Of a DNA stretch of 58,748 bases, positions 1 to 58,748 are shown piece by piece. Position numbers and translations under genes: made by a program. Below the pieces are notes generated by a model. It did not search any database and was not told the DNA's origin. It was given only the letters and a program-made list of their open reading frames with translations. The DNA comes from Asterionella formosa (taxonomy: Eukaryota). The stretch covers positions 1 through 58,748 of the forward strand of contig NKIB01013367.1 of NCBI GenBank assembly GCA_002256025.1, in the 5' to 3' direction. Position 1 is the first letter of the stretch. Each line of letters starts with the position of its first letter.

Positions 1-291
1 CGAAATCTTCAGCATCAACATCCATTTCTACTTTCTCAATTGAAGTAGATGATGAACCTTTGTTTACCTGTTCCCTCAATCATCCAATTTTGGCAGACAA
101 TATTCAATATCCTCTGGAATATTACTCAATACATGATAGACAATTGCTGGATATACAATTGATTCTCAATCAAACAACTCATCTCATTCTCAATCAACAA
201 ACCAAACACATCTGTTAAATTTTCCCTCTATCAATTTTCATCATATACATTTCATGTATTTTGTAAAGAATCCAGGAGATACTTGACGTAT

Positions 292-592
292 TGTTATTCC
301 TACATCACTATCGAATCCTATGGTACAGTTACTTTTCAACAAACTATGCATACAACGGAACGAATTAATATCCATTACATCAAACCTTTTCAAAGGTAAA
401 AGGTTTTCCCTTGGTGTGGGAGAGTGAGCGATCTTGCGCATCAATACAGATGTATATAGGGTTAGTGTTATATCATATATGTATCAGAACTCAATAATGA
501 GAGAACTCGACTAACCCTCATTGTATACTTTGGTGTCGACTTGGAGAACGAGTTACACACAAGGATTAACAAATAAGCTCATATATTCAACA
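292..592 (-). repeat. Possible LTR of an LTR retrotransposon whose body would extend off the left edge of the window
   Basis: A 301 bp non-coding segment bounded by TGTT...AACA (minus strand TGTTG...TAACA). No second LTR or target-site duplication is visible. Confidence 0.25.
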
Positions 593-1199
593 AATACTAC
601 TACTTCTAGTTAGATACTTCACCTGGTACCAGGTACCAGCAGCTAGCAGTATCATGCGGACGCATATCATTGACAATTATTACCACCAGAACTTTAGCCA
701 TGTATGTAGAATAAAAGAAGACGAAAGAATGAGTTGAAAATAGAAACGGGTGGGAGACCAGGCGAACTAAATCTAACGTTCGCTCCTGCAGACGTTAAAT
801 TGTAAATGCCAACCACCCATTTTATTCATCCAATATAAAAAATACAAAATTTTCATTGACTCATTATGTGCCCCGACTATTACGCACAATGGAGTTTGTT
901 ATATTGTTTGAAAATATACTGGTAAATGAAATTTGTGCTAGGGACTACCAGTAAAGTTCCCCTTCTCGCCTCCATGATTGAATTCTTAAATTTGAGATAA
1001 ATATTGACTGGTACTGACCTGATACGCACCCTAGCTATGGTAGTAAGGGGCAATTTGCATTCTTTTGTAAAAAGACAAAAATCATATATCTAGTTAAATC
1101 TTGATTACAGAGATACATTGCTACAAATTAGTATTACTTTAACTGCAAATAAGTTAACCATTTTTCAGTTTCTTGCCAACATATGTGTGAAGCAACCAT

Positions 1200-2520
1200 T
1201 CATGTGCATCAACAAAACTTTAATTCTTGCTTGTAGATTTGAGGTCATAGCAACAATAGATTCATGACCACACATCTCTGGATCAGTTGGAAGAGCTTTA
1301 GGAATGTCTTGAACGTACAGGGAGAAGGGGGAGCGCTCTGAACAACCAGACCAGATTTATTACATTATTACTATTCTATTTCTAGAGTTGCAGTATTTGC
1401 ATTCCATGGCCCAGATAAGAAGGTGGCAGTGGAAAGGTTTTGGGTAGCAGTCAATTCCTTGTGTGGAAGTTGTTAGCTTCGTTATTTAGTCAGTTCTCTA
1501 TAACTGCACTTTGCATGTCAGCTGCAGAATCGGATTGTGACTGTGGATAAGTTTAAATATTTTCATTTTGGCCCCTCCTCTGATTCTATTTGGAGTATCC
1601 ATAACTAATGATGATTCCAGGGCTTTCAAACTCATTGTTTTGTCTTTGTCGTCATTTTCTTGGTCTTCAGAAAATATAGCTTTTTAATCAGTGACTTCTT
1701 TTATTTCTCTGTCTTCTTCTTTGTTCTTTTCAATGTCTAGCACATCGCCATGCTTGTATTCTTCTTCTTGCGCTGTAATAGCACTCACTTTCTTGAAAAA
1801 GGTGGTAAACGTTTGCTTTTTCCTTTTTTCTTGTTGTCTTTGCGTCGTTCTTTTTCTGTTCTAGTTTTGTTGATACTTTTTCCATGAATTTACCCATTGT
1901 AGTGTTTGTGTCAGATGCCAAATCGACATCCATGTAATCACCATTCATTAACAAGCTTTTCCTGGTTTTCAAAATCCGCCTCCTCTTTCCTACGCTGACA
2001 AAACTAGGGAAGCACAGGTCTTGTTGGCAGGTAGCACAATGAAATACTTGCCTTAAAAGATGGGTGTACAAGTGGACTATAAAACATATGAAATTTAGTA
2101 GTAGACTTTCGTGAACTCTCCTTTATACTTGGCAAAAAAGTTGAGACAAGATGTATTAGTAGGCTCCATATTAGGAGGAAAATCAATAGAAAAGACCAGA
2201 GAAAGCTCCCTCTGATTTGGTGGCAATTCATCCTTTGGTATATTCATCCGAGTTAAGACTTGAATATGCATCTGTTTATGCTGTTGAAAGTAATTTTGTT
2301 TACTGGAAGTTAATCAATTATCATGTAGGGAGACACTTTCATGATCTTCGAGCCTTTTACCAGCAGCATGACTGTGTCAACCAAAAGCAGAACCAGAATT
2401 GCTGCCACCACAACTCTGCTGGATCAGGTCCGAAAATAAAGAGACTGTATTGCCGGACAGCAGAATGTACGAGGGTGATAGAAGAGGAAAAAGGAAAAGG
2501 AGGAGCAGAATCATGAGTCA
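1200..2520 (-). mobile_element. Degenerate unclassified repeat/transposon relic, partly paralogous to ~34060-34880
   Basis: Fragmented minus-strand frames including a Cys cluster (CATCQQDLC). 1363-1517 aligns by eye with 34071-34081 plus 34732-34870 (e.g. TTACTA.TCTATTTCTAGA, TCCATGGCCCA.ATAAG, TTCTCTAT). Family not recognised. Confidence 0.4.
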
Positions 2521-2689
2521 AGAGAAATACACTAATTTGTTTGATATTGCGAGTAATGAAGGTATTTAGTAGTCCTCATGCTGTTCCTATAAATTTCGAA
2601 ACATATGCAACACAATCAAAATGAAACAACAAACATGGTAAAATCATAGCCCATATCTCGCATATTCTTGAAATGGAACATCATGGAGA

Positions 2690-3160
2690 ATCAGTTCTTG
2701 GGTATAATGCGTTCATCTGTTACAAGCTGATAGGGACTACAACACTTGCAAATTCACTTGTAACGGAAAATCAAAAATGGAAAACATTCAAAGCTGGCGT
2801 TGTAAGCATTATATTTCACTCTTGGATGACAAGCAGCTAAGAAAGGATTTGAGAATGAGGTATTGGCGAGGTTTCATGAAGCATGATGGGTTGTATGCCA
2901 AGGCGAAAAAGGTTGTTAAGGTTTGATAGTAAATGGGCGGACAGGTGTACCTACTGGAACTTCGATGTAATAGATGCTGAAATTTACAAGGAGATTCTGA
3001 AGGGGAAGATTGCTGACGAACTAGAACAACAAGTCAATGTGGTTTGACAAGAAGAAAGATGCATGGTGCTGTGGTTGAAGCTGAAGGGGAGGCATTGGGA
3101 TTGAAAACAAAATATAAATTGAAAAGACCAGAGAAGCTGGTGCTTTTTGTTGACAAGTCC
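2690..3160 (+). pseudogene. Frameshifted fragment of a pogo-like (Tc1/mariner superfamily) transposase
   Basis: Stitched translation LANSLVT...YWRGFMKH...KAKKVV/RFDSKWADRCTYWNF...GLKTKYKLKRPEKLVLFVDK resembles the CENP-B-type HTH-to-first-Asp region of stramenopile pogo-like transposases. It is truncated near the first catalytic Asp. Confidence 0.55.
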
Positions 3161-4185
3161 ATGGTATGCATATATTCGGGTCCCCTTGTATGGAACACTA
3201 TATTGGCAAGTTGGTGATTTGACAGAACAGAGTGAATGTTTCAACATGCACCTCACACAAGCAAAAACCAACTTACTACTCACTAAGAGTACTTTGTACC
3301 ATCTTCCATTCGAAATCAAGAAGACAGAAATAGTCTGAATTTTTTCTCATGCTGGGAAATATAGTTTTGTGAGAGGATTTCACACAAGCAAGAAGCAGTA
3401 GCAGAGCAAGGCTGGGGACCACTGAACTATACCTGTTAGTAGAATCCTGAAATGCAGCTGCAATGAGTTGGTTTTTTACCACCAGTGAACAGAAGTGGTA
3501 GCCCATCAATTGGAGGAAGTTCAATTTTTGATGCAACCCATCCCTTGATTTCAGTATTCATGCCTGCTGAAAGTCCAACAACAGGAGGAAAGCCCCATCT
3601 CATAAGGTATTCTAAACTTCATTTTCCATATTATATTCCTAATGCCAAAAATATCTTGTTTTTTTTGCTTATTTCACCAGAATAGTACCCCACTTCACAA
3701 GCAACATGCTATGGTCATGGAAATGCAAAGTATGTGCATTTTGAAGTTTTATGAAAGAATCATGAATATACCAGCAAGCCCTCTCCAACACAACGCACAG
3801 TTTGATGATAAAGAGCGTGCTATGGGACATACAGCAGTCAAGTGCCAGTTTAATATAGAAGTAAACATATTTTCTTTCACTTAAGTACCAGTAAACATAA
3901 GAGCATAGGTTTGAATCATAACAAAGACAATATTTTACCATTACCCTCTTTTTAATTATTCGATTGACCCTGCCTAGGTCTGCAAGTGACACTGACATGT
4001 AATCACAGGAACAAAAGGTGCACAGGGTACCGATACGAAAAACCAGGAGCGCATTGAAATACAAAAATCAGGCAGGCCAATCATCATGTTGCCGCTGTTT
4101 TCACTCTGGAGGCTGCAAATATTTAAGCTTGAGATTGACAGTGATGTTTACAGATCAACTACCCATTACCATAAATGACTTGAAT

Positions 4186-5517
4186 CTACAATTCAGCATC
4201 TGCTAAATCCTCCTCATATTCATGATGCAACTTTTCTCGCCCGTCAACTGTATCAATAATCTTGTATGGCACTACTCTGTCAGCCTCAACTCGAAATTCC
4301 ATGATCAATGCCTTATCTTCCCTTCGAATTGCCCGAAAAATTATTCCTACTTCGGATAAAACATTGAGCTTTTCACCCAATACCATGTCTCCTTCAATCA
4401 ATTCTTCTGTTTCCGGATCAGTGCCCCGATTAACCCACATCAAGTCAATGGTTCCATTCAGTGCCAAATTAATAAATGTACATTCAATATCAAATGGTTT
4501 AGATATCTCATAAGGGTTTTCTCTTCCCAATTCTACGGTGAATTCTTCGACCAATGCGCCGCTTTCCCTTTGATAGGCTCGCCAAATGTGTCTTGCATTA
4601 GTTCCCACACGATATTCTTTCCCCACTTCCATGGCTGGTTCAACCAAGTTTTCTTCAAAGGAAGCACTCCATGGATCCACCCACATTAAATCAATGGTTC
4701 CCTCTGTAAAGAAATTGATAAAGGTCACCACTACCGGTGGATCAAAATGTTCTTGTATCTCCGGATTGTCCATATCAAAGAAAAACAGCAAGGAATACTT
4801 AGATCCTTTCTCCAATGGAGCAATCGCATGCCATACAGTGTAGTTGTGAATCAAAGCGTCACCTTGTTTCAGATCCGGAAATCTCGTTATGGTTGTATTT
4901 TCTCGTTTCACATTAGCAAGCCAATCATATGGTTTCCATTCTTCTGGAACCTCTGGAATGGACGTGTTTTCCATCGTCCCCAATGCAGCAGGAGGTCGAA
5001 CATAAAACAACCCACCTCCTTCGTAGTCATCATTCAAAAATATATTCACAGTGAACATGTTCGAATCTTGATGTATTTTTAACATATTCCTGTCAGAGGT
5101 GGGACTATATTTTCTCAAAAAGATCCATTCGAAATCTGGAACTTTAGCTCGAGCTCGTTCGAGATCCCACACTTTTTCTTTCATCGTTTGGACCATATTG
5201 GTTAATCTTGGCATGATTGGCTCAATAAGATTCCATAGAGACTCTTCTTCAACAATACCCCCCTGATTTAGAATGTCAATTTGTTGAGAATATTTATTAA
5301 CCAGTTCACCTCTATCAATACTATCAGTGTCCAAAGGAAATCCCAGATTTTCCGCTTCGGCAATAATGGTCTTGCACCACTCTGGTGTAACGATTCCTCG
5401 GACGGAGTCTACCCAAGGATTCAAGTGGCCATCGTCGTCGTCAGCTGGAAGTGCGGTACTTGACGCCAGCAACAGAAACGGAACGAGAACCCTTGAGCGT
5501 AGTGGTAACAGCAACAT
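4186..5517 (-). CDS. Secreted/ER 2OG-Fe(II) dioxygenase (prolyl/lysyl-hydroxylase-like) with two C-terminal VHL-beta-like repeats
   Basis: 443 aa ORF with an N-terminal hydrophobic signal. Oxygenase motifs FLRKY..., HQD, TVNIFLNDDYEGGGLF, GDALIH...WHAIAPL..GSKYSL give an HxD...H triad. Two repeats follow: (V/C)TFIN....GTIDLMWV... Confidence 0.85.
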   Translation of the reverse strand: MLLLPLRSRVLVPFLLLASSTALPADDDDGHLNPWVDSVRGIVTPEWCKTIIAEAENLGFPLDTDSIDRGELVNKYSQQIDILNQGGIVEEESLWNLIEPIMPRLTNMVQTMKEKVWDLERARAKVPDFEWIFLRKYSPTSDRNMLKIHQDSNMFTVNIFLNDDYEGGGLFYVRPPAALGTMENTSIPEVPEEWKPYDWLANVKRENTTITRFPDLKQGDALIHNYTVWHAIAPLEKGSKYSLLFFFDMDNPEIQEHFDPPVVVTFINFFTEGTIDLMWVDPWSASFEENLVEPAMEVGKEYRVGTNARHIWRAYQRESGALVEEFTVELGRENPYEISKPFDIECTFINLALNGTIDLMWVNRGTDPETEELIEGDMVLGEKLNVLSEVGIIFRAIRREDKALIMEFRVEADRVVPYKIIDTVDGREKLHHEYEEDLADAEL

Positions 5518-5840
5518 TTTGGTATGTTAGACAATCAGTGCTGCAACAAGCGAAATGGATATGAGGCAATAACGTCGCCTGATACGTATATGTTTAGATT
5601 GTCTTTACTAGTGATTACAGACGATGCGAAAGTGAGCGACTACAATGAATGATTATTGTTGAAATGCGAACTTTCTCATCATCGCCCTCCAGCACATTTT
5701 GGTTCACAGCCACGAGGGAGATGTTACTACGCATCCTACGTAAGCGAAGGACACTGATTATTTATATCATGAAATCGAGGAGTGAGCGATACAACATATT
5801 TACCTGTACGTAGTAGGGAGACTGTATAAGTCCTCTGTTA

Positions 5841-5896
5841 CTGGTACCAGGTACCAGGTACCTCGTACTCCGGAGTACCCCGCACATACCGGTACC
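5841..5896. promoter_or_regulatory. GGTACCA motif array in the divergent intergenic region (oxygenase/PPR)
   Basis: CTGGTACCAGGTACCAGGTACC...TACTCCGGAGTA...TACCGGTACC. A regulatory role is inferred from position only. Confidence 0.45.
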
Positions 5897-6119
5897 ACTC
5901 TTTCATGGAATGGTCCTCGATATTTTGGTGGAATATTTCACAGAAGCATTATTCCGTTTATTTTTCACCACTTCCTTTGAATGAACGTACCTGTTATACC
6001 TGAACTGACTCCTTCCTGCACATCACGGATCTATTGCACTCCTCGTTTCCTATCGCGAGTACCATCATAGAGTGCAATTGAGGGAGAAATTCGTTGTTCC
6101 CGCTTTCTTTTTTTACAAA

Positions 6120-8012
6120 ATGTTGTTTCCTAGAACGACAGCATCATGTCCATTGTTGCTGTTCTTGATGAGCACACCGTCCATCGCATTTTCGCCCGCA
6201 TTTGAACCCACGCGACTTGGCAGCCAGAAAGGAGCACTCACTATCAATAAAGCCGACATTGAAGCCGTGATACAGGACCTTTTAGGCCATCGGGACAACC
6301 AACGAGACTTGACCATGTGGAGCAATTCCCGTGATCCAATGGCGTCGCAAAATGCACAGAAACTGCTCTTGACCATGACGACCAAGACTACCAAGGACTA
6401 CAATCTAGCCATCAAGGCGTTGATGAAAGATACAAAAGACTTTCTTGCGGCAGAAAAGGCGGAACTGTTATTACGAGAAATGCAAACAACCGAGGATTGT
6501 CAGCCAGATGAAGTTTCCTATTCCACTGTCATCACCGCATGGTCCAGGAGCAAACACAGAAATGCGGCTCGCAAAGCTGAGTCCCTCTTGAGGGAAATGC
6601 ATACAAATCCTCTTGTCACGCCCACTACTATTATTTATTCATCTCTCATTACTGCCTGGTCACGATCGAAAGATAAACACGCCGGCACCAAAGCGCAAGC
6701 CCTGTTGGATGAAATGTTGACAGAAGTTGCGCAGGGCAACACATTGGTCCGACCCAACAAATTGACGTATTCTGCAGTGATTGATGCATGGTCCAACAGT
6801 AGAGAAAATCCAAAGGCAGCTGAATATGCCGAAGCCCTGCTGAGAAAAATGCAAGCCAGCAAGGATGTGAATTGCAAACCGGATCATGTCACCTTTGGAA
6901 CTGTAGTGACGGCGTGGTCGAGAAGTCGAGATCGAAGAGCAGCATATAAAGCTAGGTGTTTGATAGATGAAATGCAGAGCCTTTATGAAGCCGGTGATAA
7001 GAGTGCCAAGCCAACGATTAAAGCCTATAGTGCCCTAATCACTGCATGGGCCAAAAGGAATGACTACCGAGCGGCTGTGGAGGCTACAGCCATTTTGCGG
7101 CTCATGGAGGAGCGAGGGATTAAACCCGATGCGATCGCATTCAATGCTGTAATTGATGCATGGTCACGAAGTAAGGTACCAGATGCTGCATCCAATGCCC
7201 AAGCCTTGTTTGATGAAATGGATCGGCGATTCAAAGCTGGAGAAGTCAATCTCAAACCAAATGAGGTTACCTTTACAACTTTAATTACAGCTTGGGGTCG
7301 GAGTCATCATGTAAACGGATGCCAACGAGCCCAAGACACGCTTCAAGAAATGAAGAATCGAGCCAAATTGGGTGACTATGGATGCATACCAAATCTGTAT
7401 GCATATAATTCCGCCATCACATCGTTTGCGCGGTGTCAAGATTTCGACGCCCCACTTCAGGCTCAATTGCTGGTAGACGAGATGTATGCACTTTATCGCA
7501 CTACCAATGACAAGGGAATTCAGCCAAATGTATACATATTTAATTCCTTGCTATCAGTTTGGGCCAGCAGTCGAAGGCCCGATGCTGCTTCGAACGCTCA
7601 AGCCATTTTAGAGGGAATGCACAAGCGATACCGAGAAGGTAACATGCTCATCAAACCCGACAAGGTGAGCTACAATACAGTCATTGCGGCTTGGAGTCGA
7701 AGTAATGATGTGTACGCTGCCCAACGAGCGCATGCACTCCTGCAATTGATGAAAGAATCTGGCGATCGTGATATCGCGCCTGATCGGATTACGTATTCGA
7801 CCCTTATTTCTATTTGGACCAGTGTCCCGGGCTTTGAAGCGTCAGAACGCATCTCGTCACTTGTAGATGAAATGAAGTTTGCCCTTCGAGAAGCATCTGA
7901 AGTGCGACAGCCACAACAGTCTAATTATAGAGAAGGTCGCCCACTAAAAAGGAATGTGCAGCCCTTTTCAGGGAAACTTGACGACACTAGAGGTCGAACG
8001 AAGAAAACATGA
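6120..8012 (+). CDS. Pentatricopeptide repeat (PPR) protein, probably plastid-targeted
   Basis: About 12 repeats of type P(D/N)xx(S/T)Y(S/N)xVIxAWSRS...A.KA..LL.EM. The first ATG is at 6120 (the track start at 6072 is GTG). A signal peptide ends in SIA-FSP, an ASAFAP-like motif. Confidence 0.9.
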   Translation: MLFPRTTASCPLLLFLMSTPSIAFSPAFEPTRLGSQKGALTINKADIEAVIQDLLGHRDNQRDLTMWSNSRDPMASQNAQKLLLTMTTKTTKDYNLAIKALMKDTKDFLAAEKAELLLREMQTTEDCQPDEVSYSTVITAWSRSKHRNAARKAESLLREMHTNPLVTPTTIIYSSLITAWSRSKDKHAGTKAQALLDEMLTEVAQGNTLVRPNKLTYSAVIDAWSNSRENPKAAEYAEALLRKMQASKDVNCKPDHVTFGTVVTAWSRSRDRRAAYKARCLIDEMQSLYEAGDKSAKPTIKAYSALITAWAKRNDYRAAVEATAILRLMEERGIKPDAIAFNAVIDAWSRSKVPDAASNAQALFDEMDRRFKAGEVNLKPNEVTFTTLITAWGRSHHVNGCQRAQDTLQEMKNRAKLGDYGCIPNLYAYNSAITSFARCQDFDAPLQAQLLVDEMYALYRTTNDKGIQPNVYIFNSLLSVWASSRRPDAASNAQAILEGMHKRYREGNMLIKPDKVSYNTVIAAWSRSNDVYAAQRAHALLQLMKESGDRDIAPDRITYSTLISIWTSVPGFEASERISSLVDEMKFALREASEVRQPQQSNYREGRPLKRNVQPFSGKLDDTRGRTKKT

Positions 8013-8155
8013 GCAAGTGTACAAAATATCTCCGACAGTGATACTGTAGCGATCTACATCATTTCTACATAGAAGCTGTTATCTATTGCAAATGTAAACA
8101 CCTATGTAACACACTCAATTGTGCCAAAACCGGTTTTGTGTTCGATCTATATATT

Positions 8156-9535
8156 TCAAAATCCAATGATTTGGTCAGGGGAGGCTTTGCCCACTGGAGC
8201 AGAAAAGAGGTCTTCAAATTCATCACTATTGAGGTCAAAATCGTCATCATCGTCGGCTGGCTCATAGACGCACGTATTGACACCATGACTTGCGGTGAAC
8301 AGCTCCTCCAACAAAGCGCCATCACCAGGGTTGACAATATGCGCTCTGTTGACACCTTGGGCAAGGGCCCACGAGGACCATCCAAGGTGCAGAAGGAGTT
8401 CCACAGCCATGGGATCGAGCTTCTCCTGGGCTTCGCTGAAAGATGCGAAACCGGCCTTGTTGACAACAACGTTGTGGTGGTGCAAAAGAGCGTCCACAGT
8501 GCCTCTGGTAATATCTTGTATAGACTCGGTTTCCCCTTGACGGCGCAGGACACATCCATTTGTGGCAAGATACACCAGCTTGCGTGCCTTCAAAGATGAC
8601 GCCACGGCTGCTGCCAAATGATGGCCATTGACGGACACAAGGTCCCCCAATTGTGTCGTTCCGACCGTCGACAGAACCACAACGTCGTTATTTCCCAGAA
8701 TCTGTGCGATTCTATCTGCGTGCACCTTGGAAGCAAATCCTGAGTGTTTGTAGTCCACGCCCTTTACCACACCAAAGGAGCGTCCTGTGTAAAAGTTCCC
8801 TCCCACCACATTACCATTGAGGAGAGGAGCATTCTTATCAGTGGGACTCATACCATTGTGCAAGCGTAGGTGTTTATTGAGGTTTCGCTCCACTTCAAAT
8901 CTGACATGGCCGGCTTCTTGCTCGATGTCCAACATAAGAGCATCGTTAGTCACGCGAAGCGCGTTGTGGCACTCGTGGCGATGGGCGAAATCCAAAGTGC
9001 AACAATCGACATCGAATCGGCAACCGACAACAATGACAATTTTGAGACCTAGCATCCACGAGAGAGCAATATCGCCCATGAGTTTTGAAAACTGAGCTTT
9101 TTGCTCTATGAGTTCGCCTGGAATATAAAAGACTGCAACTTGATCCAAATGATCAGCAATGTAGCGCGCGGATCCTGAAATCATGTTGGCAAAGGGAAAG
9201 ACGGAGTTTCCGCAGCTATTCTTGGCGTTGTCAAGAAGTTCGGAACGACATTCGTCAGACGCCACAAACTCGATTGTGTTGGGGTCATCGACATTGCCCG
9301 CTCCCGACTGGAAGGCAGATGGGCTTTCAAACAAATCGTGAACATTGAAGAAGGACGATTCCGTGAAGTTAACTAGTGGAGAAGAACGTGATGTCAACGT
9401 GGACGAGTGCAGCAAGGATGGCTTGTAAGGTAATGCTGACTTTCCTCTGACCCACGAAGTCGTTGGTACGCCGACGAAACCAACGGCCGTGTCAAGAATG
9501 AGAGTGAATGCGAAGGGGGCACAAGAGAACTTCAT
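8156..9535 (-). CDS. ArgA/N-acetylglutamate synthase-like amino-acid-kinase-domain protein without the C-terminal GNAT domain; probably plastid-targeted
   Basis: 459 aa. Motifs SARYIADH..V.VFYIPGE, LGLKIVIVVG, GGNF.TGRSFGVVKGVDY.HSG, GVNRAHIV...DGALLEELFT..G.NT. Signal peptide ends AVG-F. Ends in an acidic tail. Confidence 0.8.
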   Translation of the reverse strand: MKFSCAPFAFTLILDTAVGFVGVPTTSWVRGKSALPYKPSLLHSSTLTSRSSPLVNFTESSFFNVHDLFESPSAFQSGAGNVDDPNTIEFVASDECRSELLDNAKNSCGNSVFPFANMISGSARYIADHLDQVAVFYIPGELIEQKAQFSKLMGDIALSWMLGLKIVIVVGCRFDVDCCTLDFAHRHECHNALRVTNDALMLDIEQEAGHVRFEVERNLNKHLRLHNGMSPTDKNAPLLNGNVVGGNFYTGRSFGVVKGVDYKHSGFASKVHADRIAQILGNNDVVVLSTVGTTQLGDLVSVNGHHLAAAVASSLKARKLVYLATNGCVLRRQGETESIQDITRGTVDALLHHHNVVVNKAGFASFSEAQEKLDPMAVELLLHLGWSSWALAQGVNRAHIVNPGDGALLEELFTASHGVNTCVYEPADDDDDFDLNSDEFEDLFSAPVGKASPDQIIGF

Positions 9536-9830
9536 AAAGGGTGTTTGTTGTGTTTAGTGATACCCTTTACGAGAGTAACAAAGAGGAGAAGCCAATAAAG
9601 AGCGAGTGCTGAGAAGCGTTGGTTGGGGCCTGCTGACTGGTCTATCGAAACAACACGAAGAATTATGGGGACATCCTCGTTTGGCGTGTTGTTTCGAAAA
9701 ACAGCTGTGCCGATTGCCCGAAGTGAGTGCTCTGCTACCGTTGTGAGTTTTGGATCGGAAATAATTGGTGGGACGATCAATGGAGTAGCACGAGGATGGC
9801 TGCTGACTCCTATGTAAGGGCTAAGTAATA

Positions 9831-10620
9831 ACCGGTTACCGGTACTGGTGCTGGTACTGGTCCTAACGCCTCTTTTACCATATTACTAACTGACTACGTA
9901 GCTAAAAGTGACGACTCACTCTTGGTGTCAGTCGTACCTGCCTGACACGCCGGTACCAGGTACGGTAGGTACATAACATCAAGATCGGTACCTACTATGG
10001 TATAATCCTGCATCTACAACTCAACCTAGCTAGCAGCTACCTGGTACCAGGTACTTCTATTTTTGCATTTTGTATACTGTGCAATTACAACCTAGTATCT
10101 GTACCTTGTACTCCGTCCCAGCAAGTTGCGGTCATCTGGCTTAAATAAACAATTTAATATAGGATAAAGATAGCTAAGCTTCTTGTTTCAGCACAATTAC
10201 AGCGACTTCCGCGCAGGTAATAACTAAACAAAGTGCAACGAACGACGCATTTGATTTTTCTATGTATTCATACTTACTATAGGAGGAAGCAGGAGTACCG
10301 GTGCGGTACTCCGAGTGTTGCTCGATTGGGGTACCAGGTACCTGGTACAGTACTGGTACCTGGTATGAATTCTGAACATACATACCGGCATGTACCAGGT
10401 AACCTTGTACCTGGTACCTGGTAGTCTGCCGTATCCCAGTATCCCGGTACCTGGTACCAGGTACACTGTACATAGGAAATGACAAGGTTTGATTAGTTGG
10501 ACTTCATACAGAAGGTGCCATGGATCGCTCAGCACCACCACCGTCAGCATCATCCTCATAACCGGGTGTCTGGATATCAAATACCGGTACATCTATCATT
10601 TACATGCTGTACAGTACTAG
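9831..10620. promoter_or_regulatory. Dense GGTACC/CCWGG/ACCGGT motif array between divergent ArgA-like and UBL5 genes
   Basis: Repeated GGTACCAGGTAC, GTACCTGGTACC and TACCGGTA units, densest at 10329-10465. Confidence 0.45.
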
Positions 10621-10827
10621 TGGTAATTCGCTCTGGAGCCGGAGCCGCAGCCTGATGCACCGTTTGGTTGGCTGGGGTCGGTGATGGCAATGTTCTCATC
10701 AATTTTTTATCAAACGTTGCACCCAAATTCTATCATCATCCTCGTCCAGCAAGTTACTGCTCGTATTGCCTGAGAAGGCCTGGAGTATTACTTACTACAC
10801 TTTTGTAGTAGCAGGTAGCGCATATCT

Positions 10828-11049
10828 ATGATTGAAGTGGTTCTCAATGACCGACTCGGAAAGAAAGTCCGGGTCAAGTGCAACGAAGACGATACCATTG
10901 GTGACCTTAAAAAGCTAGCGGCGGCGCAGCTTGGCACTAGACCAGAAAAATTGAAGATTCAAAAATGGTACACTATTTACAAGGATCACATCACACTGGA
11001 AGATTATGAAATTCATGATGGCATGGGGTTGGAACTCTATTACCAATGA
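10828..11049 (+). CDS. UBL5: Ubiquitin-like protein 5 (Hub1)
   Basis: 73 aa [30 protein letters not shown]...[23 protein letters not shown], with the diagnostic C-terminal YY. Confidence 0.98.
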
Positions 11050-11128
11050 TGCAGGTCTTGTTCTGCTTTGCCTGTTTTTTTACTTATCGCCAAAAAGAAG
11101 GAATTTATGTACAAATGAATGTGAGATT

Positions 11129-12292
11129 TTACTTGTTTTGGGTTTGTTTAGAAGTAACAATAACGTCAAGAAAATTGGATACACAGTCGTTCATGAGTTT
11201 CTTTTGTCCATGAATCCATGTTCGATATTCGTCCTGTTCCTTACTTCGATCGTCCAAGTTTTCTACAAGATCCTTGAGCAATTGATGAATGTCCTCCACA
11301 TCAAATTTCTTTCTCTTGTACTTGACTGGTAGAGGCAAATCCTGATTGTTCCCGGCAGAGCCTTCCATATTCGTCACCACTAAACATCCAGCCAGAGCCG
11401 CTTCTCTTGGCAATCGATCCATCCCAGGATGTGGCCCAAAATCAATATATATTTTGGCTTGCATCAGCAACTCTCGGACTTGCTGTGGAGATATTCTCAC
11501 TCGTCCATCGGGACCTCCACCAATCGGCCGGATCTGGAACGCCGACCCAGATCGTTTGATGATCTCGTCCGTGTAATGAATTCCCTTGACTGGATTGTAT
11601 AATACATCAATGGTGCGACGTTCAGTTCCGTCGGGCATGGGGGGATCCGAGATGCATTCCGTCATTGCGTACACATGCGTTGGTCCGTGATGTTGCAGGA
11701 CGTATTCTTTGGCGTATTCACTTTGATAAAGATGCAAAATATCCGTGCGATCCCATTCTTGAAACCGACCTGTATTGTTGTTGACACTGAGCCACCAAAT
11801 GGCACACGGCGACGGAGTTACCGACGATGATAGGTAGTGCAGCATCTCGTCGGTCCAACATTCGGGCCAGATAAAGAGCGTGGTTTGGCTATTTGTTGCA
11901 AACGTATCCTCGTCGTGTGATGTGGGCGCATCGTACCGATCGTACACGCTGAGTCGCTTGGCTCGAGGCGCCATAATAACCCTCCGTCCATTAGATCGGC
12001 AATACACCATGGAGGCCGATACTAATTTTGAAGCATTTAGGGCATCGCAGAGTTGATGAAGTGCTTCTGGACCTCCAGTCTCGACTTCAGCAGGGCACAC
12101 GAGAAGGATATGTTTGGTCGCGGGAAAATCGTTAGCGTCGGTTTGTCTTCTTCGCTTGCGACTGGTGGGCGATCCCTGATCTAACCAACGTTCTTGTCCG
12201 TCGGTAATACTCGATGCCTCGCCGACAGGGATCTGACATTTTGATTTCACGTCATGTGTGAACTGGTTCAATAAAGATCCGAAATCGGCCAT
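11129..12292 (-). CDS. Bacterial-type GT-B glycosyltransferase-like protein with an N-terminal extension
   Basis: 387 aa, intronless. Motifs TGGPEALHQL, IWWLSVNN, QSEYA, YNPVKG, AKIYIDFGPHPGMDRLPREAA..GC.V.T...GSA. A basic RKRRR stretch lies in the extension. Confidence 0.75.
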   Translation of the reverse strand: MADFGSLLNQFTHDVKSKCQIPVGEASSITDGQERWLDQGSPTSRKRRRQTDANDFPATKHILLVCPAEVETGGPEALHQLCDALNASKLVSASMVYCRSNGRRVIMAPRAKRLSVYDRYDAPTSHDEDTFATNSQTTLFIWPECWTDEMLHYLSSSVTPSPCAIWWLSVNNNTGRFQEWDRTDILHLYQSEYAKEYVLQHHGPTHVYAMTECISDPPMPDGTERRTIDVLYNPVKGIHYTDEIIKRSGSAFQIRPIGGGPDGRVRISPQQVRELLMQAKIYIDFGPHPGMDRLPREAALAGCLVVTNMEGSAGNNQDLPLPVKYKRKKFDVEDIHQLLKDLVENLDDRSKEQDEYRTWIHGQKKLMNDCVSNFLDVIVTSKQTQNK

Positions 12293-13981
12293 GGTATTTA
12301 ATATATAATCTAACTAAAAAATAAATATACAGAAACCACCTTGCTTTGATTCTGATCGATTGATAACGATGATGCGTGCATGTGTGCATGTGGGTGGAAC
12401 AAATCAAGCAGGATCTCCTACCGGTACAATAACGAATAACAATGGAATGGAAATACCGGCGTACCTGGTACAGGTGGATGGTTATCTGACCACCATCATG
12501 CACCATGACGGGATAGCTACATAAGCAAAAGGTGAACTTCGAGCCGAATGAGTCGACTATGTATGAGGGAGTTTTCGACTGCACGACCAAGACCACCCAA
12601 AGTGAGATAGATACCTACCTTCGGGAGTCAGAGTGACAGGTACCAGTACCATGTTTGTATTTGAATGCTGCTACTAGTAATATGAACGTAATGTTTGGGG
12701 CAAGGCCAATCAATTGCCTTGAGTACCTACTAAGTGCTCTAAAAAAGAACAAATGTGTGTTGAGTAAGAATTCCAAATGGAATTTGGAGATCACTGGTGT
12801 TTCAATTGAATGTGGATCATTCGAAACAAAGCAAAGAACTAGATGTAGTAACTGATAATACGTATTTAGAAACAAAACAAAGCAGACATACTTTGATATC
12901 TACAGTATTCTTTGACTAATTAATAGATTTATACAAAAGGTCGCTCTTTAACATGTATATAAATGAATAGTAGAATAATTAAACCAAGCAATGAAATGTG
13001 CCTATAGAGAAGATGCCCCAGCCAACAACTCACCCTAGCTATTTGACCTGATATGTGACTTTTATTCTGATTTGCAAGGTTTTTCCTAGGATATGAGAAT
13101 GGAATGTTCTTGTTTGCGCTTCCTCACTTGCTGATTGATGATGAGTCCTAGATGATAATTGCCTGCAATTAGGTTTGATAAATAGATGGTGACCCCAGAA
13201 CAACCATGCATGGCTACCTAAGAATAAAGTGAGTCAATAATTGTAAGAGTAACAACGGCTACTAGAAGTTGTCTCAAGTTGAAAAAAGTCAATATTGAGA
13301 GACAGGAAGTATGTAATAACTAGTGGAGCAGTAATTGTGCTGAACAGGTTGTTCACTTGCTTACTGAGAAGGTACAAAGGAACCAAATTTTTTTGACAGA
13401 TAGATTTTGGTTTTTATTTCTCCAAAAAGGCTGCGCAAAGAAGTAGCAGTGCAGATACCAGCACCCTGAAGAGTAGTAGAGGCTTTGGAAATAATATGTG
13501 TCAATGAGGAATCAAAAGAAGCATTTGTGACCAAAATTCGTTTTATTGGTCCTTTTGCTGTAAAAATGTATTGGTACTATCTACCATATCAGATGGTGAC
13601 CCTACCACTTTCACCTTTTTTGAGATGTCAGTGGTAATCAAATCAGTACAATTTTCTTCAACCAAATCTCCGGAGAGTACTGGGCAGTGTACCAGTAATA
13701 TGCACAGTCCATTCATGTAAATATATACCGGTATTTATATTAGTATCATGTAATAACCAATATTATGTATTCTTGTTACTGTGTACAGTAAGGAGTACTT
13801 TAAACCTCGACTTCTCTATTTTGCCTGTACGTCGCCTAATGGAAAGATAGTAGCTCTCATGATTGTACCAGTAACTACATTGAGTACTCAACAATGACAT
13901 TCCACGTACATAGCTGGCTGCTTGTAGTGTACAATGTACCAGGAACCTGGTACTGGTAACTGGTACCCTAGTACCAGGGTA

Positions 13982-16648
13982 CTCCCTCTGTCCCATAACA
14001 GTCGCAGCGATTCGCTGGCACAACTATTGTCGAGCAGCTTATTTTAGGACGGATTACATAGACTACATACCATCTTTCTACATGAGGGTCGGGTTACTCG
14101 AAAAAATGCGTATTTTATGAGTTACATAGACATGAACATAAACTCTGTTTTTGTAATTAAATAATTAGCATCTAAATAAATTATTCTAAACCAATTTAAC
14201 ATGCATATATTCATTGGGAATATGTATATATCAGACAATGCTAATGCGTTGATTTTGCTACATAGTACCATTTGTTCATCATCATCATCATCATCATCTC
14301 ATTTTTGTCTAAATGAATGTCGACATCGCCAATGCGCCCATTCCTGATGGTCAGATCCTTGGCTTGATGGCCAGCAACAATGGTCACAGTTGCGCCCATC
14401 ATCACTGTTGCGGATCAACTGCAGTAAAGTTTGGCTCTGTGGTTTTTTTCTTCTCTTTGTGTGTTGTGTTGGACAAGATCCTACAAGAACTCGAGGATGC
14501 TATCCAGGTGACCACGGACTGTGACTTCCATCCAGAAATTCAAAAGTGCAGAGTTGCATATCTTTCCAGGAGAATCGCGCATAACAAAGTAGAGGCAGCG
14601 CAGTATGTTAATCATACTGCTGTAGTTATTGAAATGCGAAAAGACACACTCTACGGAGCAAACAAAACGACAAACAAACATGCAAATTTATGGAGTTGCT
14701 CTTTTACATTTCTCGATTGTTAGAGTCAAAATTGAAGATGCTGCAGGAAATTCTTAATTCTACTGCTGTGCAGATAAAATAAAATCCAATAATAATTATC
14801 CAACTCGTTGAAACTATAAGTACAATACAAATAGAACCATTAACAACCAATGCTAGTATATATATATTAAAAAAGGGGGAACGTCTTTTGATCTAATGCA
14901 GCCACAAGCCATAATGGCACCGGAGACAAAGACCCCCTTACCATCACACTTTACTACTATTAAAACAGATCATACAGGAATGTGCGGGCCAACTCGATTG
15001 CCCCTTCCCCAGCTGCTAGCTATCCTATCAGGTAGAAACCCCGCCTGTTCCAAAGTCGCCTTCCCAATGTGAGGTATCTCGTTATTGCTTTCACTATTAC
15101 TAACCAAACGAATCTCTTTCAAGAAACCCTCTAATGTTTAAAAAAATATAATTTCTTTGGTTCAAGCGAAGCGAATGCTGCCTGCACTGTCTCTATTGAA
15201 CCGTGCTGGCGTCTTCCACAGAGTCCCATTGGTCTGACTGTAATGCCCCAAAAATGATAGATCGTTGATGTTCAAATCCGGGCTGGTGTTTCCTGGTTGC
15301 TGACGAGTCAATCAACTACCCATTCTCCATCTTTTGCAGCTGCTACAAAGGGAGCAAAATCGGAACCAAAATTTGTTCAGCATTGTCATGCTGTAAACAT
15401 ATTCGCTTGTTTCCATCAGGCCACTTGCTTCGCTTTGATCATAGGCAAAACATTATTAACAATCATGTCAACATATGACTGTTTTTTGACTGGAAGTGAC
15501 TTCGTTTCCATTGTCCCTGCCAGTCGATAAATTGAACTTCTTTGTGCTACTAGCACTACTTGGTGCACAAATGGGCAAATTACAATTTTACCATCAAATG
15601 TACACACCTTTTCGTCGTCAAAACGAGTGGAACATTACCTTTTCGATATGCTTCTTATTTTTCGTTTGCCTTGTGGGAGCCTCTTCTCCATGAGCCAGAT
15701 ATAATTTCAACTTTTCTTCTGAGGAAATAAAGAATCATTTTTCATCTTTTATATGGACCTGGTTGTAGAAGCCATCAAATTATCAAAACATTCCAGGATC
15801 GAAATCAACGTCAGGGGAAGAATGATTTTCTTGATCTGGATGGTCCAATTGCACATAGTAGTGAACATAGTACATAGTAAAACAAAAATTCTTACCCTCC
15901 TCTGAAAGCTTCCACGCCATGACTGCACTTATGTGTGGTCATAGTAGATTCTTGCTATTATCCTTTGCAATCCAAAAATTGCTGACTTGGGAAGGACAAC
16001 AAGAGCAGCTGCTAATTTACAATATGTTGTACAGTTTCTTGCGATATGGAAAATCTCTAATCACTGCAATTATTTCTTCACAATTTTATTTGCGAGTATA
16101 CCCAGTGGTCAACAATTTGTGGGAAAGTGATGCAAACACATAAGTATCACCATTAGCTATAATAGAGTTCGAGCACGCAGTACCAAATACGTTGTATAGT
16201 CGCTTGTTGCTTTATCAACTTTGAACTGGCCCAACAAAAATTTAATGGTTCCACACTCGTCTAAAACAAGCCGACCATCTATTTCATCCCCTCCCTCAGC
16301 CAGGTCCTTTTTGGAGGTGTTCTGCAGACCATACTCCTACACAAGTTGCCGCTCTTGTGGTGTTAGATATTTTCTCATATGCTTGTTGAGAAGAGGTGGT
16401 GGTAAGGAAAAACGGGGGTTAGGCATCTGTATTTTGCTCAAGAATCGCAAAGAAAGTGGAAGATGAAAGAGCAAAAGAAAATTTCAAATGTAGTTGCCAG
16501 ATTTAATCTTTCTATATATATTGTATAAATGGATCCATAGCTTAGAGCAAGCTGCATAATAGGGCAGTTGAGCCAGAGAAAATCATTGGAGTCAAAATGG
16601 CCCAGATATATTGGAATTATCAATGCAACTGTTATTGGACAGAGTGAG
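13982..16648 (-). mobile_element. Mariner-like (DD39D/plant-mariner type) DNA transposon, copy 1, decayed
   Basis: TIRs CTCCCTCTGTCCCATAACAGTCGCA (13982-14006) and TGCAACTGTTATTGGACAGAGTGAG (16624-16648) match at 22/25. TA on both sides (13980-81, 16649-50). Broken minus-strand transposase (FDGKI..PFVHQV..QRSSIYR.AGTMETKS; LQHDNA). Colinear with copy 2. Confidence 0.92.
14313..14723 (+). CDS. Mariner-borne second ORF: Cys/His (NNGxSCxxHxCCG) motif plus HIRAN-like core
   Basis: 136 aa ATG-initiated ORF inside the TIRs, convergent with the transposase. A homologue is present in copy 2 (38105-~38520). EDAIQV...CRVAYLSR resembles the HIRAN 'xAIxV...xGY(V/L)PR' strands. Confidence 0.6.
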   Translation: MNVDIANAPIPDGQILGLMASNNGHSCAHHHCCGSTAVKFGSVVFFFSLCVVLDKILQELEDAIQVTTDCDFHPEIQKCRVAYLSRRIAHNKVEAAQYVNHTAVVIEMRKDTLYGANKTTNKHANLWSCSFTFLDC

Positions 16649-17188
16649 TACCACAGGACCAGGTACCATCAGTTACCAGGGTACCTGCAAGCTGCGGTCA
16701 TTTTGCTAAAAAAAACAATTTAATATGGATAAAGGTAGCTAAAAGTTTAGTTCGATGCATTACTGCAACTTGATGTGCGCTGGCTGCGGCAGGTGGTGTG
16801 TTCCTCTGCTCCTGCTGCAGTAGGATGTTGCATCACCTGGTATGACCATCATGCGTCACATGCACACAGGATGAGATGATGGCGGCTGACCCCGCCTCAA
16901 GAAATAATCCAATCATTCATGTTTTCACGTATGTACCTATTATATCGGCAGCGAGTTCCTCCTGTACCCGGGTACTGGTATGCTACTGATAATAGGTACT
17001 CCGAGGACCGGTACTCTGGTACCAGGTACCTGGTAAAAATATGTGTACTGCTGCTGATCGAGCGCCACCATGTGATCTACCGGTATATACAATAAAAATA
17101 TTGTCGAATCGCACATTAAGTTTCGTTGTTCTTGCCAGAGTTGCTTTCTCCTGCTCTCTTTCGTTTTGCTCTACGTAAATATACAAGA

Positions 17189-18310
17189 ATGAACGCAGCT
17201 GCTGCCCGTCGCAAGAAACAGCTCGCCGCGCGTGCCAAGGAAGGAGACAATGTCGCCGTCAAGCTCAAGCAGCTCTTGGCTGGATCCGACGATGAGCCAA
17301 CGGCATACGAAGCACTCCAGCTTGCTCAAAGTCAAACTCGCAAGGCAGTCAATACGGGGAAGTTCAGCGAAGCTGCGGATCTGGCCTATAGCACAGGGTT
17401 GGAGTTGTTGCTGAAGAACAAGGTGTCTGTCGCTTCTCAGTTGCTGCAGTTGTTGGTGGACGTCCTGCGAGAAACACACACGGAATGTACGAATGTCTGG
17501 ATTGACAAAATTGTCACGCTTCACACGACACATCAAGCTTCCGTGAAGGAGATACCGGAAGGGGCTGAGAAGAATCGCTTGCAACGCTTGCAGAGAGAAT
17601 GGTTGCGTCGTGTGCTGAGCTGGTCCAATGACTTGGGAGTGATTACGTTTGGTCATCCCCGCTTACACGAGTTGCTTGCAGAGCAATGCTGGTTGTTGCC
17701 AGAGGGAGATGAAGAAGAAGATCGACACGCCATCATGTGCGATGCAGTGCAGCACATGGTCTTGGCCGAGCAGCCGCAAAAGATTTTGGAATGGCTCAAA
17801 ACGTTGCCACCTCCGACAGTCGAGCAAACGGCCTTTGGTCACACCTGCCCAGCTGCAGATCGCGATGCCCTCTTGACTCGATCGCTCTTGCTCTTTTGCG
17901 CAATTGAAAATCTCAGAGACGCCAATGTCTTGCTCCAAAAGTATGTGGACGAAGTGGAAGAACGGACCATGGATGACCTCACCAAGTCGTACATGGACAA
18001 GGATGACGGCAAGGCTCAAGCACATGTCGTTTTTTGTTCCATGCTGTTGCGAATCTGTGAAAAGGATCAGCGAACGGGACCCCTTTGGACGTGGTTGTTA
18101 CGTTCCTTCAAAAAGGAATTAGACCTCCTTGCGAAGCCTCAAGCTGTTCAGTCATACACGACCAAGATTGGTAAGGTGTACTTTAACATTCAGCCACCTC
18201 CCAGTATGATCAGCATGGTAGAGAATATGATGGGCATGATGGGGGGTGGTGGAGGAGGAATGAACCCTGCCATGATGGCGCAAGCCATGCAGGGCATGAA
18301 AGGCATGTAA
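17189..18310 (+). CDS. GET4: Golgi-to-ER traffic protein 4 (GET pathway, tail-anchored protein targeting)
   Basis: Motifs YEALQ.., G.P.LH.LLA, R..L.F....N.RDAN.LL, KIGKVYFNIQPP, and a Met/Gly-rich tail. First ATG at 17189. Confidence 0.85.
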   Translation: MNAAAARRKKQLAARAKEGDNVAVKLKQLLAGSDDEPTAYEALQLAQSQTRKAVNTGKFSEAADLAYSTGLELLLKNKVSVASQLLQLLVDVLRETHTECTNVWIDKIVTLHTTHQASVKEIPEGAEKNRLQRLQREWLRRVLSWSNDLGVITFGHPRLHELLAEQCWLLPEGDEEEDRHAIMCDAVQHMVLAEQPQKILEWLKTLPPPTVEQTAFGHTCPAADRDALLTRSLLLFCAIENLRDANVLLQKYVDEVEERTMDDLTKSYMDKDDGKAQAHVVFCSMLLRICEKDQRTGPLWTWLLRSFKKELDLLAKPQAVQSYTTKIGKVYFNIQPPPSMISMVENMMGMMGGGGGGMNPAMMAQAMQGMKGM

Positions 18311-19038
18311 TAGTGTCGCTTGCGCTCATTTCGCCTACCGGTATTTACTTGCCCGAGGTTGTTGGGATGGATGCAGACACTATTATTCACACTATACTGG
18401 TACAACAATCTAAGTTAGCTCAATATCTAGTGCTGAAAGCACTACTATTAAGTACTCCATATCGTTGCTATATATCTATCTATGTAGAGTGAATGTCTCT
18501 ACCTTTCGGTTACAACCATGCGATTAGACGAGAATCCACCATCAGTTATGTTGGATGAGAGTTTGTCATTGCAATCTCTACATCAAAGTAAAGCAAAGCA
18601 AGTGTGACTTTGTGACATGACTTTTCGATCATGGCGGGGACAAAAATAATGAATTCAAATTTTGTTGGAATATATCGTGAACAGTGTGACCAACCATGAT
18701 TACCGGCACACGTTTACAACATTTACTGGCATCACGTGTAATATTAAAATGTGATAATACTTGTACTGTAGTACCGGTATTTATGTATGTATTTGATATC
18801 ATCATTCCATTGCTCGCATATTTCCTGACGACAGCCATCATGGTGTCATGGGTACCGTGGTACAGTTTATTATTGTTATATTTTATAATCATTGGAATTC
18901 TTGCTTAATTTCTTTCTCGACACAAACTCTCATCCCACCTTCTATTTTCTCTGCCTTTTCGTTGCAACACTTCCATTAACTTACTACATTTTCGTAGATC
19001 AAGTCAAGAATTATTTGTCATCATAGAAGCAGCCCAAA

Positions 19039-22000
19039 ATGATTGAATCATCTTCATCATCATTATCTTCATCGGTCCAAGTTGCTGTCCGTGTCAGACC
19101 GATGCTGGCATCAGAAGCTGGATCGACACAATGCATCGAGACTTTGCAGTCATCGTTGGATAGGGAAGCAAATGTGGTTCGCATCGGAGGTCCGTCTGGG
19201 CCAACCTTTTCATTTGATCAAGCCTTTGATGGGCAGTCGCCACAAGAATTCGTCTTCCAATCGAGAGTTGCTCCGTTAATAGAACGATGCTTGGAAGGAT
19301 ACAATGCTACTGTGCTAGCATACGGTCAAACTGGGTCCGGAAAGACACATACCATCATGGGTCCGTCTACGGCGTTGCAAGATGGAGAATCAGCAGGACT
19401 CATTCCTAGAGCTGTCAGAACATTATTTGATAGTTTGCAGAAACAAAGTGTTGACACTGTTGGGAAGGAGCAACCGCACGACTTGGAAATGGATCAAACT
19501 GTCTATGATTATGAAGTACGAGTACAATTCTTAGAGCTATATGGAGAAACCATTAGAGACTTGCTTACACCAAAACCTTCGTCGGAAAAATTGACCATTC
19601 GCGACATAGGGAACGAAGAACCTGAAGTTTTGGGGGCGACGCAACAGAGAGTTGATTCGGCCGACGAAGCATTGCTCTGCCTAACGAGGGGTATGCTGCG
19701 ACGAGTCACTGCAGAAACAGCAATGAATTCGACTAGCTCAAGGTCACATGCTATTTTGAGCGTCATGGTACAGCAAACATCGACTTTTGATGGTTACACT
19801 CAAGTCAAGCGCAGTAAATTCAGTTTTGTCGACCTTGCTGGATCTGAGCGTCTGAAACGAACACAAGCACAGGGGCAGCGAATGAAAGAAGGCGTAGACA
19901 TCAATAAGGGATTGCTAGTATTGGGAAATGTCATTTCAGCCTTGGGCGATGAAACGAAACAGGGGAAGACTTTTGTGCCGTATCGAGATTCTAAGTTGAC
20001 ACGCCTTTTAAAGGGATCATTGGGAGGAAACCACAAGACGCTGATGATCGCTTGCGTCTCGCCTTCTTCAAATAATTTGGAAGAGTCTCTAAATTGCTTG
20101 AGGTACGCCAACCGAGCGAAAAATATTCAAAACAATGCCGTAGTAAATGTGGATGCTGGATCAAGACTTGTTTCCGAACTTCGTTGCACGATTCAATTAT
20201 TGGCGAAGGACTTGCTGCGTATCAGGAGAGGAGGTGATAAATTGCAAAGTGACAGCATGACGGAAGAGATGCTGGAGAAACTCTCGAATGGCGACGGTGG
20301 TGCATTGATTTCGAGCAATCCAAGCATACCAGTGAACTCCATATTTGCTCCCGAATCATGCTTTTCGGCCGGTGACGTTCGCAGAAAAGAAATGGAGATC
20401 GAACTAGAGAGAACCAATAGTGTACTTCTCCAGACTACTGAGGATTTACTTTTGACGAAGAACGAGCTTCTCAAGACCCGTGCAAAGCAAGAAAAGTACT
20501 CGTTTCAAATTGAAAACACAAATGATGCAACAGTGTGTACGTCAACACCCTTGCATTCGGACCTCGCTGATCATGATATGAACAAGAGACTAACAGATTC
20601 AGAGTTTGAGCTTTTTCAGACCAAGGATATTCTTCGTGAGACTAATAAGGAGTTGCAATCAACTACCGAGGATCTATTCATAGCCAGAGCAGAAAGGGAA
20701 ATGTATCGACTCCGCCTGAATGCTGGAAATCCCACAGATATCGAGACAGCCTTCCTAGAAAGAGCAGCACGCTATGAAGCAGAAATTTCAAGCTTGAAAG
20801 ATGCACATGAGAAGCGAGGACTTAATGCATCAATCGATCACGATGGGTCCATTACCTTGGACAGTGCTAAATCTTCAAACGAAAAGAGGGCACAGTTGTT
20901 GACTCAGCTTCAAAACGAACTATTGTCCTCGATTTCTCCAGAAAAAAGGAAACCGATAATTCCAATCAACCCAGATTCACCGGAATTGCTGAGACTAAGG
21001 TCCATGGTATTGCTTTCCATTTCCCCTACTGATCAACTTGATGCCGAGGAGAAAGCTGAACAAGCCGAATTGGTATCGATCACGACCAAATTCTTGGACG
21101 AAGATGACGAACGAGGAAGCAATGCAATAAGGCAAGAAGAAGAGTCTTTAAGTAAAGAAGGGTCAGAGCGCCATCGTCAGCTTATCGAAGCGAGCTTGCT
21201 TGAGTTGACTAATAGTATTGACGAAAAAGAGACTCTTATCGAGCAGCTGCAGCGGAGCGAAGAAAAATATGCTGATATGCGCGACTTTTACGAAGAAAAG
21301 CTGAAACAGATGGTTTTGCAAGTACGTGAACGGGAAAGTGAACGAGAGGCCCTGGTCCGTGAGTTAGAAGAACGCGAAGCCATTAAAGGCGACACAAAGG
21401 ATCTGCAAGTGAGGTTGAAGGAGAAGGAAACGCATATATCCGCTTTGAAAAAGAGACAGATGGAGCTCATGGGATTAACAAAGGTTTCCTCACGAAATGA
21501 GCATGAGATTAATCGCCTCCGTCAAGATGTGATAACCATGAAACAAAAAAAGGTTGAGATGCAGAAACTATTTTCCCAAGAGCGCAAAAGCCATGTCGGC
21601 GAAATTCAAAGATTGAAAAAGGAGGCCTTGCAACTTGATCGAGAGGTTAACAAGTGGAAGAAGATATCTGACAAGAAGACTTTTGAAGCCGAAATGGCTC
21701 ACAAGGTCTCGAAGACGCATTTGGAACAAATTGGTCAGCTTCGTGCCAAGTACAAAGAAGCCGAGCGAAATCAAAGGGTTAGAACTGTGAAACGAGGCGT
21801 GATGGAGAAGGCTGGCTTAGACCCAGTCCTCATCGGCAGTCGCCAAATCATCAAATCGGTTACCGACGCAAATGGAAAGCGTGGGGCTCGAACTTCTCCC
21901 AGGATCGTAGAACCTGATTTAGCTTCGGTGCGGGACTTTTTGGATCAAAAGGTTGCTGAAATCGGGCGAAAGGAAGCCCTCGCAGATAAGCTTGCCAATG

Positions 22001-24078
22001 AGTGGGAAGATCACATTGAGCTTGTATCACAGAAGCAACTCTTACTGGATGACGCAAACGGTGACGGAGGCATCCCTGATGAAGAATTAGAGGCTATTGA
22101 TGTGCAGCTGAAGTACAAGGAAGCAAGAATCCGTCAGCTAGCTCAACGCCTTGGAAAGCAGGACCATAGCACAATAGAAACTGAGGAAAAGCAACCGAAG
22201 GACTTCCTTGGAGAGAAGAACTACAAATCTTTGTTTTGCAATGTTTCTCCTCAAACTGCTGTAGAGCAAACGTGTCGTGTGCTCTTTGGAATGGTAGTAA
22301 AGGAGCGACGTCGCGTAGCAGCGCTTGCAAGGACGGCTTCGACCCTTGATGAAAGGGCGACAACAGCAAGGAAAGAAGCCGCGGAGAAAGATGATGCTTT
22401 CCGTGCATACGTAGAAGAGGAGCGACACCAACGTGCTACTCTTGCACAAGAGCAACAAGAGCAAATTCTGTCATTGATGGAAATGGTGAAGCAGGAAAAC
22501 AGATTATCTGACAAAGTCGATCAAGCGTTGACTGTCCCCGTCGTGCCGTCGGGACAGTCGAGAGTGATGGTCCTGGCGAACGAGCGCAACGAGGCGCTGG
22601 AACGACAGCTTCTGGAGCTTCAGGGCGAAAGGAAGGCTACCGAGATGTACAAAAAAGAAGCAACAGAGACTTCCAAAGCTTTGGTAATGAAGAACGAGGA
22701 ATGTGACGAACTTCATCTGCAACTAAATTCATTGCGATTATCTCTTCGGCAAATCAGAGAAGCCTTAACCAATCAAAAAGTCGATAGTGGTATTGAAACA
22801 AGTGATTGTAAGCCTTATTATTCCGGTACCGAAGATAATCATGAAGTTATTGAGCTTGTTTTGGATGCGTTGCGCGACTGGCCTGGGGACCGATTGAAGA
22901 CTTTAAACCAAAATTTACCTCTCGAAAGAGGTAAAACTGTGTCAACTAGTTACAATCGACATTGCGAAGGTATACACACAAGCGATAGCGAAGGCGACGA
23001 AGAAATTCCGTTGTGGGCCGGAGATATAATGGCTGATTTAGCCGTCATCGCAGAGGGAGAAATTCCAGATGCGTTGTTAAACTCCTCGACTTTCGCCGAC
23101 TTCAGTCAACCGCCAAAAGAAAAGAATTCTTCAAGCGTTTTCGATCGCTTGACAAACCCCAATAACTTCACCGGCGTGCAAAAACAAAAGTCCGTTGGTC
23201 GCGTGGGAAGCCAGAGAGCAAAACAAGAGCGCAAGGATCTGGCTCGCAAGATTTCTGACAACTTGGAAAAAGTTGTCGTCCCAGACTTGAAGTCGGCATC
23301 TGAGGATGTTACGGGAGAAATCATTGCAGAAGGAGCTAGTGGAGACCCAGAGTCAAAACCAATCACTGTTCCCCAAAACATTTCGTCGGATGCCGTTGAA
23401 AAGACTGAACGTCGTTCGGTGTTTGATCGGCTTTTGAGTCCGTCAGCGTACACAGGCACTCAAAAGGAGCGAATTCATAGAACCCAAAAAATTCAACTCA
23501 CTGACGATGAAGAAGACACGGATCAGCTTCTCAATGACATTCTTGCAAGTGACAGCGAGGTTGGCGTGGATCACAACGAGCGTGACATCACTGCTCAGAT
23601 TGCAGAAAAAGTGGCTGAGTATACTCAGCAAAATGTTTTTGAGCGGCTTCAGACAACGACGACTCGATCATACGCTGGTAAGCACGGCAAGATGAGCCTA
23701 ACAGCTAATCGTACTTTCACCTCAAGTCCAGTAAGAGCGCTTGTTTCTGATGGGGATTTGGGCCTTGCTCCATCTTTGGATCCTTTGATAGAGTATACCA
23801 GTCAGAACGTTTTTACACGCCTTCAGAAGACCGAAACACAAGCTTATGCTAAGAAGAAAAGCAGCACCCAACAGGTCGCGACCCAGAAACAGGAGACAGG
23901 GAGACAAATAATTTCTGTGCGCTGTGAATCGGAGGAGTTGATCGACAACGATGATGCCTATGATTTCCTGGGACGGGATAATATTGAACCAAATGTGTTC
24001 AAGCGCCTCCAGAAAACGACAACGCAATCGTTTGCAGGCAAGCATGGGGGTAACACCGAAGAAAGATGTGATACATAA
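19039..24078 (+). CDS. Kinesin-4-like motor (KIF4/KIF21/KIF27 type) with long coiled coil and repeat-containing tail
   Basis: 1679 aa. VAVRVRP, AYGQTGSGKT (P-loop), NSTSSRSHA, FVDLAGSER, VPYRDSKLTRLL..SLGGN, LRYANRAKNIQN. Extended heptad region follows. Confidence 0.95.
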   Translation: MIESSSSSLSSSVQVAVRVRPMLASEAGSTQCIETLQSSLDREANVVRIGGPSGPTFSFDQAFDGQSPQEFVFQSRVAPLIERCLEGYNATVLAYGQTGSGKTHTIMGPSTALQDGESAGLIPRAVRTLFDSLQKQSVDTVGKEQPHDLEMDQTVYDYEVRVQFLELYGETIRDLLTPKPSSEKLTIRDIGNEEPEVLGATQQRVDSADEALLCLTRGMLRRVTAETAMNSTSSRSHAILSVMVQQTSTFDGYTQVKRSKFSFVDLAGSERLKRTQAQGQRMKEGVDINKGLLVLGNVISALGDETKQGKTFVPYRDSKLTRLLKGSLGGNHKTLMIACVSPSSNNLEESLNCLRYANRAKNIQNNAVVNVDAGSRLVSELRCTIQLLAKDLLRIRRGGDKLQSDSMTEEMLEKLSNGDGGALISSNPSIPVNSIFAPESCFSAGDVRRKEMEIELERTNSVLLQTTEDLLLTKNELLKTRAKQEKYSFQIENTNDATVCTSTPLHSDLADHDMNKRLTDSEFELFQTKDILRETNKELQSTTEDLFIARAEREMYRLRLNAGNPTDIETAFLERAARYEAEISSLKDAHEKRGLNASIDHDGSITLDSAKSSNEKRAQLLTQLQNELLSSISPEKRKPIIPINPDSPELLRLRSMVLLSISPTDQLDAEEKAEQAELVSITTKFLDEDDERGSNAIRQEEESLSKEGSERHRQLIEASLLELTNSIDEKETLIEQLQRSEEKYADMRDFYEEKLKQMVLQVRERESEREALVRELEEREAIKGDTKDLQVRLKEKETHISALKKRQMELMGLTKVSSRNEHEINRLRQDVITMKQKKVEMQKLFSQERKSHVGEIQRLKKEALQLDREVNKWKKISDKKTFEAEMAHKVSKTHLEQIGQLRAKYKEAERNQRVRTVKRGVMEKAGLDPVLIGSRQIIKSVTDANGKRGARTSPRIVEPDLASVRDFLDQKVAEIGRKEALADKLANEWEDHIELVSQKQLLLDDANGDGGIPDEELEAIDVQLKYKEARIRQLAQRLGKQDHSTIETEEKQPKDFLGEKNYKSLFCNVSPQTAVEQTCRVLFGMVVKERRRVAALARTASTLDERATTARKEAAEKDDAFRAYVEEERHQRATLAQEQQEQILSLMEMVKQENRLSDKVDQALTVPVVPSGQSRVMVLANERNEALERQLLELQGERKATEMYKKEATETSKALVMKNEECDELHLQLNSLRLSLRQIREALTNQKVDSGIETSDCKPYYSGTEDNHEVIELVLDALRDWPGDRLKTLNQNLPLERGKTVSTSYNRHCEGIHTSDSEGDEEIPLWAGDIMADLAVIAEGEIPDALLNSSTFADFSQPPKEKNSSSVFDRLTNPNNFTGVQKQKSVGRVGSQRAKQERKDLARKISDNLEKVVVPDLKSASEDVTGEIIAEGASGDPESKPITVPQNISSDAVEKTERRSVFDRLLSPSAYTGTQKERIHRTQKIQLTDDEEDTDQLLNDILASDSEVGVDHNERDITAQIAEKVAEYTQQNVFERLQTTTTRSYAGKHGKMSLTANRTFTSSPVRALVSDGDLGLAPSLDPLIEYTSQNVFTRLQKTETQAYAKKKSSTQQVATQKQETGRQIISVRCESEELIDNDDAYDFLGRDNIEPNVFKRLQKTTTQSFAGKHGGNTEERCDT

Positions 24079-24333
24079 GGCAGGGACATGTGGTGATTGC
24101 AAGAAGGCGATCGAGTTTGGCGAGACCGCCTTAAGCATTCCCCATTTGAATACGACATAAGTTATGAAACGAAATTGCATCAATTCTTACGCTTTCCGTC
24201 GTTTCCTGCGTGCACATCTTTTGCTTGTACTTTACTATTTCGGCGCATATGCCACATTACACGCAATATTGATCAGGGTCTTCCTTGACGGACATTTATG
24301 GTGAAATGGCTCGCTGAATCGCCCACTGCATGG

Positions 24334-25866
24334 TCATATCTGCACAATATCCTCAACAGATGTAATCATGCAGTAATTCAAGAACGTTATTGGTGCGAGG
24401 AATAGTTGCACCTGCAAGCTCATAACAAAGCCACTGTACACGAGTAGCTCTGGCAACAAATGTTCTGGATCTCCAACGGCAAAACCAAAGATCACCGCGT
24501 TCATGTCCCTGGGTAGATTTTGCGTGGTAAAGAATACAAGAAATGAGACACAATGTTTGATGTTTTGATGGATAATCGATACAGTTCTGGTCTGCCAGCT
24601 CCAACCGTTCCAAAAAGCTCGTCGTGATGAGTTCTTGGGGGAGTCTCTAAGCAGCGACTCCAGTGATTTGAAAACGATTGGAGTCGAGTCAAAGAATTGT
24701 CGGAGTTTTTGGCTCTCAATTTGTGGAGGCAGCAATCGTGGCTCGCCAGCGGAAAAATCCAGAATAAGGTTGGTACAATCATAGCCTTCACTTCATTTGT
24801 CTTCCAAAAGTTAAAGAGTGACCAGCCTAGACAAAGAGCTTGGGTAGCGAGTGTAGACAAGAATACAAATTCATTGGGTTCAGAAAAAAGTACCCACTTG
24901 ATTCATACGCATTTGGCGACGCAGCATTAACGACATCATGAGATAGGTCTACCGCATTGGCAACTGCAAGCGCTTGAATGATAGGAAGCCACACTAGAGG
25001 CGATAGTTCCACGGTCTCGTTAAGATTGTAGGCAAGCACCTCTTTGGCATAGGCTTCCATAGAAAATTTCTGAGGAAGTCAATACTTTGTTACCAGTCGT
25101 TCTCGGACAACTAACGACACTGCTCTCTGAGAACGTGAGTTATTTTTGAGTTCCCTCACGACAAGACTTTCTTAGTTCTTCCAACGCGTCAATATCGGAT
25201 AAATCCGTTTCACCTGTACTCCCAACGATGGAATCTGTTTGAAGTATATCAAGAAGTTTTTTCTGTGTTGCTGTAAACTAGCCTGCGTTATCAAGTTCAT
25301 ATCATCAAATGTCCCTAATCTGCTTCAGATTCATCATTATAATGGTCACCATAACTCCTAACACAACAAAGAAGGCAGTACCTACCTGAAAAAAGGCTGC
25401 GTGGAGAAACTCAAAGTTTCGAGAAGAATTTCCTGTTGGTCAACTACACTTCACTTGCCTTTGAGATCGCCCCACCAATCGAGTCGAGCGACATTTCCAG
25501 AACCAAACCCAAGCCCTTCGATTTCCGCCAACATGGACTCGATGACAAGGAGCAACGTCTTTGGAGTCTTGGCTCTTGCTGTCGCCACAGCAGTTTCCCA
25601 AAAGTACAGCAAGAAAATAATGGTCAACATGACTGATTGTCATGGACCAACAGACAGGCTAATGTAGTATAGGATCTATTGCGCCATCACCAGAAGTCAG
25701 CTCCGCGACGGTGCCTTCGAGATGAGTAGTAGTTGCAGCATGGGCGGACAAATCACGGACCGTTGCAACATGACTTGTTGATTGGCGCAAACGTGCCGGC
25801 ACCAGAAAAGACTGTACAATTGGTGACAAGACAGAGATAGTGAGGGCGTACCTGAGGGAGTTCTTT
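24334..25866 (-). pseudogene. Disrupted multi-pass membrane protein gene, MLO-like
   Basis: Protein-like text continues across several frameshifts and stops: signal peptide plus VQS-FLVP; LTIIFLLYFWETAV...VIESMLAEIEGLGF; EFLHAAFFQVG; LNETVELSP.VWLP; HDELF; several hydrophobic helices. These recall MLO-family 'L..(I/M).EL..LGF' and 'LH..(I/F)F' motifs. Confidence 0.5.
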
Positions 25867-26005
25867 TCTTTGGTGGTTGAATGACCTATCGGTAGTTGAA
25901 AAAGTGATTCGTTAATTATTTGTTCTCTCATACTGGGCGCGCTCTGATAATAAAAAATTATTATATCATGTGTATAATAACACAAATCGTTGTACCCATA
26001 ACCCC

Positions 26006-26076
26006 AAAATTTGTGTTTGTCTTGACCAAATTTGGTAAACCTGGTACCAAATTTGGTCAACACAAACACAAATTTT
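26006..26076. repeat. Near-perfect hairpin with 32 bp arms (1 mismatch) and a 7 nt loop
   Basis: AAAATTTGTGTTTGTCTTGACCAAATTTGGTA-AACCTGG-TACCAAATTTGGTCAACACAAACACAAATTTT. Each arm contains the palindrome ACCAAATTTGGT. Confidence 0.95.
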
Positions 26077-26639
26077 TTACAGTTATAAATAACAGTGCAT
26101 TATATAAAAAGATGTTTAGACATGAATGACTATATAGAATTTCCTGGAATATTTCAAGACTTGCTTGCTCATACTCAAAATGGCTTGCTCTTGCCAAAAT
26201 AGGTATGCATATACATATGCATATTGTTACATATCAATCAATCTCCTTAATAAATCGATCGTCATCGCTTTTAGATTTCGGCCATGTCTTCATCTTCTTC
26301 TGGACTGGTCAAAGGAGAGCAGCCAGGGAGGGCTTCCCTTCCTCTCCAAGGCTGCTTGAACGTCGCCGTCACCAGCAACAAGAACAACAAGAACAGACTC
26401 AACCAGAAGAAGAGGAGGAGGAGGACGACGACAATGAAGATGACACTGGTGCTGATTAGTTTGCCAGTGACGATGAGGACAGTAGGATAGGTGTCCCAGG
26501 TGTTTCTCAGATTGGTGTTTCTGGGGTTACTCAGTCCCCATCAAGGAACAACAACGATTTTTCACGTGCTCCTACTAGTTCAGTTTCAAGAACAGCAACT
26601 GCCAGGCGAGCACCAACGATTCCAAGAGCTCGCCGAAGC

Positions 26640-27482
26640 ATGCAGAGTCAGGGTCAACAGTTCAGGATCAATGAGATTCTCTCATTGCTGGAAGCCATTT
26701 CTACTCACCTGCCAATTGGGTCCCATGAATGGGAAGTTGTTGCATCACAGCACAACGAGAATTTCCCAGACAAACAACAGACAGGAACTTCACTTCGCCG
26801 AAAGTTTTCACAGCTGCACAAAGTTAAGAAACCAACTGGGGACCCAACATGCCCTGCTGTGAAGAGATATGCCAAACAAATTTTTCGAAGAATCGAGCAA
26901 CGAGCAGATGCAAGTGCTGAGATTGAATCCACTGATCTTGGAATAGAGAGAGAGCCCAATGAGCCCAATATTAATGAGCCAAATGTTGATGATGATTTTA
27001 TAGCGATTTCTGGGGAGAGTGAAGACATTGGTGGAGCAACATCTGCCGCTTATGCTAACTTTTATGGTTCAAGATTTCCTCGAACTAGTATGGTGTCCCC
27101 TCGATTTAGAGATAAGGCAGTGTCGAGCAATACTGGGCCTGTTGAGAAAGTGCTTTCTCTTCTTTCAACACAGTTGATTCACAAGGCTACTCGAACTGAT
27201 ACTGATAACCTGCAGCAGCAACAACTGCAGCAACAGAACATGATGAACATGATGATGATGTCAATCATGGCATCATTGTTGAATCATGGGGTATCTCAAA
27301 CAACCACCTCCACTGACAGTGCCAATCCCACTCGCAATTATGAATTCAATTATTGCCTCAAACATGATTTCAATGCAGCAAACAATGCAAAGCCAAAATC
27401 TAACCTCAACAGCAGGTGCCAATGCACAACAAACTTTGTCTGCCTCAACTCAATGTCAAACACCGAAAAACAACAGTGGTAG
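26640..27482 (+). pseudogene. Harbinger-associated Myb/SANT-like DNA-binding ORF (frameshifted upstream and near the 3' end)
   Basis: LPIGSHEWEVVA.QH....P....GTSLRRKF.QL....KPTGDPTCP...YAKQI...I motif and a Gln/Met-rich tail. Acidic upstream fragments lie at 26205-26640. Confidence 0.7.
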
Positions 27483-27578
27483 CAGTAGTAGTGATGATGA
27501 ATAACCTTAAATTAATTCATTCTAATATAATGTGAAAGAAGTGATGCTAAATAATCATGAAGGAATAATTTCTTTGAA

Positions 27579-28766
27579 TTACATGGCATATCTATTTGCA
27601 TTCCTATGCAAATAGGGCATATACACTGAAGCAATTTGGTTCTGACCAACTTTGCTAGCACGAAAGTTGTAGAGCAATACAATCATTTGGAGAATAAAAT
27701 GTCTCTCATCTTTTCCTCATAACGAAATTTGTCTTTGATTCTCGGAATTGATCCCTGAAGGTGTCGCATTCCCCATTCCGACAGCTGTCGGATGGAGGTG
27801 GCTTGGCGATTCATACCAAATCTTTGTTGAGGATTACCATTTGCATCAACATTGCATTTGATTTTTTAGATGCAAATGCTGAATCCACAACTACTTTTTT
27901 GCCTGTATCCCTGTAAACTTTTTCAATCTGATCATAGATCGATGACCAAATTGCCATGGTGGAGTCATGTAGAACACCAGGTGCATTGAAATATGAGCAG
28001 CGAATTTTTCCATCAGGCGAAAAAAGAAACAAGTTTGTCGCATAGTGTTCATGGGTCCATCCATTGTAGAAGTTGTTCTCCTGTGTTTCATTTCCAGCCT
28101 GTTGCAGGGTCAGTTTCAGACCATCCATTGCTCCCCAACAATTTGTTATAAGTGGGTATTTCTGATTGATCATGGTTGCAAACAAGGTGGCTTCGTCTGC
28201 AGTAGGCAGTCTCACAACGGCATCTTCATGTGTCAGCAGTATTTTTACAATCATTCGCCTTGAAAACCTCAACCAAACACTCAAGGAACCATGAGTTAAT
28301 TCGAAAATAATCTGAAGAATCATATAGGAACCACGAGTCCTGGTCCATGCTAACCCAAGTGCTAGACAACTGATGGAACAGAGGTATCTTTGCCGACCTT
28401 GTTTCTTTGTTGTTGAATTTCTAACAATGAAATCCGTGTTTTTCCTACAGGGAGTAAAGGAGTAAAAACAAGGTTTGAACAGCTGGTTTAGGAGCTCGAA
28501 AGAAGCATGGTCAAACCCACACAAGGTAATCAGAGCATCATCATGCTTGCTGTTGAACAAAGTCCAGAATGGACTCGATAATGGATGCTGTAGTGCGTGG
28601 TGACGGATTTTGCCACATCTTGCTTCTTCTGAGTGACCTCATCAACAGTCAAACTTTCCCTGAACGATGGCGTCCTATTTACTGGTGGATAGCACATTGC
28701 TAACAGTAGCAATGTGATCATAATGTCATCATCATCATCATCAGGAGATGAGATGAAAGTCGACAT
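27579..28766 (-). pseudogene. Harbinger DDE transposase, frameshifted
   Basis: WGAMDGLKL, NFYNGWTHEHY..NLFLFSPDGKI....NAPG..HDS, VVVDSAF. After a frameshift: ATSIRQLSEWGMRHLQGSIPRIK...LYNFR..KVGQNQI..VY; stop at 27579-81. Confidence 0.88.
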
Positions 28767-29294
28767 GGTCAGTGACCGACGATGATGAATATATAGAACT
28801 CATGCATATAATGAACAAGAGGCGGCATAGCATACAAGAGGATGCATCAATATGAAAATTTAACTGTTGAAAATGAAAGTTAAAAATATATAAATAAAGA
28901 ACAATGCACTACATCCCGGTATATCGTAGGAAGTGCAACACACAGTGCCTGGTACTAAACCGGTACCTGGTACCGTAGTGTAGAATGAACTTCAACGGGC
29001 GTAACTACCGTACTCAAAAATCATTAACAATCAAAATAACGGTAGTATACCAGTAAACTTAGGAAGACGGTTCTCAATCTTCCCGTCGTTCTCTACATAC
29101 AGTGTGTTATTTCCTTTTTTGCCAAGTGGAACATCCGCATTGTCGGTGGGTGATCACGTTGCCGACCATTTCAATTACTTTTCTGCAGGAAAAATAATAT
29201 ATATCATTATTCTCGCTGGCGGTGTTGTACCAGGCCACCATCAGCTCGTACTCCTCGTCAAGATCTTTATCAAAGTCTCCTATTTCCAGCATCA

Positions 29295-31643
29295 ATGCGG
29301 ACTATCAGAAGTAGTTATTGTGTGCTTTTTGGTTTGCTTCTGTTGGCACTGGCAGTTGTCCCTCCAGTCAGAAGCAGATCCAATCCGATCGCACCGACGT
29401 TGAATCCACCGCCGAATATAGCGCATATTAACGAGACAGCCACCGATAGAATAGGTAAAAAACGTCGGAAACGATCAAGCCGTGCGGATACTGGTTTGAA
29501 TGAGGACGAATTTACCACAAATGTAACAGCGGAGCTCAACGACGAAGGACTCACCAACGAGTCAATACATTCAGCAACAAGTAGTGAAACCAAACAAAAG
29601 AAGAGACGGAAAAGGCACAGGCATGCCGGTAATAATATCGATAAAAAATCTGCACTTCCAGAGGGAACTACTTTGAGTTTAGAGCCTGTCACGGTTGGCG
29701 TCGAATCTGAGTTGGATCTTCTTCGCGAAGCCGAGATGGATAAGGAATCGGTGGATGCTGTTGAAGTATTGGTTCAAAGCCGGATCGATATGCAAGACGA
29801 AGAGAAAGCAGATTCGGGATCACTCGAATTATTGAAAAATTTTATCACTAACAATTCCTCGGATCCAACAGACTTTCTATCGTCAGAGGCAGTGGCGGAG
29901 TCTCAACACCTAGAAAATCAGTTCTCGATAAAAGAAGAATGCCCGACAAATGCTGCAGGAGCTAACGATAATTTAGTAGATGATTCAAAGGAATCAGATA
30001 CAACACATGAAGACGACAAGGACGAAAGATCTAACGAAAATTTAGTGGAAAATGCTAAGGAATCCGACACAAGCCATGAAACTGACAACAATGAAGGAGT
30101 TGCCGAAAATTTAGTAGCAGATAGCAAAGAATCAGACACTATCCACGAAGCTGATAAGAACGAACCACAAGTTCCACCAGCTACAGAGCTTGAATCGGAG
30201 GAAATCGAAAATATCCAAGATGATGACAAAAACAAAACCGAAGGCCATCAGGCTGCGAAAATCTATGACAGTAGCGAGCCTATGGAGAAAAATAGCGATG
30301 AAGAATTAGGTGGCGAAGACGAAAGTGAGAGCGCGCATAAGGAACAGGAATCTCTGAAGGAATGTGAAGTTCCTGATGCTGACGAAGCTAATTCGATACC
30401 CATGAAGAATGAAAGAAGTGTTGTTCCCGAATATGGCGAGGAATCCGAGGAAATAACGATTGTCGAGGCTGATACACAGTCTCTGTCATTGTGCGAGGAT
30501 GATGAGAGTGATCTCACAGTGTCTGTCGTTACTTGGAACTTAGCTGAGCTTTCCGTTATTGAAAACGAGACAACGTTTTTGAAAAAGTTTCGAAAGACGC
30601 GAAGATGTGCTCAAGGCTCCGAAGATGGCAGTGACATCGTCCTAATTTCTGGACAAGAATGCGAAAACATCAAACCACGCAGATCCGAAGGGCATCGTTC
30701 AAGGGAGTATCGTAGACTTATGATCAAGATGCTTGGTAAGAAATATGTGCCACTTGCTATTCACAGCCTGGGCGGTATTCAATTCGGTCTTTTCTGCAAG
30801 CGTTCCATCTTAAGTGATGTTGAGTTTTGTAGTATCGCAGACGTGACTTGCGGCATTGGCAATGTTTTTCACAATAAGGGAGCTGTTGCAGCTTTCCTAA
30901 AGCTGAAGGCTAGAGAACGTGCTTCGGATAGCGGAGGTCCAAAAAGGGCCAAATCTGTGACGATGCTGTTCGTTACCGCTCACATGGCAGCACATGTCAA
31001 CAACGTGGAGGCTAGAAACATGGACTATTGGAGAATTGCCAGCGAGCTCGAAGCGCAAGCTCCACCCCAGTTCTTGCTGCCGAAGAATCAAGATTCTCCT
31101 CCCAAAAACGGACAAGTAAAGGAGGAGGGCAGCGGATCCTATCTAATGGAATCTGTGGACCGTGTATTTTTCTGTGGTGATCTCAATTATAGACTGGATT
31201 TGCCAAGGGAGGTTGCAGAATTTACCGTTTCAGAAATAAAACGGTTAATTGACTCAAAAGCCACTGAAGCAATTAAGAAAGCGGACAAGCTACGACTGGA
31301 GCTCATGCGACATGATCAGCTCCACCATGCGATATCAGAGAATGCGGTTTTCCCCGGCTTCTCGGAGGGTAAGATTAGTTTCGCGCCAACTTTCAAGTTT
31401 GACAAGGGTACAAATGACTATGATACCTCACATAAACAGCGAATACCCGCTTGGACCGATAGGGTTCTTTTCAAACCATTTGGAGTGCGAGTGCTAGAGT
31501 ATATGAGTGAAGAAGATGCAATGCATTCAGATCATCGCCCAGTCCATGCAACCTTTCGAGTAAGTATGCAAGCACGAGAGCTGTTACAGGGAGGCAAGAA
31601 GAATCGAAGTCGAACGAAACCCTCAAGATCGTTTCAAGAATAA
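29295..31643 (+). CDS. Inositol polyphosphate 5-phosphatase with N-terminal signal/anchor and acidic disordered region
   Basis: 782 aa. Catalytic motifs VTWNL, SGQE, NKGAV, HMAAH, GDLNYR, HDQL, PTFKFD, RIPAWTDRVLF, SDHRPV. Confidence 0.93.
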   Translation: MRTIRSSYCVLFGLLLLALAVVPPVRSRSNPIAPTLNPPPNIAHINETATDRIGKKRRKRSSRADTGLNEDEFTTNVTAELNDEGLTNESIHSATSSETKQKKRRKRHRHAGNNIDKKSALPEGTTLSLEPVTVGVESELDLLREAEMDKESVDAVEVLVQSRIDMQDEEKADSGSLELLKNFITNNSSDPTDFLSSEAVAESQHLENQFSIKEECPTNAAGANDNLVDDSKESDTTHEDDKDERSNENLVENAKESDTSHETDNNEGVAENLVADSKESDTIHEADKNEPQVPPATELESEEIENIQDDDKNKTEGHQAAKIYDSSEPMEKNSDEELGGEDESESAHKEQESLKECEVPDADEANSIPMKNERSVVPEYGEESEEITIVEADTQSLSLCEDDESDLTVSVVTWNLAELSVIENETTFLKKFRKTRRCAQGSEDGSDIVLISGQECENIKPRRSEGHRSREYRRLMIKMLGKKYVPLAIHSLGGIQFGLFCKRSILSDVEFCSIADVTCGIGNVFHNKGAVAAFLKLKARERASDSGGPKRAKSVTMLFVTAHMAAHVNNVEARNMDYWRIASELEAQAPPQFLLPKNQDSPPKNGQVKEEGSGSYLMESVDRVFFCGDLNYRLDLPREVAEFTVSEIKRLIDSKATEAIKKADKLRLELMRHDQLHHAISENAVFPGFSEGKISFAPTFKFDKGTNDYDTSHKQRIPAWTDRVLFKPFGVRVLEYMSEEDAMHSDHRPVHATFRVSMQARELLQGGKKNRSRTKPSRSFQE
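29970..30164 (+). repeat. Three in-frame 69 bp (23 aa) repeats in the 5-phosphatase
   Basis: NLV..(S/A)KESDT.HE.D units start at 29970, 30039 and 30108. Confidence 0.9.
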
Positions 31644-32184
31644 ACAAATACTTGTACAATTAACAAATAGAGGTAAGCTCGTATGATCGCTGGGATGATA
31701 TCTCTTATTTTTTCAGCTTCCGATTCATCTCGTCTCTCGGAAATCGACTTTTTCGGTTCTGCTTAATTTATAGCTTGGTACGCAGTCATGGAAGATATTG
31801 AAGGCTAACTGGGACACATGACAGTCCTACTCTTGGCTGTCGTCCTATTTGTAAACTGGCGAACTTCTCTATCTGCCTAAACTCAGAACCCATAACAATT
31901 GGTGTGACTGCGAATGCATATGACAGGAGATCCTGCACAACAGTAATGTCAAATCCTTCGAACAAATCTTAGTCGATAGCTGTAGAATGTGTGTGCCTTC
32001 AAACCAGGCAAACAGTGTAGGTAAAATAAAAAGATACGCTAAATGTTAATAACAAAAACCACGCATTGATGGAGTACACAAAGTCTCCCTAACCTCGCCT
32101 GGAATCAACCGTTCGCAGAAACCGAATGCTGCTGATCGATTCAATTCCAAGACCTCTGACACCACTTAAGCCCCAAAAAACCAT

Positions 32185-32944
32185 TTATCGAGGAGCCGGA
32201 TCCTCTAACGTATAAGAATCTCCTCCGTTCGTAATGTCAGATTGGCGGAAAATTTCATTGAACGCATCAGGCTGCTTAACACCGACAAATCGAATCCCAA
32301 AAATCAGCACGAGCGTAAAAACAGCCATGATGATCCCTCCAGTACCCATTGCAAATAGAAAAAGCGAGATCATCAAATCGACCATGTATCTTCCCCGAAA
32401 GGTAAAGAGGTGTTCTCCAAATCGACTGGATTCAAGTTTCGAAATAATGAAGGTAGGAGATTCCACGGCAACAAAGAGCATGATCAAAGCGCCTAGGGCT
32501 GTCAAGGTTCCAACCAATGCATCAAGGTAGTACGGGATGGCAGCAAAATAAATGGCGACAAAGATATCGAGCTGTGGATGGGGAATGACAAAGATGGTAA
32601 GAGAAACAGATTACTAATGTCATCGTGATGCTTGAAGCAGGCGTTACAAACAAAGTCACCTCCAGCCAAGGATGGAGCCAGCGTGTATGTTCGATAAATA
32701 TAAATGTAGATATCGGGAATAAACACAAAATAACTATCATACAACTCAACGCCATTCGCTTAAGTATGAACAGATAAAAACTATATAGGGATATGAATAT
32801 ATATATAGGCAATGCGACGGTAAATACTGCTGGCGTAACATGCACGATTTTCAGTGCTTTCGCAGTCAATAAAAATGAACTCACCAAATAGACCAAAGCG
32901 GAAAGCGTTCGGAACGATCTTGTCAAACGGTGTTTAGAGGACAT
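32185..32944 (-). CDS. Multi-pass membrane protein (two exons, 223 aa), weakly COPI-associated/TVP15-like
   Basis: Exon 1 is 32944-32660 (95 codons). An 88 bp GTGACT...CCACAG intron spans 32659-32572. Exon 2 is 32571-32185 and joins in frame as HPWLE|LDIFVAIY. Several hydrophobic helices; FGEHLFTFRGR motif. Confidence 0.7.
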
Positions 32945-34081
32945 GATGATAGCTTCGATGATCGGTTAGACGACCAGGAAATTGAATGATACTGCAAGAA
33001 GTGGACAGCAGAAATGGCATCAACAAAACTTTTTGAGAACTTCAGTTCTGATTTGTTCGGGAACAAGCGCGCACCGCCTGACTGACATCAATGCTTGAAC
33101 CACTACCGGTATTTCAGTACGTTCGATCGATTAGTACGACTAAAAACTGATATACCGGTATTCATTTCCATCATCTTAGATGCTCCTGATATGCACGAGA
33201 GGTGGGGGATTATGATTGGACTAACGATTCAGTCAGGTTCCATCGACAACGGAAGATATGATTGTTTGTTTTGATGCATTTACCGGTATCCATTTTGGAG
33301 GTTCAAAGCGGTATATAAAATATCTTAATGTTCTTCAGGGAAGACGGATTACAACGTTTCATAATGCATATTCGGGATCAGTTTCCGGTACTACTTACAC
33401 TCGGGATGATTTCCACTATGGGGATCTAAATAAATATATAATAATAAGGTTTACCAGAGTCATGTATGTGTACATTCCTCCGAGGTCGTGGTAAACCGCT
33501 AATTTGTACAAAAAAGGTCTATCGACACTTTCATGTATAAATATTGATGAATGTTCAGTGTACCTCGTTCATACTCTGAAAAGCGCTATATGATAAATGA
33601 TCTTACTACCGGTAGTCTAGAATTATGTAGATGAACTGACCTCGATTGTTTTGGCGTGTTTTTGGTAGTAGAATCGCGCCTCGATTCGAATGTTCGCTGT
33701 AGATCCCCCCCTTTTTCATTGAACTTTTGTTTGTCAATAGAAATAAGAAGAAGGATATAACACCAAAACAACAACAATACATTGCAGATTGCTTGCTTGC
33801 TGTTTTGCAACCAAAAAAGGGAGGCTAATGAGAGCACAAAACTTCAGCTATATTGTTCAATGTCTATTCCTGATATATCTTTTGTTCAGAAAAGCATGCT
33901 TGTTACTTTATTTAGATTTATCTCTTTGGTAGTAAATGCTGATATTAAACACACATATATACAGGTCAGCATGCTGACCAACGAAAATCAATAGCCCTAA
34001 ATAATGCACATGTATTCCTAGCTATTTAGCATTATACTCACCTGACTATATTTTCATCATTTTTATAGCGCATTCTTACTA

Positions 34082-34729
34082 CCATATACTTCATTGTCCT
34101 GGACCCCCCCCTATGGTTGCTGGACCCCCCTGTACATTTTTCTCGAGGTGGAACCAAACACCCAATAATTTTCTTGTCATAGACAAAGTAATGTGCTATA
34201 TTTCTTTTTCTCCTCATAGGCACTACTATAAAATAATTTAGCTACCATTTTGCGATTCTTTTGTACATACAAAACACAAGAGACGACAGGTAGTGGCTGT
34301 GAGCAGCTGGAGAATCCTTCATGATGTTGTCGCAACCTTGACCATGATGAAAATACGAATTATCTCCACGAAAATAGAGAACGACGCTTTGCTACTTGCT
34401 ACCTGTATTAAGAACGACATGGAAAATACAATCGTAAAAGAAGTAAAGTAATAACACTAATAATGACAACGAAAATTGAGATCGCCGAAAACAACATGAA
34501 GTCGCATTTTTCTTGCGAGGTGAAGAACTCTCTCATTTTTCACAAGACGACAATAATTGTCATATTAATACATCTTAGAAAAATGTGGGCTATCCTGTAG
34601 AACTAAAGAAATTTACTTAGGTTCATTATAAGGGAAATCTCTTCATTGTCCTGGGCCCCCCTTAAGTAAAATCAGTCGAATTCAGTCACAGCAGTGTACA
34701 TTGGGGGTCCAGGACAATGAAGTATACGG
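34082..34729. mobile_element. Non-autonomous pogo/Tc2-type element (MITE), 648 bp
   Basis: TIRs CCATATACTTCATTGTCCTGGACCCCC and GGGGGTCCAGGACAATGAAGTATACGG match at 26/27. TA on both sides (34080-81, 34730-31). An extra internal TIR-like copy lies at 34641-34661. No ORF. Confidence 0.92.
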
Positions 34730-34731
34730 TA

Positions 34732-36520
34732 GTCTATTTCTAGATTTGCTCTCCATGGCCCACATAAGGTGGGGTGGTGGAAAGTTTGGGGGCTAGTCAC
34801 TTCCTCGAATAGAAGTAATGTACAAAAAATTTGTGGTAGCTTTGATCTTGGAGCAATTCTCTATGGCAGCCAGTACATTGCGTCTCAACCTGAAAATTGA
34901 ATTGGTAGTTTGGATTGCTGTAAAGATTTCCTCTGTGACTCTGCTACCCTTGGTTTTTTGAAGTGATAGATTGTGCTGTGCTTGGAAAATATGTAGCTAT
35001 AGATTGCGGGCCAGTTTCTACAGCCACTTTTGAGGCTGCGAAAAGATATATGCTTGTTCCAGAAACCGCCGTTTTTTCCTATCCTAATGTTTAATAGATC
35101 CTGCATTTTGCACTAAACAGACACACATTCCTTGTCAAGACTTCATCCTCCCTTGCATAATATTTTTTGGTTTGTCTATCATAGTATGCTGATTGAGATA
35201 TCTTATTATTTTTCCTGTTGTGAAGTACCTTATTCCTTTCTTTCTGTGCGTTAGTGGCCAATAGCCATATTTGAGCAGTCCCCATCCGGCTCCTTTTCTT
35301 CTGTGTTGCAACTGGCATAAGATTGCAGCATGTTGTTTATGCCTTTGACTGAGTTGCCTGTGGATGAAGACAGCAGCAAGTTGTCTGCGCCACAATCTAG
35401 CTGTAGCTGTTGAAACAAGTGATTACCCAGCTTTTTGTTGCTTGTGATGCAGATTTTCATCTTTACTGTGACATTAGACATGGAAAGACTGCTCTTTTCT
35501 CTCAGGTTTTTCATCATCGCTGCTGCTGATATCATAGTCACTGTTTTTCTCGTAATCATTTGTTTGATTGAGCTTGAACACTGTTGCTAACATCAGGTCC
35601 TTCCAAAATTTCAGCCAAACGTTGTGAAAAGTCACAGCCACTGAAAGTGGTGTCACAGACATTGCCAACCTGTGGCAATGTCATCTCCATGGAGACAGAA
35701 TCATTGGTGTCACTGGGATTAACGGTTAAGTCATACATGGATTCCACAACAGCACGGAATCTACTGCTAGCAGCCAGCCCGTGTTGTAGTCATTATTCCG
35801 GCTTCTGCTTTTGGAGTTTTTCCTGTTACCGTTGCCTTTTCATTCCTTGTTGCAGGCGTTGTTCCGGTTACCGCATCGACTGGAATGCCCGCCTTTTCAT
35901 TCCTTGTTGCTCCAGTTGTTCCGGTTTCCGCATGATTGACTGGAGTTGTACCTGTGCACGCCTTTTCATTCTTTGTTGCTGTCGCTGTTCCGGTTTCCGC
36001 ATTGACTGGAGTTGTACCTGTGTACGCGCGCCTTTTCATTCGTTGTTGCTGTCGTTGCTCTGGTTTCCTTATTGACTGGAGTTGTTCCTGAGCCCGCCTT
36101 TTCATTCTTTGTTGCTGTCGTTGTTCCGGTTTTGGCATTGACTGGAGATGTACCATGTATGCCTTCTTTTCATTTCCCGCCTTTTCATTCTTTGTTGCTG
36201 TCCGGTTTCCGCATGATTAACTGGAGTTATACCTTTGCACACCTTATAATTCTTTGTTCTTGCTGTTGTTGCTCCGGTTTCCGCATTGACTGGAGTTGTG
36301 TCTGATCCCGCCCGCTTTTTCATTGAAAAAACCAAAAGCTACAGCATTGAAAAGGGTGCGAAAGGATTCTCTCATTCTCTGTGCATCACCAATACTGGCT
36401 GACAATGGCATTGCCATGATCATTGGATGAAGATGTAGAAATGTATGAGAATTCACTCACCACATACTCTTCATCACTACTGTCTTCATTGCGATTCTTC
36501 TTATTCGAAGAATTCATCTC
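34732..36520 (-). pseudogene. Long degenerate ORF of an unclassified repeat element
   Basis: Protein-like fragments across frameshifts from an ATG near 36517 (MNSSNKKNRNEDSSDEE...) through a Thr-rich minisatellite and acidic tract. The 3' part is paralogous to ~1360-1520. Confidence 0.4.
35797..36325. repeat. Degenerate coding minisatellite, about 8 units of ~55-70 bp
   Basis: Unit approximately CCGGTTTCCGCATTGACTGGAGTTGTACCTGTGCACGCCTTTTCATTCTTTGTTGCTGTCGCTGTT. The minus strand reads TTPVNAETGTATATKNEKA. Confidence 0.9.
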
Positions 36521-36731
36521 AAATCAGGAGAGGAGCTTTTCCGGTATACAAGTACAAGATGAAGGGCTGTGAGCAATCAATAGATTTAGTTGTGCATTGA
36601 CTTCTACTGAAGATTCAATGCAAGTAGATATGTACACGTGGCTACAGGTATGCATTTGACAGGAGAGATTGCTATCACTCACTCGTCCTACTGCTATCTA
36701 AATAAATCTAAGTTTTGATAGAGAAAAGAGG

Positions 36732-37210
36732 TTTTGGGTGAAATAAAAATTACCCAAATATTAGATATGAGGAATCATGGGGCCTGCATCAGAAATATAA
36801 TTACTTACAGCTAATTTATTTTAAAGAACAAAATTACAAACCAGATTTTGAGTGCTCATATCATTTCAGCTGAAATGACGTAACAGATCTCATTCAACGA
36901 AGATGGATATCGAGAGCTACAGCAAATGCAGTCCTGTTGTGTAGACTCTACTCTCCCAATTCAAGTCACAAGTACTACTACTCTACTCTGTTTCTACCTT
37001 TTCAGAGTCCTTGACACCAAGGTTACTCCATTTTGGGTGAAATAAAAATTACCCAAAAATTAGATAGGAGGAATCATGAGGCCTGCGTCAGAAATATATT
37101 TACTTACAGCTAATTTATTTTAAAGAACAAAATTACTCACCAGATTTTGTGTGCTCATATGCATCATTTCAACTGAATAAAACAATTCATCTGAAATGAC
37201 GTAACAGATC
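36732..37210. repeat. Direct repeat pair (~158 bp at 36732-36889; ~180 bp at 37031-37210)
   Basis: Both start TTTTGGGTGAAATAAAAATTACCCAAA and end CTGAAATGACGTAACAGATC. Copy 1 has the 18 bp palindrome TCATTTCAGCTGAAATGA. Confidence 0.92.
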
Positions 37211-38104
37211 GACCGAAAAACCATGAAGAACACGGATTAGGGTAAGTTTAGAAGTCACCGAATCATAAGATATACGACAATCAATATAAAAGTTTCTATA
37301 TTGATTTGAACCTTCACCTCATTTACGACAATATAGTATATCTTGTCTTGGTATTGACTTCTACGGAGATGGCTAATAATTTAGGCGCATGGCATCATCA
37401 TGCAAATGCGTTATGTATGATTACGGCTATACCAGGTAGAAAGTACATACCAGGTTTTCATCGCATCTTTCTAATAACACGCATGACAAGTGCTTTAACA
37501 CATGACCTAAGAATCCATCCTCGAAAAATTAGATAAATTTATACACGCATAGTCTATCTAGCAAAAAGTATATACTGCGGGCCATGACCCGTTGAATTCA
37601 CATTTTAGCTGTTTTGTTATCATCGTATCTTCTGATGAAATCGTTCAATCAGAATTCTAACATCACAGCTTGATTGATCGATGCTGATCTGACACTGTCG
37701 AACAAACGGGTCCGCAATTTGGTAGAATTTACCATTAGTCGGAGGAGTCAAACAAACACCCTGACTCAATGGGTCATGGCAGTATTTTACTGGTACCTGC
37801 TGGTACTCCCTCTGTCTAGTATCAGTTGCATCGATTCGCCGGCACCACCAGTGTCTTTACTGTTCGCATATGAAGGATTATGTAGCCAACATACCAATTT
37901 TCTACGTGAGGGTCGGCTTACTCGAAAAAATGCGTTTTTTATGAGTTACATAGACATGAACGTACACTCTGTTTTTGTAATTAAATATTTAGCATCTAAA
38001 TAAGTTAATCGAAACCAATTTAACATATTTTTATATATTGGGTACATGTAGATAGATATCAAGCAATGCTAATGCATTGATTTTGCATCATCATTTTTGT
38101 CAAA

Positions 38105-38520
38105 ATGGATGTTGACTTTGCCAATGCGCCCATTCCTAATGGTCAGATCCTTGGCTTGATGGCCAGAAACAATGGTTACAGTTGCGCTCATCATCACTGC
38201 CTGTTGCGGATCAACAGTAAAGGTTGGCTCTGTGGTTTTCTTCTCTTTCTGTATTGTGTTGGACGAGATCCTCCAAGAACTCAAGGATGCTATCGAGGTG
38301 ACCATGGACTGTGATCTCCATCCAGAAGGTCAAAGGTGCAGAGTTGGGTATCTTGCAAGGAGGATTGCGCATAACAAAGTCGAGGCAGCGCAGTATGTTA
38401 ATAGTACTGCTGTAGTTATTGAACTAGCTACTACAAGATTCTAAGGAGCAAACAAAACGGAGAATGAATATGCGAGGTTATGGAGTAGCTCTTTTTACGT
38501 TTCAAAATCCTACTGCTGTG
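38105..38520 (+). pseudogene. Second (cargo) ORF of mariner copy 2, with a frameshift after HHHC
   Basis: MDVDFANAPIPNGQILGLMARNNGYSCAHHHC / CGSTVKVGSVVFF...KDAIEV...RCRVGYLARRIAHNKVEAAQYVN. Clear homologue of 14313-14723. Confidence 0.75.
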
Positions 38521-38704
38521 TAGTTAAATAAAATCCAACTATAGTTATCCAGCTTGTCAAAGAAAATATAAGTTCAATACATATAGAACCATTAACAGCC
38601 ACCAGTGCTAGTATATATATAAGGGGGAACGTCTTTTGATCCAATGCAGCCGTGCAAAATGGCGCCGGAGACGAAAACCCCCTTCTTATCATTACAACCT
38701 ACTG

Positions 38705-40207
38705 TTAAAAAAGATCATCCAGAAATGTGCTAGCCAACTCAATTGCTCCTTCCCCAGCTGCTAGCCTATCAAGTAAAATTCCCGCCTGTTCCAGAGCCGC
38801 CTTTCCAATGTGAGGTAGTATGTTATAATTGTTTTCGCCATTGACCAAAATAATCTCTTCCACCAAGCAACCCTGTAATGTTAAGAAAGAACAATTTAAT
38901 TTGTTTGGTTCAAAAAAACGAATGCTGCCTGCACTGCCTCTATCAAACCGTCGATGTTGTTGTGGGCTACTTCCACAGAGTCCCATTGACCTGACTGTAC
39001 TGCCCCAAAAAAGATAGATCGTTGATATTTAAATCCGGACTGTTCGCTGGTTGCTTAGTCAATCGATATCCCATTCTTCATCTGTTGGTGCAGCTCCTAC
39101 AAAGGGAGTAAAATCGGAACCAAAATGTGCTGAAGCATTGTTGTGCTGTAGATATTTTCGTATGTTTCCATCAGGCCACTTCGCTTTTATCATCGGTAAA
39201 ATATTATCAACAATCATGTCAGCATATGACTGTTTTGTCACTGGTGGGAGTGACTTTGTTTCCATTGTCCCTGCCGGTCGATAAATTGAACTTCTTTGCG
39301 CTGCTACTTGGTGCACAAATGGCCGAATTCCAATTTTACCATCAAACATACACACTTTTTCGTCGTCAAATCGCGGATGTGTTGCAGCAGAAAGGAACAA
39401 GACCTTTTCGATATGCTCCTTATGTTTCGTCCGCCTTGTGGGAGCCTCTTCTCCATGGGCCAGATATATTTTCAACTTTCCTTCTGAAACAAAGAACCAC
39501 TTTTCATCTATATGGACCTGGTTGTAGAAGCCATCATAGTAACCAAACAGTCCCGGATCGAAATCAACGTCAGGGGAAGGATGTTCTTGATCTGGATGGT
39601 TCAATTGTAAATGATTAAAACAAGGCATAAAATGACTTATCTTACCCTCCTCCGAAAGCATTGGCTTGACTGCACTTGTGTGCAGTCGTATTACATTCTC
39701 TCTGTTATCCTTTGCAATCCAAAAAACTGTTGACTTGGGAAGGGCAAGAGCAGCTGCTAATTTACGATACAAAGTACGCTTGCGATATGGAATACCTCTA
39801 ATCGCTGCAATTATTTCTTCATGTGGGTATTTGCGAGTATACCCAGTCAATAATTTGCAGGAAAGTGATGCAAACACGTAAGTATCATCATTATAATAGG
39901 ATTCAAGCGCATGGTTCCAAATACGTTGTAAAGTTGTTTTATCAACTTTGAACCGGCCCACCAAAAATTTAACTGTTCCACGCACTAAAATGAGCCGACC
40001 ATCTATTTTGTCCCCTCCATCAGGTCCTTTTTGGAGGTTCCGTAAACCATAATCCAACACAAGTTGACGCTCTTCTGGTGTTAGATGCTTTCTCATGTGC
40101 TTGTTGAGAAGAGGTGGTGGCAAGAAAAAAGGGGGGTCAGGCATCTGCATTTCGCTCGAGATGAGCAAAAGTGGAAGTCGAAAAAGCCGAAAAACGTTTT
40201 TTTTCAA
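38705..40207 (-). pseudogene. DD39D mariner transposase, frameshifted, with the second catalytic Asp changed to Asn
   Basis: VHIDEKWF, KVLFLSA...PRFD, FDGKIGI.PFV, QRSS..RPAGTMETK, LQHNNA (for QxDNA). After a frameshift near 39059: QPANSPDLNINDLSF; then FLTLQGC..EII..NG.N.Y...HIGK..LE..G.L. Confidence 0.92.
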
Positions 40208-40371
40208 ATGTAGTTGCCAATTTTACTCTTTCTGTATATAATATATGCATGGATCGCTAGCTTATTAGCAAGCTGTGCACCATAGGGCTATTGAGCCGGA
40301 GAAAATCGTAGGAGTCAAAATGGCCCCGGATAAATTTGAATTATCGATGCAATGTTACTAGACAGAGGGAG

Positions 40372-40690
40372 TACCTGGTACCAATAAAAACGGTAGATAC
40401 CATACCACCAGGCCAACAAGGATTGCTTCCGAGTTCCAAAGAGCACAGCACTAGGTAGCACAAGGGTACCAGGTACCTAAATTTCTTATGGACCATATGT
40501 ACCGGTATGTACCTGGTTGTACCAAGGTACCAAGTACCAGGTACCGCCAGCTTTATTTCAGTTGCGGCACCCAGCATCTTTCGCCCAAATAGTACCTGGT
40601 ACCAGGTACCAGGAAATTAAAAAAAGGCGCAGACGTGCTACCGGTACTGGTACTGGTTCCAGGAGGTACCGCAAGGAAAGGTACCGGCAA
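40372..40690. promoter_or_regulatory. Dense GGTACC motif array upstream of the dsRBD gene, abutting mariner copy 2
   Basis: Many GGTACC/GGTACCAGGTACC units immediately after the TIR. Confidence 0.45.
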
Positions 40691-40782
40691 CAAAACTCAG
40701 AAAAGACCCAACTTGTCCTTCCTGTTGACTCGATTGCGCTCCACTTTCTTCTCCGATCATTGTGTTAACAAAGCAAAGGAGC

Positions 40783-41592
40783 ATGGGTCGTAAGAAGCGC
40801 AATGCACAAGGAGGTGACGATGCACATGATATATCAGACCAGCCACAAGTAAAGAAGCCAAAACTCCAAGAAGAAAAGTACCTGGTCAAGAAGTATCGCC
40901 CGGAACGGCACTACGATTCCATGGATGCGTTCGTCAAGTACACCAAATCGCATCGCATGCTGGACGCGGCATACGTGAGATGGTTTAAGGGGATGACGCC
41001 GGAAAAGCCTTTTGTTTTCTCAACAAGAGTTGGTGGGGTCGATCTGGGATGGGGTCGAGGTAGAACGCGAGAAGCAGCGATGGAAGCAGCATGTCGAGCA
41101 GCATTCGCCCTTGTCGCAGCACATGGGTATAACAATTTTCCTGTTGATGATGATTGTCTCACCACGGAACCATTGGAAAATGCGCCCTTGCCCCCGCCCC
41201 CTCCACCGCCAATGCCTGGTATGCTTCCACTGCCGCCCTTGCCTCCTGGGTATCCGCCGGGCTTCCTCACTGTTCCTCCTCCGCCTGGTCTTCCACCTCC
41301 TTTGCCTCCAGGGGTGCCTCTGCCTTTCAGTAATGATTTGATCCCACAGCCTCAGGCACTTTCTAGTGTTGTGTCAGTGCCATCAAGCTTGACGACTGCG
41401 GACAAGAATTCTTCATCCATTTCAATGTCCTTTTCTACGTTGATGCCACCAGAGCCACCCAGAAGCAAGAAACTCAAAGGGGGCCTCACGCTCGTATACG
41501 ATGCTGACGATGGTCCAGACGAGCTCTGTATTGAGGAGCGACGGGGTTTATTGGTGCGCTATCAAACTATGCTTCGAAAAGTTATTTCCTAA
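40783..41592 (+). CDS. dsRNA-binding-domain-like, proline-rich protein with a ZNF207/BuGZ-like C-terminal motif
   Basis: ATG at 40783 followed by a basic NLS-like start. F.FSTRVGG..LGWGRGRTREAAMEAAC.AA fits the dsRBD beta-beta-alpha pattern. Poly-Pro region, then tail LVYD...ELCIEERRGLLVRYQ. Confidence 0.75.
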   Translation: MGRKKRNAQGGDDAHDISDQPQVKKPKLQEEKYLVKKYRPERHYDSMDAFVKYTKSHRMLDAAYVRWFKGMTPEKPFVFSTRVGGVDLGWGRGRTREAAMEAACRAAFALVAAHGYNNFPVDDDCLTTEPLENAPLPPPPPPPMPGMLPLPPLPPGYPPGFLTVPPPPGLPPPLPPGVPLPFSNDLIPQPQALSSVVSVPSSLTTADKNSSSISMSFSTLMPPEPPRSKKLKGGLTLVYDADDGPDELCIEERRGLLVRYQTMLRKVIS

Positions 41593-42472
41593 TGAAGGTA
41601 AGCCCAGACTATCGAGAATGGAACACTAACTTGATTGTACAAACGAAAGGCGATTCGTAGGAAGAAACTGAGGTCATTCGATCGCCTAGCGGAAGTGGAG
41701 GTTACAGGTTTTATTCAGCACTGTCCTATTTTCTAGTGATGAAAAAATACGTGAGATAAGTACAGTTTCTGAATCGAAATAGAAGAACCAAACTTTTCAA
41801 GCTTCACTGACACTTTGACCGAGATGGATTCATTTGATCCAACTTGTGCTCGCAAAAGAAACGTAAGTCCCTCATGTTAGAAGCTAGAATGATTTTTGTC
41901 ACCCTATGATAATCAGATTACATTCCGAGAGTACTGTTACCGTTATCGTATGTTCCATGAGTCACCCCATCGTCACGGATGTGCAGATGCTGGAGTACTA
42001 TGATAGAAATGTATCGGTAATACCTGCAGTCATCGTGTGCAACCACCGGTGATATTCTATTCTTGAGATGCTATGTATAGACTCTAAATCTATCACAACC
42101 CTCGTGATTTGGTTTGTACGCTTTTATCTGTTGAACACGTGTAGTCTAGACGACGTCGCTGTGAATTCATTCCCAATTTTTTCGTCCAATCTTGCAAAAT
42201 CATTTTATGAGCCGCCCTTGATCGATTTGCAACAACGACAAGTCAGGTTTGGCCAGTGACATCACTAAGATATAAAATGAAGTACAAGAGGAGGTACTTT
42301 TACACTCTAGTTTACATATATTTAACTCCAACGATTGTTTGGCTGGCATGTTGGAAAGTGAACCCTTGAAGAAACATCCGAATATTTCTTTTATGCTTTT
42401 TCAAGAGCAAATCCGTTGTCAACTCAGGTAGGTATTCTAATTGATATTGAGTAAGTTTACATCCTCCCTGCA

Positions 42473-42988
42473 CTACACTCGGTTGAATGAGTATGTTTTT
42501 TTTAGTATATCCGCCTCGCACAATTCAACTTCATCTGAGTATTCGACGCCCTCGGCAATTACTGCTTCCACTGGGGGAGGCAAGCGTTTTGCTCGTGCCT
42601 CCGGTTTTCTTTGTTTCCGGGCCGGAGCGCATTCTATCAAATCTTGAGTGAATTCATTCAATTTCTCAGCAAAGTCTAAAACACTCTTTCTGGGCCACAA
42701 ATCTAGTCGATTTATCGGGGGGGTCAGATGGCACGGCGATGGCGTTGTCGACACTTTTGTCTTCCCCGTTGACCATCCCCTAGTGGAGCAGCTACTCCAT
42801 CCTGAAGATGAAGAGCTATCAGAATAGCTCATCAGATAGGTCAGGAACGAGGCCTGTAAGGGATTTCCCAAGCTGAAAGTGCATGCAGTTTCGTGTTGAT
42901 GATGTGACGCTGATTTACTTTTGTTTGAATTTTTCCCGGTGATGCAGTCGTGAACAGCGATCGGATTCAAAGGGCCATACAAAGGCAT
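42473..42988 (-). CDS. Hypothetical Ser-rich protein
   Basis: 171 aa ATG ORF with gene-like GC, divergent from the RING gene. No recognised domain. Confidence 0.35.
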   Translation of the reverse strand: MPLYGPLNPIAVHDCITGKNSNKSKSASHHQHETACTFSLGNPLQASFLTYLMSYSDSSSSSGWSSCSTRGWSTGKTKVSTTPSPCHLTPPINRLDLWPRKSVLDFAEKLNEFTQDLIECAPARKQRKPEARAKRLPPPVEAVIAEGVEYSDEVELCEADILKKTYSFNRV

Positions 42989-43603
42989 GTGTAGGAAAAT
43001 TTGCTCCAGTGTATGTACTGCACACTGTCATCCATTTTCAGGTTTATGATAATCTTAGTTCCTGTAGCTTATCATTTCCATACTAAAGACGATATGAAAT
43101 TCGTCAATATAGGATTTTCTGTTCAGTTCGATTTGCCAAAATTGTTTGCAAGATGTATATACCGGGTACTCATCAACGTTGAAATATGAATACTCGCTTT
43201 CCGATCCTCCACCGATCAAGGACTGATACATGCATGTTTAGGATACAAGTGCGAATATGTGATATTGCGCTGAGAGAGTAGGTAAAGCAAATGAGGGAAT
43301 TTTCCGTTGGGTCTAATGACGCATGCTCCACACTACCGGTATAATAACTTCTATTGATAGTTTTGACCTCTCGATTCGACATGGTCAAAATGGTTTCCGC
43401 GTTCCTAAGAATTGGTACCAGGTACCAATATCCTATTTGTCTGCGCCATCATATAAAATGAAGAACTGTACCAGGTACCAGGTACAAGGAACCACGGATG
43501 TCGAAAAGCGCGACAAGAGAAGCATGAAGACTATTGATCATCATAACAGTTTGCTTCAGCAAGGAAAGTTCACTATTGTCATCATCATTCCCTCCCCCTG
43601 GAC

Positions 43604-44728
43604 ATGACTATACGAAATGACTGGTGCCAAACCTGTGAGGAGGCGTCTGACTATAATGCTGTGATTTGCTCGGTTTGTGGTGATTCGTTGACGTCGCGAC
43701 CAGCCCCTGCAGTCAGAGTTGTCAGATCAAGCACTCCCTCGACAATAGCACGTGCATCGCTACTCTTGCCCGAGCACATTGTTCAGCAAGTTCATGCATC
43801 GAATGATGAACTTACTGTTTTGCTGGCTGAATTAAGGCAGCAAGTGAGTGACTTACGAGATCACACCTTCGTGGCGCAACAACGTGCAGCAAGTGTGTTT
43901 GGAGACATTGAAGATTTGCGAGGAATTTTACCCCCAGAAGCCTTCGATCCCCAACAAGCGAGAGCGCCGAGTAGAGGAACAGCGAAAGAAACTCTGAATG
44001 CTTTACCAAGAATTACTGTGGAGAAGAAGTCCTCCATCTTGGCACAGGCTACCGTAAGCGTTTCTAGTGGTGGTCCACAGTTTGAAGCCGTTCTTGGAGA
44101 GTTTGGTCCACCTGCACCTCATGTATTTAAGAATAAAAAATTGGTTGTAGCATCGCCGAGAACTGGCAAGGGGGGACTGAGTCAAGATACTGTCTCAAAA
44201 GCCAACGAATCGATTCTATACATGGAGCGAGGGGGAGAGCTGACCTTTGTTAGGAAAGCGATAATGGCCCAAGAAGTCGGAGCGATTGCTGTCATCATTG
44301 GTAATAATACGAGCGCATCATGGCCCTATTCTATGAAGGACAGCAACGGAGAAGCGTCTTTACTTTCCCTGAGAATTCCAGTCGTTATGATCAAAGAAAC
44401 AGATGGTCAATTATTAGTCCAACGCTACCAGACTAATGCATCCACAACCTGCAACCTTGAAGTTAATTCTATCTCAAAGGAATGCATCATTTGCTGTGAA
44501 GAGTTTAGTTTAGGGCAAAATTTATTGCAATTGCCGGCTTGCGGCCACTTCTTTCACGAGAGATGTGCCCTGACTTGGCTGACCGAGCACAATTCTTGTC
44601 CATTTTGTCGACGACAGCTACCAACAGATGACCCTATTTACGAAGCCGAACGACGGCGGACTCAAAGAACTCATGCTGGTGGTTCTGGGGGCACTACAGA
44701 TTCAAATGGCGATTCATTCTATGGATAG
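43604..44728 (+). CDS. E3 ubiquitin ligase: N-terminal Zn ribbon + PA domain + RING-H2
   Basis: WCQTC...CSVCG; ILYMERGGELTFVRKAIMAQEVGAIAVIIGNN...IPVVMI (PA domain); CIIC...LPACGHFFHERC..WL..HNSCPFCR (RING-H2). Confidence 0.9.
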   Translation: MTIRNDWCQTCEEASDYNAVICSVCGDSLTSRPAPAVRVVRSSTPSTIARASLLLPEHIVQQVHASNDELTVLLAELRQQVSDLRDHTFVAQQRAASVFGDIEDLRGILPPEAFDPQQARAPSRGTAKETLNALPRITVEKKSSILAQATVSVSSGGPQFEAVLGEFGPPAPHVFKNKKLVVASPRTGKGGLSQDTVSKANESILYMERGGELTFVRKAIMAQEVGAIAVIIGNNTSASWPYSMKDSNGEASLLSLRIPVVMIKETDGQLLVQRYQTNASTTCNLEVNSISKECIICCEEFSLGQNLLQLPACGHFFHERCALTWLTEHNSCPFCRRQLPTDDPIYEAERRRTQRTHAGGSGGTTDSNGDSFYG

Positions 44729-45110
44729 TTTTGTTATTAGGTTACCGGTACTCGGACCATGCATATAAGATCATGTTTTATTTTTTTACAAGTAAACTAC
44801 CGGTATCACCTTCGGTTGTATACTTCTGCACTACCGGTAAATCGTATATATGTAGTAAAATAAAATCGTGCAGCTTCGAATCACCACCTGCTCACGACAC
44901 TTACCGGTACCAGGTACCTGGTAGTCTACCCGGTACCTGGTACTCTGCCTGTCGATGTTTAGCATACCCGTAGTAGGGTTACAGAATTTAGGGTTAAAAA
45001 ATATTCTGCGATCGGTGTTCGCAGGCTGCTGGGCAGGCGCGTTGTTGCAAAAACATGTTGTTGCATTTCGTATCGCTCCTCAGTTTCACTGCATAGAAGT
45101 CCCATAGACC

Positions 45111-46628
45111 ATGAGCTACTATATTGCAGCAATCTCGAATGGAGGCGGTGCTCCGGAGCAAGCATACCGCAAGATGCAGGCTGCTGGTGCCTGTCCGGAA
45201 AGGCCCTTCGCAGGTACGTTCATCAAAGGGCAACGAAGTTGGAAGATACAAAAGATCCGTTGATCATTGCTTCGTAGAAATATACCAGGGTTTGACATAT
45301 TTGGGACTTCTTTGACGATGCCATTTTCGGACCTTGCTGCAGAAGAACGTTCTAACAATTGTTAACCTCTGTATCATGCAGAAATGTTCAAGTTTGAAGT
45401 TCCGTCCTTGACGGTTGGAACGTTGGATACCTTGATGGTAAGCGGCAATATTGCATATCGCCTTTTGGTTGTCTCACCGCAACATTTGTAATAACATTGG
45501 CCTCTTGTCCGCATGTAGTCTTTGAGTGATGAGATGGTGAAAACTGATACTATTATCGAATCTATTGTGCGTAAAGTTGAAAAGACGGGAAGTGAAATGC
45601 TCGGAAAGATGACTGGTGAAATGACTGTTGGCGGCGTACCTGCACCTCGCTATATTCAGCAGTTTGCTTGGGACTATGCTAAGTACCCAAACAGACGACC
45701 TCTGAAAGAGCTTGTGTCATTGATTAGCGGTGGTGTTTCGGCTATTGACGAGGAAATGAAGCAGCTCGGAGCTTCGTTCGCTGAGAAGCAAACGCAGTTC
45801 ATCGATGCGCAGCGTAAGAAAGGAGGAAACTTGATGGCGGCAGATCTGAATGACCTTCTTACAGAAGATATTATGCGTAGCGTGCAGGTTCATGATACTG
45901 AATACTTGAAGACACTCTTCATTGCAATCCCAAAGAATATGAAAGAAAGCTTTGAGAAAGACGTTTACAAGCTTGGAAGTGATCTTGTCGGATTTGGAGG
46001 GCCTGATTGGAGTCGCGATCCTAGCAAACTAGGGGAACCTGTCAAGTTTGGATCCCTTGTTGACCGCCATACGGTTAAGGGATCCCCCGTTGTCCCTGGA
46101 TCGTTGCAACTGGTTCATAAAGATTCTGAGTCCTTTTTGTACGCTATTACTATTTTGAAAAGCCAATACGAGGCTGGATACTATGAAGGCGATGAATTCC
46201 AGCCTGGAACCCAAGTTCTCTTTACAACTGCGTTCGCCAAGGTGTGTCGTGAGAAGCGTTTTGTCCTTCGTGACTTCGCATATGATCCCACGCAATCATC
46301 CAAGTCGGCCATGCGACTTGAGCAACTCCAAGTTGAGGTTGAGGGTATGCGATCAGGTCTTATGCGATGGTGTAAGACGCATTATGGCGAGGCTTTTGTT
46401 GCTTGGATGCACATTAAGGTCATTCGCGTCTTTATCGAAAGTGTCCTACGTTATGGTCTTCCTGTTGACTTCACTGCTGTCCTCTACAAGGTAGCAGAAG
46501 GAAAGGCGGGCTTACTGACGGAGGCTCTTGACAAAGCTCTTGGCGCGCCAAAGAGCGAGGAAGAAAAGGATATGGAAGAGGAGGGTGATGAATTTCATGA
46601 TTTTGTTCTAATCAAATTTGATCCCTAG
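45111..46628 (+). CDS. ATP6V1C: V-type H+-ATPase subunit C (3 exons, 422 aa)
   Basis: Exons 45111-45213, 45382-45437 and 45519-46628 with GT-AG introns total 1269 nt. Motifs FEVPSLTVGTLDTLMSLSDE, F.WDYAKYP, TEYLKTL, WMHIKVIRVFIESVLRYGLP. Confidence 0.95.
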
Positions 46629-47090
46629 ACTGAGCTTCCCACAAATTCGGCCGTAGCTTGATGCAGAAACGTTGAAGCAACAAGCACCAAAGTATTGCAG
46701 AAAAGTAAATGAATTATCACCTTGCATTTGTGATTGCACAACTGTGAATACAGCAATTTAGTCATCGAATAGGCTGTTTCGGGTTGAGGATTTTTGTAAT
46801 GGTTCTACCATCGATCAAAGGTTAGCTTTGTTCAACATTATTCTGCTAGGCTGACATTTTGATGGAGGCAATTTGCTTCTGGTCTGGAAATCGTAGAAAC
46901 TTCCCTACTTCAGATAACCTGTCCAAGAGGCGAGGAACGCGAGAATCGCCTGTATGACACAAAGATGAAGGTGACAATAGTTTATCCGCAAGAACCCAAT
47001 GGAGCGTAGGGTACAGTTGCCATGAAAAATGTTGTTTGGTGGACCTTACATTGTAATAATATATGATAAATATACACAAAAATGGTACGG

Positions 47091-48173
47091 CTACTCCTCG
47101 TTTTCAGATTGTGCTTTACACATCTTCATGAATTCTTCAAACTTAGAAGCATCGCCTCCCGTCATACCAGCAATCTCTATTGTATCAATCGGAGCCCGAT
47201 AAGATGCCAATGGATCATGATGTATCTCATTTTCAGTTTCAACGGTTCGCATTTCAGGATGAGAATTGTCGATACACGGTACATCGCTTTCATCAACCTT
47301 CTGCCCAGCAAGGCCCATCAGTTCGTCCCACTCAAAACAGAGTGCGTCTGTTTGCAAGCCCCAAACATTGAAATCCAACAGCCATATACGTTCCTTCTTG
47401 TCAATGTATACGTCGAATGTATAATTGCTCGACGGAAACCGCTCTTGAACTACATCGTCAAAGAATTCAATGATTTGGGATCTCAAAAGCATTCGATCTC
47501 TTGTTACATGAGGAAAATGTTGTGTATGATTACGCTGTGAGATTGCGATTAGCTGTCTATCGAAGACGAAGCATCTAAATTCCATACTCGGGTGTAGATT
47601 GCACCATTTGCGTAGTGATAGTTTGAGTGTCAATTTTTCAGGTTTGTCATCATCAGCGACGCCATCAAAAGCATGAAGGACATCATGCATTACAAAGTCA
47701 CTACTCTTTAGCAGCAAATACACATCTCCGGGATACATGCACTTCAAAGTTCCTAAATTCACCCAAGTAGCGTCCTTGGGAGAAGACCAATTGAGTTTAG
47801 GCATGACTGCGCCACCGAGCTCGCAAATGGCCTCTTGAATCTCGTTGTTCAATTCTGGAAACGAATAGACTTCGGGTGTCCCGCTTTCTTCGTCAATATT
47901 TTCCTCATCACTCGACCATTCTACATTATCTAAAGAAGGTGTACACGATGAAACTTTTTCAGCTCCCTTCGGCAACCTGACGCCGTCGCTGATAAGGTAT
48001 GAAAGAAATGTATCTGGCAGCTCCAAAATCATGGATTTGATGGTCACATTGGTTCGTTCAAAGTTTTCTGACGGCAGGGAACGGAAGGTTTCGTACCAGC
48101 TAGCGAGCTGACAGCGCAAAATATCCTTGCTTGAGGGTTGAGCGAGCACTATCGGCTCAGTTGGTTCTGTCAT
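47091..48173 (-). CDS. CDC123: Cell division cycle protein 123 (D123 family, eIF2 assembly factor)
   Basis: PKLNWSSPKDATW, LLLKSSDF..HD, LRKW....PSMEFRCFV, ISQR, FDVYI, WLLDFN.W. Start is probably the ATG at 48173; in-frame upstream starts exist up to 48236. Confidence 0.93.
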   Translation of the reverse strand: MTEPTEPIVLAQPSSKDILRCQLASWYETFRSLPSENFERTNVTIKSMILELPDTFLSYLISDGVRLPKGAEKVSSCTPSLDNVEWSSDEENIDEESGTPEVYSFPELNNEIQEAICELGGAVMPKLNWSSPKDATWVNLGTLKCMYPGDVYLLLKSSDFVMHDVLHAFDGVADDDKPEKLTLKLSLRKWCNLHPSMEFRCFVFDRQLIAISQRNHTQHFPHVTRDRMLLRSQIIEFFDDVVQERFPSSNYTFDVYIDKKERIWLLDFNVWGLQTDALCFEWDELMGLAGQKVDESDVPCIDNSHPEMRTVETENEIHHDPLASYRAPIDTIEIAGMTGGDASKFEEFMKMCKAQSENEE

Positions 48174-48709
48174 GGTGGCGGGGAGACGAGTTTCCGAACA
48201 ATAATACATGACATGACTGAGAGGCATATGGACCACCTAAAAACTGAGATATTTTGGAAGATTTTGAACTGAGAGTCAACATTAAATCGAGTAAATTCAC
48301 GTTTTGGTCTAAATATGCTAGATACGACCATACTTCTTCAACGAATGTTGTAGCGATTTATGTAATAATCAATAAATGATCGTTATGTGAACTCGTAAAT
48401 TAGCTAGCAGCATACTTCCATATTTGCTTTGTCCCGAAGGTTGCTGTCGACAGAAATCGGATGAAAAAGCTAAATTTATTTATACTCCATTCACCTACAT
48501 AGTATCACTTTTTTAACAAATAAGCAGGCATTCAAATAAATTAATTTAGTGTCCGAATAGAATAGTTTGTCAGTTTACATAATTTGCAACAAGGTCATGT
48601 TGCATGCTCCAGTGTGCCAAAATATATCGATGTCATTCGAACTGGAGAACATCAACTGCGAATTCCTGGTGTGCCGCCTAAACTAACAAAAGTGACATGA
48701 ACTATAATT

Positions 48710-48960
48710 ATGAAACACACCACAATCACACACAAATCCATCACAAAATTGGAAGCTACTAAGAACAACAAAGCCTTGCAGGCTGCAAAGAACAAGAGCA
48801 GGATACCTTTTACGGAAAAGCAATCCTTACAGATCATTCTAAACAACATCATGCAAGAGCTTGAAGTTCAGAAAGCTAACAATGGTGGAAGAATGCCATA
48901 TGGTGCTACTATTTCTGAAATTGTCTTTGCTAAACAGAAAATTTTACCTTGTTGCCTGTC
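48710..48960 (+). pseudogene. Possible N-terminal fragment of a pogo-like transposase, truncated by the LINE
   Basis: 86 aa ORF with ...ANNGGRMPYG..SEIV..K..ILP, which resembles the N-terminal HTH region of stramenopile pogo-like elements. Recognised from memory only. Confidence 0.35.
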
Positions 48961-51900
48961 AATTCTCTGATTACCAGCACAGAAACAAAGAAGATCCTTG
49001 ACCAGTGGTGGGGAAATCATAGCATGCCATTTAGACTCAACAAAAAGGACTTGGCAAAGGATATTTGCGCAGGTTCTTTATAGTTTTTCGTTAAGTTTGG
49101 AAAACTTGTTCGCCCTAAGTAAATTTTTAAAATATTCAGTACCAGCCAGCCACCTACAGGGTTTCTACGAATCCCTTCACGAGAGGATCCACCTCTTCAC
49201 CATGGCGGACTCTCCTCCATCCCACGCTACCATCAACGCATTCACCTTCTCCTCTATTGGCAATGACGTCACCACTGGTGCAATCTCACCAATCCCCAAT
49301 ATGCATGAAAACGATGTCATGAACACGCAGAACAACCAGCATTCCCCCACAGAAGACCCAAAAGACAGCAAAGCGAATGACAGTATCCCGTTCTTACCAG
49401 ACGACGAAATGATTTTTAAACGTTTCTCTCGATGATTCCACTCCGCAAGCAAAGGATTCGGCACAGTGGAAAGAGGTCACATCGAAAGCAGCCAAGAGAA
49501 AGAGCTAAGGCTCACCATTGGCATCGCCGACAGCAGCAATCGGAAAAAACGTCACTATGAAGCAGCCACTCTCTCCTACAAATTCATTCGGATCATTGTC
49601 GCATATAGATATCTCCCTGCCCAGAACACCTCCAAAGACAAGTGTGATTGCTTGAGTCCACATTCCCTTATCTACGCTCCATCATACATCACTTGACACA
49701 CCGATTGCCAATGGTGCACATAAGGCGGCTAGGCATACAGATAAGAAACAACAACAGCTGTGATTTCCGACGATTCTACACCCCCTCGGCAAAGCCGCTT
49801 CAACTGCAAACCAACATTTGCTTGGAATCAACAAGGCCACGGTAGGCACAGACTCAGATACACCATCTACAGCGAAGACAGATCAGACGAAAGGACAAGA
49901 AAAAACAAATCAGATAAATTTCACAGACACAATCGACACTGCATCAGAAGATAAAAGAAAACCCGGACAGAAGGAATACTCGACGTGCTATCTAGATTTC
50001 CGGATCACTCGAGATCATCACTCTACTGATGAGACAATCATAACCATGATATTACGGGCTACATAAAGGGGGTACTCCTAAAGTCAACCCCAAAAATGAA
50101 GATACAACCACAAGAACAGGCTGAGTACATGCAAATTATTTCCCGCTTTAATGGCACATAACCTCAAGCAATCGACATTTGGGCAATTTAAAAAAAACTA
50201 CACAAGTGAAACATGAATGCATCGAACTTTTTTGGAATACTGAAGATACTGCACAAAGCATGCTGGACGATATTCTGCAATCCTTGACAGTAAAGAAATT
50301 ACTTGCAAATTCTCCCTCTCTAAATGTAACTGAATCTATTTTCGGCCTAAACCAAACTGTCATTGCAGGGGCACTGTATGGCTCATTAAAATGCAAGGAA
50401 ATCTAGATGAATGCCACCATGCTCAGTTAAATTTATTTACACAACAAGTGCAACACCTCCAAACCGATACAAAGGAACTTCAACAGACCATTTCTCAGAT
50501 GTCACTATGAGGATGCAACAATTAAATCAACTACATTTATCACCAGCAGTGCAGCGCTCCCCAAGCAGACCAACCGCGCGACTCAACAAGTTACACCAAC
50601 AACAGACCCACACCGCACTGGTGAAGCAAGCCAGGTGCGCAAGGAGAAATGACGATTATAGTGGAGCCATCAATTCACTCAAGGAAAAACCCTGGGGTCA
50701 CTATTTATACATCAGGTGACATACATCACATTCAACATCACACAAAACAGCTTCAGGACACAGGTATGTTAAACACTCAACAAGATGATTCTCAGCCCAT
50801 GATAACAGGCAGTATCTATTCATCCGAGATAGCACAACGCCAATGGGGAGATCGACACGAGGATTTAAATAATGATCACATAAGAAGGTTAGTTTTCCAA
50901 AACTTTAATGAAATAACTAGTTTTGCCACAGTACATGCAGAAAATCAGGCAAACCATATTAGATTACAAGGGCATCTAACAGGAATGAGTGAAACAAATG
51001 TAAATTGGAAAAACTACACCTTTCGCAATAGGTGGGAACAAAGACTGATGAAAGGTTATACTGAATTAAAGTTTTGTCATAGGTCCTGTGATGAACGGTC
51101 GGAAAATGCTTTGCAACGAGGAGGATGTAGCATGTCATGCACCTCATGCCTTCACTCGAGGCTCCTAGACAGAGGATCTGATGAGGACCTCTTCAGTCAA
51201 TGGGCATGGATGACGTTCAAAGGCACAGACAAATTAAATGTCGTAGTTTTCACAGCATATCAGGTCAGCCCAAAACATCATACAGGGTTAGGGGTGGCTG
51301 GAAACAGCATATATGCAACAATGGCGAAAGTTGCAATCTTTGCATCATGACAACTGCAATCCAAGACAACACTTCTGGGATGATTTACAAGCAAAAATAC
51401 ATTTGTTCCAAACCCATGGGGATAAAATCATTGTAATGGTCAACGTAAATATAGACTATGATGATGAAGGTTTCTCAACTTTCGCGCAGGACTGTCACAT
51501 GATTGATTCGCACGAGGACCTATACACCACAGCTTCTCCAGCAACATATACAAGAGGTCATTGAAAAAAAGATTATATTTTGGGGACGGAAAAAATATCA
51601 GCAGCAGTGCGTTATAAAAGGAGGAATGACATCCTTTGATGATGGATTAAAATTCTCAGATCATCGGGCACTGTTAATTGATCTTAATGAAAGCGACCTC
51701 TTTCCTGACAAAAGCAAAGATCCAACAGCGAGGAAGAATCGCGGGTTGAGTTCGAAAAACAAGGAACAAGTTAAAGCATATCTTGACATTGTTCATGCGC
51801 AGTTTCTTGCCCAAAATATATATGAGAGATGCATGAACGACGGAGATGGGGATATCTCAGGGGGTCCACGGCATTTCAAAAGGAGGCTGATCACCTAGAT

Positions 51901-54300
51901 CATCAAGTCACCATCATTGTTGTCCTACAGGCAGAACGCAAGAATACCAGAAAAAATTTTGGATATGGATGGTCTCCGAAATTGGCCAAGGCTGGTCAAG
52001 AAATTACTTTCTGGAAAAATTGCGTGAGGTGCTTTAAACAGGGTGTACGTCCTGCAACTCAAATGTCGCCAGCACTTACATGCAAAAATTATGGCATACA
52101 GAACCAGAAGAAGGAACAGAAGTTCTACCAAAATAAACTAGAAGATGCCTGGACTAAACTAACTTTGGTCCAGGACAATGCTAAAGCTCATAGGAAAGAA
52201 TATCTGGACCAGAAATGCAAAGAGGCGAGATCACAAGCAAGGAGACAAACCAAAGGCTGAAAAACTCCGGACAATTATTTCATCAGAATACTTAACCCGG
52301 TTATGGCCGAAACTAGTATGTCAATATGCTAAAGGAGAAATACGTACAGGTTTTAACAGGATTGAGAAGCCAATTTACGATGAAACAGGTGAAATTATAG
52401 AATTTAAGACAATTACTGACACAAATGAGATGCTCTATCAATTACTGCAACGGAATATGACTCATTTTGCACAAGCCCGTCATACCCTATTTGTTGAGGG
52501 GTGCTTCGGCGAAGTTCTTCATCTTTTTCAATATAATTCATTCTCTGAAACCATTCTCCAAGTACAGGTAGACTTATCAGAGTTTAACATCAATGCAGCT
52601 ATCATAGCTTTTATTCAGTAGATGGCATAACCACCCAATGAAACAGGAAAGGATGAAGTTTCGGTAGATATTTCGGTTGATGATTTCAAATCAGCAGGTT
52701 TCAAAACTACATCGGAGAAAACATCATCATCCCCCAGCGGATGCCATTTAGGTCATTGTCGCGCGGCATTGTCTTCAGATTATATTTGCATGGAGTACGA
52801 AATTTTAATGACAAAACCATTTAAGTTTGGTTTTACTTTACAACGGTGGACAAATGATCTCCAAGTCATGTTGTAAAAGGTCAAAGGTTCACCAAGGTTG
52901 GAAAAATTGAAGGTGATTAAATTACTTGAAGCGGATCTAAACATGAGTCTCCGAATAGTGTTTGGACGATTGCTCATTCATCTAAACGTGAGTCTCCGAA
53001 TAGTGTTTGGAAAAATGCTCATTCATCGCGCTGAGGATGGGAATAATACCACATCCTCGCTTCAATGGGGATCCAGACCCAATAGATCATCCACAGATGA
53101 ATCCTGATGAAGCGTTTGACTTAAGATGACATCAACATATGTAAGAAGGTCGCAATTATTTTTAATAATGATGGGAAGACCACATTCGATAGGATGATAC
53201 CTTCAGTGAGAGCAATCACATTAAGTTGACTAGGATCAAGTGAAAACGTGGTCTCTGCACTCCTGCAGAGTGCGATGAAATACACAGTTCGCACCACATC
53301 GGGTATATCAGATAAAGCATACTCAAATGTTCAAGACTGGGTATTGGGTACATTACAGGGTTCATGTGCATCTCCATGCTTGTGGTTGGCCATTTCATGT
53401 GTATTATTAGGAGCCAAATCAAAACGATCATCAGGGTACTAAGCCCTGATAAACCCACGAAGGACTAGCTCCCATACAAGATCTGCAGAGACATATGTCG
53501 ATGATACGGAACTGCTTCTGTCCATGTAACAGACAACTTTGGAGGAGCTGTCAAAAGAAATGCAGGAGTAGCTGGCACAATTTTGGGAGCAACTTTTGTA
53601 TACAACAGGTGGGGCTCTGGCGTTGTAAAAATGCTTCTTTCTTGTAGCGATGGATTGGAATTTTACAAAAGGTTCTAAGAGGAGGCCAGCAACATCTAGG
53701 CCAAACATTGCCAGTTGTACATCCATTCTCAACAAGTACCTGCAAACAGCCATGGGAGATTTTTTGTTACCCATAGACATTATGACAATGGGAAAGGTCG
53801 CCTTAGCATCCAATGGGTCCTTAATCTCCATAAATGAGACTGATATACAGCATGGGTGGAGACTTCACGATAAGAACACTAAATCTCAACCTATGGTCAC
53901 GGCTGGGTATGCAACGGGGGTCAGGAAATTTCTTGCCTACTCCCAGAGTTGTGGGGGGGGGGTTACTAGGAGGATTAGGATTAGCAGCCACAGTTCATAT
54001 TTTACAGTCAATTCCAAGGAGCCCTAGTCCACAGCGAATTCCATTGCCAATATACATCGATAATCAAGCGCTCATTTCTCGAATCAGGAAATGGAAACAC
54101 AGTGGCCCCTCAGGAAAACTTCACACAGATTTCGATCTGCTACAGGTAATAATGACATTGGCTGATAGCCATAACATTGATTTATTACCAGAACATGTTA
54201 AGGCACACGAAGACGAGGAAATTTCATGGAAGGCCAGATGAAACTGCAATTGTGACCATCAAGCCACGATGGTGCGGAATGCACACAATGTCTTGGCTCT
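48960..54300 (+). mobile_element. Decayed non-LTR retrotransposon (LINE with APE, RT and RNase H; Ambal-like diatom type)
   Basis: APE ~50870-51690: RLVFQN, GMSETNVNW, TAYQV, TY.RG, SDHR. RT ~52690-53640: SPSGCH.GH, IKLLEADLN, QWGSRPNRSS, ND....FDR, GTLQG...SP.LW, YVDDT. RNase H ~53800-54270: ASNGS, YIDNQ, HVKAH. Many stops and frameshifts; ORF1-like remnants ~49200-50700. Confidence 0.88.
52936..53025 (+). repeat. In-frame 45 bp tandem duplication within the LINE RT region
   Basis: TCTAAAC(A/G)TGAGTCTCCGAATAGTGTTTGGA...TGCTCATTCA occurs twice (52936-52980, 52981-53025). Confidence 0.92.
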
Positions 54301-56689
54301 CCAAATCTGTTAATAAAATTTCCGTTAGATCTAACGTTTTACTCAGCATATGATGAAAAAGTCTTAGATTAAGCTAAAATTTTATTCAACAATAATGATT
54401 CTGTTTGATCAATCAAATTTTATCTCGGGCTAAGGTTTCACGCATATGACGTTATGCATATGTAAAAACTAATCGAAAGTATGAACCAAAAGTTATTGAT
54501 TTAGCAAATTTGCTGTTTCATCGGAGATTATTTTAATATATCAACATCATTTTCTGTTCGATCAATAGAATCTATATCTGGTTATGACAACATTACACGT
54601 ATCACCTCACGCGTATGTTGAAACTTGTACTCGCTCCGTAGATTAGCTAGTAGCAGATGACTACATGCTGATTTTTGTGCATCGGATCCTTGTTGCCATT
54701 CTGACTTGATCACTTGCGTTGATGCACTTAATGTACAGGTACTCCTCTCTCCTCTCTCTATTCTATTATTGGCAATCGAAATTTTACCTTTTGCCTAAGC
54801 CATGTGGGCTCGTCGAATCCCTCACGAGCTGCCTTCCCAAGGAGGAGAAGATCTTAGTCTTGTAACAAATGATATGGTTTCGATACTGAAGGCGAAGTGA
54901 ATGATAGATATCACTGAAACGAAAGAAATCAACGATGAACCATGTGCTAATTCTGTTAAAGGATGTGAAGTGGGATTGGATGTTGCATGCATAAAGGATA
55001 TAAAATTAAGTAGTAATATATGTAACCCGAATATTCTCGATCGTTGATTGAACATCAAATATATTTGACCAAATTAAGATTGCTTTATATCTGTAGAAAT
55101 GAATTCGTCAGGTCGAAAGCTAAGTATCATTTGATCAAACACTCCAAAATGTGAGATCAATAGATCAATTGACTTCATCGATCGGCTGTTATCATTGCTT
55201 GGATTGTAAGTTGGAACATTACTTGATAAAAACGTAACGGTTCTGTATTAACGATGGTGCCATTGTTGGAACAATGAATTGCGTGCATTGATGTATAAAT
55301 AGATTGAATGTATAATACTAAGGGAACGCAACCTGATGCAACAACAAAACATGTTTGATAAAAGAACAGTTTGTATATAAACATGCATACATATGTTTAT
55401 GATCAAACACACGAAAAGGTATTGATCAATAACTTGTTATGTATGATGATCAATCAGAAAAAAACGTCATACTGCGATAATTTTTGGGCAGTCGACAATT
55501 AAGCAAAAGTGTTAGGCCTAACGCATTTTCCATTCATGATGCATTTTCTGATCATAGAAGTGTGATAATTTCTTAAAATGTTTGTGATATAATTTTGATC
55601 AAAATATGATCATGTTAAAATAATACAATAACAATAAAATACGATAAAATATGTACGCAAGTGTTATCGATACATCACAGAAAATAAATAAATAAATCGT
55701 AATTATGTTACTTAATATATATATAATCGTCTTTTAATGTATACAGTAAAAGCCAACAGTTAATATGATAATATTGTACGGTGGATAGGATCTAAGTATA
55801 CAGATGCGTTGATATGTACATCACTATAATATGATTTGTGATATGGATTGTGATGCATATCACATACCGGTATCCTCAACAAGCAGCCATCACGTTCATT
55901 GTCATGTCGTTTTTCCTTGTTATAGCTGTATTTATGCCGGCATGTGTATTGTGTAAACACTACACTGGCGGGACATGCATGGTACACTGCTGTGCTCTGT
56001 TCAACAATTACTACACTCGATTACCATCACACCAGCTGGACCTCCACAAGCGCCACAAAAAGCTCCGTGTTTCCCTTCCACTGTTTTACATCATAGTCTT
56101 CTGGCCCTTTGACAACTTGCCAAATGGCATTTCATGGATTTCATGCAAAGGATCAGTCAAACAAGAAACGTGACTTAGTTCCATTGTTAACACTACATGA
56201 CTTTATGTTTTCGGAAAAGAAGATGAAGAAACTTATGAAATCAATCCATTGCAATGTCCGCAAAGACATTGCAAATTTCAAATGATGAAAAAGTTAGGAT
56301 ATGAACAGGATAGAATGAAAATGAATTATTAATAATAAATTTAGCATCACTTTGATCATGCTGTGCTGGATAATACATTATCACTCCACCATAGTAGTAA
56401 AAATGGAGGTATACCGCTACATACAGTACAGGCGCCACTAGTAGTACCGGTAGTATAGAGCAACATCAATGTTTTCCTAACATCTATGATATGGTTTGTG
56501 CATTGTAGAAGTCTCACACTAACTAAATTTATTTTGTAACTACTAAGCATGCATTGGATTATATTAGATCCATTCAAAATCAACGTCGTCATCAATGTCC
56601 CGTTGATTAATACGTTCATTGTAATCAATATTCTTCTCAGGAACATGTGGTTGAAGTGGTGACTCAACAAATTGATTCATATCCTCTTA

Positions 56690-58566
56690 ACTTACGTTGG
56701 GAAATGATAAGTATGAGTGTGGGTGGATGATATTTGTTGTGGAAGTAGCAAATCCACTAGGATTCAGATCGATTCTTTTGTGAAAGTCCAGTGTAGATTT
56801 CCTTATAATAACCAAGTGAAACATCAGTCCATTGATCAGTGAGACCATTTGAAACTGAACTTTCTTCCCTCACACTTTTTTGATAGGTGGTTTCCCACCA
56901 ATGTTGACAAAATCAGTAGAGACGACGAATATCGTTCTCTAAAATTTCATGCGTATCTGGATTGAAACCCAAATATTTTTGTTGCAAACGGAATTTTCCT
57001 TTCAGCACCAAGAAGCAAAATGCTTCTGTACTGGCATTGATCAGCGAACCAACAAAATGTGATTGCAATTCATACTGTGACCGAAGACTTAGTTAAAATT
57101 TGGTCACACCAGATTTGTCTCCTGTTAAAAATGGTTCTCCACGGCTTGTCCTGCCTATAAAATACACTGGAGCAAGAACATCACCACGCCAGACTTGTTA
57201 TCCTTGGCTTCCCCTGTCAATGTCCTTTGACTGCGCAAAACGATAAAGCGTGAACGCCCACCTAATAAAGTCATCAATATCCAGTGTCTGGAAGTTAGCT
57301 ATATTCTGTTAGACCAGCTGGTGTGTCATGAATTATGTTAGCATTTTTAATTCAAACATATTTGATAAGAATATAATCACCAACTCAAAACATCATGCTT
57401 TCAGAGCATCTCCCGTCCTGCAGGAATTTACCCAAGATTCCTATAAAATGATTATTCAATACATTCTGACATTCTCTCAACTTTTTAATCACCAACTCAA
57501 AACATCATGCTTTCAGATCATCTCCCGCCCTGCAAGAATTTACTTAAGATTCCTTTCAATTGATTATTCAATACATGCTGACATTCTCTCAACTTTTTAA
57601 TGCACATGCCACCAAATGTTGATTTAATATAATCTAAATGTGCCTTGTTGGTACATTCAATGGTCTGATTCATCGGAAGTAGTGCATCAGAACCATTCCA
57701 TATGAAATCGGCAAGCTCTGGGTCACTCACCAATTCTTTCCCTATCTCCGGTTTCACTGTGTATAGCCGAGTTAGGCAGGTCAACATTGGGCAAACCAAT
57801 CCTGTTTGTGATTGGAAATGCCTTTCATACTACTTGGACCAGATAGGGCGGGATGTTTGATTCTCTTTTGGGACCAGAAAAAAGTCCCATTAGATTGATA
57901 TTCTGTTTTGCAGTACCTGCAATTCGCGAACTATAACCTCAACCTTACATGTTCACAGCAAAACTTCTTGGTCTTGAAAATAAAACTCACAACCTTTGTG
58001 ACAATTGATGGATCGGTTCAATTTTAGCTAAGCGGGAACGACGTTCTGAGAAGGCTGCTGAAATTGAAGATTCTTGATAACCTCGTATGGACAAGCGAGT
58101 TTTGAACCAAATTACGACCTTTGTAGTGATTGAGTTCATTGACCAATTGATAATATCCTTTGGCAAGTGCAAAATGTTTTTCCCTCATTTTTTTATGTAC
58201 TTGTTGGTCCGTGCAATTAGAAAATTTATGATATGGTACCATGTCGTCCATCTGCATCCAGGAGTTCCTATTAATGGTATCATCGACAGGAGCCATTTTT
58301 CTTGTATCAACAACTGAAAAAGAAACGTCATCATCGCTTTCAGTATCAATTACGGGAGCCTTTGTACTAGTAGCTGATGGTGTCCCCATCAACGTTGGGG
58401 TAGTACCCCTACTAACTCCCTGTCGCTGATTGGGTTCCTTTGGATAATCGCCTATTCGCTTTTTCTTTGTTAACTCATTTTGGTACTGGCTTCTTTGTTC
58501 CATACCGGCAGTATTTGCCACATGTCGCTTTTTTCCATGAAGCTCTTTATGGTTTTTTGAAGACAT
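56690..58566 (-). pseudogene. Degenerate long ORF, probably an accessory gene of a large DNA transposon (CACTA/Plavaka-like?)
   Basis: ATG at 58566 starts a 180 aa open stretch followed by broken frames. STEAFCFLVLK recalls the 'SDEAFxLLVLEN' motif of transposon-associated ORFs. AT-rich flanks. Confidence 0.35.
57378..57601. repeat. Tandem duplication, 2 x 112 bp
   Basis: CACCAACTCAAAACATCATGCTTTCAG...CATTCTCTCAACTTTTTAAT at 57378-57489 and 57490-57601. Confidence 0.93.
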
Positions 58567-58748
58567 GGTTCTACTAGATAACTGTTGTCGTCATCTTCCT
58601 TAAAGTTCGATGATTTTTAAATCAGGTGTTGCAAACTACAATGAAATGAATCATCAGCCACTACATATAATATTTTACACTGTCTAGATATGATACCATA
58701 AAACCAACAGTGCTATTTACATTATCATATACAAAATCAGAACCGAGT

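What the first reader, a model, noticed from the sequence alone, without database searches (positions are those of the whole stretch)
5841..44945. GGTACCA / TACCGGTA motif arrays mark gene 5' regions and avoid convergent junctions
Seen: clusters of overlapping palindromes (GGTACC, CCWGG, ACCGGT; often the heptamer repeat GGTACCA or GGTACCT) occur at ~621-638, 5841-5896, 9831-10620, 12419-12650, 13935-13981, 16649-17085, 18770-18863, 28915-28975, 33104-33390, 37789-37805, 40372-40690, 43414-43485 and 44742-44945. Almost all are upstream of an intact gene or between divergent genes. Convergent gaps (8012-8156, 11049-11129, 31643-32185, 46628-47091) and transposon interiors lack arrays. The CDC123 upstream region is an exception with none. 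Inference: this could be a genome-wide promoter, chromatin or boundary signal, a DNA-modification site, or a self-propagating scar sequence.
Basis: partly seen in the sequence, partly recalled or inferred. Interest (0 to 1): 0.75.

Follow-up and report, generated by a model that had tools for sequence, protein, structure and literature searches.

The report
Promoter-linked GGTACC palindrome arrays in diatom
In this piece of a freshwater diatom genome, short clusters of the palindromes GGTACC and TACCGGTA sit in front of nearly every gene and never between gene tails, so they are most likely docking sites for an unknown promoter-binding protein.

Summary
GGTACC is the most over-represented hexamer (45 against about 10 expected). 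GGTACCWGGTACC occurs 11 times against 0.00 in shuffles, and TACCGGTA 21 times against 0.23. GTAC cores lie 7 bp apart 29 times against about 1 expected. The unit is an inverted TACC/GGTA pair with a spacer of 0 or 1 (A/T); overlapping copies give (GGTACCW)n.

Ten of 11 intervals on the 5' side of a gene carry the motifs (13.2 GGTAC/GTACC per kb). Five convergent gaps sit at background (2.0 per kb, no GGTACC). Metagenome contigs with similar GC show the same bias. Contigs from independent sequencing runs cross the arrays, and dozens of other contigs share the array sequence with unrelated flanks. So this is neither an assembly artefact nor a transposon.

The host is a diatom. TACCGGTA was already predicted as a promoter motif in oomycetes (PMC3597505, PMC3520976, PMC10031896). 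I found no report of it, or of the arrays, in diatoms.

Best reading (0.55): clustered binding sites for a dimeric promoter factor. A mariner-like transposon has inserted twice into the central TA of a GGTACC. New variant of a known kind; interest 0.55.

The parts
621..639 (.). Short period-7 array (GGTACCAGGTACC). It lies at the 5' side of a conserved ~290-nt non-coding segment (336-622, minus strand).
   Evidence: The homologous segment in L048 also has arrays at that side, but in a different arrangement.
5843..5896 (.). Array field in the divergent gap between the gene at 4189-5517 (-) and the PPR gene at 6120-8009 (+). It holds three tandem GGTACCW units plus one TACCGGTA.
9837..10589 (.). 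Largest motif field, in the divergent gap between the amino-acid-kinase gene (ATG 9535, -) and the ubiquitin-like ORF (ATG 10828, +). A MITE-like element at 10115-10208 interrupts it.
12419..12650. Motif cluster starting 127 bp upstream of the ATG (12292) of the minus-strand gene 11132-12292.
13936..13982 (.). Left half of an array split by transposon copy A (13978-16652).
16648..16685 (.). Right half of the array split by transposon copy A. A second MITE-like copy (16680-16790) follows it.
16933..17085 (.). Array plus one TACCGGTA, ending 104 bp upstream of the GET4 ATG (17189, +).
18772..18863 (.). One TACCGGTA plus a GGTACC cluster 176 bp upstream of the kinesin ATG (19039, +), in a tandem gap. 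One further TACCGGTA sits at 18336, 26 bp after the GET4 stop.
28951..28974 (.). Array 321 bp upstream of the inositol-phosphatase-type gene (ATG 29295, +), next to a Harbinger transposase gene.
   Evidence: DNA contig X2 record 17 crosses it.
33104..33288 (.). Three isolated TACCGGTA copies upstream of the spliced, highly expressed minus-strand gene 32022-32965.
   Evidence: The intron and poly(A) end are seen (joint 32571/32885; a T run before 32022).
37792..37806 (.). Left half of an array split by transposon copy B (37802-40375).
   Evidence: (pair I2).
40371..40685 (.). Right half of the split array, followed by the densest field in the window (9 GGTACC in 407 bp). It ends 98 bp upstream of the ATG at 40783 (+).
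   Evidence: DNA contig X2 record 22 covers 40354-42277 with no difference, and an RNA contig starts at 40736.
43334..43485 (.). One TACCGGTA plus two arrays in the divergent gap between 42476-42988 (-) and the RING/PA gene (ATG 43604, +).
   Evidence: DNA contigs X2 record 24 and X6 record 29 cross it, and RNA contigs start at 43558 and 43592.
44743..44943 (.). Four TACCGGTA copies plus an array between the RING gene stop (44728) and the first exon of the V-ATPase subunit C gene (RNA reaches back to about 45081).
   Evidence: In one search, RNA contigs of two studies end at 44771, and the introns are 45210-45377 and 45437-45517.
37802..40375 (.). Transposon copy B, with 23-nt terminal inverted repeats and a 363-387-aa ORF with no Pfam match. 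Copy A is 13978-16652. Both copies sit in the TA of a GGTACC.
   Evidence: I2; 78% identity over 2760 columns. High read depth marks it as repeated DNA.
46626..47093 (.). Example of a convergent gap without motifs. The others are 8010-8158, 11050-11131, 31641-32021 and 41590-42475.
48228..50600 (.). Upstream region of the D123/CDC123 gene: the one 5' region without motifs.

Best explanation
The arrays are homotypic clusters of binding sites for a sequence-specific, probably dimeric, DNA-binding protein that acts at the promoters of a freshwater diatom.

The recognised unit is an inverted pair of half-sites, TACC and GGTA, with a spacer of 0 (TACCGGTA) or 1 (TACCWGGTA). When 1-spacer sites overlap by two bases they produce the 7-bp register (GGTACCW)n and, as a by-product, the GGTACC hexamer.

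The sites are palindromic, so they work in either direction. That fits their position in shared divergent promoters. Because almost every 5' region in the window has them, the factor would be a general promoter or open-chromatin factor rather than the regulator of one pathway.

Shown: the motif architecture, its enrichment, its restriction to the 5' side of genes, its multi-copy nature and its presence in independent data.

Inferred: that a protein binds it, that the protein is a dimer, and that binding opens chromatin or activates transcription.
For: (1) Strict half-site geometry. TACC-Nx-GGTA occurs 21 times at x=0, 32 at x=1 (30 of them A/T), 5 at x=2, 0 at x=3 and 1 at x=4. The everted order GGTA-Nx-TACC occurs only 1-2 times at each spacing.

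(2) The most enriched 8-mers against a Markov-3 model are TACCGGTA (21 against 0.94) and ACCWGGTA (68 against 5.2).

(3) 16 of 21 TACCGGTA copies stand alone in unique sequence, so replication slippage cannot have made them.

(4) Placement. 5'-containing intergenic DNA holds 13.2 GGTAC/GTACC per kb, against 2.0 in convergent gaps, 0.84 in genes and 1.1 in transposons. By region the count is 9 of 10 against 0 of 5. The nearest motif edge lies 98-321 bp upstream of start codons.

(5) RNA contigs begin downstream of the arrays: at 40736 where the array ends at 40685, at 43558 where it ends at 43485, and at about 45081 where it ends at 44943.

(6) The same bias holds in metagenome contigs of GC 0.40-0.47.
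- Only 1 of 135 arrays lies inside an ORF of 150 aa or more.
- Flanking ORFs face away from the array 117 times and towards it 33 times.
- Gaps that carry an array: divergent 7 of 9, tandem 9 of 32, convergent 1 of 16.
- Gaps that carry the search pattern: 9 divergent, 6 tandem, 0 convergent. The other gaps number 9, 37 and 22.

(7) TACCGGTA was not part of the search pattern, yet it is enriched in those loci (43 against 3.4-5.6 expected).

(8) Other stramenopiles have the same octamer as a predicted promoter motif, as read in passages:
- Phytophthora infestans motif M94 is TACCGGTA (PMC3597505).
- Motif-9 is an inverted repeat upstream of 1,284 Phytophthora genes (PMC3520976).
- Plasmopara halstedii streme-5 is ATACCGGTAT, found upstream of 206 genes (PMC10031896).

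(9) In a homologous segment (window 336-622 and L048), arrays sit at the same side but differ in number and order. That is the turnover expected of site clusters.
Against: - No binding protein is known or identified here. No chromatin, transcription-start or reporter data exist for this organism.
- RNA was available only as assembled contigs, which cannot show true 5' ends.
- A 7-bp register puts neighbouring sites on different faces of the helix and makes them overlap by 2 bp, so not all sites in an array can be occupied at once. That also fits simple slippage of a unit.
- In metagenome loci, gaps without the search pattern rarely carry arrays: divergent 3 of 9, tandem 2 of 37. 'Nearly every promoter' may therefore hold only for this window or this species.
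- Gene calls in those loci are bare ORFs, and the organisms behind them are unknown.
- One 5' region (D123 upstream) has no motif.
- In Phytophthora the octamer marks a subset of genes, not all, and its binding factor is unknown there too.
Confidence: 0.55

Rival explanations
1. The arrays are a promoter-confined microsatellite with no function of its own. The palindromic 7-mer expands by slippage or hairpin formation, and survives only where DNA is nucleosome-free or repair is biased.
For: - Tandem Repeats Finder calls period-7 arrays of 2.7-9.6 copies and period-6 TACTGG arrays.
- Contigs of other runs that cross arrays show 7, 14, 30 and 36 gapped letters (records 29, 17, 30, 24). That is compatible with unit-length variation, but the positions of the gaps are not shown.
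- Array content differs between homologous segments.
Against: - 16 of 21 TACCGGTA copies are single copies in unique sequence within the same regions.
- The strict 0/1 spacing rule and the everted-order control are not slippage properties.
- Arrays are short and interrupted, not long pure tracts.
- There are none in 1966 bp of convergent gaps, and they are near absent in 9 kb of transposon DNA.
- The octamer is shared with oomycete promoters.
Confidence: 0.15
2. The arrays are a DNA-structure signal. They would extrude cruciforms or hairpins, or exclude nucleosomes by shape, and so mark promoter boundaries or replication origins without a dedicated sequence reader.
For: Three of 8 arrays folded as single-stranded DNA are far more stable than their shuffles (z = -3.5, -4.6 and -5.8, none of 200 shuffles as good). 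Two more have z of -2.4 and -3.2. All the units are palindromes.
Against: - Three of the 8 arrays do not stand out from shuffles (z = -1.2 to -1.75).
- Isolated 8-bp palindromes cannot extrude.
- The specific TACC/GGTA letters and the spacing rule would not be needed for structure alone.
Confidence: 0.1
3. The arrays derive from mobile DNA, as the ends, footprints or landing pads of the mariner-like element and the MITE-like element, and spread with them.
For: - All four ends of the two transposon copies read GG-TA-CTC..., next to arrays.
- GGAGTACC/GGTACTCC occurs 9 times against 2.3 expected.
- Three of 6 MITE-like copies abut a GGTACC.
Against: - 26-42 contigs of run X2 share array sequence, but their flanks agree at only 0.35-0.39, which is unrelated sequence. 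There is no conserved element around the arrays.
- Most arrays in the window have no transposon end nearby.
- The repeat unit GGTACCW and TACCGGTA are not contained in the terminal repeat.
- With a TA duplication, the GG and CC belong to the target, so the element landed in arrays rather than creating them. One end in L113 has TA without GG.
Confidence: 0.07
4. The motifs are targets of a DNA methyltransferase or of a restriction-like system (GTAC, CCWGG, ACCGGT).
For: The only support is that the words are palindromes of the kind such enzymes read.
Against: - GTAC as such is barely enriched (251 against about 220 expected). Isolated GTAC sites show no flank preference.
- The enrichment is confined to promoters rather than spread over the genome.
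- No such gene is in the window.
Confidence: 0.03

Closest known systems
Oomycete promoter palindrome TACCGGTA: P. infestans M94 (PMC3597505), Phytophthora motif-9 (PMC3520976) and Plasmopara halstedii streme-5 (PMC10031896). All were read as passages only.
   Same: The 8-bp palindrome is identical, it is over-represented upstream of genes, it occurs in another stramenopile lineage, and the binding factor is unknown.
   Different: - In oomycetes it occurs as single sites upstream of a subset of genes (1,284 and 206 genes) and is linked to infection or hyphal stages.
- Here it comes with a 1-bp-spaced variant, forms 7-bp tandem arrays and fields of up to about 750 bp, and marks 10 of 11 5' intervals.
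- The sister oomycete motif TACATGTA occurs once in the window. It is enriched in the metagenome loci (22 against 3.5-5.3 expected).
Homotypic clusters of transcription-factor sites and promoter microsatellites (by recall: GA-repeat/GAGA-factor sites, general regulatory factor sites in yeast)
   Same: Many copies of one short site are packed in the nucleosome-free zone upstream of many unrelated genes. Copy number turns over.
   Different: The unit is a palindrome with a 7-bp register, and no factor is known. Chromatin state is not measured.
Dimeric factors that accept two half-site spacings (by recall: bZIP proteins on TRE and CRE sites, HD-Zip on 9-bp pseudopalindromes)
   Same: Inverted half-sites are used at two spacings that differ by one base.
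   Different: This is an analogy only. The half-site TACC matches no specificity that I could find. The oomycete binding-array study has no TACC, GGTA, GTAC or CCGG strings in its main text (PMC11267843). Its figures and supplements were not seen.
Highly iterated palindromes such as cyanobacterial HIP1 (PMC4390886, seen in a search listing only)
   Same: A short palindrome is many-fold over-represented.
   Different: By recall, HIP1 is spread over the genome, coding DNA included. Here coding DNA is depleted (0.10 GGTACC per kb) and the excess is confined to promoters.
Stowaway/mariner-like elements with TA target duplication (recalled, for the inserted transposon)
   Same: The terminal repeat starts CTCCCTC... 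directly after a TA at all four ends.
   Different: The encoded 387-aa ORF has no Pfam or PDB match, so the superfamily is not shown.

Membership tests
Stramenopile promoter palindrome TACCGGTA (oomycete M94 / motif-9) | Exact 8-bp palindrome TACCGGTA | tested here: met
   21 copies against 0.23 in shuffles. The sequence is as printed in PMC3597505 and PMC10031896.
Stramenopile promoter palindrome TACCGGTA (oomycete M94 / motif-9) | Over-represented upstream of genes | tested here: met
   15 of 21 copies lie within 500 bp upstream of start codons. 18 lie in 5'-containing intergenic DNA against 0 in convergent gaps.
Stramenopile promoter palindrome TACCGGTA (oomycete M94 / motif-9) | Bound by the same (orthologous) factor, with a stage-linked expression effect | not testable with these tools
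   No factor is known in either lineage, and there are no expression series for this organism.
Homotypic cluster of transcription-factor binding sites | Several copies of one motif within a few hundred bp, confined to regulatory DNA | tested here: met
Homotypic cluster of transcription-factor binding sites | Occupied by a sequence-specific protein | not testable with these tools
   This needs a gel shift, DAP-seq, ChIP or footprinting.
Microsatellite / short tandem repeat | Head-to-tail copies of one unit | tested here: met
   Period 7, 2.7-9.6 copies, 65-100% matches. The 7-bp spacing occurs 29 times against 1.07 expected.
Microsatellite / short tandem repeat | Length variation by whole units between individuals | tested here: inconclusive
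   Contigs crossing arrays carry 7, 14, 30 and 36 gapped letters, but the output does not place the gaps.
Microsatellite / short tandem repeat | All motif copies explained by tandem expansion | tested here: not met
   16 of 21 TACCGGTA copies are isolated in unique sequence.
Transposon or MITE | Conserved body or flanks, terminal repeats and target duplication around each copy | tested here: not met
   Flanks of 26-42 other copies agree at only 0.35-0.39. The arrays have no common flanks.
Highly iterated palindrome (HIP1-like) | Excess independent of coding or non-coding status | tested here: not met
   Genes hold 0.10 GGTACC per kb against 4.96 upstream. Only 1 of 135 arrays lies inside an ORF in metagenome loci.

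The most novel reading that the evidence does not exclude
Diatoms of this lineage may use a near-universal 'palindrome island' as their promoter mark. Fields of TACC/GGTA inverted half-sites, up to about 750 bp in the window and about 1 kb in the metagenome loci, would be read by one abundant dimeric pioneer-type factor. Its 8-bp core site would be shared with oomycetes and so be ancient in stramenopiles. The same sites would act as preferred landing pads for a mariner-like transposon that cuts the central TA. In that case promoter identity, bidirectional transcription and transposon targeting would all hang on one short word.
Probability: 0.25. Interest if true: 0.75.

Novelty: new variant of a known kind. 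Interest (0 to 1): 0.55.

Why it matters
Very little is known about how diatom promoters are built, and diatom engineering still relies on a few empirically chosen promoters. A short motif that marks most promoters is easy to find by eye and works in both directions. It would give three things:
- a direct handle for annotating promoters and gene orientation in diatom and metagenome assemblies;
- bait for isolating a major promoter factor;
- a building block for synthetic promoters.

The shared TACCGGTA core with oomycetes makes an old open question testable, namely which protein reads the abundant oomycete palindromes.

The repeated insertion of a transposon into the central TA of GGTACC also suggests a natural case of promoter-targeted integration.

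Tried and rejected
- Whole-genome search: no genome is held for this window, so 'genome-wide' rests on indirect evidence.
- Rfam and tRNA scans of the window: nothing found. A relaxed Rfam scan of 200-760 also found nothing.
- Folding the MITE-like element as RNA gave z = +0.96, so it is not a structured RNA. A consensus fold of the conserved 290-nt segment had no compensatory pairs among 62.
- Orthologous promoters of relatives: the closest V-ATPase C relatives (83-84% identity) could not be fetched. An all-against-all comparison of the loci gave no useful orthologous pairs.
- Literature:
  - GGTACC with promoter terms found only cloning sites.
  - GGTACC with 'diatom' found 6 papers, none about a motif.
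  - GGTACCAGGTACC found 0 papers.
  - ACCGGTA with 'diatom' found 12 papers, none about a diatom motif.
  - Diatom core-promoter terms found nothing on this motif.
- The oomycete binding-array paper has no TACC, GGTA, GTAC or CCGG strings in its main text. Its figures and supplements were not seen and may hold a matching logo.
- Atlas look-up of the PPR protein failed.
- RNA cover: the listed RNA contigs do not cover the arrays. Absence of cover in contigs is no evidence, so it is not used.
- Joints between arrays (for example 40613 to 43468 or 44906, with sides of 18-22 letters) are assembly cross-links through the shared motif, not rearrangements.
- High-GC loci from the pattern scan: 12 of 17 pattern matches lie inside long ORFs. 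They are a different, probably bacterial, phenomenon and were left out of the counts.
- A transposase assignment for the 387-aa ORF found no Pfam match better than E = 0.077 and no PDB match.

Full report
**What the window is.** The window is eukaryotic. RNA contigs show GT..AG introns, for example 45210-45377 and 45437-45517. ORFs are long and intron-poor, with ordinary housekeeping genes:
- PPR 6120-8009 (+)
- an amino-acid-kinase-type gene 8159-9535 (-)
- GET4 17189-18307 (+)
- a kinesin 19039-24075 (+)
- an inositol-phosphatase-type gene 29295-31640 (+)
- a RING/PA gene 43604-44725 (+)
- V-ATPase subunit C ending at 46625 (+)
- D123/CDC123 47094-48227 (-)

Every homologue of V-ATPase C whose source names an organism comes from a diatom, at 56-73% identity. 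An Atlas lead also points to Bacillariophyta. Runs that hold the stretch are freshwater, lake and 'algae' metagenomes from 13 studies. No whole genome is held.

**The observation.** GGTACC is the most over-represented hexamer, 45 against 9.8 expected. Further figures:
- GGTACCWGGTACC occurs 11 times against 0.00 in 100 shuffles.
- TACCGGTA occurs 21 times against 0.23 in shuffles.
- Pairs of GTAC cores lie exactly 7 bp apart 29 times against 1.07 expected, with a weaker echo at 14 bp.
- Tandem Repeats Finder reports period-7 arrays of 2.7-9.6 copies and three period-6 TACTGG arrays.

**Anatomy of the motif.** Against a Markov-3 background the most enriched 8-mers are TACCGGTA (21 against 0.94) and ACCWGGTA (68 against 5.2). 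Counting TACC-Nx-GGTA gives 21, 32, 5, 0 and 1 for x = 0 to 4. Thirty of the 32 single spacers are A or T. The everted order GGTA-Nx-TACC occurs only once or twice at each spacing.

So the element is an inverted pair of TACC/GGTA half-sites with a spacer of 0 or 1. GGTACC and the heptamer repeat arise when 1-spacer sites overlap by two bases. Sixteen of the 21 TACCGGTA copies are isolated in unique sequence. Isolated GTAC sites show no flank preference.

**Where the motifs lie.** I added one gene to the ORF map: a 73-aa ubiquitin-like ORF at 10828-11049 (by recall it resembles UBL5/Hub1).

With that map, ten of eleven 5'-containing intergenic intervals carry the motifs: 127 GGTAC/GTACC, 37 GGTACC and 18 TACCGGTA in 9623 bp. 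Five convergent gaps (1966 bp) hold 4, 0 and 0. Counted by region this is 9 of 10 against 0 of 5, Fisher p = 0.002.

Density of GGTACC is 4.96 per kb within 500 bp upstream of start codons, 0.10 in genes, 0.28 downstream and 0.11 in transposons. The nearest motif edge lies 98-321 bp upstream of the start codons. The D123 upstream region is the only 5' region without them.

In tandem gene pairs the field runs into the 3' UTR of the upstream gene. TACCGGTA at 44743 lies inside the RING transcript, whose RNA contigs from two studies both end at 44771.

**Independent support.** Contigs of a 2025 DNA run (X2) cover 40354-42277 with no difference, and 42853-48000 with 1 substitution and 36 gapped letters. 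Contigs of a 2019 run (X6) cover 43349-44093 (7 gapped letters) and 44231-45843 (30 gapped letters). The arrays are therefore not assembly artefacts. The gap totals hint at unit-number variation, but the output does not place the gaps.

At array borders, 26-42 other X2 contigs match the array and then run on into sequence that agrees at only 0.35-0.39. That means many other places carry the same arrays in unrelated surroundings.

RNA contigs begin at 40736, at 43558 and 43592, and (by record arithmetic) at about 45081. These points are 51, 73 and about 137 bp downstream of the nearest array. Contigs cannot prove a 5' end, so this is a weak hint that the arrays are upstream of, not inside, the transcripts.

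**A wider sample.** Seventy-three loci have GC 0.40-0.47, like the window, and 35 have GC above 0.50.

In the high-GC loci, 12 of 17 pattern matches lie inside long ORFs. In the GC 0.40-0.47 loci only 1 of 55 does. I used only the latter loci and dropped four redundant ones (L021, L029, L078, L082).

- In 44 loci of at least 1.5 kb, 135 distinct arrays were found and 1 lies inside an ORF of 150 aa or more.
- ORFs within 1.5 kb face away from the array 117 times and towards it 33 times. Arrays in one gap are not independent, so the binomial p-value overstates this.
- By gap, divergent 7 of 9, tandem 9 of 32 and convergent 1 of 16 carry arrays (Fisher p = 0.0005).
- Gaps holding the search pattern are 9 divergent, 6 tandem and 0 convergent. 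The remaining gaps number 9, 37 and 22 (Fisher p = 0.0002).
- Among gaps without the pattern, only 3 of 9 divergent and 2 of 37 tandem gaps have arrays. The near-universality seen in the window is therefore not shown elsewhere.
- Long loci show fields of up to seven array clusters over about 1 kb between divergent ORFs.
- TACCGGTA, which was not in the pattern, is enriched in these loci: 43 against 3.4-5.6 expected, with 11 in one locus.

Caveats: genes were called as bare ORFs, and the organisms behind the loci are unknown. Two loci share transposon families with the window at the protein level (L047, L019). A third, L031, carries a 526-bp repeat at 97% DNA identity.

**Mobile DNA at the arrays.** Two copies of a 2.6-2.7 kb element lie at 13978-16652 and 37802-40375. 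They are 78% identical over 2760 columns and have 23-nt terminal inverted repeats. Read depth in DNA runs is tens of times the single-copy level over the second copy.

All four ends read GG-TA-CTCNCTCTGTC. No direct repeat flanks the ends if GGTA is counted as part of the element. If TA is the target duplication, both copies have a perfect one. An end in L113 has TA preceded by CG, not GG.

On that model each copy sits in the central TA of a GGTACC inside an array. The small clusters at 13936-13982 with 16648-16685, and at 37792-37806 with 40371-40382, are then the two halves of split arrays. By recall, the terminus resembles Stowaway/mariner-like ends. The encoded 387-aa ORF has no Pfam or PDB match, so the superfamily is not shown.

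A second, MITE-like element of about 105 bp with 20-bp inverted ends lies in the fields at 10115-10208 and 16680-16790, and in four loci. Three of the 6 copies abut a GGTACC. I read this as insertion into accessible promoter DNA, not as the origin of the arrays.

**Mechanism.** The strict inverted half-site geometry points to sites for a dimeric DNA-binding protein at promoters (confidence 0.55). That most 5' regions of unrelated housekeeping genes carry them suggests a general promoter or chromatin-opening factor rather than a pathway regulator.

Binding, dimer state and effect on chromatin are all inferences. The rivals are:
- a functionless promoter-confined microsatellite (0.15);
- a DNA-structure signal (0.10), since 3 of 8 arrays fold far better than their shuffles;
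- a mobile-DNA origin (0.07);
- a modification target (0.03).

**Comparison with what is known.** The octamer TACCGGTA is already in print as a predicted promoter motif of oomycetes, which are also stramenopiles:
- M94 in P. infestans, a 'high-confidence' palindrome listed next to M93, TACATGTA (PMC3597505, passages).
- Motif-9, an 'inverted repeat motif' upstream of 1,284 Phytophthora genes (PMC3520976, passages). Its letters are quoted as GTACCGGTA in PMC10031896.
- Streme-5, ATACCGGTAT, upstream of 206 Plasmopara genes (PMC10031896, passage).

No binding factor is named in the passages I read. A 2024 binding-array study of P. infestans factors has no matching string in its main text (PMC11267843; figures and supplements not seen).

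I found no paper that holds GGTACCAGGTACC, and none that links these words to diatom promoters.

New here are the 1-bp-spaced variant, the 7-bp tandem register, the dense fields, the near-universal presence at promoters in this window, the diatom host, and the transposon insertions into the motif.

**Verdict.** It is a new variant of a known kind: clusters of a promoter motif whose core is shared with oomycetes. Interest is moderate to high (0.55), because it gives a concrete, testable handle on diatom promoter architecture. The claim of function remains inferential.

Noticed in passing
window 13978-16652 and 37802-40375: Two copies (78% identical) of a 2.6-2.7 kb DNA transposon with 23-nt terminal inverted repeats. 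Both appear to be inserted, with a TA duplication, into the central TA of a GGTACC within an array. The 387-aa ORF of copy B has no Pfam or PDB match.
   Followed up: partly
window 10115-10208 and 16680-16790; also L011, L056, L037, L116: MITE-like element of about 105 bp whose first and last 20 bases are inverted repeats. It lies inside motif fields, and 3 of 6 copies abut a GGTACC. The window copy does not fold better than shuffles as RNA.
   Followed up: partly
window 336-622 (minus strand) and L048 190-480: Non-coding segment of about 290 nt, 81% identical between the window and a metagenome contig, with long stretches identical. Arrays sit at its 5' side in both. There is no Rfam match and no compensatory pairs. 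It could be an unknown RNA gene or a repeat.
   Followed up: partly
window 26460-28638: PIF/Harbinger-type pair: a DUF6818 ORF (+) and a DDE_Tnp_4 transposase ORF (-). Homologues at 30-40% protein identity lie in the same arrangement in L047, and in part in L019.
   Followed up: partly
window 26006-26076: Near-perfect 32-nt inverted repeat (97% complementary, 7 nt between the arms), with a GGTACC at 26043 that spans the spacer and the start of the second arm.
   Followed up: no
window 33337-40150: Read depth in independent DNA runs is 20 to 1000 times the single-copy level, marking a block of repeated (transposon) DNA. It includes a 594-bp element with 31-nt inverted ends at 34078-34733 that is 97% identical to L031.
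   Followed up: no
window 10828-11049: Unannotated-looking 73-aa ubiquitin-like ORF (by recall UBL5/Hub1-like). Its Pfam ubiquitin score is just under the curated cut-off.
   Followed up: partly
loci L039, L050, L053, L097 and other GC > 0.50 loci: Very dense GGTACC repeats (11-18 per kb) in high-GC contigs. Among GC > 0.50 loci of 1.5 kb or more, 12 of 17 pattern matches lie inside long ORFs (the four loci named are shorter and were not in that count). This is a separate, probably bacterial, phenomenon.
   Followed up: no
metagenome loci of GC 0.40-0.47: TACATGTA, the sister palindrome of the oomycete motif, is enriched in these loci (22 against 3.5-5.3 expected) but occurs only once in the window. 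This suggests species differences in which palindrome is used.
   Followed up: no
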